Positions 1 to 64,000 of a DNA stretch of 64,000 nucleotides are shown here, piece by piece. Made by a program: the position numbers and the translations under genes. How positions within the stretch are numbered: the first letter of the stretch is position 1; every line of letters begins with the position of its first letter. The DNA is from an uncultured Chloroflexota bacterium (GTDB taxonomy: Bacteria > Chloroflexota > Dehalococcoidia > Lucifugimonadales > CAJXCD01): the NCBI GenBank assembly GCA_913051545.1, contig CAJXCD010000006.1, positions 3,680-67,679 on the forward strand. The letters are read 5' to 3'. The notes under the pieces are model-generated. The model did not search any database. It was given only the letters and a program-made list of their open reading frames with translations, and was not told the DNA's origin.

Positions 1-2
1 TT

Positions 3-278
3 AATATACAGGGTTGTGCTGCTCATTTGCCGGGTAAAAATGGTTCTTTTGATGAAGAGATTGTGAAGTTGGCGGGGTTTGATTTTGAGGCTTATGCGGG
101 TCGCTTTGTGAAGGATAGAAAATATATATCTGACAGCGGTTCTAGATGGAGGGAAGGATGCTTGTGTGAGTGGCTAGGTAAGGAGGATCATCTCACGGTA
201 CTTATTCATCCTGTATGGTGGACAGGTTGGCATGAAACTAAGGAGACGGTTGTTTACAGACTTGGTCTGGGAGATTGA
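3..278 (+). CDS. 3' end of a CDS entering from upstream of the window; hypothetical protein
   Basis: The frame is open from nt 3, with no stop before the listed TTG at 27. It ends at TGA 276-278 and is convergent with the minus-strand locus. I recognise no motif. Confidence 0.4.
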   Translation, partial: NIQGCAAHLPGKNGSFDEEIVKLAGFDFEAYAGRFVKDRKYISDSGSRWREGCLCEWLGKEDHLTVLIHPVWWTGWHETKETVVYRLGLGD

Positions 279-284
279 TATTAT

Positions 285-360
285 TTAAAACTGTATTCAA
301 TATATGAGAATGTTTATTCTGCATATGCTGATTATTTGTTGTATATCTATACAGTTTTAA
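285..360. repeat. 12-nt perfect inverted repeat (TTAAAACTGTAT ... ATACAGTTTTAA) spanning the gap between convergent gene ends; possible bidirectional terminator structure
   Basis: Arms at 285-296 and 349-360 are exact reverse complements, separated by 52 nt. The right arm overlaps the TAG stop of the PHP gene. There is no clear U-tract. Confidence 0.3.
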
Positions 361-1033
361 ATAAATTATTTGCCTGAATAGTTTTGATGTGAGCATTAAG
401 CTCTTCGATTGAATGAGCGTTAGTGCCAAATACTAAATTAGCATCAGGTATCCAGTTTGGCAGGATACTGGATTCGTGGTCACGTGAGATATTCCATTCT
501 ACGAAGATACCATTTGATACGGCTACTTCAATTAAGTTTCTAACTTTTCGTGGTCCTTCCAGTTCATCGAAATGTTTTAATACTGAACTAGGGTGTAGCC
601 AAACACACAAAGAGTGGTTTTTTGAATACCTATTAAAAGTATTGACCATTGATTTGTATAGATCTTCAGGATTACCTGGGAAACCATGGCACGCTATGCC
701 TAGTATTTCAGTCTTTTCCAGAAGCTTTGAATCTATGTCTAAATTCCCATTTGGCATAACTTTTGTTTCTACACCTAATGAAACCTTGAGCTCTGGGTTT
801 TTTATGCGTGCATCCAATACCTCATTGTTAAGATCTTCGAAACTATAGCCAAGTTTTTCCCTTACATGTTCAATAATAAATAGGGAATCAAATCCTTTCT
901 GAGAACAAAGGGAACAATATTCATCAACTTTGCTTACGCCGTCAGTATAGTTCGTGTGTACATGGAACAGATATTTCCCATGTTGAAGTATGTCTTCAAA
1001 TTCTGAGCGATGTAGTAGTTTTTGAATTGGCAA
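347..1033 (-). CDS. PHP-domain metal-dependent phosphatase (histidinol-phosphatase / CpsB-like superfamily)
   Basis: 228 aa. N-terminal 'HVHTNYTDG' plus later His segments ('IIEHV', 'ACHGF', 'WLHPS', 'NAHS') fit the PHP metal-ligand pattern. It is the last gene of the array and overlaps the upstream CDS by 38 nt. Confidence 0.75.
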   Translation of the reverse strand: MPIQKLLHRSEFEDILQHGKYLFHVHTNYTDGVSKVDEYCSLCSQKGFDSLFIIEHVREKLGYSFEDLNNEVLDARIKNPELKVSLGVETKVMPNGNLDIDSKLLEKTEILGIACHGFPGNPEDLYKSMVNTFNRYSKNHSLCVWLHPSSVLKHFDELEGPRKVRNLIEVAVSNGIFVEWNISRDHESSILPNWIPDANLVFGTNAHSIEELNAHIKTIQANNLFKTV

Positions 1034-2075
1034 CTAGTCCTCCCCAGTACCTAATCATTCGTATATCATCTATTGGTTTAATCTCATCGTCGCTAACGGG
1101 TATACCCATACTTTCACGGCATCCATAGTAGATGAAATTAAAGCCGGCAAATACTCCTGCAATCATTGTCCCTTGTACTCTTGGGTTGCACTCTAATAGG
1201 CAAGGAGTTCCTTGAGAATCCAGTTTAAATTGAAAACCCAATCCATATTTGAGTCGGAGTTTGTCGGTAAGTTGTAGTGACCATTCAATCAAATCTTTTC
1301 TCATATCAATTTCGGTTAGAAAACTTACACCACTCCTAATTTGAGTACGTATTCTAGGCACAGCCAATTTAACGTTTTCTCCGGCAAATACATCTACTGT
1401 GTATTCAATCCCGGGTAGATAATCAGATACGATTAAATCTGGGTAAGTGTTCGATGAAAGAATTACTAATAGATCATCTAAGGAAATTTCTGTGCCGGAT
1501 GGTTTTTCGGTTAGGAATCTATTTGTATCCCATCGGTTTTCAGTTACTATCCTGAATCCTCTTTGGCCATTCGAGTTTCGTGGCTTCACAACAAATCTGT
1601 TTTTTGGGTATCCAAAATCATTTGCGGCATCTCTCAAGTCTTTCTCACTGCTTACTAGTCTGTAGTTAGGACAGGGAATATTCATCTCACTGGCTAGGTT
1701 TAAAAGCATGAATTTGTCATTGGCTAAATGGATTGTGTCAGAGGGAGAAATTACTGAAAAAATCCCTTCATCTCTTAACATATTGGAAGCATTCGAGATT
1801 TTATCCAGCTCTGAGGTTACCTGTGGGAGAATTACGTCGATACGATTTTCCTTAGCTATTTCAACTAGTTTATTAATATATTCATCATTATCTGATACTG
1901 GGATAGTAGAAAAGGCGTCAGTCATATATCTTCCTACTGCATCATCGCGTGAATCAACGCCCATTACCCAGACATTTCTGTTGTCAGGGTTGGTTTTCAG
2001 CGCATAGATAGTTCCAGCTATTCCTGGTGCTCCGGCTCCAGTTACAATTACTCTGATATCTTTACTATTTGACAT
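996..2075 (-). CDS. ATP-grasp family ligase (carbamoyl-phosphate-synthase-like ATP-binding domain)
   Basis: 359 aa. Contains 'VIVTGAGAPGIAG', 'VVKPRNSNGQRGF', 'DYLPGIEYTVDVF' and 'LLECNPRVQG', which are typical ATP-grasp segments. Confidence 0.75.
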   Translation of the reverse strand: MSNSKDIRVIVTGAGAPGIAGTIYALKTNPDNRNVWVMGVDSRDDAVGRYMTDAFSTIPVSDNDEYINKLVEIAKENRIDVILPQVTSELDKISNASNMLRDEGIFSVISPSDTIHLANDKFMLLNLASEMNIPCPNYRLVSSEKDLRDAANDFGYPKNRFVVKPRNSNGQRGFRIVTENRWDTNRFLTEKPSGTEISLDDLLVILSSNTYPDLIVSDYLPGIEYTVDVFAGENVKLAVPRIRTQIRSGVSFLTEIDMRKDLIEWSLQLTDKLRLKYGLGFQFKLDSQGTPCLLECNPRVQGTMIAGVFAGFNFIYYGCRESMGIPVSDDEIKPIDDIRMIRYWGGLVANSKTTTSLRI

Positions 2076-2102
2076 GTGAAGGTTCCTTAAACAGTTGTAA
2101 CT

Positions 2103-2969
2103 TTATTGAATTGACCCATGTGATATTCGAACTATTCCGAGACCTCCTCCGGGATAAAAGTGATCTTTTGGTATTTCGAGCCAGGAGTAATAATCTTCGT
2201 CCAGTTCTTGAGCAAAATTCATTAGGGCCTCACTGTGGTGGGTAGTCGTAGATATGATAATACTTCCCTTGCGAAGTTTGTTGGAAATTATTTCGTATTC
2301 CTGTTGTTCGTGCACACTGTTTCTCACACTATCGTATATAAACAAATCTATCGATTTATCTATGCTAGACAAAGCTGATATAGAGTCATCGTTCAGAAAT
2401 TCTACGTGTTTGTCATACGGTGTTTCAATGAGCCAACCGGCTTCAGGGTTTATATCCACCGCTAAGATTTTTCCTTGTTCTCCTTCCTTTGCGGCATTAC
2501 TCATTAATGCCGCGGCTAAAGTGCATGTACCTAGTCCTTTATCTAGGCCAGTTTCTACGATGAGCTTTGGCTTACATATTCTTGTCACAGCGTACCACGC
2601 CACTCGCTGACCATATCTGACTTCTTTATCGGATACTGATTTATATTGGCTAGAGTTGGTTACTTCAGATATATGATTTCGCAGATTGATATCAGATTCA
2701 ATTTCGTCAAAATATTGCTCAACTGTAGTTCGGTCAACTTGTAGTGCGTGTGAAATTACGTACGCTAATTCCTTAATGTTGTGCCGTGGTAGATAGTAAG
2801 TGTGGTTAGTAATTTCCCGTGAATTTATTAGCCAGATCAGTATCTTCTTAGCTTGTGAATTTAGGTATCTTAAAGATAAGTAAAAACGGTAAATCGGGGC
2901 AATAATTCCAAGTAGAATCGCGTTATGTTTCACAAGTGATTTTAGGTTCATTTTATAGGGTTGATCCAC
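2103..2969 (-). CDS. class I SAM-dependent methyltransferase-like protein
   Basis: 288 aa. 'IVETGLDKGLGT' is a motif-I-like Gly-rich loop, with acidic 'ILAVDIN' and 'DLFIYDS'. The start is either GTG 2969 or ATG 2951. Confidence 0.6.
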   Translation of the reverse strand: MDQPYKMNLKSLVKHNAILLGIIAPIYRFYLSLRYLNSQAKKILIWLINSREITNHTYYLPRHNIKELAYVISHALQVDRTTVEQYFDEIESDINLRNHISEVTNSSQYKSVSDKEVRYGQRVAWYAVTRICKPKLIVETGLDKGLGTCTLAAALMSNAAKEGEQGKILAVDINPEAGWLIETPYDKHVEFLNDDSISALSSIDKSIDLFIYDSVRNSVHEQQEYEIISNKLRKGSIIISTTTHHSEALMNFAQELDEDYYSWLEIPKDHFYPGGGLGIVRISHGSIQ

Positions 2970-3062
2970 AGTATTTGCTATGGATACAGGTGATCCGCAA
3001 ACTGAAAAATTGTGTACTGTAAAGAGGAATACATTCTATATAACTATTCACTTAGTTGTCGA

Positions 3063-3854
3063 TCAATTTGGAATTGCTAGTTCATTTACACTGATTACAT
3101 TCTGCTGTGAGAGCCATTCACATAGGGATGAAAGTTTTGATCTGCAAGATAGAATCTCGTCCCACTCCCAAGTCCAATGCAGTGCTATCTGAGTAAGGTT
3201 ATTTGGTATTTCTATATCAGTATGGGCTTGATTAAGTATATTCCATGTTGCTATGCCGGCAGTGTAGTAGAGTCGGCGTAAGGTTTGATGCAGGCTATAC
3301 TCATTTTGACTGTTAGTGAGATGTGAAATTACATCTCTCGATAGTCCATATAAAGGTGGGGAAGCGTGAAGAAGTACAATTGGTGATCTGTAATGCCAAA
3401 CTTTGGGGAATGTACCGAAACATAGTTTAAAATTATCGATTGCAAGGGCTTTAAGTAAATTCAGGTCATATGAATTGCCCGGAGGTATAAAACATACAGT
3501 ATCATGTTCTCCTAGTAGATCCCTGCCAAGTTTTAGCAGTTCAAGGTTGTATTCAACTGTGTTACCAGTAAGCTCGTTAACAATTTTCCGAAAGCCTACT
3601 TTGCTTTGGTCGTGGTTTATTCCATGCATTCCAACTGTCATGTTGTGCCGGTTTCGCAAAAAAATATGATCTTCTGGTTCTAAAAGAGCAGGTACTATTG
3701 CTAGCATATATGGAATATTGTACCTTTCAAATTCATTAAGTATTTGATCTGCAAATTTGCGGTAATTATAGATTTTGTCTCTAACACCTGTGGGATAGTC
3801 GTCTATTCGTATTATGAATTTATGTTCTTTTGAATCTACCATGTTTATATCCAA
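3063..3854 (-). CDS. polysaccharide-deacetylase-superfamily protein (DUF2334-like)
   Basis: 263 aa. The pattern 'IIRIDDYP ... LAIVPALL ... GMHGINHDQ' resembles DUF2334/NodB-like predicted deacetylases. Confidence 0.55.
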   Translation of the reverse strand: MDINMVDSKEHKFIIRIDDYPTGVRDKIYNYRKFADQILNEFERYNIPYMLAIVPALLEPEDHIFLRNRHNMTVGMHGINHDQSKVGFRKIVNELTGNTVEYNLELLKLGRDLLGEHDTVCFIPPGNSYDLNLLKALAIDNFKLCFGTFPKVWHYRSPIVLLHASPPLYGLSRDVISHLTNSQNEYSLHQTLRRLYYTAGIATWNILNQAHTDIEIPNNLTQIALHWTWEWDEILSCRSKLSSLCEWLSQQNVISVNELAIPN

Positions 3855-3881
3855 ATATGGAGTGAGTATTTAGCTGTGCTT

Positions 3882-5063
3882 TTACTTGAAGGTCTCAATA
3901 TTATTTGAGTGGCTAATCGCTAATTTGTAAGCATTATAGTGAGTCTCAGCACATTGTTTGGCGGTACCTTTCTCCAGAATAAATTCGCGCCCATTCTGTC
4001 CCAATAAAGCTCTCCGTTCTTTACTGTTTATCAGCTCAATTATTTGATTAGCCATTTGTGTTGGATTATCTGGATCTACCAATATTCCATTGAAGTTGTC
4101 CTCGACAACTTCTGTAGTGGAACCCACTCGAGTTGCTATTACAGGCTTTCCCATAGACATTGCTTCTAGTAGAGCAGTAGATATCCCTTCAGCTACAGAA
4201 GTCTGAACGTATATGTCTATAGAATTTAGCATTTGGACTGGGTTGGAACATTCTTGAATAAAAAAAACGTGGTTATCTAATGAGAGCCCTAGACCTGTCA
4301 TTATAAGTTTCAGTTTTGTGAATAGTTTTAATTGAGAATGAGTCACCTCACCAGTAATAATAAATTTGGCATTTGGATGTTTCCTAAGTACAAGGTGTGC
4401 TGCTCTTAGGAGGGTATCATATCCCTTTGCCGGATTTATGTTACCTAGAGTGCCTATCACAGGTGATGATTTTTCTATCCCTAAGTCGTGTTTAAGGGTA
4501 CTTATGTTTATAGCTTCGGGGTCGAATTCGTCGACATCTACAGGAGGTATGAATGGAACCAATCTGGCTCCCATCTTACTGATTCCTGGAAAATACTTAC
4601 TTAATCCTAACCCGGGTATCATGGCGACATTTGTGAATTGTTTAGTCCAAAAGCCCACTGCTAACCTTAGTGGCATAGGCATCCCAGGTCCTAGAATTTG
4701 TCCAACCACAGCGACGTTTTCTTGGAGACCGGCAATAGCACCATGAGGGTTTTCCATTCCATTTACCTGAACGACATCTGGGTGGAAATCTCGTATTACA
4801 GACCTGATGTTTCGAATGTCATATGCTAACGAGGCGAAGAATTTCCCTTGGGTCACTAGGTTACGTGTTGAACGGATCCTTTGTAGTGATATTGAATGAG
4901 TTGCAACGCCGTGTTCCCTAAGACGTGAATTGATATTCCCAGGTTCCTTAGGTGTTATAACTAAGAGTTCAACTCCCATGTTTGAAAGGTACCTGCTTGT
5001 TCGGGCAATCCCGTTAGCAGGACCACCGAATATGGGGTGGTGGAGGATGTTTAGTATACGCAC
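3882..5063 (-). CDS. glycosyltransferase, GT4 (group 1) family
   Basis: 393 aa. The C-terminal 'EGISTALLEAMSMGKPVIATRVGSTTEVVEDNFNGILVDP' is the GT-B E-x7-E region. Confidence 0.9.
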   Translation of the reverse strand: MRILNILHHPIFGGPANGIARTSRYLSNMGVELLVITPKEPGNINSRLREHGVATHSISLQRIRSTRNLVTQGKFFASLAYDIRNIRSVIRDFHPDVVQVNGMENPHGAIAGLQENVAVVGQILGPGMPMPLRLAVGFWTKQFTNVAMIPGLGLSKYFPGISKMGARLVPFIPPVDVDEFDPEAINISTLKHDLGIEKSSPVIGTLGNINPAKGYDTLLRAAHLVLRKHPNAKFIITGEVTHSQLKLFTKLKLIMTGLGLSLDNHVFFIQECSNPVQMLNSIDIYVQTSVAEGISTALLEAMSMGKPVIATRVGSTTEVVEDNFNGILVDPDNPTQMANQIIELINSKERRALLGQNGREFILEKGTAKQCAETHYNAYKLAISHSNNIETFK

Positions 5064-5264
5064 TGGTTACTCAAAAACAGGATACTGACATTGTCTATAA
5101 TCTCTCTATAAGTCATCCGTCGCACACTTTCCGGCTATGATGAATATAATTGGCACTATTTTCTTTTTCAATTAAATATGGGGAGGGTTATTTACTGTGT
5201 TCTTTTAAATAAGATGTATCGGTTACAGATGGCTTAGTGATTCGTGGTTCGTACCTTATATTAT

Positions 5265-6365
5265 CTAAAGAATTAATGCTTGATGTAGCACATTTGAAAC
5301 AATAGTCACTTGCGATTCTGTCATTTCGGGATAAATTGGAAGAGACATGACTTCTTTTGCGGCTAACTCTGCATGGGGCAGATCACCTACTTGGTAACCA
5401 AGATACGATAGGGCTGGTTGTAAATGAAGGGGTATAGGGTAATGAATTCCGGATCCTATACGTTGTTCAGTTAGAATATCTATGACGTTGTCTCTTTTAG
5501 GGACTCTTACGACATATTGGTGGTATACGTGTTTCGAGTAGGTATTTTCTGAAGGTGTTTTTACTGCTGTATCATCAAGAAGTTGATTGTACAGTTTGGC
5601 TATTGACCTCCGTTTTTCTGTCCATTTATTCAAGTGCCGAAGTTTTACTCTTAAGATGGCTGCCTGAATTGTGTCTAGTCGTTCGCCGAATCCTATTTGA
5701 AGATGTGTGTATTTGTCACTTCTGCCATGATCTCTAAGTAGGCGTACTTTCTTGTTTGTTTCGTAGTCACTAGTGATAACCATGCCTCCATCACCGTAGG
5801 CTCCTAGGTTTTTTGCTGGGTAAAAGCTAAAGCACCCCGCTATTCCCATAGAACCAGTTTTCATTCCTTCGTACTCAGCTCCGTGAGATTGTGCTGCATC
5901 CTCAATTATATTTAAACCATGTCTCTGTGACATTTCAATTAAAGGCTTCATGTCAGCAGGTTGCCCATATAGATGTACCGGTATTATTGCTTTAGTTCGG
6001 TCAGAAATAGCTGAACTAACTTGGTTAGGATCGATATTGAAGTTTGAAGGATCTATGTCTACCAAGATTGGTTTTGCACCTAAAATAGCTATCGCTTCTA
6101 CAGTAGCTATGAATGTAAAGGGCGTGGTAATAACCTCATCACCAGGACCTATGTCACAGGCTCGTAATATCAGGTGCAAAGCAGCTGTTCCAGAGGCGAC
6201 ACCAATTCCATATTTTGCTGCAGAGTACTGCGCAAATTCGATTTCAAATTCCGTCACACTTTTCCCAGCTACAAATTGAGCGTCTGACAGGGTTTCTGAT
6301 ATTGCACTGTCAATTTCATCTTTGATAGAGTGATATTGTGCTTTTAAATCTACGAGAGGTATCAT
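5265..6365 (-). CDS. DegT/DnrJ/EryC1-family PLP sugar aminotransferase, WbpE-like
   Basis: 366 aa. N-terminus reads 'IPLVDLKAQYHSIKDEID ... FVAGKSVTEFEIEFAQY ... GIGVASGTAALHLIL ... DEVITTPFTFIAT'. It is adjacent to WbpD-like and WbpB-like genes. An AGGAAAG SD lies upstream. Confidence 0.9.
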   Translation of the reverse strand: MIPLVDLKAQYHSIKDEIDSAISETLSDAQFVAGKSVTEFEIEFAQYSAAKYGIGVASGTAALHLILRACDIGPGDEVITTPFTFIATVEAIAILGAKPILVDIDPSNFNIDPNQVSSAISDRTKAIIPVHLYGQPADMKPLIEMSQRHGLNIIEDAAQSHGAEYEGMKTGSMGIAGCFSFYPAKNLGAYGDGGMVITSDYETNKKVRLLRDHGRSDKYTHLQIGFGERLDTIQAAILRVKLRHLNKWTEKRRSIAKLYNQLLDDTAVKTPSENTYSKHVYHQYVVRVPKRDNVIDILTEQRIGSGIHYPIPLHLQPALSYLGYQVGDLPHAELAAKEVMSLPIYPEMTESQVTIVSNVLHQALIL

Positions 6366-6385
6366 ATTCTTTCCTGATCTTAGAG

Positions 6386-6961
6386 TTATTTGCTTGGTGA
6401 CAGTTTACTTCCAGTTAATATGTAGTCTTCTCTACACTCTATGCATGTGAAAGTATCGTTTTTCTGTTGGATCCTAACTCCGCAAGTGCATACCCAACCT
6501 ATGTGATGAGCAGGTGTACCTGCAACTAAGGCATAATCAGGCACGTCCTTGGTTACTACTGCCCCAGCGCCTACGAAAGCAAATTTCCCTATAGTAACTC
6601 CGCAGACGATGGTACTGTTGGCTCCTAAAGTGGCACCAGTTCTAATTAATGTTTTTTGGTATTTATCTTGTCTGGATATTCTGCTACGCGGGGTTTTTAC
6701 GTTAGTGAATACTACTGATGGACCACAGAAAACATCATCTTCTAGTGATACACCTTCATAAATTGATACATTATTCTGTATTTTTACTCGGTGACCTAAA
6801 ACGACGTTATTGGCAATAAAAACATTTTGCCCTAGTGTACAGAATTCGCCGAGACTGGCATTACTCATAATATGACAATAATGCCATACCTTCGTTCCAT
6901 TCCCTATGAAGGCACAGTCATCTACGTAGCTAGAAGGGTGAATAAATATGTTTTGGTCCAT
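6386..6961 (-). CDS. left-handed beta-helix N-acetyltransferase, WbpD/WlbB-like
   Basis: 191 aa. Hexapeptide-repeat protein with '[25 protein letters not shown] ... [28 protein letters not shown] ... [12 protein letters not shown]', closely matching my memory of WlbB/WbpD-type enzymes. Confidence 0.85.
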
Positions 6962-6997
6962 AATATTGTCCGAAATCCTTGATATTCTGAAATTCGA

Positions 6998-7987
6998 CTA
7001 CAAATTTGTGGGATACCCTCCTTTAATGAGGGATTCTTGACAAGCCTTTAATACTGTTAATACTTTGAGTCCTTCCTCTCCGTTGGTTATCGGATTTTCT
7101 CTTGTTCTTATGCAGTTTAAGAAATGAAGATTCTCGGTGACTAGTGGTTCATTCTTAGCGAGAGATACGCTATATCGCTGGGGCTTGTTAGTAACAAAAT
7201 TACCATCAATAAAATTTATTTCACGGTCAAATAACCCCAATTTGTCGACTGGTTGAGAGTCATCGAAAACAGCCATTTTATGCTCTCCAACTACTACAAG
7301 TTTTTGTTCCTTATATGGGTGGAGCCAACTGACGAATATATGTGAACGTGTTCCATCATCGAATTCCATACTGGATAGACTTACATCTGCTATAGATGGC
7401 TGGAGATATGCTCCTCCTGTGGCGGATACACGTTTCGGTAGCTTACCTTTCAGATGCAGGGTAATAGATATGTCATGTGGGGCAAAGCTCCATAAGGCAT
7501 TTTCTTCTCTACGAACTTTCCCCATGTTGAGTCGAGTTGAATACATATACTGGAGCTTGCCGAGTTCTCCGTTATCTACTAGTTCTTTCAACTTTATTAT
7601 CGCTGGATGGAATCTCATTAAATGCCCTACCATAAGAGTTGTATTTTGTCGTTGTGATAGATTAATTAATTCAGTCGCTTGTATAGGTTCGAGTGCCATA
7701 GGTTTTTCTACCAAAACATGTTTTCCGGATATAAGTGCTTTTTTGGCGAGATCATAGTGTGTTTCGGCTGGAGTAGATATGACTACTGCATCGATCGTAT
7801 CGTTTGATAGTATATCTGAGTAAGATGTTGTGGTTTTTACATCTGGAAATTTTTCTTGAAGCGAACCTATCCTAGAAGTATCAGTGTCACATAGTGTAAT
7901 TGCACAACCCAATTCGTGCATTACTCTCACGTGGTTTGATCCCCAGTATCCACATCCTGCAATAGCTACAGAAATAGGTGTTTTCAT
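6998..7987 (-). CDS. Gfo/Idh/MocA-family NAD-dependent oxidoreductase, WbpB-like
   Basis: 'MKTPISVAIAGCGYWGSNH' is a Rossmann N-terminus, followed by 'GKHVLVEKPMA'. I chose ATG 7987 rather than the listed 8080 start, because the longer form overlaps the upstream GT and adds a non-Rossmann leader. Confidence 0.85.
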   Translation of the reverse strand: MKTPISVAIAGCGYWGSNHVRVMHELGCAITLCDTDTSRIGSLQEKFPDVKTTTSYSDILSNDTIDAVVISTPAETHYDLAKKALISGKHVLVEKPMALEPIQATELINLSQRQNTTLMVGHLMRFHPAIIKLKELVDNGELGKLQYMYSTRLNMGKVRREENALWSFAPHDISITLHLKGKLPKRVSATGGAYLQPSIADVSLSSMEFDDGTRSHIFVSWLHPYKEQKLVVVGEHKMAVFDDSQPVDKLGLFDREINFIDGNFVTNKPQRYSVSLAKNEPLVTENLHFLNCIRTRENPITNGEEGLKVLTVLKACQESLIKGGYPTNL

Positions 7988-8057
7988 ATGAATATCCAGC
8001 TGTTTATTAGTCGCATATTTAGTGTTGGGTATTCTGGAAATTTTTTGATTGGTATTT

Positions 8058-9242
8058 TCATGAATGGTTGCTAGGTTCATATAGCTCTAGAAATCTTTTT
8101 GCTATTGAGGACCAGTGAAATTCGGCAACTGCTAAATCTCTTGAGGATTTACCCATGGCATTACGAAGTTGAGTGTTGTTTGCAATTTCCAAGATAGCAG
8201 TTTTCAATGAATTTACATCGCCAACTGTGACTCTATACCCATTTTTATTGGACGTAAGAAATCCAGTATATATATCATTGGATTTTACGATTAGTGGAAG
8301 ACCGGAAGCTATTGCCTCTATTGTAGATATAGTTATTGCTGCTGGCCAAACACCGATATCTGACGCTGCATAGTGCTGCAACAGTTCTTTTTTTGATATG
8401 TATTCCCCGTTTATTCTAGTTATGTCTTGTATATTTAGTTCACGTGCTAAATCGATCAAGGATTTTATGTAGGATTGATCACCGCCGCCTGTTATTAGAA
8501 TTTGAAGATTGTCATTTTCATGACGTGCCATCTCTACCGCTCTAAGGAGATCTTGAAGCCTTTTTTCAGGAATAATACCGCCTACATGTAGAATAATTAT
8601 ATGATCTGAATTGTTATATCCTAGGGATTTGCGAGCATTTGTACGGTGTTTATGATTGAGTTCGAAATATTTAGCAGATGCTCCTAATCTAACTATCCTA
8701 ACGTTGTTTCCATTAACACTCAAATTTTCTTCTAGCATCGTCGCTTCGTTTTCTCCCACAGCAACTAGGTGGTCACTCTGAGAGACTATTATCTTTCCAC
8801 AAGTACGATTAAAAACCGAGTATATCAATCTTCTCCAAAATGATCCCCTAGTGTCAGTATTTAAATACGAAGTGTGGGAGCAATAAATTAACCTGTATTT
8901 GAGGAATGGTTTCATTAGTGCAATGAGCACTGCTGTTAAATCGAACACGACATGACAATGGACCACTCTTGGACGGAATCGAAATAGTATTCGTACAATC
9001 CCTGGCATGAGAATTATTCGGGATCCAAATACCAATGTCCATAGTGACACGTTATCTACTTGGCAGGGGTATTCAGATGACTGCTCGTTCCGGCTTTTTC
9101 TCAAATCAGGGATTCTATTTGATGCGGCAAATAGGGTTTCATGTCCCAAATCATTTTGTGCTTGCGCTAAACCAACATCGTATCCCAGCCATGGTAGATA
9201 GTAATAAGCTACATGTAGTATTCGAAGTGTTCTGTCAGTCAT
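8058..9242 (-). CDS. glycosyltransferase, GT4 family
   Basis: 394 aa. GT-B C-terminal region reads 'ISTIEAIASGLPLIVKSNDIYTGFLTSNKNGYRV'. Confidence 0.85.
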   Translation of the reverse strand: MTDRTLRILHVAYYYLPWLGYDVGLAQAQNDLGHETLFAASNRIPDLRKSRNEQSSEYPCQVDNVSLWTLVFGSRIILMPGIVRILFRFRPRVVHCHVVFDLTAVLIALMKPFLKYRLIYCSHTSYLNTDTRGSFWRRLIYSVFNRTCGKIIVSQSDHLVAVGENEATMLEENLSVNGNNVRIVRLGASAKYFELNHKHRTNARKSLGYNNSDHIIILHVGGIIPEKRLQDLLRAVEMARHENDNLQILITGGGDQSYIKSLIDLARELNIQDITRINGEYISKKELLQHYAASDIGVWPAAITISTIEAIASGLPLIVKSNDIYTGFLTSNKNGYRVTVGDVNSLKTAILEIANNTQLRNAMGKSSRDLAVAEFHWSSIAKRFLELYEPSNHS

Positions 9243-9278
9243 TTTGTGTTGTCAAAATTGTTGAAGCCTAGTGTTTAT

Positions 9279-10460
9279 CTAGTGAATTAAATTATCGTAA
9301 AGTGAGAGTAATTTTTTTTCTTCGACTTCCCATTTACAGACATTTTTAGCCAAGAGTTCGGCGTTTCCTTGATATTTCTTATATTCACTTTTATCTGCTA
9401 AGATCCCACTTATCGTCGTTCCAATCTCTTTCTCGTCTCTTGGATTTATAAGTTTCCCTACCGGTCCGATATCATTTCCCATCACAACTCTTCGAATCTC
9501 AGGAAAATTGCTTGATACTTGTGGTATTCCTGCCATGATTGCCTCAAACATTTTCGTAGGGGCAGAATAATAATAGCTTGATCCTGCATTCTCTATAGGG
9601 ATGATCGCAATATCAGCTGACGATAACCAATTAGCCACATCATCTGCGGGCACTGGACCATATGAATGGATTCGTTTTTCTAGTGACAATATTCCCGCCT
9701 CGTAGAGTATAGGTTCGAGGTATATAAAATCTTGTTGCCCTACCATTACAAAGTGTGTGTTTTCTGGCCAATAAGTCATACTGGGAACGACTTTGTCTAT
9801 CCCGCTAAATTCACCGACATGGCCGGTGAAACATATTATTGGGCTACTTTTGTCAATGCTCAGCGGTTTCCTTAGGTCTTTATTTCTTTTCGTGGTATCA
9901 ACGTATACTGGACAGTTGTATATGTAATCTATAGGTCCATTGAAACTATGTGTTTGTCTAAATATTTTAGCCCTGGATTCCCCATCTGACATAATTACTC
10001 TATCAACTATCTTCAAGAGCATTCCTTCGTAAAACTTTATGATCATGTTTTTATACTGCGAATTACCTGGCAGTGCAGTAGCCAGTTCGTGAGAGTCGTA
10101 TATAAGTTTAGCCCCTAGTAATTTAGCTGCGATAGCTGCTGGCAATAGTGTTACAGGGTGGTGTGCATGAAAAATGCTGGCTTTGCTGCGGATAGCATAG
10201 ATAAGAAGCTTCAAAATAAATTCCGCAACTTTTATTCCGAGAAGCCATCTTGTTCTAATTCGTCTTGACAACACATTTATTCTTCGAACTTGAAATCCGA
10301 ATGGTTTTTCTTCTCTTTCTGTTATATGGGGTTCGTATAAGGCTAACAGTAGTAATTCAAAACCATTTTTCGAGAGAGATCTCGCTTCTCTCAAAATTCG
10401 TGAATCATATTGGAAGCTATTTTCTACAAGCATACAGATGTCGTAATGGGGATCACCCAT
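9279..10460 (-). CDS. glycosyltransferase, GT4 family
   Basis: 393 aa. Contains 'PTKMFEAIMAGIPQVSSNFPEIRRVV', and the N-terminal half is GT4-like. Confidence 0.8.
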   Translation of the reverse strand: MGDPHYDICMLVENSFQYDSRILREARSLSKNGFELLLLALYEPHITEREEKPFGFQVRRINVLSRRIRTRWLLGIKVAEFILKLLIYAIRSKASIFHAHHPVTLLPAAIAAKLLGAKLIYDSHELATALPGNSQYKNMIIKFYEGMLLKIVDRVIMSDGESRAKIFRQTHSFNGPIDYIYNCPVYVDTTKRNKDLRKPLSIDKSSPIICFTGHVGEFSGIDKVVPSMTYWPENTHFVMVGQQDFIYLEPILYEAGILSLEKRIHSYGPVPADDVANWLSSADIAIIPIENAGSSYYYSAPTKMFEAIMAGIPQVSSNFPEIRRVVMGNDIGPVGKLINPRDEKEIGTTISGILADKSEYKKYQGNAELLAKNVCKWEVEEKKLLSLYDNLIH

Positions 10461-10461
10461 T

Positions 10462-12042
10462 TCAAAAGTTTCCTAACGAACGGGATTTTTGTTGATTTAA
10501 TTTGGAATATCTTGCAGCCGCTGCACATAGTCCAAGTAGCAAACAAGTAATTGTCATTCTACGCATGTCAAATAATGATATGGCTGTTATTGACCCAGCC
10601 AAGTTAATTATTAACACGCCCAGAGTTGAATGCCCAAAAATCGAAATCTCTAGAATAGGAGAGCGTATTGTATAAGTCGCTAGTCTAAATGCAGTAACCC
10701 AAAAAGCTATGTAAAGACCAATTCCAAGTAATCCGTTCCTTAATAGGATTAAGATCCATTCACTGTCTGCTACTCTTTCACCTAGTACTCTAATGTGTTC
10801 AGCTGATGTACCTTCTGAAGGTCCATCACCGAGAATTGGAGACCGTTTCAGTTGGATGGGTATAAGACTGATATTATCTAGTCTTGTCTGAACAGAAGAA
10901 TCGATTTGCCAGTCTATAGCCGCATTCAATCTCGAGACACGTTTCTCAATTATAGGACCGACTAGAGGTAATGATGATCCTGATAAAAAAATCAATGATA
11001 GCGACGATATTATAACCAATGAAATTATAATGCCTCGTTTTATCAAATCACCTCGGACTTTTTTTGGAATTAGCCCCCACCTTGGTATCAACAAAATAGT
11101 TACATAGTATATAGCTAGTGCAATAGTTCCTAACATAGCTGTACGAGAACCAGTAGATACAATTCCCAATAGTAGTAGCAAAATTAATCCTGGTTGAACT
11201 ATTAGTTGAATACCTCTGATTTTCCTTCTTGCTGCTAGTCCTAGAGCAACTGATAATCCGGTAGCAAGTAGAAGGCCATATTCGTTCGGATTAAGTACAG
11301 TACTGGCTGCTCTTGTTTGCAGTATAGAAAAGTGTTTTTCCATTGCTGCGCCAGTAGCAATACGAGGAGCTGCGTAATAGGAGCTACCAAACAGTTGAAA
11401 ATCCCAGAGGTTTAGGGACTGTGCGAAGCCAAACAATGCTGAAATTGCAATTGTTGCAACAAATATCTTGGATATAAAATGCAAACCATTTTTTTTGATA
11501 ATGGCTTGTGATCCAAGATAAAAGGCACATATGTAAAGGCCAAATTTGACCATTTCGAACCAGTCTCCTTTTGACAACGGTATTTGCAAAACAATGCTTC
11601 CGTATGCCATAGAAAGGAGAGTTAGTGGGATCAAAGCAATAAGTACAAAATAGAATTTCCTTCCCGGGATTATCAGCCGTTTCCCATGCCCTAAGATAGC
11701 ACGTAATATAAACATTCCGCCTATAATTAGAATCAAGATATCGTACAGGGTTGTCACAGGAAGTCTGATAGGAAAGGAATCAGACAACTGGATAGCAGGA
11801 GCAAGAATAAGTAGCGGTATCGCTATTATAATTGTACGTATAGAATTTAGACCTGATAAAGTTATCCACAAGGTAGTAGCTGTAATGATTGATACAAGTA
11901 GAACCACGAACTGCACGTCATTCGCTAGATTAGCTCCTACCCAATATATAAATACAGTGAGAAGTCCACCTACTAGTATTGTAGACAGTGTTTTGATTCC
12001 AGCTGATGAAGTTTTATCTATTGGATGAGAGTACATTTTCAT
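10462..12042 (-). CDS. O-antigen polymerase/ligase-like integral membrane protein (Wzy_C-type)
   Basis: 526 aa with at least 10 hydrophobic helices. The 'GIVSTGSRTAMLGTIALAIYY' segment resembles the Wzy_C/O-antigen-ligase signature. Confidence 0.75.
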   Translation of the reverse strand: MKMYSHPIDKTSSAGIKTLSTILVGGLLTVFIYWVGANLANDVQFVVLLVSIITATTLWITLSGLNSIRTIIIAIPLLILAPAIQLSDSFPIRLPVTTLYDILILIIGGMFILRAILGHGKRLIIPGRKFYFVLIALIPLTLLSMAYGSIVLQIPLSKGDWFEMVKFGLYICAFYLGSQAIIKKNGLHFISKIFVATIAISALFGFAQSLNLWDFQLFGSSYYAAPRIATGAAMEKHFSILQTRAASTVLNPNEYGLLLATGLSVALGLAARRKIRGIQLIVQPGLILLLLLGIVSTGSRTAMLGTIALAIYYVTILLIPRWGLIPKKVRGDLIKRGIIISLVIISSLSLIFLSGSSLPLVGPIIEKRVSRLNAAIDWQIDSSVQTRLDNISLIPIQLKRSPILGDGPSEGTSAEHIRVLGERVADSEWILILLRNGLLGIGLYIAFWVTAFRLATYTIRSPILEISIFGHSTLGVLIINLAGSITAISLFDMRRMTITCLLLGLCAAAARYSKLNQQKSRSLGNF

Positions 12043-13267
12043 ACACCTTAATGGTTTGGGTAGCTACATTGTTCCAAGCATACATGGCTGTAACATCCAT
12101 CTTGCCACGGTTCCCCAGTCTGGTAGAGAACTTGGTGTCATTTAGTAATCTTATTATAGCTTCGGCAAGTTGGTTAATTTCATCGATATCTACTAGAATA
12201 CCATTGTCACTGTCCCTGATCACATTTGTTATACCACCTGCTCGGGATCCAATAACGGGTTTCCCGCATGCCATGGCTTCAAGTAGAACCATCCCCATAC
12301 CCTCTGCTCTTGATGGCAAAACGAGTACATCGGAAACGTTGTACCAAAGGTTAAGTGTTGGATCATGACGCGAATTCATCTCGCCCAGAAATTTGACCCT
12401 TCCGTTTGGTAGTAGTCTGTTGGCCATATCTAAAATGTCCTTGTACCATCTAATATCCGTATCTGAGACCTTCCCTCCAACTATATACAATGTTGCTTGA
12501 GGAATGGCTTCACATACTTTTGAGAAGGATTTAATGAGCCAATCTATCCCCTTACGTCTGATTAGGTTTCCTACAAAAAGTACGTTTAGTTGTTCGGGTG
12601 GCACTTTTAAAGATATACGTGCATAATTTTTGTCTTCAGGTTTAAAATAGTCAGTATCTACCCCATTTGGTATAACTAGTATTTTGTCTTTTTGAACGCC
12701 ATAAGTAATGGCTTCATTTTCTAGATAATTTGAAACACATATAATTCCTTCAGGGTATATTAAGCTTGGGATCACTTGTTCTGTAAAAAGTTTGTCTGGC
12801 ATGTGTCCTCTTAAGCTATGTAAAGTTGCAATTAGAGGAACTCCAAGTGCCTTGGAGGCCATGTGTGATGCTAATAACCCTAGTCCACCGCCATGAACGT
12901 GAACTATATCTGGTTGGACTTTGTCGAGGAATATTAGGTATCTTGATGCGAGAGAGATTAATGCAATTCTTTCGCGTATAGACATAGAGTTGAAATTTGT
13001 TGGAAATGTATTTCTAAAGCGGGACAAGTTTCCCATGATATATTTGGCACACGCTATGCTTCTATTTGGAACGGATGAGTAGATATTGTAATTGTCAACT
13101 TCTCTATGAAATGTCATTTTCGCAGTAGTGATATTTTGTGCTAGTACTGACACTTTTATTCCAATGTCGGCTAGATTTTTTGATAGTTGGGCAGTGTGGA
13201 TTGAAATTCCCCCCGTTTCAGACCCACCAAGATGTTTAGGTAAGCTACCTATCATTGCAATATTCAT
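12014..13267 (-). CDS. glycosyltransferase, GT4 family
   Basis: 417 aa. Contains 'PSRAEGMGMVLLEAMACGKPVIGSRAGGITNVIRDSDNGILVD' (E-x7-E). Confidence 0.9.
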   Translation of the reverse strand: MNIAMIGSLPKHLGGSETGGISIHTAQLSKNLADIGIKVSVLAQNITTAKMTFHREVDNYNIYSSVPNRSIACAKYIMGNLSRFRNTFPTNFNSMSIRERIALISLASRYLIFLDKVQPDIVHVHGGGLGLLASHMASKALGVPLIATLHSLRGHMPDKLFTEQVIPSLIYPEGIICVSNYLENEAITYGVQKDKILVIPNGVDTDYFKPEDKNYARISLKVPPEQLNVLFVGNLIRRKGIDWLIKSFSKVCEAIPQATLYIVGGKVSDTDIRWYKDILDMANRLLPNGRVKFLGEMNSRHDPTLNLWYNVSDVLVLPSRAEGMGMVLLEAMACGKPVIGSRAGGITNVIRDSDNGILVDIDEINQLAEAIIRLLNDTKFSTRLGNRGKMDVTAMYAWNNVATQTIKVYENVLSSNR

Positions 13268-13313
13268 GGACGTTCCTTATGCAATATTCGATTAGTTAAA
13301 AGGTCGTTAATAA

Positions 13314-15320
13314 CTAATCTATAAACTTTCTTAACCAAAGTTCTAAGTCCATCCAGCGCCATATTGCAAAGGAATGGTCTTGTTTGCCAGTCATATGTTC
13401 ATTTAAATATTCTTTAACCATGTCATGGTTAAAGAAATGCCTAGACGAGAAGCTTTCTGAAATTACTAGATTTTCTACTAATCCTTTTAATTTGCCACGA
13501 AACCAAGTGTCTTCTGGTGTATTGAATCCAATCTTATCCTGTCGATGATTGACAATGTTTGGCAGTAGGTCTTTCATTGAGTCTCTTAAAATCACCTTAG
13601 TGGTTCCATGAGATATCTTGGTGTCACTAGGTGTTGAGAACAGCCACTCTACCAATCTGTGGTCGAGGAAGGGCAACCTAGATTCAATTGAATGAGCCAT
13701 GGAATTGTGATCTTCGAATCTGAGTAAAGGAGGCAGTCCTGTGAAGAAACTTCTGTATAGACTTTGATGGAAAGGATCTGTTCTTACTACGGTGGAGTCA
13801 TATCGGTCAAGATTTCTATATGTTTTTGAGAAATCCTGTGATATCCAAGGAGATTGCTTTTGTCGGACTGCCATTTTTATGTGTTTTTGGAGTGATGATG
13901 GCAGTAGGGATAAGCTGGTTCCAGAAACTATTTCTATCCAAGGATTTCCGTGAATTGTGTGAAGGTTAACGGATTCTCTGACAAAACGTTTGACCATCAT
14001 TTTTCTTGCAAGAGACGCTAGGTGATTATGATGGAATCCCTGGTATCCTCCTAGGGATTCATCTCCTCCCTGGCCGTCAAGCATGACCGTTACTCCCTCT
14101 TCCCGAGCCTTTCTAAATACTTCCCACTGGGCAAACACACTGCTTGACCCAAACGGTTGTCCTTGATGCGAGACGATTTCTCCTAGCGAATCTACAAGGG
14201 ATTGATCTGTAGGTTGAACCGAGTAGGCATTCACTCCTGTATGTGACACCACTGCATCTATATAGGTGCTTTCATCGTATTTAGTTTCGGCAAAATCTTT
14301 GAATCGTGCTGAAAAGACTTTTTGAAGCGTTGCAGTACCTTTTTTGCCGTGTTTTATTAGGTGGTTCACCATACAAACTATTGATGATGAATCTAGTCCT
14401 CCGCTTAGGCAAGCACCAACAGGGACGTCACTGATTAGCCTCAGGCGTACCGAATCTTCGAATATATCAAAAAACTGAGATGTATATTCACTCGGGGTTA
14501 GATCTAAATCGGTAGTTCCTAGTGGGATATCGTAATAACGGTATTGAGATATAGTTTCAGATTCTAGATCCAGTTCTATTGCACAGCCTCCAGGCAACTG
14601 GTTTATTCCATCAAAAAAAGTTCCTTCACTATGATCTATCCTGGAATAGACTAGATAGTCATGTATGATAGATTCATTAGGAGTGGCTGTTACGTATCCT
14701 GAAGCTAGTATAGCGTTTATTTCAGATCCAAAAACAAAGGTGTTACCATTCCAAAAATAGAATAGTGGTTTTATGCCGAATCGGTCTCTGCTACAAAAAA
14801 CTCGTTTTGTGGTAGTGTCCCATATTACAAATGCCCACATTCCGATAAATTTCTGTATGCACTTGGATCCCCATTCCTGGTAGGCGTGGAGAATGACTTC
14901 AGTATCAGTGTCAGAGTAAAAAATATGTCCAAGTTGTTGTAGTTCAGATCGGATTTCCAAGAAATTGTACACTTCTCCGTTGTGTACTATCCAAATAGTT
15001 TTTTCTGGATTACACATAGGTTGATGGCCTGCTTCTGTCAAATCAATTATCGCAAGTCGACGATGGGCCAGAGCTATGTTGTAATAGTCAGATGATGGGT
15101 GTTCTATATCCCCTGTTGGAGAGTATGGTAGCTGACTATGTATTACTTTGTTGGATGTGTTTGGCCCTCTTACAGATTTGAAGAAACCGTTCTCGGAGTT
15201 ACCTAAGAGGTATCCTTCATCATCAGGTCCTCTGTGCTCGATTACATTGGCCATTCGAAGGACCATAGCTGAATCCAGTTTTTTTCCGGAAAACGATACG
15301 ATACCGGCTATGCCACACAT
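13314..15320 (-). CDS. asnB: asparagine synthase (glutamine-hydrolysing) family amidotransferase, WbpS-like
   Basis: 668 aa. 'MCGIAG' provides the N-terminal nucleophile Cys, and 'LSGGLDSS' is the PP-loop. Confidence 0.92.
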   Translation of the reverse strand: MCGIAGIVSFSGKKLDSAMVLRMANVIEHRGPDDEGYLLGNSENGFFKSVRGPNTSNKVIHSQLPYSPTGDIEHPSSDYYNIALAHRRLAIIDLTEAGHQPMCNPEKTIWIVHNGEVYNFLEIRSELQQLGHIFYSDTDTEVILHAYQEWGSKCIQKFIGMWAFVIWDTTTKRVFCSRDRFGIKPLFYFWNGNTFVFGSEINAILASGYVTATPNESIIHDYLVYSRIDHSEGTFFDGINQLPGGCAIELDLESETISQYRYYDIPLGTTDLDLTPSEYTSQFFDIFEDSVRLRLISDVPVGACLSGGLDSSSIVCMVNHLIKHGKKGTATLQKVFSARFKDFAETKYDESTYIDAVVSHTGVNAYSVQPTDQSLVDSLGEIVSHQGQPFGSSSVFAQWEVFRKAREEGVTVMLDGQGGDESLGGYQGFHHNHLASLARKMMVKRFVRESVNLHTIHGNPWIEIVSGTSLSLLPSSLQKHIKMAVRQKQSPWISQDFSKTYRNLDRYDSTVVRTDPFHQSLYRSFFTGLPPLLRFEDHNSMAHSIESRLPFLDHRLVEWLFSTPSDTKISHGTTKVILRDSMKDLLPNIVNHRQDKIGFNTPEDTWFRGKLKGLVENLVISESFSSRHFFNHDMVKEYLNEHMTGKQDHSFAIWRWMDLELWLRKFID

Positions 15321-15452
15321 AGGTTTATCTTTCAGGGATTAATTTACAAGCGGCTATTAATATACATACCGTGGTATACATTGGCTATGAACACAAAGAT
15401 ATACAGTGATTCCCATAGTTTATAAATAATAATAAGTTATTTGCTACAGTAA

Positions 15453-16706
15453 TTATTGAGCCATCTGCAGAATTAAATTAGCAATCCGTTGTTTAGAATT
15501 ACCATCAGAAGGGTTAATCCATTTCTCAACCAGTATTTCCCTTTGGTCTGTGAAAAGAGTCGGATCATTTAAGTAGAGACATATTTGTGAAATCAATTCT
15601 TTCCTATTATGTGTGACTGGTATCAATTGCTGCTCTAAAATAGGTTTAAAGTGTTTTATGAATGTTGAATCATGAAGTATGTCATCTGTGATTTCTGGTA
15701 ACACTTCGTTAAATCCAACGATAAGTGTCGGTGTGTCAAAAATAGCTGCTTCTATACCCATCGTTGATGCAGGTGTTACAACTACGTCAGCATGATATAG
15801 AAGATTTGCAACTCCATTCACGTCCTCTCTAGTCATACTCCATCCCAGACTCCCTAGCCATCGTCGTGGCATATCCATATATAAACCATTTCTATCCGTA
15901 TATTTTGGATCTAGAAACGGGCCTAAAGAATCTCCAGGATGATTACGGCAACATATTTGTGTGTCAACAGGGAAATCGCCGTTTTCTTGAGCATGGAGCA
16001 ATATATCTAACCAATTTGTCTGGACATTTTGTAGCTTTGCACCTGCAGTTGCCAGGAGGATTAACTTTTTTGATGGATCTAATCCTAACCCAGTGAGATA
16101 TTCATCTCGATCTAATATGACTGATGGATCAAAATAGGGGTCGAATTGTGGTGTGCCTACTACTTCTATCTGGGAGTCTCGATAAAGTTCTAAATCTATT
16201 GCTTCAAGTTTATTTATTTCATTTGGTACAGCAAGTGCATCGACTCTGCAGTACAGTCTTTTGAGAATGTTATCCCAACTACGTATCAACCCTAATGTTT
16301 TAATGCCATTTTTCTTCGAATTTAGATATATCGGTATTTCTCTTTCCTTGTTAGTATCCGAAAGAACGATTAAATTTGGAGGTAATTCTTTAAACAGGTT
16401 ATCGTAAATAGAATTAGGCATAAAGAATCGCTCGAGGATTGTCCATAGTTTGACCATCCACTCATATTTTAGAGCCCACCTCGTAGTTATGATTGCCTTC
16501 TGCAGTCTGGTGAGCACAAATTCTTCTGAATGCCGAATAACAACTCTGTCCCTTGAAAATTCTTTTAGGAAAGCTTGATCCTTACTAGCGGGAGTGAGTA
16601 ACACTATCTTAATGTCTGGGTCTTCCAATAGATGCTCAAGTACACCTAGCCTTAGTAGGTCGCGGACTCTCGAGTCCATAGTAATTGTCATGTATATATT
16701 TTTCAT
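15453..16706 (-). CDS. uncharacterised GT-B-like protein (paralogue A); candidate CMP-ulosonic-acid transferase
   Basis: 417 aa. It shares 'GLDPSKKLI', 'ADVVVTPASTMGIEAAIFDTPTLIVG' and a C-terminal 'DGNS..RI' with the CDS at 32002-33519. The ST.G.EA motif resembles KpsC/KpsS-type Capsule_synth proteins. Confidence 0.45.
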   Translation of the reverse strand: MKNIYMTITMDSRVRDLLRLGVLEHLLEDPDIKIVLLTPASKDQAFLKEFSRDRVVIRHSEEFVLTRLQKAIITTRWALKYEWMVKLWTILERFFMPNSIYDNLFKELPPNLIVLSDTNKEREIPIYLNSKKNGIKTLGLIRSWDNILKRLYCRVDALAVPNEINKLEAIDLELYRDSQIEVVGTPQFDPYFDPSVILDRDEYLTGLGLDPSKKLILLATAGAKLQNVQTNWLDILLHAQENGDFPVDTQICCRNHPGDSLGPFLDPKYTDRNGLYMDMPRRWLGSLGWSMTREDVNGVANLLYHADVVVTPASTMGIEAAIFDTPTLIVGFNEVLPEITDDILHDSTFIKHFKPILEQQLIPVTHNRKELISQICLYLNDPTLFTDQREILVEKWINPSDGNSKQRIANLILQMAQ

Positions 16707-16776
16707 CTAATTAAATAAGTGATGTTAGTATTTATACGACACTAACACACAAATAATTCACTGTTTCTCAAGTCGA

Positions 16777-18552
16777 TCACCAAAAATTTAAGTACTGTGC
16801 GAATCCGTTGACACTATGTTTTCTTCTGTACTTTTGTATTTCGGATTCAAGGTCAATGGCTTTAGTTTTTTGAATAATAGATTCGAAGTATTTCGAATCT
16901 CTTCTGGCAAAAATATAAAATTGTTTATCGGATTCGGGATTATTTATATCTCTCACCAAATGATATTCCTCAAATCTTTTATCTAGCATTAGCAAGTATG
17001 ATGTGAGGCCAGTGCCTATTTCATAGGGAGGTATGGAATTCAAGTGCATATACGGCGCCACATATTCCTGAATTTCTCCTTGGTCAGGAATGTATTTGCC
17101 GTCAATTGCTGAGAACTTTATAGAGTGTGTGATTATGATATCAGGATTGGCTTCATATATGACGTTGGAGTTCCATCCACTGTAGGCTATTTTTTCAGAT
17201 GCAAGTCCATAGAAATCTATGTGACGATATCCCGTTATGTAGGGTAGTGCACCTGCTTCCCCAGTGGCTAAAACTACGTTCTGAGGATTATCATCTAAAT
17301 TGTTTATGGAATTTGCTATAGCTGGGTTTATGACACGATTAGAGAAGTAATTCTCCAAGCCAACAATTTGCTCATATCTATGGCCCGTATCTACAGACCA
17401 TATCAATACTAATATAAGAATGCTCACGTGTACCCATTTCCCTATAGTAGTTTTGTAGTTACTAAAATTAGATACATATTGAGGTTGTCGATTAATTATT
17501 AGACGTATGTATTCACATACCACAAGTAAAAATGCAGGAAGAAATGGTAAAAGGAACCGATCTGCGATGCCGACAGTTGGTCGTACGGTGGTAAAATAAA
17601 TCAACTGAATCAGTACTGCAATTAGTACAGCGAGATAGATGGGTCTAATTTTAATTTTTAAGGCCCACATCGTTACTATCAGTGCAATCCCTCCCATGAT
17701 TGATCTTGATACGAATTGCAACACGTACGAGAGTCCATTAGAGGTCCACCAAGTTGTAAGGTCAGTCCCCTGTTTAAACATAAAAGGTGTTGGTACTATG
17801 TGACCGAAATACAGAGATTTTGCCGTCCAATAGGTTACTGATGGGATTACTGTCGCAATAAGAGCGTGTAAACAAATATTCATCCATCGGTCTCTGTTTA
17901 CCACAAGATATCCCATAAACAACGCTCCGGAGAATACCAACGATTCCGGCCTAACCATAAATGTCACAGTTATAGAGCCTAAATACAAATATTCTAGCTT
18001 GTAGTTTCTATTCGCTATAATACTCAGCGTGGCCTGAGTTGTTACAAAGAGCATGTAGAAAGACGTCTCCATGCCCGCTATAGCGTGCACAAATATGTAG
18101 GGATGTGTCGATATCGCGATAATGGCAAAAAATGATACCAAGGGACTATCTTTTGGATTCCCTTGCCAGAAGAGTATGCCCATAGTGAATAAGCTTGAGA
18201 ATATTCCAAGACACTTCGCTGCATCTAATGTTTCAAGACCAAGGAAATTTAATAGAGCAAGTGATATAACCCAAAGGAAGGAAGTAAAACCTTCAAGGGG
18301 GCTTTCGTCAGTGGAATTCCATCTTATTCCGTTTCCATCAGAAAGATTGTCTGCGAACCGAAAGCTGATATATGAATCATCTAGTGTCCAGTCCCAGTGA
18401 AATAAGGACAAGGTTAAGAAATTTGTAACGACTAAAATTACTCCAAATATCTGCCAGACCATACTTTTTTTGGTAGTCCGAGAAATAATGGACAAGGTAT
18501 TTTGTATTAAAGGGTTGTTCATAGGTATTTGGTTAGAAATTTTGAATGTCAT
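16777..18552 (-). CDS. GT-C-fold-like polytopic membrane glycosyltransferase (ArnT/PMT-like)
   Basis: 591 aa. About 11-13 hydrophobic helices occupy the first ~390 aa. 'DDSYISFRFADNL' follows TM1 (acidic first-loop motif). The C-terminal ~200 aa are soluble. Confidence 0.55.
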   Translation of the reverse strand: MTFKISNQIPMNNPLIQNTLSIISRTTKKSMVWQIFGVILVVTNFLTLSLFHWDWTLDDSYISFRFADNLSDGNGIRWNSTDESPLEGFTSFLWVISLALLNFLGLETLDAAKCLGIFSSLFTMGILFWQGNPKDSPLVSFFAIIAISTHPYIFVHAIAGMETSFYMLFVTTQATLSIIANRNYKLEYLYLGSITVTFMVRPESLVFSGALFMGYLVVNRDRWMNICLHALIATVIPSVTYWTAKSLYFGHIVPTPFMFKQGTDLTTWWTSNGLSYVLQFVSRSIMGGIALIVTMWALKIKIRPIYLAVLIAVLIQLIYFTTVRPTVGIADRFLLPFLPAFLLVVCEYIRLIINRQPQYVSNFSNYKTTIGKWVHVSILILVLIWSVDTGHRYEQIVGLENYFSNRVINPAIANSINNLDDNPQNVVLATGEAGALPYITGYRHIDFYGLASEKIAYSGWNSNVIYEANPDIIITHSIKFSAIDGKYIPDQGEIQEYVAPYMHLNSIPPYEIGTGLTSYLLMLDKRFEEYHLVRDINNPESDKQFYIFARRDSKYFESIIQKTKAIDLESEIQKYRRKHSVNGFAQYLNFW

Positions 18553-19459
18553 TAGTATCTACCCTATTCAGCATAAACGGATTTGATTTAGGCGAATTCC
18601 ATCCGGGGATTGTAGTGACTGCTGTGCTGAATCCAGCCTCCTGAACGTATTTAGGGGTAGAATTACTAAGAGAAGGAGCTTTCCCATAAGGATAGCAGAA
18701 GGGAAGTGGGTCTGATTTAGATAAATTAGTACGTAAGGATTCGTAACATGTTGACAGATCGAGACGTTGTTCTGTTGGTTCAAGATCGGAAAATGCTATA
18801 TGTTTGTGAGAGTGTCCGCCGACTGACATACCGTGATTAGTTAGTTCTTTTAGTTTATCCCAACCCATGTAAAGATTGTCAGAAAATGACTCTTCACGAC
18901 CAAACACCTCGTTAAAGAGTATGCCTAGTATTTGTTCCCTTACATCAATTGGAAGGCCATAGTTCATGTGATATTTATACATTCCTATTTCAGGTTCATC
19001 CCACTTATACACTTGTTTAACTATGTCCATGTCAGGTTGCAATTCTAGATTAGGGGCAACTTCCTTTAATACTTGTGAGAAACGGGTATATAGATCATTA
19101 AATTTTAGTTCGGCCATTAGGAAATGGTTCTTGTGCACGGAGGCTACCAAACGAGAGTTTATACAAGATGTGATCGTGTAGAAGGCAGCAGATATTTTTT
19201 TCTCCATTAGAATCGGTAGCACATTTTCATAATGATCGATTAAACCATCGTCGAATGTTAGATAACACAGATTTTTTTCCGGAAAATACTTGCCTGATAA
19301 GAATGAAATGATACTGTCGTGCGATGCCATCTCAAACTTAGATTGTAGTAGCTCGACTTGCTTATTGAAATTATCTGTGAGAATACCTTTGATACGTGGG
19401 AAGTCTGTTTGTGGGAAATCTCTCACATAATGGTAAGTAACAAGTATGAGTTGGTTCAT
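18533..19459 (-). CDS. polysaccharide deacetylase (NodB homology / CE4)
   Basis: 308 aa. Contains 'LTFDDGLIDHYENVLPIL', 'SAAFY' and 'GGHSHKH'. Confidence 0.85.
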   Translation of the reverse strand: MNQLILVTYHYVRDFPQTDFPRIKGILTDNFNKQVELLQSKFEMASHDSIISFLSGKYFPEKNLCYLTFDDGLIDHYENVLPILMEKKISAAFYTITSCINSRLVASVHKNHFLMAELKFNDLYTRFSQVLKEVAPNLELQPDMDIVKQVYKWDEPEIGMYKYHMNYGLPIDVREQILGILFNEVFGREESFSDNLYMGWDKLKELTNHGMSVGGHSHKHIAFSDLEPTEQRLDLSTCYESLRTNLSKSDPLPFCYPYGKAPSLSNSTPKYVQEAGFSTAVTTIPGWNSPKSNPFMLNRVDTNDIQNF

Positions 19460-19474
19460 AAATCTATTGCCTAT

Positions 19475-20626
19475 TTAATTAGGACGGTCCTGATCACTGT
19501 CGGATTTAGTGATATAAAAGTTGTCTCTATGATTTAATTTCCCAGTGTGTTCCCGCAAGTCGGTCGATATCCAAAAAGCGCCTAATAGTTTGGATGTGTC
19601 ACTGTCTAGAGGTTGGAATTTTATTGGGAATGGTGGATCGTTATGGGCAGAGCTATTGATTTTAAACCCAATTCGGGTTAGTGGCTTGGCAAATCTTTTA
19701 GAAGTACAAAAATAATCTGCAAATGCTATTCCATTATCCAGCCCATATCTCGTTATGTTTTCGGTCAGGATTTCTTCAGACTCTGGAGAACTCATAAATT
19801 CCAATACGCGAAGTATTTTCTCCTCACGATTCATAACCTGTTCGATTCTGTATACGGCTAGACCGAGCACATTATTAGAAGATTTTTCTCGTGCCACTGC
19901 AAATTCATATTTAAAGGATGGATGTTCAGCGTATCGCCAATTTAAATAACTAGAATCTCTAGCTGGTCCGATAGTTATAGGAGCAATTTTATTGAACCAG
20001 AATTCATCCCAATCTGAGCTGAAACGGTTACTCTCTAATGATAACTTGATATTTGTGTGTTTCGTATAACTTGATTCCTTAGCTAACGAATCGAGTCTGG
20101 GAATCTGAGCAGACATCGTTTCATGAGTAGAATCGGTTATCAAATTTCGAGTATCTTTATAATTTAGTACTTGCACCCACCTTGGGACTTCAGGTAACAT
20201 TTCAAATCCGAACGCATGGTATATATTTTGTGCTGTTTGGTTTAGACCGATGGCGAAAATCGCCTCAAATCCCATATTTCTGGTAGCCCACAATAGTCGC
20301 ATTCCTGCACCAGTATTTCGTGCTTCAGGGGTCACGAACCATTGAGATAGCCAACAACCAGGAAATATTTCTCCTGACACATTTAGATTGAATGGGATTA
20401 GGCCGAGCATTCCAACAATATTTCTATTTACTGATGCTAATAAGATTGTTGGCCCATTGGAATTCCATTGGGGTAACCTGTGTGTATCGTACTGCCACAG
20501 TAGCAGATTCCCATCTCTTGACAGTATGTGGCGGGTGTTCCAATAATCATCAATGAATTTTTGGAGGTGTGGAATGTCAGCACGGGTACATTGGTCGATG
20601 GAAATTTGTGTATTCAATGTTGACAT
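19475..20626 (-). CDS. GNAT-family acyltransferase with C-terminal extension
   Basis: 383 aa. 'VTPEARNTGAGMRLLWATRNMGFEAIFAIGLNQTAQNIYHAFGFE' is a GNAT motif A region. The extra ~200 aa C-terminal domain is unassigned. Confidence 0.7.
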   Translation of the reverse strand: MSTLNTQISIDQCTRADIPHLQKFIDDYWNTRHILSRDGNLLLWQYDTHRLPQWNSNGPTILLASVNRNIVGMLGLIPFNLNVSGEIFPGCWLSQWFVTPEARNTGAGMRLLWATRNMGFEAIFAIGLNQTAQNIYHAFGFEMLPEVPRWVQVLNYKDTRNLITDSTHETMSAQIPRLDSLAKESSYTKHTNIKLSLESNRFSSDWDEFWFNKIAPITIGPARDSSYLNWRYAEHPSFKYEFAVAREKSSNNVLGLAVYRIEQVMNREEKILRVLEFMSSPESEEILTENITRYGLDNGIAFADYFCTSKRFAKPLTRIGFKINSSAHNDPPFPIKFQPLDSDTSKLLGAFWISTDLREHTGKLNHRDNFYITKSDSDQDRPN

Positions 20627-20654
20627 GTATGTTTTAGAATTAGCGATTAACTAG

Positions 20655-22001
20655 TCAGTTGATGATTTTTCGCAGTTTCTTAAAACGGTTTCCGTGTTGA
20701 ATATCTTTAGACAAAGAAACCTTCACAGGTATTTTGTACCGTGGAAGTCGGGCAGTGCAGTAGGACTTTAACCGTTTACTGAACCCAGGCAAATCTTCAG
20801 GTGATACGAGCCTAACTGTAGCACAAACTATATTACCCATTATCGCGTTTTGTTCACCATATACTGTTACTTCTGCTATGTTGTCTAGTTCTTGGATAAT
20901 GTTTTCTACCTCCGCAGGAAATACTTTCTCTCCACCAACATTTATAATGTCCGATTTCCTACCGAGGAATTTCATGTATTCACCATCTACCTCCACGATA
21001 TCTCCAGTATCAAGCCATCCATCTTTGGTGAATGGGTTGGGAGAATTCAAATACCCCAACATGGCTGATTCTGCTTTAACTTGCAAGATGCCATCAATAA
21101 CACGAGTTTTAAATCCTTCGCCTCCAATCTTTACCCATAGTGAATTGGAGCTTTTTGATTTTGATCTTAAAACTCCTAATTCAGTCATACCGTAAGTTTG
21201 TAGCAGCCGTATTTTCGGGAACAGTTCATGAAGTTTGGTAAGGGTGCTTTGAGGCATAGGTTCTGTTCCATAGGTGATAGTCTTCAGGGATGAAATGTTG
21301 TATCGATTATAAGCTTCACTTAAAAGCATTAAGTTTATGAACGTGGGAGTTGTTGGTAGCAAATCTACGTTGTGTTTTTCTATTGCATTCAGAACAACAT
21401 CAGGGGTGCGATCAATAGGTGTAACTATACATCCGCAATTTGAGAGTTGATATAGCATTGTATTAATTCCACCCAAGTGATCGTATAGCAAGAAAGTTAT
21501 CGCACGCTGTCTTTGACGTCTAATTTGGAATTTCTTTAGTAAACTGTACAAATCTTGAACAATAGCTTTACTTTCTCCGGTAGAACCCGAGGAAAAAACT
21601 ACTACTCCGGGGTGATTTAGTTTCCGCAATTTCTGATAAATATTGTGGTTGACTGACCGACATAATTTCTCCAATGTCACATTGTCTGAGTCATCTATTT
21701 TAAAGATTATTTCCACCTGAGATGTATTAATAAACTCAGTCTTTTTAGGCCCTGTGGAGGGTGTCAGAGGTACTAGGATACAGCGAGATTGTGTAAGAGC
21801 TAGGAAAAGAGCTATAGAATTTGGGGAAAAGTCCGCTTCTAGCGCGACTATTGTACCCTTGGGAATTTTTTGAACCTCAATCACTGACTGCCAGTGATTG
21901 AGGCGATCAATTAGCCAGCCGTATGTATATGATTGGTCGTTCCATATTACGGCTTCTGTGTCGCAGTTTTCTTCAAATCGTTTCAGCAAGAAATCAATCA
22001 T
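20655..22001 (-). CDS. AMP-dependent synthetase/ligase (adenylate-forming acyl-ACP/CoA ligase)
   Basis: 448 aa. Contains 'VVFSSGSTGESKAIV', 'YGMTELG' and 'GWLDTGDIVEVDGEYMKFLGRKSDIINVGGEKVFPAEVE'. Confidence 0.9.
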   Translation of the reverse strand: MIDFLLKRFEENCDTEAVIWNDQSYTYGWLIDRLNHWQSVIEVQKIPKGTIVALEADFSPNSIALFLALTQSRCILVPLTPSTGPKKTEFINTSQVEIIFKIDDSDNVTLEKLCRSVNHNIYQKLRKLNHPGVVVFSSGSTGESKAIVQDLYSLLKKFQIRRQRQRAITFLLYDHLGGINTMLYQLSNCGCIVTPIDRTPDVVLNAIEKHNVDLLPTTPTFINLMLLSEAYNRYNISSLKTITYGTEPMPQSTLTKLHELFPKIRLLQTYGMTELGVLRSKSKSSNSLWVKIGGEGFKTRVIDGILQVKAESAMLGYLNSPNPFTKDGWLDTGDIVEVDGEYMKFLGRKSDIINVGGEKVFPAEVENIIQELDNIAEVTVYGEQNAIMGNIVCATVRLVSPEDLPGFSKRLKSYCTARLPRYKIPVKVSLSKDIQHGNRFKKLRKIIN

Positions 22002-22720
22002 TATCCAAAAACGCCCCCGAGGTATACGACCTGTCCTGTTACCATCTCGCTTTCTGGTTTAATAAAAAAATTAATTAAGTTGGTTACATCAGAGAAATCA
22101 CCGTATCGTTTTATAGCATGACGTTTTAGGAAGTCGTCCAATTTTTGTTTAGGGACAGATCGTATTAAATCGGTTTTAATTGCAGGTGGCCCTACTGCAT
22201 TTACAGTAATTTTGAATTCAGCTAATTCCTTGGAAAGTATTTGAGTGAGTTGCACAATTGCCGCTTTTGACGAGGCATATGCTGCCTCTCCTTCAAGTTT
22301 TAGAGGAACTGCTCCGGTCGCAAAATTTATGATCCGTCCATAGTTTACGTAACGCATTAATTTTGCAGATTCTCTACTTACTAGAAAAGTTCCAACAACG
22401 TTGGTTTCGAAGATATTGCGTACGGTATCAATAGGTGTGAGAATACTGTGGTTCATTGAAGCTACTCCGGCATTGTTAATTGTTATGTCTAACTTCCCAT
22501 AATCTCTACGAATTTCTGTAAACATTGCGCGGACAGCTTTTTCATCAAATACATCTAGAATAAAATGACGGTAGTTTGCAGAATAGAAGTCAGTTTTACT
22601 CCGGCTACATCCTATTACATGTAGTCCTTGATCAACATAGTATTCAGCGAGGTGTCTACCGATACCTTTGCTGGTGCCGGTTATTATCATTACTTTGGTG
22701 TCAGTCTTTTTCATTTTCAA
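22001..22720 (-). CDS. short-chain dehydrogenase/reductase (FabG-like)
   Basis: 239 aa. Contains 'ITGTSKGIGR', 'NNAG' and 'YASSKAA'. There is a TAATG overlap with the ligase gene. Confidence 0.9.
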   Translation of the reverse strand: MKMKKTDTKVMIITGTSKGIGRHLAEYYVDQGLHVIGCSRSKTDFYSANYRHFILDVFDEKAVRAMFTEIRRDYGKLDITINNAGVASMNHSILTPIDTVRNIFETNVVGTFLVSRESAKLMRYVNYGRIINFATGAVPLKLEGEAAYASSKAAIVQLTQILSKELAEFKITVNAVGPPAIKTDLIRSVPKQKLDDFLKRHAIKRYGDFSDVTNLINFFIKPESEMVTGQVVYLGGVFG

Positions 22721-23009
22721 TCACAAGAACCGATATATATTCACTTAGGTTGCGTATAGTTGTGAATGGGCTTTTAGTCTGGGACATTGCTCTCTCATCT
22801 GCAATTGTTATGGATATTCCCAATTGATCCTGTATTTTTTCTTCTGCCCTAACGATTAAACTGACTAGACCTAGTGAGTCCAATTTGCCAGATTGTCCAA
22901 ATAGTGGTGATTCTAACTGGACGTCTATGTGTTGGTCGAAGGGGAGTTCCTCATTTAGTTCTTTTATGACCTCAAATAGTATCTGTTCTATTTGATCTTT
23001 GTTAGGCAT
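22701..23009 (-). CDS. acyl carrier protein
   Basis: 102 aa, acidic, with the 'GKLDSLGLVSLIV' phosphopantetheine-attachment (DSL) motif. Confidence 0.85.
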   Translation of the reverse strand: MPNKDQIEQILFEVIKELNEELPFDQHIDVQLESPLFGQSGKLDSLGLVSLIVRAEEKIQDQLGISITIADERAMSQTKSPFTTIRNLSEYISVLVIENEKD

Positions 23010-23048
23010 GATTACTGCTCCTAGCTTATAGTATATTAATTATGGGAG

Positions 23049-23774
23049 TTAAGTTTGGCTAGTTTGATATAGAAGCATTTCTACAAGGCTAATATCGTTT
23101 TCGTTATCGATGTTCACAGATCTAGTACTTGGCATGATATATGGTCTTATGAAATCTCCGAACAGGCTGTCATTATTCATTATGACGTTCCGTTTAGTGA
23201 TATAAATCGCTCCGTTTCGTAAGTATGCTTTTGGCCTGAGGTCCTGTCGTCGACCTTCCCATTTTTGTGTCGGCTCACCAAGGTATGGTAAAAGTCTGCC
23301 TTTAGCTATTCGCTTTACAAGTCTTGGATGATGAGATGGTATTTCTTCAACACTTATGATTGAGTCACAATTAATATCACTTGTTAGTTTCAGTGCCTGT
23401 ATTATGTCCTCTTTGTTACGTAGAGGTGTAGTCGGTTGAAGCAATAGTACCCAGTCTATTTGAGTTCCGTCCTGATTTTCCACGAAAGAAACAGCATGCT
23501 GTACTAGCGGTAGGGTAGGGGCTTCGTCAGAGGCTAAGCTTATTGGCCTTCGGAAAGGAACTTCAGCACCTAATTTAACCGATACATCTGCAATTTCTTC
23601 GTCATCTGTACTTACTATTATTCGGTAGATATAATCTGAAAGTTCTAGTGCAGGTTCAATAGTATATGCAATTAGAGGCTTACCACAAACATTACGCAGA
23701 TTTTTTCTAGGAACACCTTTTGATCCTCCACGCGCAGGAATAATTGCTAATACTTTCTGATTATTTTTTCCCAT
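23049..23774 (-). CDS. acylneuraminate (CMP-nonulosonate) cytidylyltransferase, NeuA family
   Basis: 241 aa. Contains 'LAIIPARGGSKGVPRKNLRNVCGKPLIAYTI'. Confidence 0.9.
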   Translation of the reverse strand: MGKNNQKVLAIIPARGGSKGVPRKNLRNVCGKPLIAYTIEPALELSDYIYRIIVSTDDEEIADVSVKLGAEVPFRRPISLASDEAPTLPLVQHAVSFVENQDGTQIDWVLLLQPTTPLRNKEDIIQALKLTSDINCDSIISVEEIPSHHPRLVKRIAKGRLLPYLGEPTQKWEGRRQDLRPKAYLRNGAIYITKRNVIMNNDSLFGDFIRPYIMPSTRSVNIDNENDISLVEMLLYQTSQT

Positions 23775-24926
23775 TCAGTATGTTATACGTTTTTCTATGG
23801 TTAAAGGGATAGTTGCCAACAAGTCAGCGATGTGCTGTCCGGCATTCCCTTCGCCGTATAGGTTGCTCGACGGTAAACTGTTTTTGTTTATTTGATTTCG
23901 TGTCGCGGATACTATTGACTTTTTGTTATACGTAGCATCTGTCAAATTTGGACCTCTGTCTCTGCCAGTTTGCCGACTTCCTATATTTACCACAGGTAAG
24001 CCTAGGAAGGAACACTCTCTCACTCCCGCACTGGAGTTTCCGATAAGACACATGGAATTGACTAAAGTTCGGAGAAAATCTTCAGGGGTCATATTTTTGA
24101 AAAAATATACAAAAGGGATTTCATTAGTTTCCCTAAACTGCCGAATCCCTTTAGAAATTAAATCTGACCCTGCATCGACATTTGGCCAGAACCAGAGAGT
24201 AGGTAATGCCAATTCTTTGACAGCATTTAATGTGGCTCTGATCTGTGTTAGCGAGTCCTCGTATTCAGTGGTTACAGGATGTTGTAAGACTATGATGTAC
24301 CCTGAGGCGAGATCAACTATATTACCGACGCCGCCATACCTGGAAAATATATCGAATTGGGGTTTAGATTCGATACTTATTCGTTTGGCGAGGTCTATTG
24401 AAGGACACCCTGTGACAAAAATTCTGTCAGGGATTTCACCCATTTGTTTGACTCTTTGCGCGGCAATGTCGTTTGCCACAAAATGAACATCAGAGAGCTT
24501 TGTTACTGCGTGTCTAACTTTTTCATCAATTGACCCGCTAACTTCACCACCTTGTATGTGTGCGACTGGTATATTCATGTATGAAGCTGCTATAGCAGTG
24601 GCTATCGTTTCATATCTGTCTGCTACACTTACTACTACATCAGGCTTCAATTTATCGAATGTGGTGGCGAGCTCTGTAACAGCTATTCCGGTTGACTTGG
24701 CCGCTGCTACAGGATTTTCTCCTTCGAGCACGACGTATACCTCAGCATCGGGATCAAATCCGTCAGATTTAATCACGTCTATTACAGGTCCGTAACGTTC
24801 TAGTAGGGCTGATGCTCCAACCACAAATTGCAGAATTAACTCGTCGTGGTCTCGCACCGCTTCCAGTAGGGTTTTAATCCTAGCATAGCTAGGGCGTGCA
24901 GTTACGACGACACATACTTTACGCAT
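23775..24926 (-). CDS. neuC: UDP-N-acetylglucosamine 2-epimerase, hydrolysing (NeuC/LegG type)
   Basis: 383 aa. 'IPVAHIQGGEVSGSIDEKVRHAVTKLSDVHFV' matches the hydrolysing subclass rather than the WecB type. It directly abuts the NeuA gene. Confidence 0.85.
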   Translation of the reverse strand: MRKVCVVVTARPSYARIKTLLEAVRDHDELILQFVVGASALLERYGPVIDVIKSDGFDPDAEVYVVLEGENPVAAAKSTGIAVTELATTFDKLKPDVVVSVADRYETIATAIAASYMNIPVAHIQGGEVSGSIDEKVRHAVTKLSDVHFVANDIAAQRVKQMGEIPDRIFVTGCPSIDLAKRISIESKPQFDIFSRYGGVGNIVDLASGYIIVLQHPVTTEYEDSLTQIRATLNAVKELALPTLWFWPNVDAGSDLISKGIRQFRETNEIPFVYFFKNMTPEDFLRTLVNSMCLIGNSSAGVRECSFLGLPVVNIGSRQTGRDRGPNLTDATYNKKSIVSATRNQINKNSLPSSNLYGEGNAGQHIADLLATIPLTIEKRITY

Positions 24927-24943
24927 TGTTCAGTATCGATCCC

Positions 24944-25912
24944 TTAATTATTTTTTATCTCCGACAGATATTTACCTAATTTTTTGGCCATGAATAATTC
25001 TGTCTTAGCCATAGACTCATGCGTCGCCCCTGCTATGTGCGGTGTGATTATCAGGTTTTCATACTTTCTTGCATACTCCAATAAAGGATTTATATTTAAT
25101 TTAGTAATTAAGCGTTCATCGGATAATACATCTAAAGCTGCACCAGACAATTTGCCAGATTCTAAAGCAGAAAGCAGGGCTTGTTCGTCAATTAGTTGAC
25201 CACGGGAAGTATTGATTAGCACTGATCCGTCTCTCATTTGCCCTATTTGCTTTGCCCGTATCATATTTTTGGTATCGTTATTTAGGGGTACGTGTAGGGT
25301 AACTACGTCACCATATTGTAATAGATCATCTAAACACTCAGCTCTATCTACCGAGCTGTGCCAATGAGAGTTATGAGAATCAAATGCCATCACATCCATA
25401 TTAAAAGCTAGGCCGTAATTAGCTATCTTTCTTCCAACTCTCCCTAGTCCTACTATACCTAATTTAGCACCGTCCAAATCATGGCCTTTATAATCATCTC
25501 TGTTCCACTGACCATCTTGGACTGATGTGAACGCCGACGGTATTTTGCGTTGTAGAGCAAGTATGAGAGCCCATGTATGTTCCGCTGATGCGCTGACGGT
25601 GTCCATGAACTTGGCCTCTCCCTGGAGGCTTAGTATTTGGATACCTTTACTATCAGCGTATTCCTTATCTATATGATCTAAGCCTGTAGTGGCTGAGACT
25701 ATAGCTACGAGGTTAGTAGCGGCATCGATAACATTCTTGTCAATTTCATACGACAGCCTAACAATTAATACATGGTATTTGCCAATTTGTTTCAAGAGCT
25801 GCGCACGGGTTAGTTCAAGTTCATCTACATGCCCGAATTTTTTTAACTCATCCAGAGCATTTTTTGAATAACCAATAGGTTCAATGTTAATAATGTTAAA
25901 GTTTGAATCCAT
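24944..25912 (-). CDS. D-isomer-specific 2-hydroxyacid dehydrogenase family protein
   Basis: 322 aa. Contains 'GIVGLGRVGRKIA', 'NTSRGQLIDE' and 'TPHIAG'. Confidence 0.85.
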   Translation of the reverse strand: MDSNFNIINIEPIGYSKNALDELKKFGHVDELELTRAQLLKQIGKYHVLIVRLSYEIDKNVIDAATNLVAIVSATTGLDHIDKEYADSKGIQILSLQGEAKFMDTVSASAEHTWALILALQRKIPSAFTSVQDGQWNRDDYKGHDLDGAKLGIVGLGRVGRKIANYGLAFNMDVMAFDSHNSHWHSSVDRAECLDDLLQYGDVVTLHVPLNNDTKNMIRAKQIGQMRDGSVLINTSRGQLIDEQALLSALESGKLSGAALDVLSDERLITKLNINPLLEYARKYENLIITPHIAGATHESMAKTELFMAKKLGKYLSEIKNN

Positions 25913-25939
25913 AGAATTCTCGAATACAAAAAATTAGAG

Positions 25940-26923
25940 TTAGATGCTCGGCGACGGTGGTTTGGCTAGGCTTTTTTCATTAAGTTTATGCCAAATCCAA
26001 GGATAAGTTTTTAATATGCCATCTTTAAGGGAAATTGATGGCTCCCACCCTAGCACATTACGTAATAGTGAGTTGTCGCTGTTACGCCCTCTGACTCCCT
26101 GAGGTTTCGTAGTATCATGATTCTTGGTTAGATTTTTGCCGGAGATTTGCAAAGTGTAATCAACTAATTCGTTTACAGTGACTATTTCTTCAGTACCCAG
26201 ATTAATTGGTTCTGTGTAGTCACTGCGCATTATTCTTAGCAATCCTTCAACGCAATCGTCTATGTGGCAAAAACTACGCGTCTGCTCTCCATCACCCCAC
26301 ACTTCAATTGACGAACCGTCCGTTGCTTCAGCCACCTTTCTCATTATCGCTGCAGGTGCCTTTTCTCTGCCGCCTTCGTATGTGCCTAGTGGTCCATATA
26401 TGTTGTGAAACCTAACAATACGTACATCTATCCCATGATCTTCAGAATAGTAGGATGTGAGCTGTTCTGAAAATAGTTTTTCCCATCCATATCCTTTTTC
26501 TGGATCTGCCGGGATTGCTTCGGTTTCGGTAAGTGGAGTCACATCTTCTTTCTCTTGTAAAAAAGCGGGATATACGCAAGCTGAGCTGGTGTATAAATAT
26601 TTTTTCACTCCAGATATCCGAGTGGCTTCAAGCATGTGACTATTAATTAGTACGTTATTTCGTGTGAGGATTCCATGGTTACTGGAGATATATCCTATGC
26701 CACCCATATCAGCAGCTAAATTGTAAACGTGATCTATTTCGTGGGTTACAGAACAGCATTCCGTATAATTTCGAAGGTCTGCAACTACAAATTCATCAGC
26801 ATGACTACTCTCAAACTCTGGTGCTTTTATGTCAGCTCCCCTTACCCAGTGTCCTTCAGATTTTAATCTGGACACAAGGTGGTGTCCTATGAACCCCCCT
26901 GCTCCTGTGACGAGTATTTTCAT
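25940..26923 (-). CDS. extended SDR, GDP-mannose 3,5-epimerase (GME)-like
   Basis: 327 aa. 'GAGGFIG', 'ADMGGIGYISSNH', 'YGWEK', 'RFHNIYGPLGTYEGGREKAPAA' and 'GVRGRNSDN' match long conserved stretches of GME as I recall them. Confidence 0.75.
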   Translation of the reverse strand: MKILVTGAGGFIGHHLVSRLKSEGHWVRGADIKAPEFESSHADEFVVADLRNYTECCSVTHEIDHVYNLAADMGGIGYISSNHGILTRNNVLINSHMLEATRISGVKKYLYTSSACVYPAFLQEKEDVTPLTETEAIPADPEKGYGWEKLFSEQLTSYYSEDHGIDVRIVRFHNIYGPLGTYEGGREKAPAAIMRKVAEATDGSSIEVWGDGEQTRSFCHIDDCVEGLLRIMRSDYTEPINLGTEEIVTVNELVDYTLQISGKNLTKNHDTTKPQGVRGRNSDNSLLRNVLGWEPSISLKDGILKTYPWIWHKLNEKSLAKPPSPSI

Positions 26924-26975
26924 GGCAGCCCTCTACATATGTATGTTTGTGTGAGAAGTATATTAATTTATTTTT

Positions 26976-28031
26976 CTAGTCCATTGGTGCTAAATCGGTT
27001 TCAGACAGGAACGAATCTATCGATATGTCTCGAACTAGTGTACGTCCGATAATCTTGTGTAAATTTGAAGCTGGAATACCAATTCCCGGTTTTTTAAGAG
27101 ATAAATGTTTTTCTTCTAGTAAAGTTCCAGACTTAAGGTCATTCCGCGCGACAATACTCTTTGTAAAAGTTCTACGCAATTCACTAAGTTCATTAGCTTT
27201 CAAATCTTTGTTTACTGGATGTTCTGTCACAGTTTCTATGTACCTGACTCCATCTACAAGTTGTCGGAGTTCCTGGGTTGTTATTGATGACGGTATGTCA
27301 GGACCAAAAAGATGTCTACTCAAAGTGACATGTACCTCAAGCACGTCAATTCCAATAGTAGCTGCACTTAGTCCGGCATACACTTTCCCTGAATGATCGG
27401 ATAGCCCCACGGCACAATTATACCTACTGCGGTATTCAGATATCACGTTCAACCCAATTTCTTCTGGCACACTTGGGTATGCAGAGGTGCATTGTAGAAT
27501 TGCTAAACCAACGCCACTTGCTTTTATGAGATTAACAGAAGCATCTATCTCTTCAAAAGTACTCATTCCAGTTGAAAGGATAATCGGTATCCCCGTTTCT
27601 GACATAATTTTTAGCATAGGAAGGTTGTTTGTTTCTCCAGAACCAACTTTCCATGCAGCAACTCCAACTTTTGTTAATAAGTCAACTGCTTCGATTGAAA
27701 ATGGGGTACTCATAAAGGCGATGTCACGATCCTCAGCATGGCTTTTCAGTCCGTGCCATTGATCCAGTGTAAATTCCATCCGTTTCCAATACTCATATCT
27801 AGTGTCGTCCTGTTTACTGAATTTAACGCGCCAAGGTTCTGAGGGCGTACTTTCAGCGCTTGCTATATGGGTTTGGAATTTCACAGCATCAGCACCTGCG
27901 TCAGCTATTGCGTCGATAAAAGCATGAGCTAGTCCCAGGCTACCATCATGATTTTGTCCGACTTCTCCTATAATGAAGCATGGGTTACCAATTTTGAACG
28001 GGATATTTACTGTTTGATCTTGAGTGGACAT
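26976..28031 (-). CDS. NeuB-family nonulosonic acid synthase (module 1), with C-terminal SAF-like extension
   Basis: 'PCFIIGEVGQNHDGSLGLAHAFIDAIADAGADAVKFQTH'. I prefer ATG 28031, which has GGTGA 5 nt upstream, over the listed 28055. Confidence 0.9.
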   Translation of the reverse strand: MSTQDQTVNIPFKIGNPCFIIGEVGQNHDGSLGLAHAFIDAIADAGADAVKFQTHIASAESTPSEPWRVKFSKQDDTRYEYWKRMEFTLDQWHGLKSHAEDRDIAFMSTPFSIEAVDLLTKVGVAAWKVGSGETNNLPMLKIMSETGIPIILSTGMSTFEEIDASVNLIKASGVGLAILQCTSAYPSVPEEIGLNVISEYRSRYNCAVGLSDHSGKVYAGLSAATIGIDVLEVHVTLSRHLFGPDIPSSITTQELRQLVDGVRYIETVTEHPVNKDLKANELSELRRTFTKSIVARNDLKSGTLLEEKHLSLKKPGIGIPASNLHKIIGRTLVRDISIDSFLSETDLAPMD

Positions 28032-28041
28032 ATAATCACCA

Positions 28042-28917
28042 TCAAATTTTACCAATATATTTTCTAGGGTGCATTACAGTAGCAATCGAACTGGTTATTG
28101 GTCGTAGCTTTGGTTTACGATAGCCTAGTCTCATAAGCCCCTTGCTAAGTATACGTCTGTTCAAACGTCTGTTGAGACCATTAGTAGATAATTTCCAAGT
28201 CGAATCATATATAGAGTATCCAGATGCTATTTTGCCAGAAAGTTCACGATTCCTTTTAATTTCAGGTCCATTCCATATCCAATCAGTGCCCCCTGGAACT
28301 GATTCCCACCCGTGGTTCTGGTGAAACACTTTTGATACTTCAGTGGCGTCTATAGTTGGTACTCCCTTCGACAGAGCACCGTATATTAGCCACTCATCCC
28401 AGCAACCTCTACCGATTGCGAATGGTGGTATAGATGGCCATGTACCTTTAGTGAAAGCAAAGTAATCCATACCTTGGCGCAAATCACTTTCTAAGGATTG
28501 TATTTTGTATATTTCTTTCCAGGTGGTCTGGTTACTGAAATCAAATTCAGTATCTATATTAATACCCCATGATAGGCCTACCATAAGGAAAGGTTGTTTT
28601 TTAATTGATTTCAAGGCAAGTATGAAATCTTTAGTGAGTATTATATCTGCGTTTACGTAAACAATAATGTTATTAGATGCTGAGATCTCAGCAGATTCAA
28701 ATAAAGAATTTACCAAAGGGGTTCCATGCTCATTACATAGTACGTCAGGAACATGCTTGACCCCAAAGTCTGCGGCACATTGAGATGTACCCTTATCATC
28801 ACCGATTAATATCACCTCTACATCTGGATCTAGATTTACCCAACTTGATATTGCATTTCGTTGGATAACTTCGAATTTGTTTACGAAAGGCCTAGGAGTA
28901 GTAAATATAGTGATCAT
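28042..28917 (-). CDS. putative GT-A-like glycosyltransferase of an uncharacterised family
   Basis: 'MITIFTTPRPF..IQRNAISSW ... VILIGDDKG ... YVNADIILTKDF'. I chose ATG 28917, which sits 1 nt after the upstream TGA, instead of the overlapping 29019 start. Confidence 0.45.
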   Translation of the reverse strand: MITIFTTPRPFVNKFEVIQRNAISSWVNLDPDVEVILIGDDKGTSQCAADFGVKHVPDVLCNEHGTPLVNSLFESAEISASNNIIVYVNADIILTKDFILALKSIKKQPFLMVGLSWGINIDTEFDFSNQTTWKEIYKIQSLESDLRQGMDYFAFTKGTWPSIPPFAIGRGCWDEWLIYGALSKGVPTIDATEVSKVFHQNHGWESVPGGTDWIWNGPEIKRNRELSGKIASGYSIYDSTWKLSTNGLNRRLNRRILSKGLMRLGYRKPKLRPITSSIATVMHPRKYIGKI

Positions 28918-28918
28918 C

Positions 28919-29629
28919 TCATAATTCTTGAGAAGGGTTTTGTGACGTTTGTAGTACGAAGCAACCAATACCATATAGGTCTCTAACGGGCTTACGAGAT
29001 AGAGCTGTTTCTTTATCAACCTTACCCCAAAGGTTGTGGTCGTCTTTGTTCCAATATTCTTCTTTCAATGTTTCCCACCCGGATAGTAATAATGGTAGTC
29101 TGTCTCGTCCGTAGACTCTATGTAGAGGTGGGAACACTGAATCTTGACCAATTGGGATGGTAAGAATCATTTTGCCAGTTGGTTTGATAAGTTTTAGCAG
29201 TAGTTTCATTACCTGGAAGTCACCTTCTTCATTTGAAGTATTAACACCGTAACGCCCTACTAAACCAACATGTTCAATCGAAGAACAGTTTATGATTAGG
29301 TCAAAGTTGTCCGGTGGTATGTTGTGGTCGAGGATGTCACCCTGTACAAATTCTATGTTGGAGTGTTTATAAAACCATTTTGGGGTTCTAAGATCGATGC
29401 CTGATATTTCATATCCACTCATGGCAGCGGATAGCCATAGATGACTATTCCCTGTTCCAAAATCTAGAGCTTTACCAGGGCCTGGTGGCATGTGCGCTGC
29501 GACCCAGGAATTTTCTATAGCTCTATCCCCAGCTAGAGTGACAGTAGGTACAGGTAATTTCCGTTCAATGTGCATTGCTAGGCCTGAAACCTTGAACAGA
29601 AATAGTCTGAAAAGTTTAACGATGAACAT
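28919..29629 (-). CDS. class I SAM-dependent methyltransferase
   Basis: 236 aa. Contains 'ALDFGTGNSHLWLSAAMSGYEISGIDL' and 'DLIINCSSIEHV'. Confidence 0.7.
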   Translation of the reverse strand: MFIVKLFRLFLFKVSGLAMHIERKLPVPTVTLAGDRAIENSWVAAHMPPGPGKALDFGTGNSHLWLSAAMSGYEISGIDLRTPKWFYKHSNIEFVQGDILDHNIPPDNFDLIINCSSIEHVGLVGRYGVNTSNEEGDFQVMKLLLKLIKPTGKMILTIPIGQDSVFPPLHRVYGRDRLPLLLSGWETLKEEYWNKDDHNLWGKVDKETALSRKPVRDLYGIGCFVLQTSQNPSQEL

Positions 29630-29699
29630 GGTTTACACTCAGTTTCTCTATTGAATTCCAGGGTCTAATTATTACACCATTTTACAATTGGATATGTAA

Positions 29700-31070
29700 T
29701 TAGGCGTTCCAAATTTTTGCTAGGTGCGATTTATGTTGTGTGGATTGTTTACCTATTCCTAATCCCACGTAAACAATCCGATCTTTATTCTCCAACTCAT
29801 TTCTAAGCATTCTCCAACAGTCAATTACGGCTACAGTTCTTTGGTTTTGATGTATGTCAACGGCTGATATAGAGCTAAACTTTGCGTCAGGATTGGCTAT
29901 AACAACGGTTTCTACCCCTGATAAACACTCATGAATAGATTCAGCACAATATATAGGATCCTTGAGAATCTCACGTACATTTTCCATGGACACAGGATCG
30001 AAAGCTTTTACTTTATATCCGATAGCAGAGAGCTTTTCGGCAAGGTACAGGCCAGGAGATTCATCTAGGACATTTGAATTTGGTTTATAAGATAGTCCCA
30101 GTACAGCTATAGATCCACGCACTTTTGTATGATCCTGTATAATTCCCAAAGTATTTTCCAGATGGTACTGATTGAATTGGTCCGTACTTTCAGATATCAA
30201 TGAGTTGCAATTGAACTTGTCTGCTATGTACCCTAGTGCGCGGTTGTCTCGTGGGAAGCATGGCCCTCCGTAACTAAGTCCGCCTTTCAGATAACGTCGT
30301 CCAATTCGGGAGTCTAGGCCTATAGCATCTGTGATAGTGTCAACATCGGTCCCAGGTAATTTCCCCGACATTTCTGCGAGCATATTTGCGAAAGTGATTT
30401 TGGTAGTGACGAAGCTGTTCAGTGCAATTTTTGCCATCTCAGCATTAATATAGTTCATCCTTTGGGTGGGTGGATCATTTTGTGCTACTGATTTAAGTAT
30501 GTCTTCAAGTAAGTTTCCTGCACGTTTATCAGACTCCCCGATCAGTAAGAAATCTGGATTCAGAAAATCTTGTATTACGGAGCCAAGAGCTATGAATTCT
30601 GGGTTGTAACAAATACCAAAATCTTTCCCGCATCTTTTCCCGGATTCTCGCTCCAAAATGGGCTGAACACCATATTGAGTGGATCCAGGTAGCACGGTAC
30701 TCGTGAGTACGATGAGATGGTACCGAGATTTTTTGGCTAGCGCCCTTCCTATGGTGTTTGATACATCAGAAACATATTTCAATGAGAAGCTTCCATCATC
30801 TTTAGATGGAGTGGGAACTACTATGAAGCTGATATCGGTTTCAGATATTGCTTTTTGGACGTCAGTTGTCGCCGAAAGTCTTTGTGAATTCGAAGATATC
30901 AGATCCGAAAGCCCTGGTTCTGAAACAGGGGCTGTACCGGAGTTGATAGACTCAACGGTTTTGTCAGAAATATCGACTCCGACAACATGCATATCTCTGC
31001 TGGCGAAGCAGGCTGCCATGGTGGCTCCTAACTTACCAAGACCAAAAACTGATATTTTTCTACTATGCAA
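29700..31070 (-). CDS. UDP-glucose/GDP-mannose dehydrogenase-family nucleotide-sugar dehydrogenase
   Basis: 456 aa. Contains 'ISVFGLGKLGATMA', 'YNPEFIALG' and 'GGPCFPRD'. Confidence 0.9.
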   Translation of the reverse strand: MHSRKISVFGLGKLGATMAACFASRDMHVVGVDISDKTVESINSGTAPVSEPGLSDLISSNSQRLSATTDVQKAISETDISFIVVPTPSKDDGSFSLKYVSDVSNTIGRALAKKSRYHLIVLTSTVLPGSTQYGVQPILERESGKRCGKDFGICYNPEFIALGSVIQDFLNPDFLLIGESDKRAGNLLEDILKSVAQNDPPTQRMNYINAEMAKIALNSFVTTKITFANMLAEMSGKLPGTDVDTITDAIGLDSRIGRRYLKGGLSYGGPCFPRDNRALGYIADKFNCNSLISESTDQFNQYHLENTLGIIQDHTKVRGSIAVLGLSYKPNSNVLDESPGLYLAEKLSAIGYKVKAFDPVSMENVREILKDPIYCAESIHECLSGVETVVIANPDAKFSSISAVDIHQNQRTVAVIDCWRMLRNELENKDRIVYVGLGIGKQSTQHKSHLAKIWNA

Positions 31071-31103
31071 AGAGGCTCCTTAATTTTGTGAAAGAAATAT
31101 GAA

Positions 31104-31937
31104 TTATCTTGATTGAGAAGTGATACACAGATGCCACCCCAATTTACGTTCTAGTAGTCTGAACAACACTGATGGTAATAGTTGGAAATACCACATTTTA
31201 TTATATCTATATTGTACATATTCACTGATACGGTATGGAAATATATGATTCACAAATATATTTTTTGTCTCGAATGTGTTTCCTAGTAGTTTCCGGAGAC
31301 TTTTTGGAGTATAAGTGTATGTTACCGGACATCCTGTTTGTGCCTCTGAATTCTTCGCGATTAGTTCAGTAATTTTCCAAAATCTACCTTTACTTTCAGT
31401 AAGTAGTATCCATATAACTTTCCACGAATAGCGGTTGTACATCATTAATTTGACAGTTGATCCGGATGTAACAAAATTCTCTTTGATTTCCCTGATAGCA
31501 TTTTCGGGATTAGGTGTATGATGCAATACACCGAAAGAATAGACTAGGTCGTATGGTTCCGGTTCAACATATTTTGAAAGGGATTCGACATCGGCTTTTA
31601 TAAATGTAATTTGATCAAATAAATTATATATCTTAGACCTTTCCGTAGCCAGCGCAAGAGATTTTGATGATAAATCAACTGCTGTTACTGTGGCACCCGC
31701 ACGTGCAAAATTAATAGTGTCTGTGCCTATACCACAACCTATTTCCAGTACTTTTTTCCCTTTCCACCGATTAAATTCGGCAAAGTCCGGTATGTGAGGT
31801 TCAACGAAATATTTTCTCTCCTCTACTTCGTCGAAATATTTCTTAGTACCAATAGCAGCTGTTGAATGACGAATGTTACAAGGTCTATCATCCCAGTATT
31901 TTTCCACCAACTCTATGGGTGTATTATTAAATGACAT
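31104..31937 (-). CDS. class I SAM-dependent methyltransferase
   Basis: 277 aa. Contains 'VLEIGCGIGTDTINFARAGATVTAVDLS' and 'YDLVYSFGVLHH'. Confidence 0.85.
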   Translation of the reverse strand: MSFNNTPIELVEKYWDDRPCNIRHSTAAIGTKKYFDEVEERKYFVEPHIPDFAEFNRWKGKKVLEIGCGIGTDTINFARAGATVTAVDLSSKSLALATERSKIYNLFDQITFIKADVESLSKYVEPEPYDLVYSFGVLHHTPNPENAIREIKENFVTSGSTVKLMMYNRYSWKVIWILLTESKGRFWKITELIAKNSEAQTGCPVTYTYTPKSLRKLLGNTFETKNIFVNHIFPYRISEYVQYRYNKMWYFQLLPSVLFRLLERKLGWHLCITSQSR

Positions 31938-32001
31938 CCAATCTCCCTGTTATTTCAGATAAGCGAGCTATTTAACACGCTATATATAATACAAATATAG
32001 C

Positions 32002-33519
32002 CTAGGTCAGTGAATTGGAAGTAGCCAAATCACTTATGTATTGAGCGATCCTGTCAGCACTATTACCATCAATATATGTACACTCTTGGATGGCAAAATC
32101 ACGACGTTGCTTGGAGTGTAGTTTAGGATTATCAACGTAAGTATTGATTCCTTTTATCATTTCATCATAGTTCATAGCCACAATACTGGTATTTGAATCG
32201 ACTATTCTTTCATGCGTTGGCCAGTCTAATGCGTCCATGATAGACATTAACCGACCTTCTTTCCACTCGCTAGGCGGATCAATCGCTACACTCACTATTG
32301 GTGTATCATTTAAGGCTGCTTCTAGTACCATAGTTGAAAACAGTGTTACAAAAACGTCACTATATTTAAGTAGGGACGATACGTTAATCATATCATTCTT
32401 CGTGGTTGCATTTGCTACAGCATCAGTACTGAAATCAGGAGTATTGATATGGACATCAGGTATTGATCGGGCAATATCCTTATATATTTCAACCTCTTTG
32501 AGAGTTTGCAAATCTGATTCAATGGAATCGTTCCGTGGCTTCTTGAAGTGCGAGGGATGGAGACGAATTAATAGCTGACTAGGGTGATTGAATTTATCTT
32601 GTGCAATTGCTTGGGCTAAAGCTTGTACTATTCCAACGTTTGAAGATATCCCTACAAATGTGCAACCGAAAGAAATTAGTTTTTTGGATGGATCAAGTCC
32701 ATTCTGGACTAGATATTCTTTGCAACTCATTGGTGGTTCGCTTTTTTTGTAGTGATCAAAATATGCTACGCCTCCAACATCGATAGATTTGGCAGATACG
32801 TCGCATCCGTCGACAAGTTCATTTTTCTGAATCTCAGACCAAGTTCTTATTCGGTCTGGCATTGCAAGTGGTAATCCCTGACTCGCGGTATGATCCCATC
32901 CAACAAGAATGGCAGTGGATGGCACTCCTCGTTTGCTGGCTTCTCTTATGATTACCTCCTCTCCAGGCCACCATCCAGGACTATTTGTAACTACTAAAGA
33001 AGGCCGATATTGAGTAAATGGATCGTATCCGAGCGATTTAATTGGTCTGGCAGAAGCAAATTTACGAAATATTTGACGTGATATTTGCGAACGTTGAAGG
33101 ATACTAGCTAATAGGTTCCAGATAGGTAAGAGAAATCTAAATTTCGTATGGTTCCATTGCCTATTTTGGTGAGTCTGTACATCACGAAACACCGATCGAT
33201 TCATTTTGTTACTTACGCCAGCCATGCGTAGGTACTGTACAGTTGATTCCATTATCGTTACTAAAGTTGAATATAGCCATCCCGATTTACTTGTATGTTG
33301 ACACATACTGAGATCACTCAACTGTACAGATGGCAAAGAAAGCTTCAGATCATTTTCAACTTTGTTACTGTTAGGGACCAATGCAACTACTTTGATTCCA
33401 GATTTTATGAGATTGGCAATTATTCCAGTATGAAAAAAATAGCGTAATCCCGTGCCAACAGATGTGACAATCAAAACAGTAATCGAATCTTCTTTGTTAT
33501 TCTTGTTTATGCTATTCAT
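32002..33519 (-). CDS. uncharacterised GT-B-like protein (paralogue B); candidate CMP-ulosonic-acid transferase
   Basis: 505 aa. 'GLDPSKKLI', 'SDVFVTLFSTMVLEAALNDTPIVSV' and 'IDGNSADRIAQYI' parallel the CDS at 15453-16706. Confidence 0.45.
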   Translation of the reverse strand: MNSINKNNKEDSITVLIVTSVGTGLRYFFHTGIIANLIKSGIKVVALVPNSNKVENDLKLSLPSVQLSDLSMCQHTSKSGWLYSTLVTIMESTVQYLRMAGVSNKMNRSVFRDVQTHQNRQWNHTKFRFLLPIWNLLASILQRSQISRQIFRKFASARPIKSLGYDPFTQYRPSLVVTNSPGWWPGEEVIIREASKRGVPSTAILVGWDHTASQGLPLAMPDRIRTWSEIQKNELVDGCDVSAKSIDVGGVAYFDHYKKSEPPMSCKEYLVQNGLDPSKKLISFGCTFVGISSNVGIVQALAQAIAQDKFNHPSQLLIRLHPSHFKKPRNDSIESDLQTLKEVEIYKDIARSIPDVHINTPDFSTDAVANATTKNDMINVSSLLKYSDVFVTLFSTMVLEAALNDTPIVSVAIDPPSEWKEGRLMSIMDALDWPTHERIVDSNTSIVAMNYDEMIKGINTYVDNPKLHSKQRRDFAIQECTYIDGNSADRIAQYISDLATSNSLT

Positions 33520-33531
33520 TACTTTAGAGAT

Positions 33532-34401
33532 TTAAGTTCGGCGTAGCTTTTTCATGACAGATCTTTCACTATCATATACCCGTTTTACCCCGTCACCCAT
33601 AGCGGATTCTATGACACGGATATCTCGTACGAGTCGGTGTAGTCCCTGAGGTTCTATCGATGCTGACTGGTCAGAACCCCACATCGCCCTATCCAGAGTA
33701 ATGTGACGTTCTACGAAGCACGCCCCTAGTACAACGGCTGCAATAGTAGTTTGTAGCCCCGTCTCGTGTCCTGAATATCCAATAGGGCAGTCAAATTTGT
33801 TTTGGAGAGACTTAATGGTATTAAGGTTGAGTTCTTCTGCCGGACACGGATAGGTGCTTGTACAGTGACATATGACCAAATTATCTTTGTCTAGTAGTGA
33901 TACAGCATGATCTATTTGGTCCATAGTTGACATACCTGTGGAAATTATAATTGTCCTTTTCGTTGAATGTAATTTTGTTAAGAGGCTGTCATCAGTTAAG
34001 CATGCTGATGCTATTTTGTACCCAATTGGTTCAAATTGCTCCATGAAGTCTACGGATTCTTCATCCCAACAAGAACTGAACCAAGAGATATTATTTTCCT
34101 TACAATATTTGTCTATTTCATGGTACTCTTGTTTTCCGAATTCCACCTTGTGCCTGTAGTCAATGTAGGACATGATTCCCCAAGGTGTTTCACGTGGAAT
34201 GTCGCGTTGTTCGGGGGGGACACAAAGTTCAGGGGTCCTTTTTTGAAATTTTACAGCATCACAATTAGCTGAAACGGCAATGTCAATCAATTGCTTCGCT
34301 ACGTTGATATCGCCATTGTGGTTTATGCCTATTTCAGCAACTATATAGGTAGGAATACCTTCCCCTATAATTTCTTTCCCCCAATTGACTTTGTTGCTCA
34401 C
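33532..34401 (-). CDS. NeuB-family synthase (module 2), short form without SAF-like C-terminus
   Basis: 289 aa. Contains 'PTYIVAEIGINHNGDINVAKQLIDIAVSANCDAVKFQKR'. It ends about 60 aa earlier than the other two NeuB homologues. Confidence 0.85.
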   Translation of the reverse strand: MSNKVNWGKEIIGEGIPTYIVAEIGINHNGDINVAKQLIDIAVSANCDAVKFQKRTPELCVPPEQRDIPRETPWGIMSYIDYRHKVEFGKQEYHEIDKYCKENNISWFSSCWDEESVDFMEQFEPIGYKIASACLTDDSLLTKLHSTKRTIIISTGMSTMDQIDHAVSLLDKDNLVICHCTSTYPCPAEELNLNTIKSLQNKFDCPIGYSGHETGLQTTIAAVVLGACFVERHITLDRAMWGSDQSASIEPQGLHRLVRDIRVIESAMGDGVKRVYDSERSVMKKLRRT

Positions 34402-35594
34402 TATGATTGGACCTCCAGTTTCCGAATCACTAATTCAGAAATTTCTCGCACAGCACCACGTCCGCCATCTTTTGATAGCACAATATTCGCTTGAGATATT
34501 ACATCGGGATGTGCGTCATTGACTGCGACGCCACATCCCACTTCACGCATACATTCCAGATCGTTAATGTCATTCCCTACGTATACTAAATCTTTTAGAC
34601 ATAGTTCGTTTTCATTTGCCCATATTTTTAGTGCATCCAGTTTGTTATCAACTCCAGTAAAGCAAGGGATACCAAGTTTTTCACACCTAGTTTTTACGAC
34701 ACTATTAACTTCTGACGATATCACTATGATTGGGAGTCCCGTGGATCTCAATTTTGATATACCCATACCATCGCTTCGATCACAAATGACAGATTCACAA
34801 CCATTTTCTGATACCAGAACTAGGTTGTTTGTCAAAACACCATCGAAGTCAAAGACTAGTCCAGATACATGGTTTGGGAGCACTTGTGTACTTATTCGCA
34901 CTTTTTGTTCAACTATACGTGTCTCAGCAAGAATAATGTCACTAGGTTCATCTATTTCAAGACAACGTTCAGTAGGCATGACGTACATGGCAGTTGTTCC
35001 TACGAATCGATTTTTGGACTTCTGGAATTCATGTACTTTCATTACATACACAGCACCTGTTTCAAGGAATTGAGGGCTTAGATCTTGTCGAAGCAGTCGT
35101 TTATCTTTAGAGTGATTAATCCCGACGGAATTTCCACTTCGATTTTTACTCCACAAGAAATAGTGGAATGGTGTTACGGATAATGCCGAATCAGCATTAT
35201 CGTTGATAAGAGCGTCTACAGTCCCATCGATGTCTTCTGCTAAGGTGAGGGGTGACGTGCACTGAAGGAAAATCAATATTTCCGGGACGTATCCTTCTGT
35301 TTTTTTCAAGTGATCTAGAGTATGCAAGAGAGCCGATTCTGAAGAATCTTTATCGCCACTGATCTCTGAGGGGCGTTTAACTATATCGGCGCCATATAGA
35401 TTTGCCACTTCTGCGATTGTGTCGTCGTCGGTGGAGACAACAATTCGAGGTGCACATTTCGCTTTTTTAGCAGCCTGGATACTGTAAGCAAGAATAGGTT
35501 TCCCATCTAACGGTACAATATTCTTGCCTGGTATACTTTTTGATCCTCCCCTCGCCGGGATTACACAAAGTATTTCCATTAGATTCGTGTCCAT
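34401..35594 (-). CDS. bifunctional NeuA-type cytidylyltransferase / KdsC-type HAD phosphatase
   Basis: 397 aa. The N-terminus has 'VIPARGGSKSIPGKNIVPLDGKPILAYSI'. The C-terminus has 'LVFDFDGVLTNN ... VYVGNDINDLECM ... GVAVNDAHP' (HAD motifs I and IV, KdsC-like). Confidence 0.85.
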   Translation of the reverse strand: MDTNLMEILCVIPARGGSKSIPGKNIVPLDGKPILAYSIQAAKKAKCAPRIVVSTDDDTIAEVANLYGADIVKRPSEISGDKDSSESALLHTLDHLKKTEGYVPEILIFLQCTSPLTLAEDIDGTVDALINDNADSALSVTPFHYFLWSKNRSGNSVGINHSKDKRLLRQDLSPQFLETGAVYVMKVHEFQKSKNRFVGTTAMYVMPTERCLEIDEPSDIILAETRIVEQKVRISTQVLPNHVSGLVFDFDGVLTNNLVLVSENGCESVICDRSDGMGISKLRSTGLPIIVISSEVNSVVKTRCEKLGIPCFTGVDNKLDALKIWANENELCLKDLVYVGNDINDLECMREVGCGVAVNDAHPDVISQANIVLSKDGGRGAVREISELVIRKLEVQS

Positions 35595-35707
35595 ATCCTC
35601 ATGCTAATTCTCCTCTACTACGCTTACTTATTATCCAACGCGTAGATAAATAATGAATTTTTCCCGACTTAGGTAACTCATCATACTTTCGCTGTCTTTT
35701 CGTTTCT

Positions 35708-37162
35708 TTATGTAACATTTGAAGGCGCTATAACGATTGACTCTGATTGGTATGGTGCTATAAGGTCCTTTTCCTTCACGGTTGACACTTCCACAGGATC
35801 CAACGCAGATGTTTCGTTTATTAGACTGGAAGAAATCAGTGGTTCAACTAGGTTTTCAACGTCCGATAAACTAAACTTCTTTTCTGTATATCGATCTGTA
35901 AATCCTATTGGCTTTACAGTTTTAAATTTTGAAAATGACAGTTGTGTAGGGAGATTCAAGCTTAACCGAAGATGTCTTGCAACTTTCGCGACATTTCTGC
36001 GAGTACCAATAAAATTTTCGTGTAGGCCATAAGCATGTTCTTTGCATAAAGACCTTTTAGGGGAAGTCTGGCTTTTACTTAACATCTCAATAATTTTATC
36101 TGAAACTCTTCGATGAGAATTCCCGTCAACTTTGTGGAACCACTTATCTATGACCGTTTTCTGTTTGTTTTTTACTTCTTGGGGGACATCGAACTCCCCA
36201 TTTATTATTGAGCGTAGAGTTTTCACTAAAATGTTCTCCGAATCACAAGGTACGCTCATAGCTTCAGCCGACTCTAATAATGGCCATGATTCAATCCACC
36301 TCGGGGACAGCGCAGGTACCCCACCTAGTGTTGCATCGATTGCGGTAGAGCAATTCCTTTGAATAACGGCTGAAGCGCGTAATATCCAGCCCGATATATC
36401 TCCATATTTTATTACGTGAAGATTGTCGTTTTGTATCATCCCGTCATATCCACGTATGTTTTCGAAGGGATGAGGGCGGTATACGAATGTGACTTCAGGA
36501 AAAGATGAGGCTAATGAGTTAGCAAGTTGAATTAGCTGTGACATTGTTGCCTTTTGGATGTTTTGACGCTCAATGTATTCATCCCGTTTAAATCCATAAG
36601 TTCTATCTGCTGCATTGATTATAGATTCCGGGGTCGAAAATTGCGGATTTGCTAGTCCAGCTTTACTGCTGATTAGAACCATCGGTTTTGGGTATTCGTT
36701 AGCGTAAAGTGAAAACTGTTTAGAAGCTCTATTCCAAGGATTTTTGTAAAGATCGAATCTTGGAGATCCTGTGACTGTTATTTGTTTCTTGCTATACCAG
36801 CATCGTTGCTCGGCGATTTCGGCTAGTTGGGGTCCCCAGGTAAAAAAACCTTTGACCTTATTACGAAGGTCTGTATCTTCAGGTAGTGTTAGTTCGTAGT
36901 GATCCCAGTTTGCCCAGATGCCTTCTGTGTCCATCACACCGATTTGTATGTTAGCCTCTACGAGTTGCTTAGCGAATTCTTGGATATTTTTACGCAGGTA
37001 GTTAAGTAATACGAAGTCTGGGGCGAGGTGCCAGACCTCACGCTCGCGCTTATTAAATGGGACTAGATAACAAGTGACTCCACTTTTGCAGAGTCTTAGG
37101 GCAAGTAGGACTGCACCAGGGAGATCTCTATATGGGTGATCTACTATTAGTGATACTCGCAT
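35708..37162 (-). CDS. uncharacterised GT-B-like 'surface carbohydrate biosynthesis' protein (paralogue C, more divergent)
   Basis: 484 aa. 'ASAVIQRNCSTAIDATLGGVPALSP' and 'VDGNSHRRVSDKI' echo paralogues A and B. There is a TAATG overlap with the LmbE-like gene. Confidence 0.4.
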   Translation of the reverse strand: MRVSLIVDHPYRDLPGAVLLALRLCKSGVTCYLVPFNKREREVWHLAPDFVLLNYLRKNIQEFAKQLVEANIQIGVMDTEGIWANWDHYELTLPEDTDLRNKVKGFFTWGPQLAEIAEQRCWYSKKQITVTGSPRFDLYKNPWNRASKQFSLYANEYPKPMVLISSKAGLANPQFSTPESIINAADRTYGFKRDEYIERQNIQKATMSQLIQLANSLASSFPEVTFVYRPHPFENIRGYDGMIQNDNLHVIKYGDISGWILRASAVIQRNCSTAIDATLGGVPALSPRWIESWPLLESAEAMSVPCDSENILVKTLRSIINGEFDVPQEVKNKQKTVIDKWFHKVDGNSHRRVSDKIIEMLSKSQTSPKRSLCKEHAYGLHENFIGTRRNVAKVARHLRLSLNLPTQLSFSKFKTVKPIGFTDRYTEKKFSLSDVENLVEPLISSSLINETSALDPVEVSTVKEKDLIAPYQSESIVIAPSNVT

Positions 37163-37878
37163 TAGATAATCTTGCCGCCACTGTTTTTCGATTCACCTGA
37201 CCCTTTGAGAATTCTGACCAATTCGAATACTTCAGCTGATCTGACACCACTCATTCCTCCCCAGTATTTACAAGATGAAAGTATCATCTCAATTGACCTA
37301 GGGTGAGGAAATTCACGGACTTCACTTGAATATTTTTTCATAGCGTTAATTTTCAAATCAAGTGTGGTTTCAATATCTACAAAAACGTTAGGATGGAATC
37401 CACTGTTGATTTGGCTAAACCCCCATTCAGATGAAGGGATTTGGAATGTATATAACTCTTTCACGGTTGCTTCCGGTACTGGTCTTGATAATACAAGAGT
37501 GACTTCACCAGTAATCCTATGGTCGAGATTCAGGTCAGTTTGGGAATGGGTGTATATGACAGAAGGTTGTACTTCATCAAATACAGGCTGCAGGGCCCGT
37601 ATGATGTCCAGTCTTGGAATTTTATCAAGCTGTTGATCTGGTAAACCCAAGAACATAGTATCTTGAATGTTCAGTAGAGAAGCGGCTTCCTGAGCCATAC
37701 GTCGTCGTTCTTTTGAAATCGTGAGTGAGGTCCCGCTTAAGTCAGCATTATTGGACGTCTCACCATCCGACAGAAATATTACCGTGACTTGATCTTGATC
37801 GTGTAAAAGCGCAAGAGTTCCTCCGCATCCTAGGACCTCATCATCTGGATGAGCTGCTATTACCAATATGTTTTTCAT
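37162..37878 (-). CDS. LmbE/PIG-L family N-deacetylase
   Basis: 238 aa. Contains 'VIAAHPDDEVLGCGGT'. Confidence 0.85.
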   Translation of the reverse strand: MKNILVIAAHPDDEVLGCGGTLALLHDQDQVTVIFLSDGETSNNADLSGTSLTISKERRRMAQEAASLLNIQDTMFLGLPDQQLDKIPRLDIIRALQPVFDEVQPSVIYTHSQTDLNLDHRITGEVTLVLSRPVPEATVKELYTFQIPSSEWGFSQINSGFHPNVFVDIETTLDLKINAMKKYSSEVREFPHPRSIEMILSSCKYWGGMSGVRSAEVFELVRILKGSGESKNSGGKII

Positions 37879-37920
37879 CTATGACCTCGTGGCGCTAACT
37901 AAATTAAAGTTATCAATTAT

Positions 37921-38955
37921 TCATAATGAGCTGAAGAGTGTATCTGCTATGCGATATATTCCTTTACCATCTACTAGCCTTATGCCTGCACGTGACATGG
38001 AACTTCTGGCCTCGTAATTGTCTGATAGGGACAGGATTGTCTGAATTATGCTAGTGGACGTCACTTCATTTATTGGTCCAAGATATCTAGCAGCTTCAGT
38101 TTGATCTGCAAATTGTTTAGCTAAAGAATCTTGGTGATCTACAATGCTGACTAGTAATGCAGGCGTTCCTGAGGCTGCCAGTTCCAATTTTACATACCCT
38201 CCTGCACCGACTGCCAAATCGGCAGATTTCATGAGTTGCCCGAGTTTATTAGTACCTTCTATGAAAGTTATTTGACTGTAGTTTTGGTATCTGGTGGTAT
38301 CAATTAACCCTGCTCTATCAAATCCCATTATAAAATTCGTTTTGAAATTCTGGTTTCCCAATCCGTCAATAAGATTATTTATCCACATTTCTGATTTGGT
38401 AGACAATGACCCGCCCATCACAACTAGAAGGTTATTAATTTTCGGTGCGATTTCACGTGGAATATCTAGATTTTTGAAAGAATCGTCTAATATGAAATAA
38501 TCTGGGCCAGTTAAGAATACTTGTCCGGGTTCTGGGTCGGGATATTTCGATAACACTTGAGGGCATATGACAATATCTGCTTCCGGGTATGAATACCCTA
38601 AATCAGAGAAGCATATCAGTTTTTTGCAAATTTGTTTGTACAGCTTCAGACAATTTGGTTCGATATTTAATAGGTCAACTATAATTATGTCTGGAGCTAT
38701 TTGATCCATCCATTTGATTTCATCTTCCAAGCTTGGGTTACTCGGTACTTTAGTATATTTCTGTCCCCATTGGATTAAGGTGTCCTCTACCTTACTATCT
38801 CCCTCTGCGACCACTGTCACAGATATTTCAGGAGAGGTTCGTTCAAGGTATGAAGTTAAACGCAAAGTTCGTATCAGATGACCCCATCCGTACTTTATGC
38901 TCGCCTTGGTGCGAACTGCGAATGATGGATTTGTCAGGTTCACGACCCCAGCCAA
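37921..38955 (-). CDS. PseG-like UDP-sugar hydrolase (GT28-C-like fold)
   Basis: 344 aa. The N-terminal 'FAVRTKASIKYGWGHLIRTLRLTSYL' resembles the PseG 'R.D.s..iG.GH..R' opening. The start is uncertain (TTG 38955 or GTG 38943). Confidence 0.55.
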   Translation of the reverse strand: MAGVVNLTNPSFAVRTKASIKYGWGHLIRTLRLTSYLERTSPEISVTVVAEGDSKVEDTLIQWGQKYTKVPSNPSLEDEIKWMDQIAPDIIIVDLLNIEPNCLKLYKQICKKLICFSDLGYSYPEADIVICPQVLSKYPDPEPGQVFLTGPDYFILDDSFKNLDIPREIAPKINNLLVVMGGSLSTKSEMWINNLIDGLGNQNFKTNFIMGFDRAGLIDTTRYQNYSQITFIEGTNKLGQLMKSADLAVGAGGYVKLELAASGTPALLVSIVDHQDSLAKQFADQTEAARYLGPINEVTSTSIIQTILSLSDNYEARSSMSRAGIRLVDGKGIYRIADTLFSSL

Positions 38956-39058
38956 CTCGAATCAATATTTTTCTTGAACCCCAAAAAAATCATTTAAATT
39001 CGTGGTGCAAAATAGTTATTTTTGGCATAATAAGAGCTATAGGCAACTTCAGGATAAG

Positions 39059-40018
39059 TTAGTTGGAGGAATCAAAGCTTTTACCGTTCCATCTTATTGC
39101 CAGATCGTATAATTCGATATTCTTGATCGGTTTCCCATCTCCAATTTGAATAGAATTACATATCAGAATTCCACCCTCAGCTGCAATTGCTAGTCCCGTT
39201 GTAGGATTGGATCCATGGGTCCGATAGGGTCCTATTATTGCGCCGGGTTTATGGCGTGTATCCTTTCCTGTTTCAAGGATGCCAACATTCCACAGAAAAA
39301 TTTTTTCACCTTCCATCTTTGTGAATGCTCCAGGGAAAGGTGAAGTGACACCTCTTACCAAATTATAGATATCTTGGATAGGAGTAGACCAGTTTATAAA
39401 TCCATCTTCCGGCTTACGTGTTGGCCAGTAGCTTGATGATGAGTGATCTTGCGGTAATTTAGGTAAAGTCCCTTTTTTTAGTTTGGGTAGCATTTCTTTT
39501 ACGAGGTCGCAAGATATTTCCCCGACTCTATCTACTAAGGTTTGGGCATCGTCAAATTTAGATACAGGGAACGTTCTTTGAGATACGATGTCACCTTCGT
39601 CGGCTCCTGAAGTCAGCCAAAAGAGAGTGACTGCCCCCTCCGTTTTCCCTTTGATTAATGTCCATGGTATGGGAGCTCTCCCACGTCCTTCAGGCAGTTT
39701 GGTCATATGCAGACCTAAGGTTCCATATCTGGGCAACGAATATATGGATTTGTTTACTAATTGGCTCCATCCGAACACCATCATCCAATCAGGATCCGCA
39801 TTTTTTACAATTCTTTCCACTTTTGGACTATTAATGTCTGTAGTTTCTGTAAGAGGGAAATGGTATTCATTGGCAAGATGATCGAAAGAACAGTAGTTAC
39901 TGCGATAATGTTGAGAAGGTGGGTATCCGAAGACATGACAAGGTATTTCATTGGAGTCGCAGAGTGTTTCTAATATTTTTGCACTGATTGTCATACCGCC
40001 TACATATACTATTTTCAT
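39059..40018 (-). CDS. formyltransferase (Fmt/ArnA-N-like), probable sugar N-formyltransferase
   Basis: 319 aa. 'LGLHMTKLPEGRGRAPIPW' is a variant of H-x-S-L-LP-x-x-RG. The N- and C-terminal formyltransferase domain layout is present. There is an ATGA overlap with the sulfotransferase gene. Confidence 0.8.
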   Translation of the reverse strand: MKIVYVGGMTISAKILETLCDSNEIPCHVFGYPPSQHYRSNYCSFDHLANEYHFPLTETTDINSPKVERIVKNADPDWMMVFGWSQLVNKSIYSLPRYGTLGLHMTKLPEGRGRAPIPWTLIKGKTEGAVTLFWLTSGADEGDIVSQRTFPVSKFDDAQTLVDRVGEISCDLVKEMLPKLKKGTLPKLPQDHSSSSYWPTRKPEDGFINWSTPIQDIYNLVRGVTSPFPGAFTKMEGEKIFLWNVGILETGKDTRHKPGAIIGPYRTHGSNPTTGLAIAAEGGILICNSIQIGDGKPIKNIELYDLAIRWNGKSFDSSN

Positions 40019-41244
40019 TTGGAAGCTAGCTCTCTATTAGAGATAGATACGGATTGTCTTATTACTTCGAAAAAGTCAGTGTCCAGAAAAAATGCTTTCT
40101 GAATCGAATCGGGTACTGGTTGAGATGAGTGAAGAATGGAAGAGCGCAACAATTCCAAAGAGATGTCGCTGACTTTTGACTCGCCATTAACTTGTGAATA
40201 CGGTCTTATCCAGGTAGCAAGGTCTTTTACATCCACTTCTGGTGAGTCAAACATTAGGCTTAGGGGTACTCTAGAAGTGGATGCTATGTCTGGTTGATAG
40301 CCAAATATTTCCATTTCGGGATAGCATAAATGTTCGATGAACTGTATTTCAGGACTCGTCAGCGCATTTTTCCACCTATCGATCGAATCTAGGTTGAAAG
40401 AGCGTGTAGCTTGAAAATTTTGGTAAGATGAATTCTGACTCCATTTACTTCCGGTCCCATCTACAAAAGTATTTGGATCTATCATTGATGGATCGAAGTT
40501 CATATTCAAGAAATCACAAACCTTTTTTGCTTCCATTTCCGGGTCTGAAACTAATTGCTCATATTTAAGTAATAGAACTCTGTCAGATGTGTTTGGGGAT
40601 TTATACACGCTTTGCCACGCTAGTGTGGCTAATTTTCTCCATTGCCGAATTAGAAATAACCATGGATATTTTTCTTGTACACTTTGTTGACTGTTCTTTG
40701 AAGCGCAGATTGCTCGTGGGTCTCTCATTACGTGGATAACCTTTGCTTCCGGGAAACTTTCAAGAATGTGATTGGCGAATTCTCCAGCCCATGTAACTTT
40801 GAAGCCAACAGTGTGTGAGGTGGTCTGTCCATAGGCTTTTTGAACAATATCGAATCCGGAATCTATCAATTCCACGTAGTTGCAGCCATTTAGCTGGTCC
40901 AAAAACGGTTCTATTTTGGGTGATATGGGACGTAAGAAATGAGCGATTCGTTTTCTGAGGTTAGGCATTTCCGACTGGTCTTTAGTTAAATCAAACGATG
41001 TTTGCTGAATGGCCTTTAGAACAGATTGTTTTTCAGGGTAGTAGTAGTAATCGTCTAAAGGGGCTTCAGGGTCGACGGTATAGCCTGGTACGAGATTAGA
41101 AGCTACGTCATTACGAAACTCTTTAAACAAGGGTATGTATGGATCCACTGCACAGCACGCTTTAGAGTGGGCCTGAAGCATTCTGGCCAAGAGGGTAGTA
41201 CCAGAACGGAACATACCAGTTATGAAGACGGGTTGATAAGTCAT
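40015..41244 (-). CDS. PAPS-dependent sulfotransferase family protein
   Basis: 409 aa. 'FITGMFRSGTTLLARML' is the 5'-PSB loop and 'VIHVMRDPRAICASK' is a 3'-PB-like motif. Confidence 0.8.
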   Translation of the reverse strand: MTYQPVFITGMFRSGTTLLARMLQAHSKACCAVDPYIPLFKEFRNDVASNLVPGYTVDPEAPLDDYYYYPEKQSVLKAIQQTSFDLTKDQSEMPNLRKRIAHFLRPISPKIEPFLDQLNGCNYVELIDSGFDIVQKAYGQTTSHTVGFKVTWAGEFANHILESFPEAKVIHVMRDPRAICASKNSQQSVQEKYPWLFLIRQWRKLATLAWQSVYKSPNTSDRVLLLKYEQLVSDPEMEAKKVCDFLNMNFDPSMIDPNTFVDGTGSKWSQNSSYQNFQATRSFNLDSIDRWKNALTSPEIQFIEHLCYPEMEIFGYQPDIASTSRVPLSLMFDSPEVDVKDLATWIRPYSQVNGESKVSDISLELLRSSILHSSQPVPDSIQKAFFLDTDFFEVIRQSVSISNRELASK

Positions 41245-41349
41245 AGTCTAGGGATCTATTCCTCACATAGGTATATATGTTCTATCCAGCAGTTCAGTAC
41301 TTATATGGATAGTGAACAGAATTCATATATACTTAGAATTCGGGATTTT

Positions 41350-42417
41350 CTACTCGTTGTATCGCAGAAACATATCCCAAGATAAAGGTTCGTCATCTTC
41401 TATATCACGTATAGCAGTAGCACCTATTACTACATCCATTAGTTCTGTAGGTATTCCTGTGCCAGGTCTTTTCACTGCGATCTTTTCCTCGGTAACCAAC
41501 TCACCAGCATTTATTGGCGTAGCGGCGCATAGACTGCGTCTTCCAACGTCTTTCATTGCCTGCTCAGCAGGTGTACTAATTTTTCTTGGACTACCTAGTA
41601 CCATTTCTATGAAATCTCTTGCTTGTACGAGTGAATCGAGCTGGTCTGGAGTAAGCGAGAAGTGATGGTCAGGCCCTGGTAGGCTCTGGTCGACAGTGAT
41701 GTGTTTTTCTATCATGTTTGCCCCGATAGAAATAGCAACTTTGGACACGTCAATGCCAGGGGTGTGATCTGAGAACCCCACTGGACGTCCAAAAGCCGCC
41801 TTCATTGTCGGTATAGCTTTCAAGTTTACATCTTTAGGGTCAGTAGGGTAATTTGAGACACAATGGAGAAGAATGATTTGGTCGTTTCCTGTTTCCGTTA
41901 TTGTATTTATTGCTTTCTCAATATCACCCAGAGTCGACATTCCAGTGGACAGCACAATAGGCTTGCCTGTCTCACCCACACGCCTTATTAGTGGGAAATG
42001 GGTCATTTCGAACGATGCTATCTTGAAAACAGGAACATCAAATTCTTCCAGTATTCCTACATCTTCTATTCCAAATGGAGTCGACATAAAAGGGATCCCG
42101 ACTTCATGACAATATTCAACTACGGCTGGTTGAATTTCATACGGGAATTCTGTGGCTTGTATAAGGTCGAACATTGTTGCATCGTCGCCCACTTCCATAC
42201 GAGAACGGAAATGTTCCATCATAGGAGTTTTTTTTGAGTACATCTGCTCTGCTTCGTAGGATTGGAATTTCACAGAGTCTGCATTTGCATGAACTGCCAT
42301 GTCCACAAGTTGCTTCGCAAGATCCAATTGTTGGTTGTGATTACATCCCGCTTCAGCAATTATAAAACTAGGATTGCCGTCACCCACTACTCGCTGGCCT
42401 ATGCTAACGGTTTTCAT
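41350..42417 (-). CDS. NeuB-family synthase (module 3; PseI-like by context), with SAF-like C-terminus
   Basis: 355 aa. Contains 'PSFIIAEAGCNHNQQLDLAKQLVDMAVHANADSVKFQSY'. Confidence 0.9.
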   Translation of the reverse strand: MKTVSIGQRVVGDGNPSFIIAEAGCNHNQQLDLAKQLVDMAVHANADSVKFQSYEAEQMYSKKTPMMEHFRSRMEVGDDATMFDLIQATEFPYEIQPAVVEYCHEVGIPFMSTPFGIEDVGILEEFDVPVFKIASFEMTHFPLIRRVGETGKPIVLSTGMSTLGDIEKAINTITETGNDQIILLHCVSNYPTDPKDVNLKAIPTMKAAFGRPVGFSDHTPGIDVSKVAISIGANMIEKHITVDQSLPGPDHHFSLTPDQLDSLVQARDFIEMVLGSPRKISTPAEQAMKDVGRRSLCAATPINAGELVTEEKIAVKRPGTGIPTELMDVVIGATAIRDIEDDEPLSWDMFLRYNE

Positions 42418-42437
42418 TATATCCTCCTTGAAATTTG

Positions 42438-43175
42438 TTAGGATTGTAAATCATCCCAAGCCTGAATTAGTTCTCCCAGAGAGAACATGTCATCGTTAGT
42501 AGACAATTTTCCATACAACTTTTCCATCGTATGGAAGGACTCAGGAGTGTCTACAGAGATGTTGATATCCGGTCTATCTAATCCACTTGGTGCTTTGATA
42601 GTGCCTACTCTATATTTATCCCTATTATCATAAGCATAAAAATATATGTGCTCACGATACTTGTGGCGTGAGTCTGCACCAAGGGTGTCAGAATCAAGTC
42701 GAAGTAGACATTCTCCTGTAGAAACCTCAGCACCAGCCCCAAAAGGGTATGAGTTGTTTAGAAATGGAGAGCAGACGTCTAGCCTATCACTCTCGAGTTT
42801 TTTGATCGTGTGGCGGATAACTTCAGGGTCTATTGCCATGTTGTCAGCATTCACTCTGACTACGATGTCAGCCGAGTCATACTGCAACACTTCTATAAAA
42901 CGAGAAAGCACATCATCTTCACTGCCACGGTGAAATGCCCACGAATACTTTTCTGATAGGTCAGATAGCACGTCATTCTCCGTGTTCACAGATGTAGCGA
43001 GGTAAACTTCGTCTAATGTGTTGCATGCCTGTATTCTTCTCATAACCTGTACTATTGAAGGATATCCGTTTAATGGCAACAGGACTTTCCCTGGGAGTCT
43101 TGTAGAACCCATCCTAGCTTGCACTATTGCAATTACTCTAGCCAAAAACCTTTTTCCCAGTTCGTTGAAATTCAC
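42438..43175 (-). CDS. SpsF/PseF-type cytidylyltransferase (CTP_transf_3-like)
   Basis: 245 aa. Contains 'VIAIVQARMGSTRLPGKVLLPL'. The listed start is GTG; a downstream TTG is also possible. Confidence 0.8.
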   Translation of the reverse strand: MNFNELGKRFLARVIAIVQARMGSTRLPGKVLLPLNGYPSIVQVMRRIQACNTLDEVYLATSVNTENDVLSDLSEKYSWAFHRGSEDDVLSRFIEVLQYDSADIVVRVNADNMAIDPEVIRHTIKKLESDRLDVCSPFLNNSYPFGAGAEVSTGECLLRLDSDTLGADSRHKYREHIYFYAYDNRDKYRVGTIKAPSGLDRPDINISVDTPESFHTMEKLYGKLSTNDDMFSLGELIQAWDDLQS

Positions 43176-43177
43176 AG

Positions 43178-43918
43178 TTAGGTTCCATAGTTTACATGAC
43201 TTTCCCAGTCAGGGTTTCTTCCTTTGAGGACTGTATTCAAGGTATTTGGTCCTTCATGGAATATCAGATCTATTATAGATAGGTAAGGAGTGAATTCACG
43301 GTTTGCCACGTCATATGTGGGGTGGGTATAGTTTTGGAATACAAATGAAACATTTCGACTATGGAATTTCGACGGATCAATATATCCCTTCGATCCATTG
43401 TTAGCTAGGTAAGTTGTGGCGTCCAACCTGGCACAAATTTCAGCCAGCTTATCATCTCGTTCAAATCCAACATTCAAATCCGAGCTTAATATAAGATTGT
43501 CTGACATTCCAAGTTTTTTATATATCCATTTTATAAGAGTAAGATTTAATTCCACTAGGTAGGTCCAATGGCTTTCTAGAATTTCGGTCAATTCGTCACG
43601 GTAATGCTGAAACCAAGGTGACTGACGGTAAACGTGGTCAATAGATTTAATAATGCGTGATTGCCATGGTGTGTCGTAACTGATTTCGACTTGATTGATC
43701 TTCACTTGCTGGGACGATTTTTTGGTAGGTATACTAAGCCACATCCACCCTCGGTCTGAAGAATCTGGTATTCGATTTCTGTTGACCCATTCCCGTCGAG
43801 GAAATTGGACGTCGTCAAGCATTACATACACATCGGATCTGTGTCCCATCTCTAAGTATCCGAGCCAGGGCAGAAAATTCGGTTGGCAAATTGCAACAAT
43901 TTTCTGGGATGTTTTCAA
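43178..43918 (-). CDS. WbqC-like family protein (function unknown)
   Basis: 'IVAICQPNFLPWLGYLEM' is the typical WbqC opening. I prefer TTG 43918, which forms a TTGA overlap with the radical-SAM stop, over the listed 43984 and over ATG 43960. Confidence 0.65.
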   Translation of the reverse strand: MKTSQKIVAICQPNFLPWLGYLEMGHRSDVYVMLDDVQFPRREWVNRNRIPDSSDRGWMWLSIPTKKSSQQVKINQVEISYDTPWQSRIIKSIDHVYRQSPWFQHYRDELTEILESHWTYLVELNLTLIKWIYKKLGMSDNLILSSDLNVGFERDDKLAEICARLDATTYLANNGSKGYIDPSKFHSRNVSFVFQNYTHPTYDVANREFTPYLSIIDLIFHEGPNTLNTVLKGRNPDWESHVNYGT

Positions 43919-45516
43919 TCTCCCATACTGGCAACAACTTTTTCGTAGCCCATCTTCCATGGAGTTCCTGCCCAGTCTTTGCAACTTTTACACACTCTTT
44001 CATCCGGAATTTCGTCGTTTAGGTGTTCCATCCTGTTCATCCAGTAGTGGTGGCTGTGCCATGCATTGTGCACAGAAGTTTGATCCATAGATCTGTAAGC
44101 GGTTTTCTGCTGCCAGTCGATTGGACATGCTTTTAGAACGCCTTGATGGTTTATAACGACCCGTCGGAAGAAATGTACGCAGGGCCACCTGTGATCCCAG
44201 CCTGCAAATTCACTTTCCGAAGTTGCCACAAGTCCTACGTTCGAAATCATTTCTCGGATTAACACTTCATCTACAATGGGTGTCCAATAATTTACAAAAT
44301 CATCCAGTTCATGAATATTGGCACCTTGTTTTACGAAGCTGACCATAATTTTTGTTGATGCACCCAGTTCATCACGAATTTTTATGAATTCGTGAACACT
44401 TCCAACCACCTTGTCCCACTTTAGCCCTGTTCTAACAACCTCGAATGTTTCTGGAGTAGATGCATCAAGGGAGAAGTCTACCATGAATAACCCGGCCTCT
44501 ATGAGCTTGCGTATCCTGTCTGGTTTAAGTAGTGAGCCATTCGTTGTAAGCCCAACCGGTCCTACACCTTTTTCTTTCGCATACTTAACCATATCTACGA
44601 GCTGCTTATGTACTAGAGGTTCTCCGTCTGCAGTAATACGGACAAATTGTATTTTGTGTTCTGAGCACTCATCTATGACTTGTTTATATGTCTCCATGCT
44701 AAGGTGCCCTCGTTCTGATAGGAAATCTGGCTTTCCTCCGTTAAGGTTTGTTAGAGATTGAGGGCAATGGATACACTTGGCATTACATATATTGATGATA
44801 TCGAACATTATGTAGGTTGGGAACTCTGCACACTCTGGAGATTCAAACCCGTACGCTGCAGGCATTTTCCTTTCATCGACTCGTAGAGCTGTAACATCAG
44901 GTTGGTAAAGGGGAGCATCTTCTCCTGCTTTTTTAGCAATGGACAAGAATCCACCCAAACCCCATTTGGTCTTACCATTGCTGTTTTCAACCAGTAGACG
45001 AAGTGAAGGTGAATCCCTGCTGTCCAGAAGAGTGTCCTCATAAGGCGTTTGATGAACCATGTCGTAATGAAACTTGAATTCTGAGGGATTGGATTGGATA
45101 TGATTTATACAATCCTTCGGTGAGTTAAACACTTCCTGTTCTAATACCCTTGTGGAAATTGCTCTCACTCCAATTCCAACTGGTAGCCGGCAGTGTTCCC
45201 ATTGGGTAAAGTAGTCTATTTTTTGTGGACGGAAAGATTTCAGACCTTCGGATACGATTTGTTGGTCTAAAAAGATCTGGTTACTATCCACCAATACCAG
45301 AGAGTCTGCTTCCACTGATTCTGCAAATTGAACTAGTGCGTTGAAGTCATCAAATCGTTTTGTTTCAGCATGTGTGTGGATACTATTTGGATCCCACACC
45401 ACCGATTCAAAACATATCTCACTTAGTTTTTCCAGAAAGCGACTTTTCTCCCACAGGTGCGTAACGCTAATATCGGAGCCACTCATGTCTAGAACTAGAA
45501 GGTTTTTGTCTGTCAC
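43915..45516 (-). CDS. radical SAM protein with ~230-aa N-terminal extra domain and Cys-rich (SPASM/twitch-like) C-terminus
   Basis: 533 aa. CX3CX2C 'CNAKCIHC' lies at aa 244-251. The C-terminus reads 'CVHFF...CPIDW...CKSCKDW'. The GTG start is preceded by AGAGGTGA. Confidence 0.8.
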   Translation of the reverse strand: MTDKNLLVLDMSGSDISVTHLWEKSRFLEKLSEICFESVVWDPNSIHTHAETKRFDDFNALVQFAESVEADSLVLVDSNQIFLDQQIVSEGLKSFRPQKIDYFTQWEHCRLPVGIGVRAISTRVLEQEVFNSPKDCINHIQSNPSEFKFHYDMVHQTPYEDTLLDSRDSPSLRLLVENSNGKTKWGLGGFLSIAKKAGEDAPLYQPDVTALRVDERKMPAAYGFESPECAEFPTYIMFDIINICNAKCIHCPQSLTNLNGGKPDFLSERGHLSMETYKQVIDECSEHKIQFVRITADGEPLVHKQLVDMVKYAKEKGVGPVGLTTNGSLLKPDRIRKLIEAGLFMVDFSLDASTPETFEVVRTGLKWDKVVGSVHEFIKIRDELGASTKIMVSFVKQGANIHELDDFVNYWTPIVDEVLIREMISNVGLVATSESEFAGWDHRWPCVHFFRRVVINHQGVLKACPIDWQQKTAYRSMDQTSVHNAWHSHHYWMNRMEHLNDEIPDERVCKSCKDWAGTPWKMGYEKVVASMGD

Positions 45517-45555
45517 AAGTCACCTCTCATAATTTCCTCGTTATATTAGTGTATT

Positions 45556-46494
45556 TTACAAAGGGTCAAAATGACTGTCAGGGATTTCGCCTGATTTTGC
45601 CACTAGCATCAATCCCTCTTCTAGATTGATTTTTGGAGTATATCCTAGAGTTTCATTTGCTTTGGAAATATCTGGAATCCTCGTCCATATTTCCCTTCCT
45701 GACTTCCGAGTAGAAGCAGATAAGGGTACGAATTCAGGTTGGATACCATTTCCTAACAGCGATGTTACTTTATTCGCAAGGTCAGACATGGATATTTTAG
45801 ACTCTGGGTTCCCTATGTTGAATGTATGGTTTGAGATGTCATCGTCAAGAAGAGAAGCTATTGCTGAAACTCCATCAGCTACATAACAAAATGCCCTAAT
45901 CTGACTACCATCTCCGTACACGACGGGTGATTGTCCTCTTTGTACAGAAGCAATAAATCGTGGGATTACAAATTCAGATGTTTGACCCGGACCATACATA
46001 TTGAACAGACGAACTATATTCCAGTCAATATTGTATCTTTGGGCGTAAGCTTTGAGATATTCCTCTGCAGTGATTTTTGAAATACCATATACGGACCGAG
46101 GGTTCAGTGGAGAGTCTTCTCTTATAGGTACCATTACAGGTTCTCCGTATACCTCTGAAGATGACGCTAGAACCACTTTTTTAACCTGCTCTCTGACACA
46201 TGCCTCCAGCAAATTTATAGTTCCTTGAACATTTACATTGAGGCACTGGAGAGGTGATGATTCAGTACGTTTTACACCTAACATGGCAGCTAGATGAATT
46301 ACATAATCGCAGTCTTGGACAGAATTCATCAGGTCATTAGTGTCCAGAATACTGCCAGATATGCACTCTATGTTATTGGCATCAGCCATGTTGAGGTCTA
46401 ACGCCCGAACTTGTAAGTCAGGTCGGACTTCAGTTATATGACGAACCATGGATCTTCCGACAAATCCTGCTGCGCCTGTTATTAATACTCGCAT
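45556..46494 (-). CDS. NAD-dependent epimerase/dehydratase (extended SDR)
   Basis: 312 aa. Contains 'VLITGAAGFVG', 'ASSSEVYG' and 'YGISK'. Confidence 0.85.
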   Translation of the reverse strand: MRVLITGAAGFVGRSMVRHITEVRPDLQVRALDLNMADANNIECISGSILDTNDLMNSVQDCDYVIHLAAMLGVKRTESSPLQCLNVNVQGTINLLEACVREQVKKVVLASSSEVYGEPVMVPIREDSPLNPRSVYGISKITAEEYLKAYAQRYNIDWNIVRLFNMYGPGQTSEFVIPRFIASVQRGQSPVVYGDGSQIRAFCYVADGVSAIASLLDDDISNHTFNIGNPESKISMSDLANKVTSLLGNGIQPEFVPLSASTRKSGREIWTRIPDISKANETLGYTPKINLEEGLMLVAKSGEIPDSHFDPL

Positions 46495-46498
46495 GGGT

Positions 46499-47698
46499 TT
46501 ATATGTCCCTGTATTTATGAATATAGTGTGAAGATACTTTCTCTATGGCTTTAATGACATCTTGCACGTCTTGATCTGTCATTTGCGGGAAAATTGGAAG
46601 AGTTAACAACCTGTCATATGCGTTTTCTGCATTTGGGAAATCCCCGGGTAGGTAGCCGAAACGATGCTTGTAGTAAGAATGCATGTGGACAGGTCGGTAG
46701 TGGACATTTACACCAATATTTTCCGCCCTCATATCCTTGTATATTTCCTTGCGACCAACACTCAATGTATTCAGATTCAATAGGATTGGATAGATATGCC
46801 AGCTTGGGTTATTCTCAGGCATGACTGTTATAGGTTCAAGGATATTTGATTTTTTGAATGACTTGTCATAAGACTGAGCAATTTCGCGCCTGCGTTTGAT
46901 GGAGTCATTCACCTTTGATAGCTGACGAAATCCCAATGCAGATTGAAAGTCGGAGAGTCGGTAGTTATATCCTAAATCAGACATGTCTGAAACCCACTCG
47001 CCAGCTTTATTACGTTGTCGGCTATTTGTGGACATCCCATGGTTTCGAAATCCACGTATACGTTTTGCCCATTCGTCATTGGAAGTTACTACCATCCCGC
47101 CTTCTCCCGTAGTTATATGTTTTACGGGGTGGAAGCTGTAACAGGCCAGATGACCTATGGTACCTGCCTGTTTTCCTTTGTAGGTAGAGCCCATCGCGTG
47201 ACAAGCGTCCTCTATCACGACGAGTTTATATTCTTCAGCAAGGCTCATAACTTGATCCATTTCGCAAGGTTGCCCAGCGTAGTGCATAACTATTATCCCT
47301 TTGGTTTTCGATGTAATTTTCTTTTCTATTTCCTTGGGAGAAATACACAGTGTGTTTGGATCAACATCAGCGAATACTGGAGATGCGCCTTGATAGAGTA
47401 TGCAATTTGCTGTTGCAGCGAAAGTGAGAGGGGAAGTGATTACCTCATCTCCTGATGTAAAGCCTGCAGCAAACGAAGCTGCATGCAGAGCAGCAGTTCC
47501 GGAGCTAACTGCTATGGCATATTCTACGTTGTTCCAGGCAGCAAAACTGGACTCAAATTTTTCAACTGTTGGGCCTGTTGTTAACCAATCGCCCCTGAGG
47601 ATATTACTAACTGTTTCAATATCTGTATCGTCCAAATGTTGTCTGCCATAGGGTAGAAATTTCTTTCTGACAGGTGTCCCGCCAAGTGAGGCTAACAA
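46499..47698 (-). CDS. pseC: DegT-family aminotransferase, PseC-like
   Basis: 399 aa. Contains 'FLPYGRQHLDDTDIETVSNILRGDWLTTGPTVEKFE ... AIAVSSGTAALH'. The TTG start has GGTGA upstream. Confidence 0.8.
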   Translation of the reverse strand: MLASLGGTPVRKKFLPYGRQHLDDTDIETVSNILRGDWLTTGPTVEKFESSFAAWNNVEYAIAVSSGTAALHAASFAAGFTSGDEVITSPLTFAATANCILYQGASPVFADVDPNTLCISPKEIEKKITSKTKGIIVMHYAGQPCEMDQVMSLAEEYKLVVIEDACHAMGSTYKGKQAGTIGHLACYSFHPVKHITTGEGGMVVTSNDEWAKRIRGFRNHGMSTNSRQRNKAGEWVSDMSDLGYNYRLSDFQSALGFRQLSKVNDSIKRRREIAQSYDKSFKKSNILEPITVMPENNPSWHIYPILLNLNTLSVGRKEIYKDMRAENIGVNVHYRPVHMHSYYKHRFGYLPGDFPNAENAYDRLLTLPIFPQMTDQDVQDVIKAIEKVSSHYIHKYRDI

Positions 47699-47768
47699 AT
47701 CGTCACCACTATAGGTAAATTTGATATTTTGTGTGCGTTATGGATATCTGCCAAGGGCTGCAACATTA

Positions 47769-48545
47769 TCACTTACTCACACTAAATATTGACGTGCAAA
47801 CCATTTGACCGCTTTCGGTAAGTAGTTCTTCTTGCCAGAAAATATGTCCGACATTATCTCCAAAATAATGAAACATTTCCTTCAGTCCACCACTCAATTG
47901 GGTGCCGACCTGAGGTTTTGTGGTAGGGGAATGAACGAACGCTACAGCAATAAGACCATTAGGTTTTGTAACTCTAACCGATTCAGAACATGCAAGCCTG
48001 ATATCGTTACTGTACCTAAGCACGTAGGAACTATACAGTACATCGAACTGATTGTCTTGGAAGTTCATCTCGTGCATATCCATTATGTCTATAAGCGGAC
48101 TGTAGCTGAATAGGTCTATAGCACTGATCTTACGGAGGTCGAATCCGTAAAGACTCATCAATAAAACTTCGGCCTCATTTCTCGGACCTATACAGAGAAC
48201 CTTGCTATTATTCTTGTCTATACCTCCGATGGTCCCCAGAACACTCAATAATCTTTCAGTTCGGTTACGGCTAATTTTCCATACCAAACTTTCGTTGTAA
48301 GGAAGGACATTTTCAGTGACGTGGTCATCTCCTACTAGAGGCACCGTATCGAGGTACCTACGAGGAATTCTTAGTATTTTGTGTTTAAATCTCCTAAGGT
48401 TAAACCATATTCCAAATGTTAAGGGACGTCTCATGAAATAATTCATATAGGATGGTGTGATCGGCGAGGGTGGCGCAATATAACGGCGGATAATATTTCT
48501 TAACCGGAAACGTGTACCGGCTATTTTTCTGAGGTAGTTAGTCAT
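47769..48545 (-). CDS. class I SAM-dependent methyltransferase-like protein
   Basis: 258 aa. Contains 'VLCIGPRNEAEVLLM', 'FDVLYSSYVLRY' and 'VTKPNGLIAV'. Confidence 0.6.
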   Translation of the reverse strand: MTNYLRKIAGTRFRLRNIIRRYIAPPSPITPSYMNYFMRRPLTFGIWFNLRRFKHKILRIPRRYLDTVPLVGDDHVTENVLPYNESLVWKISRNRTERLLSVLGTIGGIDKNNSKVLCIGPRNEAEVLLMSLYGFDLRKISAIDLFSYSPLIDIMDMHEMNFQDNQFDVLYSSYVLRYSNDIRLACSESVRVTKPNGLIAVAFVHSPTTKPQVGTQLSGGLKEMFHYFGDNVGHIFWQEELLTESGQMVCTSIFSVSK

Positions 48546-48660
48546 ATATGTTTCTAACTTTATTCATCCTGAATTTCTCTTTTGAGAGATAAATCATTGG
48601 TTCATTGTGTTCAATTTTTCAGTGATCAAGAATTGCAATTATGCAATGGTTGCAGTTGTT

Positions 48661-49590
48661 TTAGGTGCGACGCCCAATTTTCTGCAAGGCTAGGAATTTA
48701 GCATGACGTAAGAAATCTTTAGGCGTTTGTTCGCCAATTGTAAATGGACGGAATCCGTATCCAGCGGAAACATATGGGAAGACCGGTCTGGTATGATCCC
48801 CACATATTTTGTGCAGCAACGGGTTATAGAAAAAATGGTATCCTATGCAACCGGTATCATCAGACTCTACTATATATGATCCTCTGCCACCATAATTTTC
48901 TAATAATTGTAGTAATTCTTGCCCAAAAACGTCATGTAGGTTTACCCATGTGCTCCCGAAAGGCGGAATGGTGGGTCCTGTAGATTCAAGTTTGTCTCCA
49001 ATGGTGTTAAATACTGATATTCGCAGATTCGCAGATACATCATATGCGGGATCAGCACTTCCGTTGATGAAGTAAGCTACAGATTGCCAGTATTTATCCA
49101 TTAGTAGCGCAGGAGAAAACTGCCTGAATTTAGATTTTCTGCCCTTCCGCTCCGCAAAATTCCAGTCTTTTACAGCTCCAGTTGCAACTATCTCTTGCAG
49201 GGAACCTGAAGAATCCAAGATTCTTACACACCACTCTTGGTGTATATTGGGGATTTTAACTCCTTGGTCTGTAGGTTTCATATGTACAGCAACGGTTCCT
49301 CGCATAGGCGGAACGTCTTTGAATTTCTCACCTAGATTTATTGTTACCGGACGATCACCGTGTGCCTTTTCAGATAGAATTATTTCTCTGACTGTTTTGC
49401 CTTTCTGGTCAAATATCCAGCACGTCAGATCGTAATCTACCCAATCGGGCCAGTCTTTTATAGATGAAGATATTATTGTTTGAAATTCTTGATCAGCCAG
49501 ATAAGGTCCGTACCAAACGGTTTGGTTAGAAAGATAATCCAGGGAGTATAAACTTCCAGTATTAGTATTTTTTGGATCCATATTTTGCAT
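48661..49590 (-). CDS. hypothetical protein (P1), internally duplicated beta-rich module
   Basis: 309 aa with clean coding character and no motif I recognise. It resembles the adjacent CDS at 49605-50393. Confidence 0.65.
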   Translation of the reverse strand: MQNMDPKNTNTGSLYSLDYLSNQTVWYGPYLADQEFQTIISSSIKDWPDWVDYDLTCWIFDQKGKTVREIILSEKAHGDRPVTINLGEKFKDVPPMRGTVAVHMKPTDQGVKIPNIHQEWCVRILDSSGSLQEIVATGAVKDWNFAERKGRKSKFRQFSPALLMDKYWQSVAYFINGSADPAYDVSANLRISVFNTIGDKLESTGPTIPPFGSTWVNLHDVFGQELLQLLENYGGRGSYIVESDDTGCIGYHFFYNPLLHKICGDHTRPVFPYVSAGYGFRPFTIGEQTPKDFLRHAKFLALQKIGRRT

Positions 49591-49604
49591 TATCGGTTTA
49601 ATAT

Positions 49605-50393
49605 TCAGAAATGGTTGACTGATAGTTCGTCTTTGTTGTTTGGTGACACTACTAAAGTTATAGGTTTACGTACTATGTTGTATCCATCGAGTATTATTTC
49701 ACCTGATTTTCCGTCCATAAACTCTTCTAATTGCGGAAAATGTTCTTCAAAAGAAAACAAATACACACCTCTAGCTTTTACATTGCCAGACCATTTAGAT
49801 ATCGTTTCCCCAGCATGGTTTCTTATGCTTACCTTGGTTCGTCCGTGAGATAGAAATGGTATCTTAGGACCGTAATAGTTGTTAAGCAGAATTAGGTATT
49901 TGGATTTGGAGTGGTTATCCGAAAACACTTGCTCAGATCGAATACTTTCTCTCTTAGGAGCATATACAGGACTCCAGGAATTGTGTACGAACGACCTAGC
50001 GTTTGAACCTGAAATTATTTCCATGACGAATTCAGTTGAAACGAACATATTGATGAGAGTCTTGGGTAATACTTCTGGTATTAGCCTACACAAAACAGTG
50101 CCGTATGTATCTGGCTGATTATTATTCTCGATCAACTTCGTTTTGATGTCCAAATGCAGGGAACCGTAGGGTTTCAGCAATTCTCGGTGTGTAAACAGCT
50201 TCTGACCATTGAAATCGTAGAAAGTGATTTCTGCAATCGATTCAGAGTTTTGCGTGTCAGTTCCAAAAAAAGAAGTATTGTAGTAATTAAATATGTTTAT
50301 TGAGGTATTCATACCCTCAGAGGTGATACCAAAACCCATGTTTGGCTTGAAATATTGCGCATGTAATGGCATTTGGTGGGTATTTTTATTCAT
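49605..50393 (-). CDS. hypothetical protein (P2), paralogue-like neighbour of P1
   Basis: I chose ATG 50393 rather than the listed 50477, which overlaps the upstream gene. The same two-module pattern as P1 is present. Confidence 0.6.
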   Translation of the reverse strand: MNKNTHQMPLHAQYFKPNMGFGITSEGMNTSINIFNYYNTSFFGTDTQNSESIAEITFYDFNGQKLFTHRELLKPYGSLHLDIKTKLIENNNQPDTYGTVLCRLIPEVLPKTLINMFVSTEFVMEIISGSNARSFVHNSWSPVYAPKRESIRSEQVFSDNHSKSKYLILLNNYYGPKIPFLSHGRTKVSIRNHAGETISKWSGNVKARGVYLFSFEEHFPQLEEFMDGKSGEIILDGYNIVRKPITLVVSPNNKDELSVNHF

Positions 50394-50436
50394 TGTTTCA
50401 CGATGGACGTATATTACTGGCGATCTCTGAAGAAAT

Positions 50437-51396
50437 TTAATCAGGTATCGTAGCCCACACACCGAATCTTTTAGCAAACAAGAAAGGATGTTTACGAGTC
50501 AATTTTTCTAAAAGATTTCCTGTCCAATTTAGTTTGCTTCCATAAACTATAATGTGTTGATCTTTTCGAGTTAACGGTAGATATTCGGAGATGCCCTGCC
50601 TGATATCCAATGCAAACTCACTCCTCACTTCGAGATCGCTTTCAGATAGCATGGTCTTAATGTCAATCGGGCGATAGAACCAATGCCGGAATTGGTAAGA
50701 CAGTGACTTACGTCCAAGACACCGACGGATCAAGTTACTGTTTGGAGCATAAGTAATTGGCTGTTTAATAAAGGTGAAAAATCCTGTTACAGTCATGATT
50801 ATTCTGTTAAGTCGTAGTTTTAGATAAGAATTCTCGAAAGAATTCAAGGCATGAATAAGCATAGACCCGGGGCCCTTAAGGCTTTTATATACGGCTTTGT
50901 ATGCTTTCCTTGGAGTGTTGTAATCTTCATGTTCGTAAACTACACCTATTAGTATACAGATATCATAACGTTGGTGTCGGTCATTTGGTATGTCAAGAAG
51001 ATCAGCTGTAAATGCACGGCTGGGATCCATCCCCATATTTCGTAGTTTTGGTTTCAGTATTTCGTTAACACAAATTTCGCTTTGGTCTGACATTTCCACA
51101 TCGTACCCTTGTTCGAGCAATTGGAAGCTATATGCACCTACCCCACAACCATATTCGACTATTTTTATTTCTTCAGCTTTTTTCCCAGTAGTTTTAAGAT
51201 AATTAGTAATACCGTCTGAAATAAATTTCGGAATTTCAGACCCTAATTCTACCTCTACTGCAGCCTTGTTACGTTCTTCCGTGCGATTAACATATATAGA
51301 ATCGTACTTTTCTAAATTGCTTTTAGTGTGACCAATAGTACTGTGAGAGATGTACTTACGACCTCGTTTTTTCCCAATGTAGGTTCCTATCTTCAT
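50437..51396 (-). CDS. class I SAM-dependent methyltransferase with C-terminal extension
   Basis: Contains 'IVEYGCGVGAYSFQLLEQGYDVEMSD' and 'YDICILIGVVYEH'. ATG 51396 forms an ATGA overlap with the wzt stop, so the listed 51468 start was rejected. Confidence 0.8.
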   Translation of the reverse strand: MKIGTYIGKKRGRKYISHSTIGHTKSNLEKYDSIYVNRTEERNKAAVEVELGSEIPKFISDGITNYLKTTGKKAEEIKIVEYGCGVGAYSFQLLEQGYDVEMSDQSEICVNEILKPKLRNMGMDPSRAFTADLLDIPNDRHQRYDICILIGVVYEHEDYNTPRKAYKAVYKSLKGPGSMLIHALNSFENSYLKLRLNRIIMTVTGFFTFIKQPITYAPNSNLIRRCLGRKSLSYQFRHWFYRPIDIKTMLSESDLEVRSEFALDIRQGISEYLPLTRKDQHIIVYGSKLNWTGNLLEKLTRKHPFLFAKRFGVWATIPD

Positions 51397-52751
51397 GACA
51401 ATGACCCTTTCGTAGGTATGGTAGGTGTTATATTTACAGCTACTTTCTTGCCATCTGGCGTATCCCATGTATATGGGGACATAACTGTATTTGTTATGCC
51501 AATGAACCTATCGGCTGCTTCGCCTTTCAGTCCCGCACTTTTAGCAGAGCCTCGTATCGAAAAATTTGCTACATCAATCCAGCGTACCAGTTGGTTCATA
51601 GGGTTGCTGGCCCGGGCGCCTATACGTACTACGTACTGTTGCTGAGGAAGCAGGGGAACGCGCTCAAAGGTACATCGAATCTTGCCTTTGCCATCTAGTT
51701 TTTCAATGGTAGTACCGTCCAGTAACATATTCGCATTTAGTAGACCTCCACCTCTTCCAAGTATAGCAACCCAAAAATATGGACGATTGATTGGAGTAGA
51801 AGCATTGTAATGGATCTCAATAGCTATAGAATCCCACGTTTTAAACTCACTTTTTTCATTTCCTTTGTAGTCTGTGACTACCACTTTCTCTATGATGAGT
51901 TCTCCATCTACACTTTTTGCAACTGGATACTTGGTTTTTTGTATTGAAGAGCTAGAGAGATATTTATCAATTACTTCATCAGGTTCCCCGTCGAGAATTA
52001 TTTTACCTTCATTAATCCACATTGCTCTCGAACAAAGGGATGATATTGCAGACATATTATGGCTAACAAAAATAATTGTTCTACCCATATTCCCAACTTC
52101 CTGCATTTTCCCAATACATTTCTGCTGGAAAGAAGCATCACCAACGGCTAAGACCTCGTCTACAAGGAGTATCTCGGGTTCGAGGTGTGCAGCTACCGAG
52201 AAAGCCAATCTAACTGCCATACCACTCGAATAGCGTTTCACAGGGGTGTCAATAAATTTATTCACTTCAGCAAAGTCCACGATCTCATCGAATTTGTTGT
52301 CGAGATCCGATTTCTTCATGCCGAGTAAAGTGCCATTTAAGTAAACGTTGTCTCTCCCGCTTAATTCTGGATGGAACCCAGTCCCAACTTCGAGCAGGCT
52401 GCTAACACGTCCGGTTAAATAAGCTTTTCCGCCAGTTGGTTCTGTTATCTGGGTTAGTATTTTCAAGAGTGTTGTTTTACCAGCCCCATTGGGTCCTACC
52501 AAACCCAGTATTTCACCTTGTCTAAGATCGAACGAGACCTCATCTAGTGCCCATAAGATGTCATCAGTACGGCCGCCTTGGTTTCCAAACTTGGCAAGAC
52601 TCCTTAATCGACGGAAATTCTTGATCGGCCTTGTTACTAAACTAGCTGCGGCGCCTACTAACGTATCAGGAGACTCCTCTTTGATACCAATCCTGTAACG
52701 TTTCGACAGATTTTCCACACTGATAGCTATATTATTCGTAGGCTTAGTCAT
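51393..52751 (-). CDS. wzt: ABC transporter ATP-binding protein, Wzt/TagH type, with C-terminal ~200-aa beta-rich extension (Wzt_C-like)
   Basis: 452 aa. 'GLVGPNGAGKTTLL' is Walker A, 'YSSGMAVRLAF' the signature and 'ILLVDEVLAVGD' Walker B. The extra C-terminal domain begins after about aa 250. Confidence 0.9.
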   Translation of the reverse strand: MTKPTNNIAISVENLSKRYRIGIKEESPDTLVGAAASLVTRPIKNFRRLRSLAKFGNQGGRTDDILWALDEVSFDLRQGEILGLVGPNGAGKTTLLKILTQITEPTGGKAYLTGRVSSLLEVGTGFHPELSGRDNVYLNGTLLGMKKSDLDNKFDEIVDFAEVNKFIDTPVKRYSSGMAVRLAFSVAAHLEPEILLVDEVLAVGDASFQQKCIGKMQEVGNMGRTIIFVSHNMSAISSLCSRAMWINEGKIILDGEPDEVIDKYLSSSSIQKTKYPVAKSVDGELIIEKVVVTDYKGNEKSEFKTWDSIAIEIHYNASTPINRPYFWVAILGRGGGLLNANMLLDGTTIEKLDGKGKIRCTFERVPLLPQQQYVVRIGARASNPMNQLVRWIDVANFSIRGSAKSAGLKGEAADRFIGITNTVMSPYTWDTPDGKKVAVNITPTIPTKGSLS

Positions 52752-52754
52752 TAT

Positions 52755-53615
52755 TTAGGCTACGTCTGCAAATATACGTTCTGTCCGGCGAAAGTATACT
52801 AGCCCACTAATAAACAGTATTGTTGCTACCAAGATCGACATGCCAAGGAGGTCCCACGGCATAGGGTTAGTAGTTAGCAGTGCCGACCGGAAGGACTCTA
52901 TTACTCCAACCATAGGGTTTATTGCGTATACTAATCTGTATTCATCAGGAACAAGGCTAGCCGGGTATACCACAGGAGACGTGAACATAAGTAGTTGTAC
53001 AGCAAAGGATATCCCGTACTTAATGTCACGGTACTGTATGGCTAGGGCAGTAAGCCACATCCCTGCACCTGTAGCACTTAATATCATTATGATGGTAACT
53101 ACCGGCAAAATTAACGCCCAAATTGACGGTATGGTTTTGAACCAAACCATTAATGCCAGCAGTAGTAATAATGCGATCGCAAAATCTATTAGCCTTGCAA
53201 GAACCGCGGAAAAAGGCATCATAAGTCTTGGGAAATACACTTTGCTTAACATACGGGCATTGGATATAAGACTTTCCGTGGCTCCAGTCATAGATGTGGC
53301 AAAATATGTCCAAGGCACTAGTGCTGCAAAGCTAAATATGGGGTAGGGAACTCCATCAGAATCTATTTTGGCCAGCTCTCCAAATACGAACGTGAATACT
53401 ATCATGAAAAACACTGGCTGGATCACGGCCCACCCTATACCTAGTGCTGATTGAGCATACCGGACTTTTATATCTCTCCACACAAGGAAATAGAGAAGGT
53501 CTCGGTAATCCCATAATTCCATCCAGTCAATTGACAACCAGCTTGATGCTGGTTCAATTACCCTGACTTTTTTCGGGGACGCTCTAAGTTTTGCGTGACT
53601 ATTCATGGTGGGCAT
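52755..53615 (-). CDS. wzm: ABC-2 type polysaccharide export permease
   Basis: 286 aa with about 6 TM helices. It lies immediately upstream of wzt (3-nt gap). Confidence 0.88.
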   Translation of the reverse strand: MPTMNSHAKLRASPKKVRVIEPASSWLSIDWMELWDYRDLLYFLVWRDIKVRYAQSALGIGWAVIQPVFFMIVFTFVFGELAKIDSDGVPYPIFSFAALVPWTYFATSMTGATESLISNARMLSKVYFPRLMMPFSAVLARLIDFAIALLLLLALMVWFKTIPSIWALILPVVTIIMILSATGAGMWLTALAIQYRDIKYGISFAVQLLMFTSPVVYPASLVPDEYRLVYAINPMVGVIESFRSALLTTNPMPWDLLGMSILVATILFISGLVYFRRTERIFADVA

Positions 53616-53673
53616 TTTGGTCAGATGACTAGGTGAAGTGGTAATGAGTACGTAACTGGCTATAAAATATTGA

Positions 53674-55050
53674 TTACAATTTGACTACTTGAGACGAAGG
53701 GTTTCTGATTCCATTGGTGGCGTTTCGCGTGTCAAAGACCAGTTTACTGTTGTCTACTATCCACTCCCAATCGTAGGTGGAATGGGCAGTTGTAATCACG
53801 ATGCAGTCCGATTGTTGAAGTGTTAGGGTGTTTAGCTCCGCTCGGTAAAGGGATAGGCCTTCAATGTCTATTTCTGTCACAAAAGGATCATGATAAGAAA
53901 CATGAGATCCTCGATCTTTAAGTAGAGATATCAGGTCAATTGCGGGTGATTCTCTTAGGTCGTCTAGGTCTGCCTTGTATGTTACGCCTATAACCATGAC
54001 TTTTGCGTCAAGCAGGGTCTTGCCTGATTCGTTCAAAATCTTTGATATCCTCTCCATAACATAATCTGGCATACCATGGTTTACTTCATCTGCCAATTGG
54101 ATGAAACGAGCATTGTAACTTAACGTTCTAAGTTTCCAGGCGAGGTACTGAGGGTCAACTGGTATACAGTGACCTCCCAAACCTGGCCCAGGATAGAATG
54201 CCATAAATCCGAATGGTTTGGTCTCGGCTGCAGAAATTACTTCCCAGACATCTACTTCTAGTTTTTCACACATGATAGCGAATTCATTAATAAGTCCGAT
54301 ATTAGCAGCCCTGAAGGTATTCTCAAGTAATTTCACCATCTCTGCGACAGTAGGGGAGGACACAGGAACGATTTCATTAATAACTGATTGGTATAGTATA
54401 TTGGCGACACTCGTACACTCTGGTGTTATACCACCTATGACTTTAGGTATGTCGGATATTGTTCTATAACTATTTCCTGGATCGATTCTCTCGGGAGAAA
54501 AAGCCAAGAAAAAATCTTTTCCAACTTTAAATGGACCATGATTGGCTGATTGAATGGTTGGAAGGATAACGTCTTTTGTAGTACCAGGATAAGTGGTGCT
54601 TTCAACAATTATTAGCATATCGGGATGGATATACAGTGCCATTTCCTGAGATGCTGAAACTATACGTGATATGTCTGGTTCCCTAGTTTTACTCAATGGA
54701 GTAGGTACGCACACCACAATCACGTCTGCTTTTGTTATTATGCTGTAATCAGTTGAGGCGTAAATCTTACCTGGTTTAGTGCTATGTATCTGTGTAGACA
54801 TGCTGGCCGAATCAGATTTATCAGATGTTACAAGGTTCGCTAGATGATCAGATTTCACATCTTGAACATATGATTTTCCGTTTCTGATCGAATCTATTTT
54901 CGATTGATCTACATCTATGCCTACAACTGGGAACCCAGCATCTGCAAAAAGCACAGCTTGAGGAAGGCCGACGTAACCTAATCCTAGTATAGCAATGACG
55001 GATTCTCTGGAGCGTATTTTACTAATAATTGATGACTGAATTTTGTTCAA
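53674..55050 (-). CDS. nucleotide-sugar dehydrogenase, UDP-N-acetyl-hexosamine 6-dehydrogenase (WbpA/WecC-like)
   Basis: 458 aa. Contains 'IAILGLGYVGLPQAVLFADAGFPVVGIDVD' and 'GGHCIPVDP'. The TTG start has AAGGAA upstream. It is the first gene after the 560-nt gap. Confidence 0.88.
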   Translation of the reverse strand: MNKIQSSIISKIRSRESVIAILGLGYVGLPQAVLFADAGFPVVGIDVDQSKIDSIRNGKSYVQDVKSDHLANLVTSDKSDSASMSTQIHSTKPGKIYASTDYSIITKADVIVVCVPTPLSKTREPDISRIVSASQEMALYIHPDMLIIVESTTYPGTTKDVILPTIQSANHGPFKVGKDFFLAFSPERIDPGNSYRTISDIPKVIGGITPECTSVANILYQSVINEIVPVSSPTVAEMVKLLENTFRAANIGLINEFAIMCEKLEVDVWEVISAAETKPFGFMAFYPGPGLGGHCIPVDPQYLAWKLRTLSYNARFIQLADEVNHGMPDYVMERISKILNESGKTLLDAKVMVIGVTYKADLDDLRESPAIDLISLLKDRGSHVSYHDPFVTEIDIEGLSLYRAELNTLTLQQSDCIVITTAHSTYDWEWIVDNSKLVFDTRNATNGIRNPSSQVVKL

Positions 55051-55370
55051 ATCAAAATTCCTTTTGTGTCTGCTTTTATATTCATATAAAGGTACCCTTT
55101 GGATAGGACGAGAAGATCGAATTCAGACGGAATAATAAGATTCACAAATATAGTTGATCGAAAGTGGACACTAAACTTTGGTAAAGCTACGCTAACTCAA
55201 GCCGAAATGTTGAGTTAGAAACAACAACTATATTAAGTAAGTTTATCTTCGGAGCTGTGGCTTCAACGAAGATTAATTCTCACGAATGTAATCCAAAACA
55301 AGTTCGTTATCTTCGGTATTATAGGTCACATGCTGTCATCGCACTCGTTCTGTTAATGAACGCTTCATAT

Positions 55371-55399
55371 AATGTAAAATTCATTAACTTGAAAGTCAA
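55371..55399 (-). promoter_or_regulatory. candidate sigma70-like promoter for the large operon (TTGACT-17-TACATT on the minus strand)
   Basis: The reverse complement of 55371-55399 reads TTGACT, 17 nt, TACATT. This could be a chance match in AT-rich DNA, and it would imply a ~320-nt leader. Confidence 0.2.
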
Positions 55400-55610
55400 G
55401 ATTTATTAAAGACATGTTGTGACAAAATTAGATCCCAATATATTGGGTGATTTGGACCGATGTATTTAGAATAGTTAAGGGTTCTAAGTAGAAGATCAGG
55501 GATTTATGTTAGTACCTTAATATCGTCTCTTAAAATGATTTGTTACACGACGATACTCAAGTTAGCAAGATTTGCGATGAGTTATATGGGATAGGTAGTG
55601 TTGGTATCCA

Positions 55611-57149
55611 TCACCTGCGGAATACTTTTGAGAATACTCGTTTAACTAGGGACTTATTGTTTTTAAGGTCATCATCACTACCGTGAGATCTATACTCGTA
55701 ATACTTGTAGTATGGGTAACCATATCCATAACCGTATCCGTAGCTAAACCGTCGCCTCTTAAGTTTGTTGATTACTATTCCTAAGATAGGCGATTTTGAA
55801 TTTCTTATCATCCCCAACGCTGCTTTTAATGCAGCTGATTTTGTGCGTTGACCGTCTACTACTAGCATAACTCCAGTTACTTGTGCAGCCATGACAGCTG
55901 CATCCGCGACAGGGAGAAGGGGAGGGCTGTCAAATAAAATAAAATCGTATAGGCCAGTGACTTTTTCAATCAACTGATAGAATCTCTTTGAGGCTAATAA
56001 TTCACCTGGGTTTGGAGGAATCGGCCCGCTTGGGATTATGTCCACTCCATCCGATTCTTTCGCGGTTCGTATCACTTCGGAGGTGTCAATATTACGGTCT
56101 GCTAAATAGTTGCTGAGACCAGTCGTTTTTGTCATGCCCTCGAAGACACGGCTTAACGAAGGACGTCGTAGATCTCCATCTATAACTAGTACTTTTTTGC
56201 CCGTCTGAGCTATCGCTATCGCAAGATTCGATACCACGGTAGTTTTACCTTCGGATGGTCCAGGTGAGCTGACAACGTATACATGTTTGTCATATGATGC
56301 TGTGGAGAATTCAAAATTTGCACGGAATTGTCTGAAGGCTTCTGCATATGTTGAAGAGGGGGCAGATTGTATAATAGGACCCTCAGATGATTCACCTTCT
56401 TCATCTGTCCAGTTGAATACTGAACCTAATCCAGCGACTCCAAACTGTTCCTGCAATTTGTCGGGAGATCTTACGGTGTCTTCGAGTCCGCTTATTAAGA
56501 AGATGGCCGCGATTGCAATCATTAAACCAATAATTCCACCGAGTACAGTATTTTGTGTAGTTTTAGGTACAACGGGGGTACTAGGTACAGATACTGGTTC
56601 CAATATGGACAAACTATCAACAGCACTTAGTTGTGCCGCAGCGACATCGCCAGCAGTTATCCCGTATACTGCCGCGGCTGATTGGATTCTGGCTATCTCG
56701 GATAACCGTTTTTCCATTGCGTATGTTATGAATTCTTCTGCAATATTTTGGGCGGTAGATGCTGCTACAACTGGGTTGCCATGACGAACTCTGACAATTA
56801 TTACCGGTGGCTGTGTATCAATGATTGCTGTAACTGACGCACCAGATAACTCTATGCCGGACAAAAATGGCTCAGCCATAAGAAGTCTACTGTAAGTAGA
56901 AGCAAGTTCTTCGCTTTGCTGAAAATTACTTGCCCCAAGTCCAAATCCGCTACTTCGGTATTGTACAAGTATAGTGGTAGAGGCTTGATAGCTCGGCGTA
57001 ACGTTTTGGCTTAGAAAGTATGCGCCTAGCCCACCTACCAATGGTAGCGATATGATTATCCACCAATACGTTAGAAACAGACCAACATATCGCCTGATAT
57101 CTAGGGGTTCTTCTTCTACTATTCCATTTTCTAATGTGTTTTCTTGCAT
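55611..57149 (-). CDS. Wzc-like polysaccharide co-polymerase / BY-type tyrosine autokinase fusion
   Basis: 512 aa with two TM segments flanking a Wzz-like domain. 'SSPGPSEGKTTVV' is Walker A, 'VLVIDGDLRRPS' Walker A' and 'FILFDSPPLL' Walker B. The Tyr cluster 'YGYGYGYGYPYYKYYEY' lies at 55692-55742. Confidence 0.88.
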   Translation of the reverse strand: MQENTLENGIVEEEPLDIRRYVGLFLTYWWIIISLPLVGGLGAYFLSQNVTPSYQASTTILVQYRSSGFGLGASNFQQSEELASTYSRLLMAEPFLSGIELSGASVTAIIDTQPPVIIVRVRHGNPVVAASTAQNIAEEFITYAMEKRLSEIARIQSAAAVYGITAGDVAAAQLSAVDSLSILEPVSVPSTPVVPKTTQNTVLGGIIGLMIAIAAIFLISGLEDTVRSPDKLQEQFGVAGLGSVFNWTDEEGESSEGPIIQSAPSSTYAEAFRQFRANFEFSTASYDKHVYVVSSPGPSEGKTTVVSNLAIAIAQTGKKVLVIDGDLRRPSLSRVFEGMTKTTGLSNYLADRNIDTSEVIRTAKESDGVDIIPSGPIPPNPGELLASKRFYQLIEKVTGLYDFILFDSPPLLPVADAAVMAAQVTGVMLVVDGQRTKSAALKAALGMIRNSKSPILGIVINKLKRRRFSYGYGYGYGYPYYKYYEYRSHGSDDDLKNNKSLVKRVFSKVFRR

Positions 57150-57356
57150 TGTTACTTACACAGACATTATACAAAAAATAAATTTGGTTGGCATAACCTC
57201 GCAATCTTATTCCAAATTGGAGATCAGGTGCAATGATATGTTTGGCGTGTTTCGTAGCAATCTGACATTTTTTGAGTTTCAAAGTTGGCAAATATAGAAT
57301 GGCATCCAAATACGCTTAAAAATAAGTGTGTGCAATATTTGGAATGAGGTCTACTT

Positions 57357-58130
57357 ATGTTAACTCCTGAACAGATATCTTATTTTGAAACGTTTGGTTT
57401 CCTGGTGCTTAGAGATGCTTTTTCACCTGAAGAGATGAGTTTAATTACCAAAGAAGCGGATTATGTCTGGAAAAATACACAGGGTATAGATACCGATAGT
57501 GCTCATACAGGAGTAGGTAAGCAGATATCTGGTTTTATTGAAATGAATATTGTGCTTACGAATTTAATAGCGGACGACCGGGTATACATTGCCGTAGAGC
57601 AGTTGCTCGGTCCTGGTTTTACGTACGTCGCTTCTGACGGTAATATGTGGGCAGGAGATACTATTTGGCATTCTGACGATAACATAAGATCTGGTTATAA
57701 GAGGGTCAAAGTATCTCTATATCTGGATACTTTGACCAAGGAAAATGGATGTCTTCGTGTTATCCCGGGTTCACATCATCAGCCATTCCACAACGATTTG
57801 AATCGGGCTATACAGGTGGGCCAAAGTGACCTTTTGGGTTTAGAGGCTGAAGCCTTGCCGTCTTTCCCAATCGAAACTAGTCCTGGTGATATATTGATGT
57901 TCTGCCATGACATTATGCATGCTTCTTTTGGTTCATCTCAGCTACGTCGTCAAATTGCATTAAGCTTTTTTGCTAAACCAGAGGTTGATGAGCATAAGAA
58001 ATGGGTTGTAGGTCTTTATTCTGAGATTCGTAAAAAATCTGATGAACTAACCGCGAAATCTTTCTTGAATAATCCCAACCCAAGAATACAGAATGTTGTT
58101 GCTCCATTGAAGAGTCTAGGTGTTGAGTAG
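57357..58130 (+). CDS. phytanoyl-CoA dioxygenase (PhyH) family Fe(II)/2-oxoglutarate oxygenase
   Basis: 257 aa. Contains 'LTPEQISYFETFGFLVLRDAF', 'WHSD' (HxD), 'RVKVSLYLD' and 'LRVIPGSH'. A GAGG SD lies 7 nt upstream. Confidence 0.8.
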   Translation: MLTPEQISYFETFGFLVLRDAFSPEEMSLITKEADYVWKNTQGIDTDSAHTGVGKQISGFIEMNIVLTNLIADDRVYIAVEQLLGPGFTYVASDGNMWAGDTIWHSDDNIRSGYKRVKVSLYLDTLTKENGCLRVIPGSHHQPFHNDLNRAIQVGQSDLLGLEAEALPSFPIETSPGDILMFCHDIMHASFGSSQLRRQIALSFFAKPEVDEHKKWVVGLYSEIRKKSDELTAKSFLNNPNPRIQNVVAPLKSLGVE

Positions 58131-58148
58131 AGTCGATGAGTATTATGT

Positions 58149-60194
58149 TTAAGTCGATAGCTGACTTGCCAGCTGTTCTGGTTTAGATACAGGCATTTCG
58201 CAAGCGTAGTTTTTACAGACGTAGGCAGTGGCATTTTCGTCTAACATTCGCTTGTCTCGTACTAATGGGATATCTGATATTGTATTTTCTCTGGGGTCAC
58301 TACCTATAAAAATCCTGTTGGGTAGGTAGTGGCTAAAAATCTCTTTTAATAAGGCGTTAGTATCTTCAGATTTATAATGTCCAATAATAGCTATCTCTTT
58401 GGGAGTAGAGAGATAATAATCAAGGGTGCATAACCAGTGTCCCGCTCCTGATGGAATGCGCTCCATCAGTTCCCGGGCTCCTTTTAGTGCCTTTTCTGCA
58501 TGCTTCCCAAATTCTTTATTCCCCGTAATTAACGAGAGTTTTAGCAGCACATCTGTAGCCATAGAGCTACCTGAAGGGATGGCATTATCAGTAATGTCTC
58601 TGGGTCTTACAAGCATCTCTTCATGATCATGACCCGTGTCGTAGAATTGACCGTCAACTTCAGACCAGAAAAGGTTTAACATGCCTTCTGCAAGGGTTAC
58701 GGCCTCTTTAAGTAAACTGCCATTGAAAGTAGCTTCATGTGCTGATATTAGGCCCTGTATTAGAAATGCATAGTCTTCTAGGTAACCGTTAAGCTTGGAT
58801 TCCCGGTTTTTGTATGTGCGAAGTACTCGTCCGTCCCTTACAAGGTTTTGCAATACAAATTCTGCGCTTTGATTGGCCGCATCTACGTAACTTTCATTGT
58901 TCAATATTGCACCGGCCTCTGCAAAAGCACTAAGCATAAGTCCGTTCCAGGCAGTGAGAGTTTTGTCATCCAGTCCAGGGATAGTACGCTTTCTTCTTGC
59001 TCCCAAAAGTTCATCTTTAGCACGGTCAAGTAACTTAATTAGATCTTTAGGATCGATGCCGGCTTTTCGAGCAAATTCTGAAACTTCGGTATTAACATAT
59101 AGTATGGAGTGTCCCTCAAAGTTACCTCTTTTTGTAATACCAAAGTAACGGTTCACCAATTCGCCCTTTTCTTTACCTAGAATCTCGATTATTTCTTCAG
59201 GACGCCAAACAAAATATTTTCCTTCTACTCCTTCAGTATCAGCATCCTGAGCGGAGTAAAATTCGCCATTAGGTCCTGTCATCTCCCGGGTGACATAATC
59301 TAGGGTTTCTTCAACTACCTTTTTGTAAAGGGGTTTACGCGTAGTTTGGTACGCGTGCAGGTATAGACTTACGAGTAGTGCATTGTCGTAGAGCATTTTC
59401 TCAAAATGTGGTACTAGCCAGATATTGTCGGTAGAATACCTGTGGAATCCTCCTCCGATCTGGTCATATATACCTCCGAGAGCCATTTTGTCCAATGTAA
59501 GCTCTACCATTTCCAGTGCTTTCTTGTCTCCTTTAGTAAGGTGGTAACGTAGCAGGAATTCATATGTCATTGGTTGTGGAAATTTTGGCTGTAGACCGGT
59601 TCCACCGTGTTTGTCATCGAACTGACTTTTAAGGCCTTTGAAAGCTGTTTCCATCGTGGTTATGTCAAGAGGTTCAGATCCGGTTGAAGTAATGGACATT
59701 TTACCCATTTGACCAAGTAACCTATCTGTATTTGCCAGGACTTCGTCACGGTCATCTTTGTATGCAGATGCTAAGGCAGTAAGAACCCTTGGAAAAGCGG
59801 GCAACCCTCCACGATCTTCAGGAGGGAAATAAGTCCCACCGTAGAATGGTTTACTGTCGGGGGTTAAAAAGACCGTCATTGGCCAGCCGCCTGAACCTGT
59901 CATTGCCTGTACCGCAGACATGTATATGGAATCTACATCAGGTCGTTCTTCCCGGTCTACCTTGATACATATGAAATTTTGGTTCATCAGGTTAGCTATA
60001 TCATTATTTTCGAAGCACTCTCGCTCCATCACGTGGCACCAGTGGCATGCTGAGTAACCAACACTTAAAAGTATCGGCTTATCCTGTGTGCGAGCGGCAT
60101 CAAGGGCTTCTTGGCCCCAAGGATACCAGTCGACGGGGTTGTAGGCATGTTGTAGAAGGTATGGGCTTGTCTCTTTTATCAACCTGTTTGCCAT
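58149..60194 (-). CDS. thioredoxin-domain (DUF255) protein, YyaL-like, with (alpha/alpha)6 epimerase-like C-terminal region
   Basis: Contains 'NRLIKETSPYLLQHAYNPVDWYPWGQEAL ... GYSACHWCHVME'. I prefer ATG 60194 over the listed TTG 60224. Confidence 0.88.
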   Translation of the reverse strand: MANRLIKETSPYLLQHAYNPVDWYPWGQEALDAARTQDKPILLSVGYSACHWCHVMERECFENNDIANLMNQNFICIKVDREERPDVDSIYMSAVQAMTGSGGWPMTVFLTPDSKPFYGGTYFPPEDRGGLPAFPRVLTALASAYKDDRDEVLANTDRLLGQMGKMSITSTGSEPLDITTMETAFKGLKSQFDDKHGGTGLQPKFPQPMTYEFLLRYHLTKGDKKALEMVELTLDKMALGGIYDQIGGGFHRYSTDNIWLVPHFEKMLYDNALLVSLYLHAYQTTRKPLYKKVVEETLDYVTREMTGPNGEFYSAQDADTEGVEGKYFVWRPEEIIEILGKEKGELVNRYFGITKRGNFEGHSILYVNTEVSEFARKAGIDPKDLIKLLDRAKDELLGARRKRTIPGLDDKTLTAWNGLMLSAFAEAGAILNNESYVDAANQSAEFVLQNLVRDGRVLRTYKNRESKLNGYLEDYAFLIQGLISAHEATFNGSLLKEAVTLAEGMLNLFWSEVDGQFYDTGHDHEEMLVRPRDITDNAIPSGSSMATDVLLKLSLITGNKEFGKHAEKALKGARELMERIPSGAGHWLCTLDYYLSTPKEIAIIGHYKSEDTNALLKEIFSHYLPNRIFIGSDPRENTISDIPLVRDKRMLDENATAYVCKNYACEMPVSKPEQLASQLST

Positions 60195-60347
60195 GTTTTT
60201 GCCTTGATAACCTTTATTGCTCAACCTGGTGGCGAGCGTGAAAGTTAGCTATAGTTTTACGTTTTGGTTAGGTGATTTTCCTTATGGGAATACTCTAAAT
60301 AATATATTTTACTGCCATGAGAGTTTGCACGATACTGACACTCAAAA

Positions 60348-62117
60348 TCATTTCTCTGAAACCATACTATATATTTTATACTTGACGTGAAGTTCAAGTT
60401 TTTCTATTACCATTTTCGATGTGTATGCATCTAGGTTGTTGTGAGAAATACCTACCAGGTTTTCACCGGTTGCGAGGGTAGGGGGGGCTATTTTGCACAC
60501 GAGCCACCCGGACTCAATACAAGGCGTATCTACTGGGATATTGTTTATATGTACCTTTATTCCTTCTTCAATGCCCTGTTGAGGAGGGTTATTGTGTAAT
60601 TGAACAGGGTTATCTTTTCCCTCTCTTTCCGGTATTCCCCAGTCACGTATAATTACCCTGTCAATCGTATTATTGCCAGCTACAGGAGGTGTGTCATATC
60701 TGGGAATGTGAATGTAGTCGCCGTTTCCTGCATCATGGAGCAATATTTTGAGCTCTATAGACTGAATTTGGTTAGATTGTGCATTTACGTCGTCCCCTAC
60801 GTATAACTTGATGAGACCATCTACATCGGGGTTGTCTGGTATCTCTAAGGGTAGCTGTGAAAACATGTTGGAATTGTGGTAGTTACGTCTTGGTGTATAC
60901 CAGGTTTCAGGGTCTGGTACCCATTCATTTCCATGACCACCACCGCGCCTCTGGACTACAAAAGTCTTGTCCAGTAGTTTCGTAGAGTCAGTGTTACTGA
61001 GCTCACTGTATGCTTGCCCATGCATTTTTGCCCAGGCGGTACCTATGGTAAGATCCCAGTTCTGACCTGGATCTGCCAGGTGATTGTAGGGTCCGTGGGC
61101 CCAGTTAAATGTCTGGACGCCGTCAGCACCTTGCCTGTACCAGTTAGAGAATACGCCCCTGAATACCTCTATGGGTGGAGTGCAGTACGAATCTGTGGAA
61201 TGGTGATCGTCCAAGGCTGCATATAACTTTATATGAGTATCGTCTGTAAAATTTTTAAAGGATAGCAGGTCTACTTCAAAAGATCTGCATCCCAGTACAA
61301 AGATGTCTACAAGGTTTTCTTCAGCCCATCTCTCAACATCAATTCCATCGAAATGGCAGCCTACAATGTCATGGGGGACACGTGCTGACAGTAGAAAGGG
61401 TTGTCCTCTACTTTTTTCTATATCAAGCAGTATCTTTCTGAGGTCTCTCATGAAGGTTGTCATAGAGTCTCGGTTGATCCATCCCTCTCCTTGCGGGAAT
61501 ATAGCACCCCTGGCAAAGTCCAGATCTATACCATCGAAATCGTACCTCTCGGCGATCTCCTGCAGGTTTCCCAGGATGAATTCCCGAACTTCCTCGATGG
61601 CGAAGTTCCAGTATCCAATCTGGCTCTGTGACAAATAGAACAGCCACTCCGGGTGTTTTTCTTTCATTGGAATTGTGTAGGTGCCCCAGGGTCCTGGGGG
61701 TTTTTTCCCTGCCTTGACGACTCCGTCATGAATTAACCCAACCTCAGGTAAGAACATGGGGTCGCCGTCACCACCGTTCATACGATGGGCATAGAATGAC
61801 TCGATACCTCTTTCATGGGTTTCATCCAGGAATACCTTTACTATGTCTATACCGTCGTTCACCCATCTCTCGTATCCGGGATGGATAAAAGAGGGTATGC
61901 GTTTTGAAGGGTAGGTAACTATATTGCCTTCACTCCAGTTCCACCAGATACTATCAATGGTTATGTCAGGGTAATCAGCGTAAGTAAGTCTTTCGCAAGC
62001 TAATGCATTGGGGTCCTCATCTATAGCCGGGTCAACTACCAGTACGTCAAAGTTAACTACTACTTTTCTCTTTCTTGCCACAGCTTCCAGATGTTCTTTA
62101 GATAGAGTGAAGGGCAT
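60348..62117 (-). CDS. hypothetical protein, TIM-barrel glycoside-hydrolase-like N-terminal region plus beta-rich C-terminus
   Basis: 589 aa. 'YDFDGIDLDFARG' and the surrounding pattern resemble GH-like (GHL) TIM-barrel families. No precise family could be assigned by eye. Confidence 0.4.
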   Translation of the reverse strand: MPFTLSKEHLEAVARKRKVVVNFDVLVVDPAIDEDPNALACERLTYADYPDITIDSIWWNWSEGNIVTYPSKRIPSFIHPGYERWVNDGIDIVKVFLDETHERGIESFYAHRMNGGDGDPMFLPEVGLIHDGVVKAGKKPPGPWGTYTIPMKEKHPEWLFYLSQSQIGYWNFAIEEVREFILGNLQEIAERYDFDGIDLDFARGAIFPQGEGWINRDSMTTFMRDLRKILLDIEKSRGQPFLLSARVPHDIVGCHFDGIDVERWAEENLVDIFVLGCRSFEVDLLSFKNFTDDTHIKLYAALDDHHSTDSYCTPPIEVFRGVFSNWYRQGADGVQTFNWAHGPYNHLADPGQNWDLTIGTAWAKMHGQAYSELSNTDSTKLLDKTFVVQRRGGGHGNEWVPDPETWYTPRRNYHNSNMFSQLPLEIPDNPDVDGLIKLYVGDDVNAQSNQIQSIELKILLHDAGNGDYIHIPRYDTPPVAGNNTIDRVIIRDWGIPEREGKDNPVQLHNNPPQQGIEEGIKVHINNIPVDTPCIESGWLVCKIAPPTLATGENLVGISHNNLDAYTSKMVIEKLELHVKYKIYSMVSEK

Positions 62118-62438
62118 TATCAGACTCCCAGTATATTTTATATCTCAATTTAGGTGTCGCAAGTCTATGTGGAGGAAAGGAAAGTGTCAAATGCTGTAGA
62201 TAAAAACTAACTATATAACACATATGTAGTCAAATAATAACTATATAAAATATGATGTGTAGTACCATTGAATGATGTCTATATCGACATTTAGGTATTG
62301 GAATTCTATGCATAAGAAAGGAAAATATCAAATTATGTAGATATTTTTTAACATTAAAAAATGCATTAGACAGTTCTTGAAAAATGATGTATAGTTGATA
62401 CTCAAATAAATAATATATAGAAGAAAAGGGCATTAAAA

Positions 62439-62705
62439 ATGACAGTACATTCAACTAGCCAAGATGATAAAATATCTTCGGCAAAGCGAAATAGTTTCGT
62501 TAATCTAGCCGAAAAAAGAACCAGGAAAGTGCTTGATAGCATCGACTCTTTGAGTAACTTATCGAACAGTTCGAATTACGAGTATACGGAGTCAGATTAC
62601 AGGCAAATCATTTCTGCTATTAGAAGTTCAGTAAATAAAATGCAGGAAAAATTCGAGCGCAATGGGAAAAGTAAGACTAGTACATTCACCTTGAAAAACA
62701 AGTGA
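62439..62705 (+). CDS. small hypothetical protein (88 aa)
   Basis: The ATG is preceded by AAAAGGG at -15 to -9. The composition is polar and helical-looking. It is the first plus-strand gene after a very AT-rich divergent intergenic region. Confidence 0.5.
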   Translation: MTVHSTSQDDKISSAKRNSFVNLAEKRTRKVLDSIDSLSNLSNSSNYEYTESDYRQIISAIRSSVNKMQEKFERNGKSKTSTFTLKNK

Positions 62706-62770
62706 AATCTTGTAATAACCAAATGCTTTAAAGGGATCGTTTTTACATACAAGTTTTCGAGGATATCGTT

Positions 62771-63217
62771 ATGAATGATAAGTATGGTTGGCATTTTAGG
62801 AAAAAGCATCCTGCTGACACGGAGAATGAAAGGGATGATAATCTTACTTTCGCCGAATCCCCAGGTGCTGAATCTTTATTAAATGAGTTCGGGCAAAATT
62901 TGCATGATGAACCATATTTAAATTCTGGTGCAGATTCTTTATGAATGGTTATTACAATTGGAACAGTTGCTGATTTGCACAAGCCATTTGTTAAGTCATT
63001 ATTTGCAGGATTCAAAAAGCATCTAGAAGGTGCGGGATCTAGATATTACGGTATGTTGGACTGCGACAACGAAATACCGTTTATGGCTTTAGAAGATTTT
63101 GGTACAAGGGGTCTTGTAGGTGATATAAATCAGATACAGGCAGACCCACCCGGGATTTCGAGATATAGCTTCACGACTCAACTAAGATATTTGTTAAAAA
63201 TCTGCCCTCTGGCTTAG
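62771..63217 (+). pseudogene. two same-frame small ORFs (57 aa + 90 aa) separated only by TGA 62942-62944; either a disrupted gene remnant or a coupled small-gene pair
   Basis: A GAGGA SD lies 7 nt before ATG 62771. The reading frame continues directly as TGA-ATG at 62942-62947 and ends at TAG 63215-63217. Confidence 0.35.
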
Positions 63218-63257
63218 AAAAATTGGCCAAAAATCAGGCATTGCAGAACATGTGTTC

Positions 63258-63286
63258 TTGACAAATGGCTGATCATGGGCTATATT
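63258..63286 (+). promoter_or_regulatory. near-consensus sigma70-type promoter TTGACA-17 nt-TATATT
   Basis: TTGACA is at 63258-63263, the spacer is exactly 17 nt and TATATT is at 63281-63286. It sits ~40 nt upstream of an SD (GGTGGAGGGG) and ATG 63325. Confidence 0.6.
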
Positions 63287-63324
63287 AGATGTACTCAGTA
63301 AAATCTCTTAGGTGGAGGGGAACC

Positions 63325-63684
63325 ATGAGTGATAGAAAAATGGAAGGCGACGGTTTCGAAGAGATCATAGACTCAATTGCGAACGATGTTGCCCGCCTCG
63401 GTTCAAAATCTTCTATAGCAGACTTGCTAATGTCGTTGGATAAATGGACTATCTCCCACAACTTAAAACTAGATTTTTCTGATGAAAGAGATCTAGAACA
63501 ACTGAAGAAGGAATTCCAGGACCCTGAAGTGTTCTCAGCATTTGTAAAGGCGTTTAATAAGCATTTACAGGTTAAGATAGGCACTATTGAAATAGATAGC
63601 GTGCCTACACCTCTTTCTGACAACGTAGTAGCAGAGATCGAGGAATGTGTCATCCATGCTGAGAATAATTTAAACAGCCGCTGA
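63325..63684 (+). CDS. small acidic hypothetical protein (119 aa)
   Basis: ATG 63325 is preceded by GGTGGAGGGG 4 nt upstream. I prefer it to the listed 63289 start and to the antisense ORF at 63285-63653. Confidence 0.6.
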   Translation: MSDRKMEGDGFEEIIDSIANDVARLGSKSSIADLLMSLDKWTISHNLKLDFSDERDLEQLKKEFQDPEVFSAFVKAFNKHLQVKIGTIEIDSVPTPLSDNVVAEIEECVIHAENNLNSR

Positions 63685-63701
63685 TTTCACAAATTTCGAT
63701 A

Positions 63702-63723
63702 CACTACCAAGTGATTGGTAGTG
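63702..63723 (+). terminator. 9-bp perfect hairpin (CACTACCAA-GTGA-TTGGTAGTG) 18 nt after the stop of the small acidic protein gene
   Basis: Stem and loop were read directly from the sequence. No U-tract follows, so intrinsic-terminator function is uncertain. Confidence 0.3.
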
Positions 63724-64000
63724 CGCTCGAACCAGTTCACGTGGTAGTCTGAATTGAATAATCCCCTAGTATATCCAATTGCTGAACAAAATTATAACTC
63801 ACACATTACCTCTGGAAAATATTCAAAAAGCTTTTGAAATGCCATGAGCGTACAATGACTGCGTTGAGATATTGATTAAACCAGAAAGTAACCCTATACC
63901 TATAAAACGCATAGGATTTCTAGGTTTAAGTGAATATGGTAGATATGGTAATTGTAGATGGACCCGGTGAATGGATAGGATATGATGGGAATATCATACA

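Follow-up and report, generated by a model that had tools for sequence, protein, structure and literature searches.

Three TagB-like GT-B proteins in a Chloroflexota glycan locus are candidate CMP-nonulosonate transferases

Transferases for the bacterial nonulosonic acids (NulO), such as Pse, Leg, Kdn and their derivatives, are scarce. Besides the classical sialyltransferases, the Maf/FlmG flagellin enzymes and the KpsS-type enzymes, there is a TagB-like kind that rests on a single genetic study in Tannerella forsythia. Tanf_01245 and TFUB4_00887, to which BFO_1060 is orthologous, are TagB-like transferases of Pse and Leg derivatives; upon their deletion, the terminal Pse or Leg derivative is lost from the O-glycan, and the CMP-Pse or CMP-Leg derivative remains in the nucleotide-sugar pool (Tomek et al. 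2017, PMC5420450). In the literature searched, no in vitro activity is reported for members of this kind, the Tannerella enzymes included. The TagF-like transferases (PF04464; TagB, TagF, TarF and TarL) need two invariant histidines, which in TarL are the base H300 of the pair W299-H300 and H433 on the alpha-phosphate (PMC10901376).

Here we analysed 64,000 nucleotides from an uncultured Chloroflexota bacterium (‘the window’), a locus that contributes three divergent members of the TagB-like kind together, each in a different NulO context. The original prediction was that three paralogous GT-B-like proteins, one per NulO module, are new CMP-nonulosonate transferases. The three open reading frames were confirmed on the minus strand as A (15453-16706, 417 aa), B (32002-33519, 505 aa) and C (35708-37162, 484 aa). 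The database copy of A has 412 aa, indicating that translation starts at the second ATG (M6). Every motif string quoted in the prediction is found in the proteins. GLDPSKKLI is common to A and B, a second block reads DVVVTPASTMGIEAAIFDTPTLIVG in A, DVFVTLFSTMVLEAALNDTPIVSV in B and IQRNCSTAIDATLGGVPALSP in C, and the C-terminal motif is DGNSKQRI, DGNSADRI and DGNSHRRV, respectively. A, B and C contain no transmembrane (TM) segment.

The predicted paralogy applies fully to A and B, and C is a remoter member of the same superfamily, as pairwise and profile comparisons tell. A and B are 26% identical over 384 columns with an E-value of 2e-21 (BLASTP), and their family profiles align over the full length with a probability of 100% and E 1.8e-67 (hhalign). 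A and C give a pairwise E of 2e-6 and a profile probability of 98.7% (E 3e-16). The pairwise comparison of B and C is not significant (E 0.075), and their profiles align at 73% (E 3e-5).

All three are members of the TagB/TagF-like GT-B superfamily. The best or sole curated match of each is NF046086, the NCBIfam model of the BFO_1060 family, which scores 128 bits with C (E 4.7e-37, whole 365-position model), 44.3 with A and 45.2 with B, all under the 200-bit cut-off. It matches 46 of 46 A-family members (best E 3e-20) and 53 of 53 B-family members, although all 99 stay under the cut-off; matches to TarB, TarF and TarL in these two families are fewer and weaker. C, which by sequence is a near-relative of the BFO_1060 family, is also a full-length member of TIGR04396 (275 bits vs a cut-off of 125, residues 4-413), a family without an assigned activity. 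With this model, A reaches 15.5 bits, and B has no match. Homologues of C are named ‘surface carbohydrate biosynthesis protein’ in JGI and NCBI records. The word ‘new’ was thus an overstatement, because the kind is known genetically from T. forsythia (Tanf_01245/TFUB4_00887/BFO_1060) and C falls into the curated TIGR04396.

The shared blocks had been likened to KpsC/KpsS (GT107, PF05159, Capsule_synth), a kinship that did not survive, as A, B and C have no Capsule_synth match in Pfam at E<=1. The blocks (GxPxFD, the Rossmann beta-1 stretch KKLI, S-T-x-x-x-E-A and D-G-x-S-x-x-R) are instead motifs of the TagB/TagF superfamily and are present in TarL too. What A, B and C have in common with KpsC/KpsS is the CMP-ulosonic acid donor proposed here and a Rossmann-type nucleotide-binding helix, and homology goes no further than this generic GT-B helix. 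Capsule_synth homology was also rejected by aligning a true Capsule_synth protein with the A-family profile, which gave 37 columns at an hhalign probability of 3.9%. Incidentally, a Capsule_synth gene adjoins the C-like gene in locus L003.

The GT-B-like nature of the proteins is upheld by AlphaFold2 models of B (pLDDT 91.6) and C (pLDDT 93.7). At E<=1e-3, Foldseek finds 318 PDB chains for B and 281 for C, with nothing but GT-B enzymes in either top 50. For A, the same fold is predicted by its full-length homology to B. Because UDP-GlcNAc 2-epimerases and GT4 enzymes rank over the TagF-like polymerases for both B and C, the structures do not discriminate between donor classes.

Invariant are S143-W144-D145, G184..D189, R254 and T315 in the A family (H256, S314, E319, D401-G402 and R407 are near-invariant), W208-D209, R319, H321-P322, S395-T396-M397 and E400 in the B family, and D78, R229-P230-H231-P232, T273-A274 and R352 in the C family (E80 is near-invariant). 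Matched by motif position rather than by superposition, the first catalytic histidine of TagF (W-H) corresponds in A and B to the invariant W-D and in C to D78/E80. The second histidine is kept: the B family, the C family and the 8-sequence alignment A4 all show an invariant H-P, and the A family has a near-invariant H256. Two invariant catalytic histidines, as in TagF-like enzymes, are therefore not found in A, B or C; their acidic and H-P residues agree with the D/E-D/E-G and HP motifs of the Tannerella enzymes and the sialyltransferases.

Like the Tannerella enzymes, A, B and C are TagB-like GT-B proteins that have acidic and H-P motifs, lack TM segments and lie beside CMP-NulO genes. On the other hand, A and B each fall into an uncurated clade of their own in which W-D is invariant, B has an extra helical insertion (residues ~81-157), and C has a C-terminal extension of ~120 aa after its GT-B core. 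The context also differs, being an ABC-transporter glycan here and the general O-glycosylation of Bacteroidota in Tannerella, and the donors here may include a Kdn-type sugar. With the GT-B sialyltransferases (GT38, GT52 and GT80), they share the proposed CMP-NulO donor and residues that resemble the acidic base motif (D/E-D/E-G-like) and the H-P motif, but these families have no model match in the 54 open reading frames scanned (see below) and are absent from the Foldseek top 50 of B and C.

The three NulO modules that had been proposed are real, with three NeuB-family synthases and three CMP-sugar synthetase-like cytidylyltransferases, all on the minus strand like the other genes described here. 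Module 1 (23049-28055) has five genes, for a NeuB-like synthase (26976-28055), an SDR (25940-26923), a 2-hydroxyacid dehydrogenase (24944-25912), a NeuC-type hydrolysing 2-epimerase (23775-24926) and a CMP-NulO synthetase (23049-23774); their order is repeated in loci L085 and L086 with 53-69% identity. Between module 1 and A lie probable N-acyl remodelling genes (18533-23009), encoding a 102-aa ACP-like protein (22701-23009), a FabG-like SDR (22001-22720), an AMP-dependent ligase (20655-22001), a GNAT (19475-20626) and a polysaccharide deacetylase (18533-19459), which were not found in the syntenic relatives L085 and L086. They are followed by a gene for a polytopic membrane protein of 591 aa with seven TM-like segments (16777-18552), which has no Pfam or NCBIfam match and is kept directly upstream of the A-like genes in L085 and L086 with 52% identity.

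Module 2 (33532-35594) has two genes. One encodes a CMP-synthetase fused to a KdsC/Kdn-9-P-phosphatase-like HAD domain (34401-35594), and the other a short NeuB of 289 aa without the SAF domain (33532-34401), which is 59-68% identical to its counterparts in Anaerolineae and L086. The HAD fusion and the SAF-less NeuB point to a Kdn-like route via a phosphorylated intermediate. Module 3 (37162-47698), with ten genes, is of a heavily modified Pse type. It encodes PseC (46499-47698), a dehydratase-like SDR (45556-46494), a radical SAM protein (43915-45516), a WbqC-like protein (43178-43984), a cytidylyltransferase (42438-43175), NeuB (41350-42417), a sulfotransferase (40015-41244), a formyltransferase (39059-40018), a PseG-like protein (37921-38955) and an LmbE-type deacetylase (37162-37878).

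The window also encodes an ABC transporter, Wzm (52755-53615) and a Wzt that carries a Wzt_C cap-binding domain (51393-52751), an export route that implies assembly of the whole glycan in the cytoplasm. Homologous transporters adjoin A-, B- or C-like genes in L001, L003, L004 and L086. A membrane protein with a Wzy_C domain and 11 TM-like segments (10462-12042) probably acts on the completed glycan as ligase or oligosaccharyltransferase. We scanned 54 open reading frames, namely all minus-strand ones that reach 150 aa, the ACP-like one of 102 aa and the plus-strand one at 57357-58130, and found family matches for all but four. As the prediction held, no sialyltransferase is recognisable, since Capsule_synth, GT38/42/52/80 and Maf models have no match among the 54.

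B and C are operonic with their NeuB/CMP-synthetase modules: 12 bp separate the short module-2 NeuB gene from B, which follows it, and the stop of the last gene of module 3 and the start of C overlap. A does not adjoin its module, module 1, whose cytidylyltransferase gene lies ~6.3 kb upstream of it; A-like genes in L085 and L086 come after the same module-1 genes. The assignment of one protein per module fits the three genes and three modules here but not L086, which has A-, B- and C-like genes and only two NulO modules in view.

A lack of association with neuB/neuA in other genomes had been named as evidence that would count against the prediction, and what is found is a very strong linkage across phyla. 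Among 49 B-like loci of GTDB Anaerolineae genomes with full 10-kb flanks, NeuB is encoded in 44 and a CMP-synthetase homologue in 48. Of 29 metagenome loci that exceed 12 kb and carry a C-like gene, 26 have a NeuB or CMP-synthetase gene, and the median gap is 225 bp. CTP_transf_3 and/or NeuB occurs in all 6 contexts inspected one by one, and remote relatives carried on plasmids of B. thuringiensis and Rhizobium adjoin pse/neu genes. Thus, a position beside CMP-Pse/Leg-type biosynthesis genes is common to the window and the relatives.

We consider A, B and C, on balance, likely to be soluble cytoplasmic GT-B transferases that use CMP-nonulosonic acid donors for a lipid-linked glycan exported by Wzm/Wzt. 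Given their distant relation to the Tannerella Pse/Leg transferases, they probably attach sialic-acid-like sugars. This original guess remains the best-supported reading because of the kinship to NF046086 and BFO_1060, the Tannerella genetics, the operon structure, the linkage to NulO genes, the lack of polyol-donor supply genes and of any other recognisable sialyltransferase among the 54 open reading frames, the motifs, and the fold and localisation. Each protein would add a NulO residue, one or possibly several, to the lipid-linked glycan on the cytoplasmic face, and Wzm/Wzt would export the completed glycan, which the Wzy_C protein probably ligates. From gene positions, the donor may be the NeuC/NeuB-derived sugar of module 1 for A, the Kdn-like sugar of module 2 for B, and the modified Pse-type sugar of module 3 for C. 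CMP would be held by the C-terminal Rossmann domain via the motifs shared with TagF, where the R-x-H-P histidine may contact the phosphate and the S-T-x-x-x-E glutamate the ribose. The invariant acid of the N-terminal domain (W-D in A and B, D-T-E-G in C) would activate the acceptor hydroxyl, standing in for the catalytic W-H of TagF much like the Asp/Glu of GT-B sialyltransferases.

If they were instead TagF-type polyol- or sugar-phosphate transferases, A, B and C would use a CDP donor (CDP-glycerol or CDP-ribitol) and add phosphodiester units to a teichoic-acid-like glycan that leaves by the ABC transporter. They do share with the TagF-like transferases the GT-B fold, a CMP leaving group (proposed for A, B and C), the GxPxxD hinge, the S-x-x-x-x-E ribose-binding helix, the H-P histidine and the C-terminal DGxSxxR, and export by an ABC transporter is also a feature of wall teichoic acid synthesis. 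B scores 28.0 bits with Glyphos_transf (PF04464), above the gathering score of 22.1, and A (17.9) and C (12.8) fall under it; TarL 8va1 gives a weak match to the A-family profile (E 0.012) that includes DGxSxxR, and 13 of 46 A-family members weakly match TarB. A confident assignment to such CDP-glycerol enzymes, which would count against NulO transfer, did not emerge from the profile searches. The TagF-type similarity is weak and confined to the C-terminal part that binds CMP/CDP (in B the C-terminal third, model positions 250-365 of 367), and the BFO_1060 family consistently outscores TarB/F/L. Moreover, there is no N-terminal polymerase domain, and the equivalent of TarL H300 is Asp in every A- and B-family sequence and absent from the C family. 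CDP-polyol supply genes (TagD/TarD, TarI/J type) were not found in the 54 open reading frames or in six related loci, although they may lie elsewhere in the genome, and the NeuB and CMP-synthetase genes are closely linked. We regard polyol-phosphate transfer as improbable.

Use of a UDP- or GDP-sugar in the same glycan, for the NulO acceptor or for a sugar placed onto NulO, is unlikely. NulO would then be moved by another protein, and one candidate for an alternative or additional transferase is encoded directly upstream of the module-1 NeuB gene (28042-29019; ~290 aa from the probable start M36). It looks GT-A-like by eye, has no family or PDB match, and has homologues in 66 of 80 Anaerolineae loci as well as in L085 and L086, its family being tied to NeuB as tightly as the B family. 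The UDP-sugar GT4 enzymes MshA and GlgM are among the top Foldseek matches, TagB-like genes outnumber the NulO modules in view in L086, and SpsB of B. subtilis is dispensable for Leg transfer. However, the closest family studied by genetics transfers NulO, the H-P phosphate and S-T-x-x-x-E ribose motifs of CMP-releasing TagF enzymes are kept, and neutral sugars are already served by the four ordinary GT4 enzymes in the window. A role in NulO biosynthesis rather than transfer, as enzymes of the hydrolysing 2-epimerase or PseG-like type, could explain why UDP-GlcNAc 2-epimerases head the Foldseek lists, why B and some A-family members weakly match PF02350, and why module 2 lacks its own epimerase. 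We hold it to be very improbable, as the Epimerase_2 matches are marginal (E 0.04, C-terminal 50 residues), NeuC and a PseG-like protein are already encoded in modules 1 and 3, a Kdn-type module 2 should require no epimerase, and the CMP-NulO pool persists in the knock-outs of the related Tannerella enzymes.

With CMP-NulO transfer as the preferred reading, the two large uncurated sister clades of A and B are currently mis-annotated as ‘CDP-glycerol glycerophosphotransferase’ or ‘hypothetical’, and the W-D versus W-H signature might tell NulO transferases from polyol-phosphate transferases. Biochemical confirmation would improve the annotation of many glycan loci in Chloroflexota and Acidobacteriota and provide enzymes for chemoenzymatic synthesis of NulO glycoconjugates. 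More tentatively, the A/B clade could be a distinct branch of the TagF superfamily in which a His-to-Asp change converted a CDP-polyol phosphotransferase scaffold to a CMP-ulosonate glycosyltransferase, the B family then being the first dedicated Kdn-type transferase or polymerase; we see this as possible, though doubtful. If so, a Kdn-type sugar whose synthesis runs through a phosphorylated intermediate would feed an ABC-exported glycan widespread in Chloroflexota. GTDB species genomes contain at least 560 stretches with relatives of the A/B clade, the best 80 of which are all from Chloroflexota, mostly Anaerolineae.

Proteins A, B and C, the three candidate transferases of the window, are probably TagB-like (BFO_1060-type) glycosyltransferases dependent on CMP-nonulosonates. 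Their donors would be CMP-activated nonulosonates (NulOs), and they would act on a glycan built in the cytoplasm and exported by an ABC transporter. The ORFs of A (15453-16706, 417 aa), B (32002-33519, 505 aa) and C (35708-37162, 484 aa) were confirmed, all on the minus strand, and contain every sequence string quoted for them in the original prediction. The database copy of A is 412 aa long, placing the called start at the second ATG (M6, 16691) rather than at 16706.

The resemblance among the three, as judged from their sequences, is beyond chance. A and B are 26% identical over 384 columns (pairwise E 2e-21), and their homologue profiles match over the full length (hhalign probability 100%, E 1.8e-67). 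C matches A at E 2e-6 pairwise (profile-profile 98.7%, E 3e-16), while its pairwise match to B is not significant (E 0.075) and the profiles reach only 73% (E 3e-5). Thus ‘paralogous’, a term first applied to all three, is right for A and B, but C represents a subfamily of its own within the superfamily they share.

Over its full length, C belongs to NCBIfam TIGR04396, ‘surface carbohydrate biosynthesis protein’ (275 bits against a cut-off of 125), on which a literature search found nothing relevant. It also covers the whole NF046086 model, ‘BFO_1060 family glycosyltransferase’, with 128 bits (E 4.7e-37), and A and B match this model at E about 1e-11, all three scoring below its 200-bit cut-off. 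Because NF046086 is matched by 46/46 A-family sequences (best E 3e-20) and 53/53 B-family sequences (best E 4e-16), the match is a property of the families. The kinship to KpsC/KpsS that had been proposed is unsupported, as neither A, B nor C has a Pfam match to Capsule_synth, and a bona fide Capsule_synth protein, from a related locus (L003), aligned with the A-family profile over 37 columns at an hhalign probability of 3.9%.

BFO_1060 (strain FDC 92A2) is the orthologue of Tannerella forsythia Tanf_01245/TFUB4_00887; when these genes are deleted, the S-layer O-glycan lacks its terminal Pse5Am7Gra or Leg derivative (PMC5420450). Nucleotide-sugar pools of the mutants still contain the fully modified CMP-sugar, and the two genes do not cross-complement (PMC5420450). 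The Tannerella enzymes have a TagB-like domain with D/E-D/E-G and HP motifs, and the authors of that study noted that they had yet to be assayed in vitro (PMC5420450); the titles and abstracts of later papers mentioning Tanf_01245 report neither an assay nor a structure.

Nearly all genes of the window are on the minus strand, including three NeuB-family synthases and three CMP-sugar synthetase-like cytidylyltransferases. Module 1 (23049-28055, minus) encodes NeuB, an SDR, a 2-hydroxyacid dehydrogenase, a NeuC-type epimerase and a CMP-synthetase. Next come ACP-like, FabG-like, AMP-ligase, GNAT and deacetylase genes (18533-23009, minus), which look like an N-acyl remodelling cassette, then a polytopic 591-aa membrane protein with seven TM-like segments and no family assignment (16777-18552, minus), and then A. 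In module 2 (33532-35594, minus), which ends 12 bp upstream of the B start, the CMP-synthetase is fused to a KdsC/Kdn-9-P-phosphatase-like HAD domain, and the NeuB is short (289 aa) and devoid of a SAF domain. This NeuB has 59-68% identity in Anaerolineae genomes, a conservation far above that of its neighbours, and together with the module make-up it suggests that a Kdn-9-P-like route may be widespread in Chloroflexota. Module 3 (37162-47698, minus) is Pse-type, with PseC scoring above its equivalog cut-off, a PseG-like protein and NeuB, and C overlaps its last gene at the stop codon. Its additional 533-aa radical-SAM, WbqC-like, sulfotransferase, formyltransferase and LmbE-type deacetylase genes imply that the predicted nonulosonate is unusually decorated, perhaps with sulfate or formyl groups.

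The cluster glycan is ABC-transporter-dependent and assembled in the cytoplasm. The export and assembly genes encode Wzm, Wzt with a carbohydrate-binding Wzt_C domain (51393-52751, minus), a Wzz/kinase-like protein and a Wzy_C protein, along with four GT4 enzymes and several methyltransferases. The Wzt_C domain and the many methyltransferases suggest, by analogy with some O-antigen systems, that the chain terminus may be capped and recognised prior to export. Among 54 scanned ORFs (all minus-strand ORFs of at least 150 aa, a 102-aa ACP-like ORF and the plus-strand ORF 57357-58130), none matched Capsule_synth, sialyltransferase families, Maf, TagD or TarI/J, in agreement with the earlier reading that the window has no recognisable sialyltransferase.

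Linkage to NulO genes recurs in other genomes. Searching GTDB species genomes yielded B-like genes in at least 560 stretches, the best 80 of which are all from Chloroflexota, chiefly Anaerolineae, among them cultured Anaerolinea, Leptolinea, Ornatilinea and Bellilinea. Where full 10-kb flanks are available, a NeuB homologue accompanies the B-like gene in 44/49 loci and a CMP-synthetase homologue in 48/49, and the loci have in common a conserved layout with the short NeuB (59-66% identity) and the synthetase-phosphatase fusion. Among 79 C-like metagenome loci, 29 exceed 12 kb in length, and 26 of these have a NeuB or CMP-synthetase homologue; the gap to it has a median of 225 bp and is within 3 kb in 36/45. 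All individually inspected contexts have CTP_transf_3 and/or NeuB close by, often with Wzm/Wzt, and in two of them a B-like gene leads directly to an A-like gene. By simple reasoning rather than a computed control, chance co-location would be far below these frequencies, since a 20-kb stretch amounts to much less than 1% of a genome. With this linkage and the BFO_1060-type family match, the functional guess of CMP-nonulosonate transfer is supported.

The closest syntenic loci, two unbinned metagenome contigs (L085 and L086), reproduce the window order at 40-69% identity: C-like, module 2, B-like, methyltransferases, an unknown protein, module 1, membrane protein and A-like. The membrane protein directly precedes the A-like gene both in the window and in the two contigs (52% identity), and the 18533-23009 genes, which separate module 1 from this pair in the window, are missing in both. 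With a GC content of 40% in the window and 59-61% in the contigs, the cluster architecture is conserved over a large compositional gap. A strict cassette of one transferase per module, as originally envisaged, was dropped because L086 has a C-like gene (tblastn) with no Pse-type module in view.

AlphaFold2 models of B and C from family alignments (C, pLDDT 93.7 and pTM 0.93; B, 91.6 and 0.90) each have two Rossmann-like domains, with an extra helical insertion at about residues 81-157 in B and a C-terminal extension in C. Foldseek searches against the PDB returned hundreds of GT-B enzymes, so that the modelled fold is GT-B, and structure alone leaves the donor class undiscriminated. UDP-GlcNAc 2-epimerases and GT4 enzymes came first (TM 0.45-0.69), a TagF-like capsule polymerase (8a0m/8a0c) ranked 24-45 for C, and neither KpsC/KpsS nor a sialyltransferase was in the top 50 for B or C. 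An epimerase- or hydrolase-like biosynthetic role, which the leading epimerase matches might call to mind, is very improbable for A, B and C; knock-outs of the related Tannerella enzymes keep a CMP-NulO pool. For true polyol-phosphate transfer, Pfam Glyphos_transf (TagF-type) gives weak C-terminal matches only (gathering score 22.1 bits; B 28.0, A 17.9, C 12.8), and TarB, TarF and TarL models are matched by a minority of A/B-family sequences, more weakly than NF046086. PDB searches with the three family profiles gave only a weak match to the TarL (8va1) C-terminal domain (E 0.012-0.22; 0.012 for the A family), whose alignment identifies the ‘DGNS..RI’ block, the ST...E helix and the GxPxxD hinge as TagF-superfamily motifs. 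TagF-like enzymes have two invariant essential histidines; in TarL, H300, stacked on W299, is the base, H433 contacts the alpha-phosphate and helps CMP leave, and E497 binds ribose (PMC10901376). Invariant residues are W208-D209, R319 and H321-P322 in the B family, with the S-T-M...E helix conserved, and S143-W144-D145 and R254 in the A family, with H256 near-invariant (all eight sequences of alignment A4 have H256-P257). The C family has invariant D78 and R-P-H231-P, and E80 is nearly invariant. We infer that all three families have kept the half of the TagF active site that binds CMP. Whereas the TarL base is the histidine of W-H, the A and B families have W-D instead, and from motif position, rather than superposition, the base would be an acidic residue, like in GT-B sialyltransferases. 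Polyol-phosphate transfer thus seems improbable. A literature search for nonulosonic acid together with glycerophosphotransferase found nothing.

A further alternative is that A, B and C use another sugar donor and NulO is moved by a different protein, for example the conserved one of ~290 aa at 28042-29019 (minus, probable start M36). Its homologues are directly beside NeuB or CMP-synthetase in L085/L086 (53% identity) and in 66/80 Anaerolineae loci. Single-sequence and profile searches of Pfam, NCBIfam and PDB gave no match. Inspected visually, the sequence shows GT-A-like features (‘ITIFTxPKPF’, ‘YVNADIIL’ and conserved His residues). The protein may be another NulO-related transferase, additional to A, B and C or in their place. 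Bacillus subtilis SpsB is a cautionary case for TagB-like proteins beside NulO pathways, as it adjoins a Leg pathway yet is dispensable for Leg transfer (PMC7439481). As the nearest family with genetic data transfers NulOs and the motifs shared with CMP-releasing TagF enzymes are conserved, this alternative appears rather unlikely. CMP-nonulosonate transfer is held with higher confidence for C than for A and B.

Calling the transferases ‘new’ was an overstatement, since their kind is known genetically and C falls in a curated family. What is new is that A and B represent two large sister clades without a curated family, whose members often bear the annotation CDP-glycerol glycerophosphotransferase; these clades carry the W-D signature and are tightly tied to a conserved Kdn-like module in Chloroflexota.

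On a 3.7-Mb genome contig (L003; 8410-9984, 16879-18282), a C-like gene lies between a Capsule_synth (KpsC/S-like) gene with Wzt and a Pse-type operon that is followed by a second gene, of Glyphos_transf type, making three different CMP-donor-type transferase candidates in one locus. The Glyphos_transf neighbour had no match in the PDB and so provides no bridge to solved TagF structures. Remote TagB-like relatives also occur on plasmids. One abuts pseC/pseG/pseH/pseI on Bacillus thuringiensis pIS56-328 (L166, 8218-9621) and retains the classical TagF-type Q-H-G, and another follows neuB/neuC/neuA on a Rhizobium sp. WL3 plasmid (L167, 8524-9918) and has the motif S-W-D-Q.

Follow-up and report, generated by a model that had tools for sequence, protein, structure and literature searches.

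A putative de-N-acetylation and re-N-acylation gene block beside nonulosonate genes in an uncultured Chloroflexota bacterium

Related deacetylation, acylation and acyl-loading systems

In the synthesis of lipid A (LpxC/LpxD) and of Nod factors (NodB/NodA/NodF), GlcNAc is de-N-acetylated and the freed amine is N-acylated from acyl-ACP; NodB is the founding member of the CE4 family. This deacetylate-then-acylate logic is shared by the route proposed here for five genes located in a stretch of 64,000 nucleotides from an uncultured Chloroflexota bacterium (the window). The enzymes and substrates differ, however: LpxD is an LbH protein and NodA belongs to the NodA family, whereas the window transferase is a tandem GNAT (GNATx); the Lpx and Nod acyl groups are fatty acids, whereas that of the window is probably a C3–C4 unit, and its acceptor is probably an intermediate of a nonulosonate pathway.

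As described in PMC10098928, which cites Walker et al. 2020, MupQ/MupS/MacpD of the mupirocin pathway form a priming cassette that converts malonyl-CoA into 3-hydroxypropionyl-ACP. Both the window cassette and the homologous block on the thiomarinol plasmid pTML1 combine a short adenylating enzyme (~445 aa) with an SDR and a free-standing ACP in translationally coupled genes, and the two ligases are 39% identical over their full length (BLASTP). In pTML1, however, the order is ligase-SDR-ACP, followed by PKS genes, whereas it is ACP-SDR-ligase in the window; the window SDR is only 25% identical to its pTML1 counterpart (29% to a Burkholderia SDR), similarity between the ACPs was not detected, and the mupirocin and pTML1 product is passed to a ketosynthase, unlike that of the window, which would go to a putative sugar N-acyltransferase. 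FkbH/ACP pairs are glyceryl loaders in polyketide pathways, e.g., Mad7/Mad8 and Mad14/Mad12 (PMC7489565).

Genes for an ACP, a 3-oxoacyl-ACP reductase and an AMP synthetase, together with luxE and luxC, are present in the group II flagellin glycosylation islands of Aeromonas (PMC7874193), and the O1-specific genes of Yersinia ruckeri encode a PP-binding protein, an AMP synthetase, a 3-oxoacyl-ACP reductase and a polysaccharide deacetylase (PMC5552943). The Vibrio cholerae O1 tetronate genes VC0248–VC0252 include wbeL, which is genetically needed for normal O1 antigen and has a predicted role in tetronate synthesis (PMC3441752). Compared by annotation, the three sets, all from pathogens and annotated but uncharacterised, are like the window in combining an ACP and a ligase, in some cases with a reductase, in loci that make N-acylated amino sugars or nonulosonates; unlike in the window, the partner transferases are LuxE/LuxC or LbH proteins, and a tandem GNAT has been reported with none of them. 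A literature search turned up no biochemical work on GNATx and CE4 as a pair.

The operon and its gene products

The original prediction of five adjoining, partly overlapping genes is borne out by the sequence, all five open reading frames being present on the minus strand (Table 1). Since all genes of this surface-sugar operon lie on this strand, transcription runs from NeuB/NeuC/NeuA to the cassette, which is thus downstream of these genes and not upstream of NeuA/NeuC as had been suggested. Read 5′ to 3′, the NeuA-like gene is followed after 39 nt by the ACP gene, which overlaps the SDR gene by 20 nt; the SDR and ligase genes share base 22001, gaps of 28 and 15 nt separate the ligase from GNATx and GNATx from CE4, and the CE4 gene overlaps the following gene by 20 nt. 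The NeuB-family score lies below the NeuB equivalog cut-off, so that it does not distinguish a Neu-type from a Leg-type sugar. The BFO_1060 family, to which the C-terminus of a candidate transferase further downstream is weakly matched, is named after Pse/Leg-derivative transferases of Tannerella forsythia (PMC5420450).

Table 1. Features of the operon, with domain calls from Pfam and NCBIfam matches
Feature	Coordinates	Strand	Domain or motif evidence
Candidate nonulosonate transferase, 417 aa	15453..16706	-	Weak C-terminal match to NF046086 (BFO_1060 family)
CE4 (NodB-homology) de-N-acetylase, 308 aa, ~95-aa helical insert	18533..19459	-	PF01522, 69 bits
GNATx, tandem GNAT, 383 aa	19475..20626	-	Pfam GNAT domain on residues 47-144 only
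Adenylate-forming ligase, 448 aa, MupQ/TmlQ type	20655..22001	-	AMP-binding, AMP-binding_C
FabG-like SDR, 239 aa	22001..22720	-	adh_short, adh_short_C2; TGxxxGIG and YxxxK present
Dedicated ACP, 102 aa	22701..23009	-	Ser45 in 'LDSLG'; PP-binding 18.2 bits, just below the 20.8 cut-off
NeuA-like CMP-nonulosonate cytidylyltransferase	23049..23774	-	CTP_transf_3; PseF 155 bits, below cut-off
NeuC-type hydrolysing UDP-HexNAc 2-epimerase	23775..24926	-	TIGR03568 374 bits, above cut-off
D-2-hydroxyacid dehydrogenase (PGDH-like), co-conserved	24944..25912	-	2-Hacid_dh_C
NeuB-family nonulosonate synthase with SAF domain	26976..28055	-	NeuB, SAF; TIGR03569 316 bits, below the 399 cut-off

The assignment of a NodB-type deacetylase is upheld by the domain match, the catalytic motifs and the fold. 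Across 67 homologues the TFDD motif (residues 68–71), H216, H220 and Y256-P257 are conserved, the metal triad and catalytic base being kept, and the AlphaFold 2 model (pLDDT 93) is closest to PplD, PgaB, IcaB and BpsB, which are de-N-acetylases according to their PDB titles or the literature. Judged by eye, the N-terminus does not have the look of a signal peptide, and the enzyme is predicted to be cytoplasmic.

GNATx had been described as a GNAT with an extra domain. Pfam matches a GNAT domain on part of the chain; the remaining ~240 residues match no Pfam or NCBIfam model, and no curated family spans the full length. The AlphaFold 2 model (pLDDT 86.6) showed that the whole chain has a tandem GNAT fold, matching Eis-like aminoglycoside acetyltransferases (Z-score 19.7–20.9) and NMT (18.5–19.7) over residues 7–382 (PDB codes 3SXN, 9MVA, 3N7Z, 2P6E and 8FBT), albeit at 9–14% identity. 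Its end falls at the structural position where Eis and NMT also terminate; in those two enzymes the proposed catalytic base is the C-terminal carboxylate. In the alignment of the GNATx family (448 clusters at E ≤ 1e-30) the C-terminus KSDSDQDRPN is invariant, and nearly all members stop exactly there. An R103-x-x-G-x-G loop is present as well. Eis and NMT act on aminoglycosides or peptides with acyl-CoA, whereas GNATx is proposed to be an acyl-ACP:sugar-amine N-acyltransferase. Its link to a carrier protein is seen in fusions of PP-binding domains to GNATx (P0268, P0272 and P0232) and in one FkbH+HAD+PP-binding+GNATx fusion (P0243).

The remaining three proteins also agree with the functions first given to them. 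The ligase carries the predicted 'SSGSTGESK' motif along with both expected domains; all its NCBIfam matches fall below their cut-offs, and the top PDB matches are MenE and FadD13, with DltA weaker; the enzyme is closest to acyl-activating and not to amino-acid-activating enzymes. It is predicted to load the ACP. Relatives at 60–66% identity number in the thousands, across phyla. The best PDB matches of the SDR are FabG 3-oxoacyl-ACP reductases (E 7e-34), and its predicted role is to modify the acyl unit attached to the ACP. The ACP contains 'GKLDSLGL', including the 'DSL' noted earlier, and among related ACPs the serine is invariant (65/65) and the aspartate is present in 64/65; a Bacillus thuringiensis plasmid encodes an ACP 41% identical to that of the window, adjoining a ligase 49% identical to the window ligase. 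One PPTase, of the AcpS type, was found in the window's genome, and a search for FkbH, with a working positive control, returned none there.

Distribution of the gene block

The cassette is missing from all 40 same-order relatives searched; homologous cassettes elsewhere do occur in glycan loci. A sample of 80 GNATx loci, 65 of them long, covers about 10 phyla, including Acidobacteriota, Verrucomicrobiota, Planctomycetota, Chloroflexota, Gemmatimonadota, Pseudomonadota, Bacillota and a CPR phylum. An ACP is encoded near GNATx in 68 of the 80 loci (directly upstream in 57), and CE4 is directly downstream in 55; this synteny of ACP, GNATx and CE4 in most loci of many phyla argues that their grouping is not due to chance. 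CE4 occurs in 65–66 GNATx loci (66 when counted within 4.5 kb) versus 1 of 80 loci collected with the ligase, and thus tracks GNATx, not the ligase cassette.

In the latter set, of metagenomic origin (L094–L173), the ACP-SDR-ligase order is kept in most loci, with SDR homologues of 44–62% identity between the ACP and the ligase, and the trio adjoins small GNAT or LbH transferases and DegT aminotransferases; it is a separate, abundant module. Among the GNATx loci, the loader is of the FkbH type in 48/80, together with the same ACP, GNATx and CE4, and a ligase of >400 aa, as in the window, in 9; none has both, as Pfam and NCBIfam matches confirm, and in the FkbH loci the loader that replaces the ligase is accompanied by a MaoC-SDR fusion. 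The loaders are therefore interchangeable and mutually exclusive. The clade that contains the window GNATx has 10 entries and is free of FkbH (SH-aLRT 99). L014 and L126 share the ligase-type combination, and L017 likewise has the ligase and the SDR.

Of the 65 long loci, 44 encode two or more of NeuA, NeuB and NeuC; over the whole sample, NeuA-like proteins are found in 43/80, NeuC in 46/80 and NeuB in 46/80 (NeuB at 54–62% identity). Homologues of the candidate nonulosonate transferase are present in 32 long loci. The D-2-hydroxyacid dehydrogenase was indeed located where predicted, separated from the cassette by the NeuA-like gene and the NeuC gene, and its homologues follow NeuA in 36/65 long loci, whatever the loader type. 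Its supposed role as a feeder of the ligase is not upheld: it is conserved to the same extent in FkbH-type loci, where a free acid is not needed, and is therefore unlikely to serve mainly to feed the ligase.

Proposed route and alternative readings

We consider it probable that the five genes act as one unit, exchanging the N-acyl substituent on an amino sugar that the operon produces, most probably the sialic-acid-like NeuC/NeuB/NeuA nonulosonic acid or one of its precursors. Gene content, catalytic motifs, folds, synteny and fusions are observed; all chemical steps, the acyl group and the acceptor are what we infer. The ligase would adenylate a small carboxylate and load it as a thioester onto the phosphopantetheine of the ACP, and the SDR would reduce the loaded unit, giving a short hydroxy-acyl-ACP. 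The acyl group is probably a short hydroxy-acyl of C3–C4: instead of the 3-hydroxybutyrate, glycerate or lactate first put forward as candidate acids, the closest studied ligase relative indicates, by analogy with the MupQ/MupS/MacpD cassette, 3-hydroxypropanoyl derived from malonyl-CoA, with 3-hydroxybutanoyl or another C3–C4 hydroxy acid as other possibilities. Given the distant SDR and an ACP without similarity to that of pTML1, it is the ligase that points to 3-hydroxypropanoyl; with a ligase/SDR loader and no FkbH in the genome, the group probably differs from a glycerate-derived one. The cytoplasmic CE4 would take off the sugar's N-acetyl group at the level of a nucleotide sugar, a free sugar or a lipid-linked sugar, and GNATx would move the acyl group to the freed amine, its C-terminal carboxylate possibly being the general base; the product would be CMP-activated and attached to a glycan by a downstream transferase. 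The original idea of CE4 de-N-acetylation followed by GNAT transfer of an ACP-built acyl group to a sugar amine is thus supported by the synteny, the fusions, the CE4 motifs and fold, and the Neu linkage.

The same chemistry may act on another acceptor, which we regard as rather unlikely: a HexNAc of a lipid-linked or growing oligosaccharide at the cytoplasmic face, as with NodB/NodA on chito-oligosaccharides, or another amino sugar of the locus, e.g., a GlcNAc3NAcA-type or pseudaminic-like one. The nearest CE4 folds, PplD, PgaB and IcaB, have polymers or linkage units as substrates rather than nucleotide sugars, and for 18 of the 65 long loci no Neu gene lies within 10 kb, so that the GNATx/CE4 pair is not restricted to nonulosonates. 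The block nevertheless lies inside or beside NeuB/NeuC/NeuA in the 44 long loci, the Verrucomicrobiota and L014 blocks are in compact operons with other sugar pathways absent nearby, and a preprint on another bacterium describes de-N-acetylation and re-formylation at the CMP-nonulosonate level. It is more doubtful still that GNATx acylates an amine made by an aminotransferase, in the role of LegH, PglD or PseH with an acyl-ACP donor, while CE4 deacetylates another position, e.g., leaving a free amine. Some Bryobacterales loci have PglF-, PglE- and PglC-like genes, with DegT, upstream and lack a PglD-like acetyltransferase, and GNATx might acylate the new amine there; DegT is encoded within 10 kb in 24–26 of the 80 GNATx loci, and the ACP-SDR-ligase module stands elsewhere beside DegT and a small GNAT or LbH transferase. 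The GNATx-CE4 adjacency, however, holds where DegT is absent within 10 kb (e.g., in the window, in L014 and, among Verrucomicrobiota, in L039, L052, L058 and L061), and the 79 ligase loci with other transferases have no CE4.

That the trio primes polyketide or fatty-acid synthesis, or forms an aminoacyl carrier of the DltA/DltC kind, in the service of a lipid anchor or an aminoacyl decoration, and neighbours GNATx and CE4 by coincidence, seems very improbable. Ligase homologues (38–45% identity, tblastn) do precede PKS genes on pTML1 and on Burkholderia and Bradyrhizobium plasmids, FabH-like genes occur in 17/80 ligase loci, and the window ACP has a weak NCBIfam match to DltC; but a ketosynthase or PKS was not found in the cassette or the rest of the operon, the ligase is nearer to MenE/FadD/MupQ-type enzymes than to DltA, and for GNATx the FemA/FemX folds score far below Eis (Z-score 11 versus 20). 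Moreover, the trio is followed by GNATx and CE4 in L126 and L014 too, and GNATx relatives nearly always have their own ACP. The preferred reading, exchange of the N-acyl group on a sugar of the operon, would mean that an uncharacterised re-acylation route recurs in many phyla.

The cassette and its operon

Between about 9.3 and 37 kb, the window carries genes on the minus strand only, and together these make up a long glycan operon. As to gene content and domain matches, the original prediction described the five-gene cassette correctly: it comprises an acyl carrier protein (ACP), a FabG-like SDR, an AMP-ligase, a GNAT protein (here called, with its homologues, GNATx) and a CE4 deacetylase, with intergenic distances of -20 to +39 nt. 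Its supposed location upstream of NeuA and NeuC has to be reversed, since in the direction of transcription the cassette lies downstream of both genes. The last 20 nt of the CE4 gene are shared with the start of the gene for a 591-aa membrane protein; as none of the 80 GNATx loci compared contained a homologue of this protein, it is taken to be specific to the operon of the window's lineage.

Genes of the relevant part of the glycan operon, listed in the order of transcription
Gene product	Coordinates	Strand	Remarks
NeuB+SAF	28055-26976	-	first of the relevant stretch
GME-like SDR		-	after NeuB+SAF
D-2-hydroxyacid dehydrogenase, PGDH-like	25912-24944	-	after the GME-like SDR
NeuC		-	TIGR03568, 374 bits, above cut-off
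NeuA-like cytidylyltransferase		-	between NeuC and ACP
ACP	23009-22701	-	102 aa, 'LDSLG'
FabG-like SDR	22720-22001	-
AMP-ligase	22001-20655	-	448 aa
GNATx	20626-19475	-	383-aa GNAT protein
CE4 deacetylase	19459-18533	-
Polytopic membrane protein	16777-18552	-	591 aa; after CE4; no Pfam match
417-aa protein	15453-16706	-	C-terminus weakly matches BFO_1060 family
AsnB-type amidotransferase, glycosyltransferases, Wzy-like protein		-	3' of the 417-aa gene

The ACP scores 18.2 bits with the Pfam PP-binding profile, just under the cut-off of 20.8. Sequence inspection places the phosphopantetheine attachment site at Ser45, and alignment shows this residue to be invariant in 65 of 65 homologous ACPs; the modifiable serine, whose absence had been named as an argument against the original prediction, is thus present. 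One AcpS-type PPTase is encoded in the window's genome.

The CE4 protein matches PF01522 (69.1 bits, cut-off 23.1) in two stretches, 2-103 and 198-278, which flank an insert. The residues T68-F69-D70-D71, H216 and H220, representing the metal triad and the catalytic Asp, are invariant or nearly so in sets of 67 and 14 homologues, Y256-P257 is conserved across the 67 homologues, and the TFDD...HxxxH residues align to those of PplD. The AlphaFold 2 model (pLDDT 93) has a deformed (beta/alpha) barrel, and the nearest folds found by Foldseek were PplD (E 6e-14, TM(target) 0.79), IcaB (0.78), PgaB and BpsB, all described as de-N-acetylases in PDB titles or in the literature; the window's CE4 differs from them in an extra helical insert of about 95 residues. 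Taken together, profile, residues and model predict a member of the NodB-homology de-N-acetylases of the PgaB/IcaB/PplD subgroup. Inspected by eye, the N-terminus is unlike a signal peptide, consistent with a protein that works in the cytoplasm alongside an ACP-dependent enzyme.

The GNATx family

GNAT profiles cover only residues 47-144 of the window's GNATx (PF00583, 28.8 bits, cut-off 20.7); no Pfam model matches the other approximately 240 residues, and no NCBIfam model matches any part of the protein. The pantetheine-binding loop is R103-N-T-G-A-G108, with R103 invariant, and the C-terminal KSDSDQDRPN is invariant among 16 aligned homologues. Over the whole chain, the AlphaFold model (pLDDT 86.6) resembles Eis-like acetyltransferases (VIA-align Z 19.7-20.9; rmsd 3.1-3.9 over 290-304 residues for 2OZG, 2HV2, 9MVA, 3N7Z and 3SXN) and N-myristoyltransferases (NMT; Z 18.5-19.7), whereas FemA and FemX reach only about 11. 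For Eis and NMT, the carboxylate at the chain end has been proposed to act as general base, and the last position of the GNATx family profile coincides with the chain end in nearly all of the 150 best members; the C-terminus of GNATx therefore fits a carboxylate mechanism of the Eis/NMT type, without proving it. The family is of moderate size: out of 1.84 billion representative clusters, 448 belong to it at E<=1e-30 and 2174 at E<=1e-10. No paper on this tandem-GNAT family was found in the literature search. The plasmid search with GNATx returned only 25%-identical matches, in Escherichia albertii and Sinorhizobium; the one gene context inspected, that in E. albertii, was uninformative.

A genome scan with the C-terminal motif yielded 90 confirmed loci, 80 of which were kept; their neighbours were scored by tblastn and small HMMs, the seeds of which had been confirmed by Pfam or NCBIfam. 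The 80 loci span Acidobacteriota, Verrucomicrobiota, Planctomycetota, Chloroflexota, Gemmatimonadota, Pseudomonadota, Bacillota (Psychrobacillus), Binatota, Bacteroidota and a CPR phylum. An ACP is found nearby in 68 loci and directly upstream of GNATx in 57, and a CE4 gene lies within 4.5 kb in 66 and directly downstream in 55. A MaoC dehydratase, in many cases as a fusion with an SDR, is encoded in 44 loci. Carrier and transferase are linked most strongly by natural fusions: PP-binding and GNATx domains are joined in the cluster representatives P0268, P0272 and P0232 (about 450 aa, or 599 aa where an unknown extra domain precedes the ACP), and P0243 (1068 aa) combines FkbH_N, HAD, PP-binding and GNATx. 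Synteny and fusions argue for acyl-ACP over acyl-CoA as the predicted donor; if so, GNATx would work like the Eis/NMT enzymes, yet would not belong with them by substrate.

The distribution of CE4 provides the main argument that GNATx would act on the amine freed by this enzyme, since CE4 follows GNATx and not the ligase module: it occurs in 65 of 80 GNATx loci, against 1 of 80 metagenomic ligase loci, and that single locus (L126) also carries GNATx. In the cultured Firmicute Psychrobacillus sp. NPDC096623 (L018, 7592-11981), an FkbH-like HAD protein, an ACP, a glyoxalase-fold protein, GNATx and CE4 are encoded in a row, with no Neu genes within 10 kb; this strain could serve as an experimental model.

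Loading modules and the acyl group

Two types of ACP-charging enzyme were observed near GNATx, namely an FkbH-type loader in 48 of the 80 loci and an AMP-ligase (>400 aa) in nine; they were never found together. The window belongs to the second type: a search of its genome, which is 92% complete, found no FkbH (TIGR01686), while the positive control genomes of the GNATx loci L020 and L039 gave matches, and a maximum-likelihood tree from a quick search places the GNATx of the window in a well supported clade of 10 rows without any FkbH-type locus. The ligase family is very abundant and well conserved, with thousands of matches and 60-66% identity across phyla. The order ACP-SDR-ligase is kept in most of the 80 metagenomic ligase loci, with different genes after it (a small PseH-like GNAT with a DegT aminotransferase, LbH acyltransferases, FabH-like ketosynthases or NeuB), so the trio appears to be a portable module supplying acyl groups for amino sugars. 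The window joins this trio to the GNATx/CE4 pair, and the same hybrid is present in L014 (Longimicrobiales) and L126; the alphaproteobacterial locus L017 contains ligase, SDR, GNATx and CE4, its ACP being found only by a custom HMM. A search of 40 relatives from the same order turned up neither the ligase nor GNATx. The cassette is patchy in distribution and was probably acquired horizontally.

Two other assignments of the ligase were considered. An aminoacyl carrier system of the DltA/DltC kind was rejected, as the ligase is nearer to MenE, FadD and MupQ, and FemX-like folds score much lower with the transferase model. The ligase set of XrtA/PEP-CTERM systems (TIGR03098) was rejected as well, the window's ligase scoring 92 bits against a cut-off of 592.

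The closest precedent comes from mupirocin-type priming, where MupQ, MupS and MacpD convert malonyl-CoA to 3-hydroxypropionyl-ACP (PMC10098928). The window's ligase is 39% identical to that of the thiomarinol plasmid pTML1 over 437 aligned positions (residues 14-446 of 448, E 2e-102). In pTML1 the ligase gene is followed by SDR, ACP and PKS genes; the record gives no gene name, and the ligase was identified as TmlQ from gene order and PMC10098928. The SDRs are 25% identical (E 4e-21), no better than the match to ordinary FabG, and BLASTP found no significant similarity between the two ACPs (E 3.9), although both are longer than usual (102 aa in the window, 111 aa in pTML1). Because SDR and ACP give no support for strict orthology, 3-hydroxypropanoyl is the best precedent for the acyl group by analogy, short of a conclusion; the literature search found nothing relevant on N-3-hydroxypropanoyl sugars.

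Related ligases also occur on plasmids. Burkholderia stagnalis (L091) and Bradyrhizobium barranii (L092) plasmids encode a ligase (45% identical), an SDR and an ACP before a type I PKS of about 2100 aa, with a PPTase near the set in L092; both appear to represent an uncharacterised PKS primed by a cassette of the mupirocin kind. In 36 Bacillus plasmid records, mostly from the B. cereus group, the ligase is 48-51% identical to that of the window. One of these records was inspected (L089, B. thuringiensis plasmid NZ_CP074713.1, 7385-10347): the ligase gene there comes after that of a 105-aa ACP (41% identical), and genes for an alpha/beta hydrolase and a hypothetical protein of 362 aa adjoin the pair, with no SDR and no sugar genes. 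On B. cereus-group megaplasmids, ACP and ligase thus seem to travel as a pair, which is uninformative on the substrate.

The acceptor sugar and the proposed pathway

Among the 65 GNATx loci of at least 12 kb, 44 contain at least two of NeuA, NeuB and NeuC, and in 18 Neu genes are missing within 10 kb. Compact operons of Verrucomicrobiota and of L014 hold only NeuB/NeuC/NeuA, the dehydrogenase and the cassette, which speaks for a sugar of the Neu type, the only N-acetyl group of which would be exchanged; the window's NeuB scores below both equivalog cut-offs, so that Neu and Leg types are not separable by it. Many Bryobacterales loci point to a possible further acceptor. In L056 (905-4681) and similar loci, a PglC-like Bac_transf protein, DegT and a 640-aa PglF-like dehydratase are encoded upstream of an ABC-2 permease gene and NeuB. 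Since no PglD-like N-acetyltransferase gene is found near this set, GNATx might there also serve the PglF/DegT 4-amino sugar. A homologue of the D-2-hydroxyacid dehydrogenase follows NeuA in 36 of the 65 long loci, FkbH-type and ligase-type alike; the enzyme seems to be tied to the nonulosonate or N-acyl pathway, not to the supply of free acid. Homologues of the 417-aa protein are present in 32 of these loci, and the BFO_1060 family is named after Tannerella forsythia transferases of Pse/Leg derivatives (PMC5420450); the 417-aa protein is a candidate for the enzyme that transfers the modified nonulosonate.

The logic of de-N-acetylation and re-acylation is that of LpxC/LpxD and NodB/NodA/NodF. 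A 4-hydroxybutyryl group may be present on the nonulosonate of Yersinia ruckeri O1, a point which the literature search did not confirm and which is not used here as evidence. Several gene sets resemble that of the window in their published descriptions: ACP, reductase and ligase cassettes known from annotation in Aeromonas flagellin glycosylation islands (PMC7874193) and, with a polysaccharide deacetylase, among the Yersinia ruckeri O1-specific genes (PMC5552943), the tetronate genes of Vibrio cholerae O1, including the genetically required ligase-like WbeL (PMC3441752), and an FkbH-domain gene in the Campylobacter jejuni flagellin locus. The literature search found nothing joining an acyl carrier protein, an O-antigen gene cluster and hydroxybutanoyl, and a 2017 Tannerella study described the enzymes for N-glyceroyl and related groups as unknown and knowledge of them as scarce (PMC5378307).

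At the level of genes and predicted proteins, the system is real, coherent and widely distributed. We consider the overall mechanism of de-N-acetylation and ACP-dependent re-acylation fairly probable, and hold the specific acyl group and acceptor with lower confidence. Tentatively, many uncultured and some cultured bacteria might make neuraminic-type (5-amino) nonulosonic acids in which a hydroxy-acyl group (3-hydroxypropanoyl, lactyl or glyceroyl) replaces acetyl at N5: a dedicated CE4 would de-N-acetylate a cytoplasmic, possibly CMP-linked intermediate, and an Eis-like tandem-GNAT family not recognised before would re-acylate it from acyl-ACP, with the help of plug-in loaders (FkbH or a MupQ-like ligase) and of a catalytic C-terminal carboxylate.

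Among the non-acetyl N-acyl groups found on sialic-acid-like sugars are glyceroyl, glycolyl, 3- and 4-hydroxybutyryl and lactyl; such groups influence antigenicity as well as recognition by phages and by the immune system. Together with about 450 related protein clusters, the locus points to a concrete enzyme set, composed of a predicted CE4 de-N-acetylase, a new, putatively carrier-fed tandem-GNAT transferase and exchangeable loading modules; if confirmed, it would make N-acyl decorations predictable from genomes and would provide enzymes for N-acyl-modified sialic acid analogues.

Follow-up and report, generated by a model that had tools for sequence, protein, structure and literature searches.

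A cell-surface polysaccharide locus of an uncultured marine bacterium that probably encodes three distinct CMP-nonulosonic-acid pathways

Several described systems can be compared with the locus analyzed here. Bacillus subtilis SpsE and SpsF belong to the legionaminic-acid route (PMC7439481), and the sugar-phosphate route has a precedent in Kdn synthesis in B. thetaiotaomicron and Prymnesium (PMC6200933). BFO_1060 represents the Pse/Leg transferase family of T. forsythia, where transfer of a Pse/Leg derivative has been shown genetically (PMC5420450). A published locus of Leptospira interrogans contains two synthases and two synthetases (PMC3438082).

The window (the whole analyzed stretch of 64,000 nucleotides) probably represents, judging from its sequence, a cell-surface polysaccharide locus of about 57 kb from an uncultured marine bacterium, itself probably a member of the Chloroflexota, encoding three distinct CMP-nonulosonic-acid pathways. 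Its minus-strand array comprises 51 ORFs from 347 to 57149, none being on the opposite strand there, with intergenic gaps mostly shorter than 115 bp. The array includes three NeuB-family synthases and three CTP_transf_3 cytidylyltransferases, all six being intact minus-strand ORFs, and thus the ORFs and Pfam bear out the genes and coordinates given in a preliminary description of this DNA. The Pfam E-values (6e-20 to 4e-85) are so low that the matches are far beyond chance. The same description assumed one operon; co-direction and short gaps speak for this possible operon, promoter and terminator scans being uninformative.

Contigs from ENA, NCBI and JGI, assembled independently, repeat the gene order. 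NeuB_3 is found on at least fourteen contigs, with identical neighbours in four of the five places listed (the differing one, L005, diverges upstream of CT_3), and the gene between modules 1 and 2 is found on six contigs with unchanged neighbours. Moreover, a small run, probably a single-cell genome, gives a 100% match to 30980-39167. Every module has genes matched by metatranscriptome contigs at 93-97% identity, and the CT_3/NeuB_3 junction is matched too. This RNA evidence is thin, with a depth of 2-3; the contigs come from a related population, and DNA carry-over is possible.

The three synthases are 30-35% identical pairwise, CT_1 and CT_2 are 33% identical, and CT_3 can hardly be aligned with either, consistent with the earlier claim of three divergent synthase/cytidylyltransferase pairs. 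The neighbour-joining (NJ) tree places NeuB_1 with N. meningitidis NeuB, NeuB_3 inside the clade containing B. subtilis SpsE, and NeuB_2 in a tight short-NeuB clade; none of the window's NeuB proteins groups with the solved PseI. All three synthases keep the catalytic residues E25, K53, Q55, K129, S132, S154, Y186, S213, H215, E234, H236 and D247, and none has lost metal- or PEP-binding residues. Judging from the alignments, the deviations in positions 134 and 314 (see below) are family traits, not decay; being kept across orthologues and a very large family, they suggest purifying selection.

None of the three synthases reaches the NCBIfam equivalog cut-offs, and CT_1, CT_2, the PseG-like protein and the SDR also score below them, so the enzyme specificities are extrapolated; substrates and products are inferred throughout, as are the donor used by the transferases and the joining of the three sugars in one polymer.

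Module 1 and the two upstream partners of NeuB_1 are as follows:
23049-23774, minus strand: CT_1, NeuA-like CMP-nonulosonate synthetase (PF02348 CTP_transf_3, E 6e-20)
23775-24926, minus strand: NeuC-type hydrolysing UDP-GlcNAc 2-epimerase (TIGR03568, 373.9 bits, above the cut-off of 235.9)
24944-25912, minus strand: D-2-hydroxyacid dehydrogenase family protein, accessory (PF02826, E 7e-52)
25940-26923, minus strand: extended SDR epimerase/reductase, accessory (PF01370, E 7e-50)
26976-28055, minus strand: NeuB_1, nonulosonic-acid synthase (PF03102 NeuB, E 1e-66, and SAF)
28042-29019, minus strand: conserved unknown protein, no family match
28919-29629, minus strand: DUF268-type methyltransferase (PF03269/methyltransferase match)

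NeuB_1 scores 316 bits on TIGR03569, below the cut-off of 399.65, its nearest solved relative being N. meningitidis NeuB (1xuu, 179-180 bits). Position 28031, previously taken as the NeuB_1 start, is an internal ATG within this ORF. The catalytic residues are retained except R314, replaced by Lys both here and in the 69% identical orthologue from a syntenic relative, L086. Arg314 of the N. meningitidis enzyme contacts the N-acetyl group, and given Lys in this position, ManNAc may not be the NeuB_1 substrate. The NeuC-type protein scores just 68 bits on the non-hydrolysing WecB model. CT_1 has the PARGGSKG motif, and its best solved relatives are the CMP-Neu5Ac synthetases 6ifd (122 bits), 9ftb and 1eyr. 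The D-2-hydroxyacid dehydrogenase gene adjoins CT_1-like genes in five loci (L086, L017, L117, L121, L135). The top NCBIfam match of the SDR is GDP-L-fucose synthase-like (132 bits, far under the cut-off), and its counterpart is absent from L086, where homologues of the unknown protein and the methyltransferase occupy the same place (53% and 54% identity).

By its predicted enzymes, module 1 is a bacterial sialic-acid-type route: two oxidoreductases accompany NeuC, NeuB and the NeuA-like transferase. NeuC would convert UDP-GlcNAc to ManNAc by hydrolysis and 2-epimerisation, NeuB_1 would condense the NeuC product with PEP, and CT_1 would form the CMP-sugar. The neighbouring dehydrogenase and SDR probably change a stereocentre or oxidation state, and thus the product may be Neu5Ac-like, not necessarily Neu5Ac.

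Module 2 consists of two genes:
33532-34401, minus strand: NeuB_2, short synthase (289 aa) without SAF domain (PF03102 NeuB, E 3e-81)
34401-35594, minus strand: CT_2-HAD, cytidylyltransferase fused to a KdsC-like sugar-acid phosphate phosphatase (PF02348, E 8e-23, and PF08282)

The best solved relative of NeuB_2 is 6ncs, a 290-aa synthase, and homologues at about 70% identity number at least 8000 in various phyla. The family motif YK[IV]ASA[SC]LTDD has Ser or Cys where N. meningitidis has E134; it is Cys in NeuB_2, and Ser or Cys throughout the 16 homologues aligned from this family. The C-terminal HAD/KdsC-like domain of CT_2 scores 101.6 bits on KdsC/YrbI TIGR01670 (cut-off 106.95) and 83 on the Kdn-9-P phosphatase model NF058599 (cut-off 180); the HAD motifs DxDG[VT]xT and GNDxND are invariant in all 32 sequences (CT_2 and 31 homologues). 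A CT_2 homologue is present in 64 of the 80 metagenome loci, and it lies directly upstream of a short NeuB in L086, L088, L089 and most of the long metagenome loci listed.

Module 2 thus appears as a fixed two-gene cassette, implying that its route runs through a sugar phosphate (Kdn or animal type). NeuB_2 would condense a phosphorylated hexose with PEP (Man-6-P giving Kdn-9-P, or ManNAc-6-P giving Neu5Ac-9-P), after which the HAD domain of CT_2 would take off the phosphate and the N-terminal domain would add CMP. As no ManNAc kinase or mannose-phosphate enzyme is present in the window, the hexose-phosphate donor is a guess.

Module 3 is the longest:
37162-37878, minus strand: PIG-L deacetylase (Pfam/NCBIfam matches)
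37921-38955, minus strand: PseG/SpsG-like hydrolase (TIGR03590, 89.8 bits, below the cut-off of 153.55)
39059-40018, minus strand: ArnA-N-like formyltransferase (Pfam/NCBIfam matches)
40015-41244, minus strand: sulfotransferase (Pfam/NCBIfam matches)
41350-42417, minus strand: NeuB_3, nonulosonic-acid synthase (PF03102 NeuB, E 4e-85, and SAF)
42438-43175, minus strand: CT_3, SpsF/KdsB-like cytidylyltransferase (PF02348, E 6e-23)
43178-43984, minus strand: WbqC-family protein (PF08889, E 5e-68)
43915-45516, minus strand: radical-SAM enzyme with a 230-aa N-terminal extension (PF04055, E 2e-16)
45556-46494, minus strand: extended SDR (LegB 169 bits, RmlB 162 bits, both below cut-offs)
46499-47698, minus strand: PseC/SpsC-like aminotransferase (TIGR03588, 454.3 bits, above the cut-off of 423.5)

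NeuB_3 scores 364 bits on TIGR03569 (below 399.65) and 307 on PseI (below 340.25). Among solved structures, B. subtilis SpsE (1vli, 236 bits) matches it best, ahead of PseI (8h2c, 176), and every catalytic residue checked is retained, R314 included. CT_3 has no match to the PseF model and weak KdsB matches, and is 32% identical (E 5e-35) to the gene in the SpsF position of B. velezensis. The SDR scores only 64 bits on the PseB model, and its motif SSSEVYG/YGISK is compatible with both dehydratase and decarboxylase. The radical-SAM enzyme has the CxxxCxxC motif from residue 244; its homologue (38%) adjoins a NeuB_3-like gene in L006. A WbqC homologue is found in a Bacteriovorax MAG locus (L017), and PIG-L and formyltransferase homologues accompany NeuB_3-like genes in L006, L017 and L089.

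The SDR and the aminotransferase would yield an NDP-4-amino-4,6-dideoxy-HexNAc, which may then be N-formylated, PIG-L possibly de-N-acetylating. The PseG/SpsG-like hydrolase would free the sugar from the nucleotide, and condensation with PEP by NeuB_3 and activation by CT_3 would give a formyl-bearing 5,7-diamino nonulosonic acid of Leg or Pse type. The distinct precursor logic described previously is thus retained: NeuC in module 1, the fused HAD phosphatase in module 2, the aminotransferase and PseG-like hydrolase in module 3. For module 3, the PseC-like assignment holds (score above the cut-off), the PseG-like one stays below its threshold, and a Pse type is doubtful, as NeuB_3 and CT_3 are nearest to SpsE and SpsF, with neither PseB nor grouping with PseI.

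Candidate transferases and the exporter are encoded in the same array:
15453-16706, minus strand: third candidate transferase, paralogue of 32002-33519 (BLASTP 25.5% over 384 aa, E 6e-20)
32002-33519, minus strand: TagB/SpsB-like GT-B protein, candidate CMP-sugar transferase adjoining module 2 (weak PF04464 and BFO_1060 matches)
35708-37162, minus strand: TIGR04396 "surface carbohydrate biosynthesis protein", BFO_1060-like candidate nonulosonate transferase (275 bits, above 125)
51393-53615, minus strand: Wzt (ABC ATPase with Wzt_C domain; PF00005, PF14524) and Wzm (ABC-2 permease; PF01061)

By Foldseek, the AlphaFold model of 32002-33519 (pLDDT 92.9) has a generic GT-B fold. The RxHP motif is invariant in 64 homologues; homologues lie beside the cassette in L086, L087, L067 and L059, and in L117, L121 and L135 the locus includes one as well. 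The 35708-37162 protein scores 128 bits on the BFO_1060 model (below the cut-off of 200), hhalign shows its homology with the 32002/15453 family (probability 97%, E 1e-10), and 15453-16706 has a weak C-terminal PF04464 match. TagB-family enzymes usually use CDP-glycerol. All three homologous TagB-like GT-B proteins are likely transferases. The polymer may be decorated by methyl- and sulfotransferases, and the finished glycan would be exported by Wzm/Wzt, both kept in L086.

In L086, modules 2 and 1 are syntenic with those of the window, in the same order, with 40-69% protein identity, which suggests that the pair is maintained by selection. The 13-kb block of module 3 is missing there, and hence may be a recent, dispensable insertion.

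The presence of three homologous candidate transferases makes it plausible that one glycan carries three different nonulosonic acids. It is also possible, if on the unlikely side, that three functional modules feed different glycoconjugates, the locus being a composite "glycan island" and not a one-glycan blueprint. One module might then supply the exported polymer, and the others the glycosylation of proteins or of the S-layer, a linker or a terminator of the chain, with module 2 as a widely shared stand-alone cassette. Indeed, this cassette stands by itself in L088, an Armatimonadota locus, and in 20 of the 21 long metagenome loci, and adjoins a KpsC/KpsS-like Capsule_synth gene in L089; the absence of module 3 from L086 and the coexistence of Wzm/Wzt with a Wzy_C protein and a Wzc-like kinase, components from separate assembly routes, point in the same direction. 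However, the whole array is co-directional with short gaps, L086 keeps modules 2 and 1 together, and no flagellin, pilin, S-layer or oligosaccharyltransferase gene is seen in the window.

Less probable is an Ara4FN-like branch within module 3, as in the ArnA/ArnB route: with the SDR acting as a UDP-uronate decarboxylase, it would join UDP-glucose dehydrogenase, the aminotransferase and the formyltransferase in the synthesis of an N-formylated 4-amino-4-deoxy-pentose, NeuB_3 using another sugar. The locus has two UGDH-family genes, and there are matches of the aminotransferase to the ArnB model (336 bits), of the formyltransferase to ArnA (174) and of the SDR to the UDP-4-keto-pentose/UDP-xylose synthase model (103); SSSEVYG is closer to the TSE of decarboxylases than to the TDE of RmlB. 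Still, the aminotransferase is above the PseC cut-off and far under the ArnB one (631), the SDR scores better on LegB and RmlB, and in an unrelated Magnetovibrio MAG homologues of the formyltransferase, PIG-L, radical-SAM enzyme and aminotransferase surround a 50% identical NeuB; such a branch would also leave the PseG-like hydrolase and NeuB_3 without an evident substrate source. It is quite improbable that fewer than three sugars are made, with one or two of the modules surviving from horizontal transfer as redundant or inactive remnants: sub-cut-off scores of the synthases and several partners, R314K in NeuB_1, the lack of E134 and SAF in NeuB_2 and the insertion of module 3 relative to L086 would fit it, but the ORFs are all intact, metal and PEP ligands are retained, the deviations are common to orthologues and a very large family, and transcript fragments match all three modules. 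Finally, it is extremely improbable that recent duplication within one specificity gave rise to the three NeuB genes, or that the arrangement is an assembly chimera. Nothing speaks for either; the identities and separate clades rule out the former, and the gene order repeated on independent contigs the latter.

As to three distinct pathways in one locus, the earlier statement that described loci normally carry one pathway holds as a frequency, a single NeuB being the case in 71 of the 80 genome loci and, for long metagenome loci, in 20 of the 21, but not as a rule, given L. interrogans, L086 and L017, where 7 kb of the last include three NeuB genes. It is rare for three synthases to lie within about 20 kb (1/80 and 0/21, respectively). 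The core of module 3 resembles SpsC/E/F/G of the Bacillus sps locus (PMC7439481), and differs from the canonical pseudaminic-acid route in having no PseB and a PseG match under the threshold; its predicted enzymes thus fit the B. subtilis legionaminic-acid route better. The three gene sets are different and intact-looking, and their arrangement is rare, yet it is made of known pathway types.

One polysaccharide locus carries all three NeuB-family synthase genes on a stretch of 15.4 kb, accompanied by three cytidylyltransferase genes. Pfam recovers these six genes exactly where the preliminary description had placed them, its upper boundary of the first synthase (28031) being an internal ATG of the NeuB_1 ORF.

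Synthase and cytidylyltransferase genes of the three modules
23049-23774, minus strand, CT_1, cytidylyltransferase of module 1 (CTP_transf_3)
26976-28055, minus strand, NeuB_1, synthase of module 1 (Pfam NeuB, E 1e-66, with SAF)
33532-34401, minus strand, NeuB_2, short synthase of module 2 (Pfam NeuB, E 3e-81, without SAF)
34401-35594, minus strand, CT_2, cytidylyltransferase of module 2 (CTP_transf_3 and a C-terminal HAD domain)
41350-42417, minus strand, NeuB_3, synthase of module 3 (Pfam NeuB, E 4e-85, with SAF)
42438-43175, minus strand, CT_3, cytidylyltransferase of module 3 (CTP_transf_3)

The rest of the locus encodes Wzm, Wzt (with Wzt_C), a Wzy_C protein, a Wzc-like protein, four GT4/GT1 enzymes and at least six methyltransferases. 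The array consists of 51 minus-strand ORFs and runs without interruption from 57149 down to 347, with intergenic gaps mostly below 115 bp, the largest being 560 bp (55051-55610). Hence the earlier claim of one operon holds with regard to co-direction, but a single operon is not established, because promoter and terminator scans of the locus were uninformative, being no better than shuffles. A tRNA scan yielded zero genes. One metatranscriptome contains short contigs that match the window at 93-97% identity on the module 1 SDR, NeuB_1, CT_2, NeuB_3 and the CT_3/NeuB_3 junction, a weak indication that all three modules may be transcribed in a close relative.

Wzt (51393-52751) ends in a carbohydrate-binding Wzt_C domain, and the 3' end of its gene is overlapped by that of a methyltransferase (50437-51468). 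In other systems that depend on ABC transporters, such a combination accompanies export gated by chain-terminating modification. At 5265-8080 lie genes for an aminotransferase (DegT), an acetyltransferase of the hexapeptide type and a GFO/IDH/MocA oxidoreductase; combined with the UDP-sugar dehydrogenase genes at 29700-31070 and 53674-55050, they resemble the WbpA/B/E/D route to 2,3-diacetamido-2,3-dideoxy-uronic acids.

Three synthases in one array might reflect a chimeric assembly, recent duplication of one NeuB, or the presence of copies with degenerate active sites. A chimera is ruled out by the same gene order on other contigs. In particular, NeuB_3 was read on 14 contigs; five of its places, from ENA Tara, NCBI and JGI assemblies, were compared, and four have the same neighbours, the odd one differing upstream of CT_3; a UDP-sugar dehydrogenase gene located between module 1 and module 2 keeps its neighbours on six contigs; and the stretch 30980-39167 is matched at 100% by a small run, probably from a single-cell genome. 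Recent duplication is ruled out by the pairwise identity of the synthases (30-35%) and their separate clades, in agreement with the earlier description of the gene sets as divergent. In a rough, unbootstrapped neighbor-joining tree of 96 NeuB sequences, NeuB_1 lies beside N. meningitidis NeuB, NeuB_2 falls into a tight clade of short NeuB proteins, NeuB_3 belongs to the clade of B. subtilis SpsE, and the solved PseI (8h2c) clusters with no NeuB of the window. CT_1 and CT_2 are 33% identical, and CT_3 can be aligned with either over about 65 residues only.

Decay of the active sites is ruled out for the metal and PEP ligands, all of which are retained. Alignment of the three synthases with four solved homologues (N. 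meningitidis NeuB numbering) shows that E25, K53, Q55, K129, S132, S154, Y186, S213, H215, E234, H236 and D247 are kept in all three; H215 and H236 are metal ligands, and E25, K53, K129, S132, S154, S213, E234 and D247 form the PEP-binding and catalytic set. The deviations concern two other positions. NeuB_3 has both E134 and the SAF-domain R314; NeuB_1 has E134 and SAF with Lys at R314, as does its 69%-identical orthologue in the syntenic relative L086; NeuB_2 has Cys in position 134 and lacks the SAF domain. As judged from the homologues, these deviations appear to be family traits, not decay, and SAF-less environmental NeuBs and E134D variants are already on record (PMC8208679). The N-terminal (P/Q)AR-G-S motif for nucleotide binding can be read in all three cytidylyltransferases (PARGGSKG in CT_1, PARGGSKS in CT_2, QARMGSTR in CT_3), which score 72.5, 81.9 and 82.3 bits on PF02348 (cut-off 22.6). 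The three gene sets thus have the appearance of old paralogues with catalytic machinery predicted to be intact.

Specificities of the synthases cannot be read from the family models, because none reaches the equivalog cut-off for Neu5Ac synthase or PseI. NeuB_1, NeuB_2 and NeuB_3 score 225, 273 and 286 bits on PF03102 (gathering cut-off 22.1), 316, 269 and 364 bits on the Neu5Ac synthase model TIGR03569 NeuB_NnaB (cut-off 399.65), and 222, 208 and 307 bits on the PseI model TIGR03586 (cut-off 340.25).

Two observations concern contigs that depart from the window. The odd place of NeuB_3, a 5.6-kb contig (L005, ERZ909159), contains an identical NeuB_3, a WbqC fragment of 109 aa, a shorter CT_3 and another upstream gene, reflecting either variation of module 3 within the population or a break in the assembly. 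In one seawater metagenome (run X3), DNA contigs join positions 23576, 27499 or 27577 to 34238-34243, that is, CT_1 or NeuB_1 to NeuB_2 near the CT_2 boundary, one flank of the joint being only 21-23 nt long. Joining of k-mers, or partly matching contigs of other populations, is the probable cause, not true deletions.

The different precursor logics ascribed to the modules proved largely right, with NeuC in module 1, the HAD-fused cytidylyltransferase in module 2, and an aminotransferase with a PseG-like protein in module 3. Module 1 has the features of the bacterial ManNAc route, as indicated by its homologies: NeuC scores 373.9 bits on TIGR03568 (cut-off 235.9), NeuB_1 is closest to N. meningitidis NeuB (about 34% identity), and CT_1 to solved CMP-Neu5Ac synthetases. 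No legionaminic-precursor trio (dehydratase, aminotransferase, acetyltransferase) adjoins the module. A D-2-hydroxyacid dehydrogenase and an SDR sit between neuB and neuC, and a conserved protein without family assignment and a DUF268 methyltransferase are encoded upstream of NeuB_1; these two additions and the R314K replacement suggest that the product would be a modified Neu5Ac-like sugar.

The D-2-hydroxyacid dehydrogenase gene (24944-25912 in the window) has counterparts beside a CT_1-like gene in unrelated loci (16136-17170 in L086, 17691-18707 in the Bacteriovorax locus L017, and L117, L121 and L135), of which L121 and L135 have no second NeuB. Directly downstream of CT_1, the genes at 19475-23009 encode a GNAT protein, an AMP-binding ligase, a FabG-like SDR and a 102-aa protein with a weak phosphopantetheine-site match, and may supply an unusual N-acyl group; the small ACP-like protein has a homologue in a Magnetovibrio MAG (L006).

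Module 2 combines a synthase, a sugar-acid phosphate phosphatase and a CMP-transferase, which implies that it would follow a phosphorylated nonulosonate route, with precedents in Kdn synthesis of B. thetaiotaomicron and Prymnesium and in animal Neu5Ac synthesis (PMC6200933). The HAD domain of CT_2 is KdsC-like, with 101.6 bits on TIGR01670 (below the cut-off of 106.95) and 83 bits on the Kdn-9-P phosphatase model (below the cut-off of 180); its nucleophile motif DxDG[VT]xT and motif IV GNDxND do not vary among CT_2 and 31 homologues (32 sequences). Kdn is our preferred guess for the product, since Man-6-P is a central metabolite and a kinase is absent.

The short NeuB family has no fewer than 8000 members, which are 289-296 aa long and share about 70% identity across phyla. 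Its motif YK[IV]ASA[S/C]LTDD has Ser or Cys at the catalytic E134 site, immediately followed by invariant LTDD, and SGHE stands in place of SDH, which probably represents a conserved alternative active-site layout. The gene immediately upstream of the short NeuB encodes a CT-HAD protein in the window, in L086, L088 and L089 and in most long metagenome loci listed, and a CT-HAD homologue was found in 64 of the 80 metagenome loci. The first three contexts had suggested that this cassette usually stands beside a second module, which is contradicted by the sample of long metagenome loci (1 of 21). In the literature searched, no biochemical characterisation of the short SAF-less NeuB or of the CT-HAD cassette was found; its product, once assigned, would annotate thousands of genomes.

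A Pse-type reading of module 3 (37162-47698), with its PseC-like and PseG-like enzymes, would be an overstatement. From the canonical six-enzyme pathway (PseB, C, H, G, I, F), only PseC passes, the aminotransferase scoring 454 bits (cut-off 423.5). The PseG-like protein remains below threshold (89.8 bits, cut-off 153.55), and PseB is absent, the SDR scoring 63.6 bits on its model (cut-off 407.75); CT_3 has no PseF match, no PseH-type GNAT adjoins the module, and the best solved relative of NeuB_3 is B. subtilis SpsE (236 bits versus 176 for PseI). Moreover, SpsC, SpsE, SpsF and SpsG of B. velezensis (L031) are 41%, 38%, 32% and 26% identical to the module 3 core (BLASTP, E 1e-104 to 1e-20). 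In a Magnetovibrio MAG, a 50%-identical NeuB is ringed by homologues of the radical-SAM enzyme, formyltransferase, PIG-L and aminotransferase, so these accessory genes seem to act as one module. The module 3 SDR has the motif SSSEVYG and not TDE, which makes a UDP-uronate decarboxylase with an Ara4FN-like side branch a possible reading.

Candidate transferases are three TagB-like GT-B proteins. The one at 35708-37162 scores 275 bits on TIGR04396 (cut-off 125) and 128 bits on BFO_1060 (cut-off 200), a Tannerella forsythia family genetically shown to transfer Pse or Leg derivatives (PMC5420450); the one at 32002-33519 scores 45 bits on the latter. The proteins at 32002-33519 and 15453-16706 are paralogous (E 6e-20), and their family is homologous to that of 35708-37162 (hhalign probability 97%). 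R319-x-H321-P322 (RxHP) is invariant in 64 sequences of the 32002-33519 family, and the 35708-37162 family has an invariant PHP. For the protein at 32002-33519, an AlphaFold model (64-sequence alignment, pLDDT 92.9) gave GT-B enzymes as the top Foldseek matches, which indicate the generic GT-B fold only; PDB sequence searches with profiles of both families yielded no usable match. The classical donor of TagB-family enzymes is CDP-glycerol. TagB-like genes flank the module 2 cassette in four other loci (L086, L087, L067, L059) and share a locus with it in three more (L117, L121, L135). From adjacency to CMP-sugar cassettes only, we infer a CMP-nonulosonate as the putative donor. Each protein would then carry out one transfer, and the numbers of synthases, activators and related GT-B proteins, three of each, would fit three transfers. 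These proteins may widen the very small known set of bacterial nonulosonate transferases. All named homologues of the protein at 32002-33519 come from Chloroflexota or Anaerolineae, and the only named close homologue of the flanking YyaL-like gene (64% identity) is from a Chloroflexota bacterium, so that the locus probably comes from a marine Chloroflexota. This placement is based on the two genes, as the best match listed in a scan of public genome contigs was only 50% identical.

One relative, an 817-kb ENA contig (L086), is syntenic at 40-69% protein identity, sharing Wzm/Wzt, the TIGR04396 gene, both module 2 and the TagB-like gene, and module 1 together with the genes that accompany it. 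In the slot of the 13-kb module 3 block (37162-50477), it has a polysaccharide pyruvyl transferase (5707-6957), the same slot thus holding two ways of adding acidic groups. The pair of modules 2 and 1 is thus conserved, and module 3 has been either gained or lost.

Among 80 diverse GTDB loci, each centred on NeuB with 10-kb flanks, a single NeuB is present in 71, two in eight and three in only one; the latter, from a Bacteriovorax MAG, has two cytidylyltransferases. Metagenome loci around the short NeuB that span 15 kb or more number 21; of these, 20 have one NeuB, one has two, and none has three. The preliminary view that described loci normally carry one pathway agrees with these counts, but is overstated, as a two-module locus of Leptospira interrogans has been published. 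The uncharacterised Bacteriovorax locus (JAQTTZ010000061, 4384-18707) has its NeuBs at 8814-9956, 9920-10987 and 14529-15617, and also encodes NeuC, PseC- and PseG-like proteins, WbqC, PIG-L, the two cytidylyltransferases and a 2-hydroxyacid dehydrogenase.

The locus stacks three pathway types of known kind, which is rare, and each is represented by a poorly characterised variant. It is conceivable, though in its entirety doubtful, that it makes a single exported, methylated and sulfated heteropolysaccharide of a marine Chloroflexota-like bacterium with modified Neu5Ac-type, Kdn-type (via a 9-phosphate intermediate, from the widespread short-NeuB/CT-HAD cassette) and N-formylated 5,7-diamino nonulosonic acids, with a separate member of a new TagB-like family of CMP-nonulosonate transferases installing each of them. 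Nonulosonic acids shape recognition of cells by phages, grazers and immune systems, and are known mostly from pathogens; here a lineage abundant in the ocean piles three pathway types into one glycan locus, yielding three synthase/transferase pairs and three candidate glycosyltransferases that can be expressed directly.

Among known systems, C. jejuni has three NeuB specificities in one genome (neuB1, neuB2 and neuB3 for Neu5Ac, Leg and Pse), two in the flagellin glycosylation island and the third in a distant LOS locus, with LOS and flagellin as targets, unlike the three NeuBs within 15.4 kb of one polysaccharide locus observed here. Module 1 resembles NeuC-NeuB-NeuA of N. meningitidis and E. 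coli K1 in its NeuC above the cut-off and in the nearest relatives of its NeuB and transferase, and differs in Lys at R314, in the dehydrogenase and SDR inserted between neuB and neuC, and in lacking NeuD, NeuS or another sialyltransferase of a known family.

Module 2 shares a NeuB-family synthase, a KdsC-like HAD phosphatase and a CMP-transferase with the Kdn pathway of B. thetaiotaomicron (BT1714 synthase, BT1713 phosphatase; PMC6200933), and the order of an N-terminal transferase and a C-terminal HAD-like domain with vertebrate CMP-sialic acid synthetase CMAS (PDB matches 1qwj and 3ewi). Unlike the Kdn and animal 9-phosphate routes, its phosphatase is below the Kdn-9-P model cut-off and its synthase belongs to the distinct short family.

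The sps operon of B. subtilis (SpsM/C/D/G/E/F), which makes legionaminic acid from UDP-linked sugars (PMC7439481), has clustered SpsC/E/F/G homologues in common with module 3, and TagB/SpsB-family proteins accompany both. In contrast to it, the window has an RmlB/LegB-like SDR (45556-46494) and no SpsM (a PglF/CapD-type UDP-GlcNAc 4,6-dehydratase), an ArnA-N-like formyltransferase where the SpsD acetyltransferase would be expected, and an interleaved radical-SAM enzyme, WbqC, PIG-L deacetylase and sulfotransferase. The T. forsythia transferases Tanf_01245 and TFUB4_00887 (PMC5420450) are similar to the candidates in TagB-like GT-B architecture and the HP motif, the protein at 35708-37162 matching both BFO_1060 and TIGR04396, whereas the window proteins score below the BFO_1060 cut-off.

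The Leptospira interrogans cluster (PMC3438082) is similar in having multiple synthases and synthetases in one locus, a NeuC/LegG-type epimerase and aminotransferases. One of its synthases was proposed to follow the animal-like phosphorylated route, and more than one nonulosonic acid was shown to be made (PMC3438082). It comes from a pathogenic spirochaete, lacks the formyltransferase, radical-SAM and sulfotransferase set, and comprises two modules (two NulO synthases and two CMP-NulO synthetases) compared with three here; its phosphatase-like domain resides on the synthase, whereas in the window the HAD domain resides on the cytidylyltransferase.
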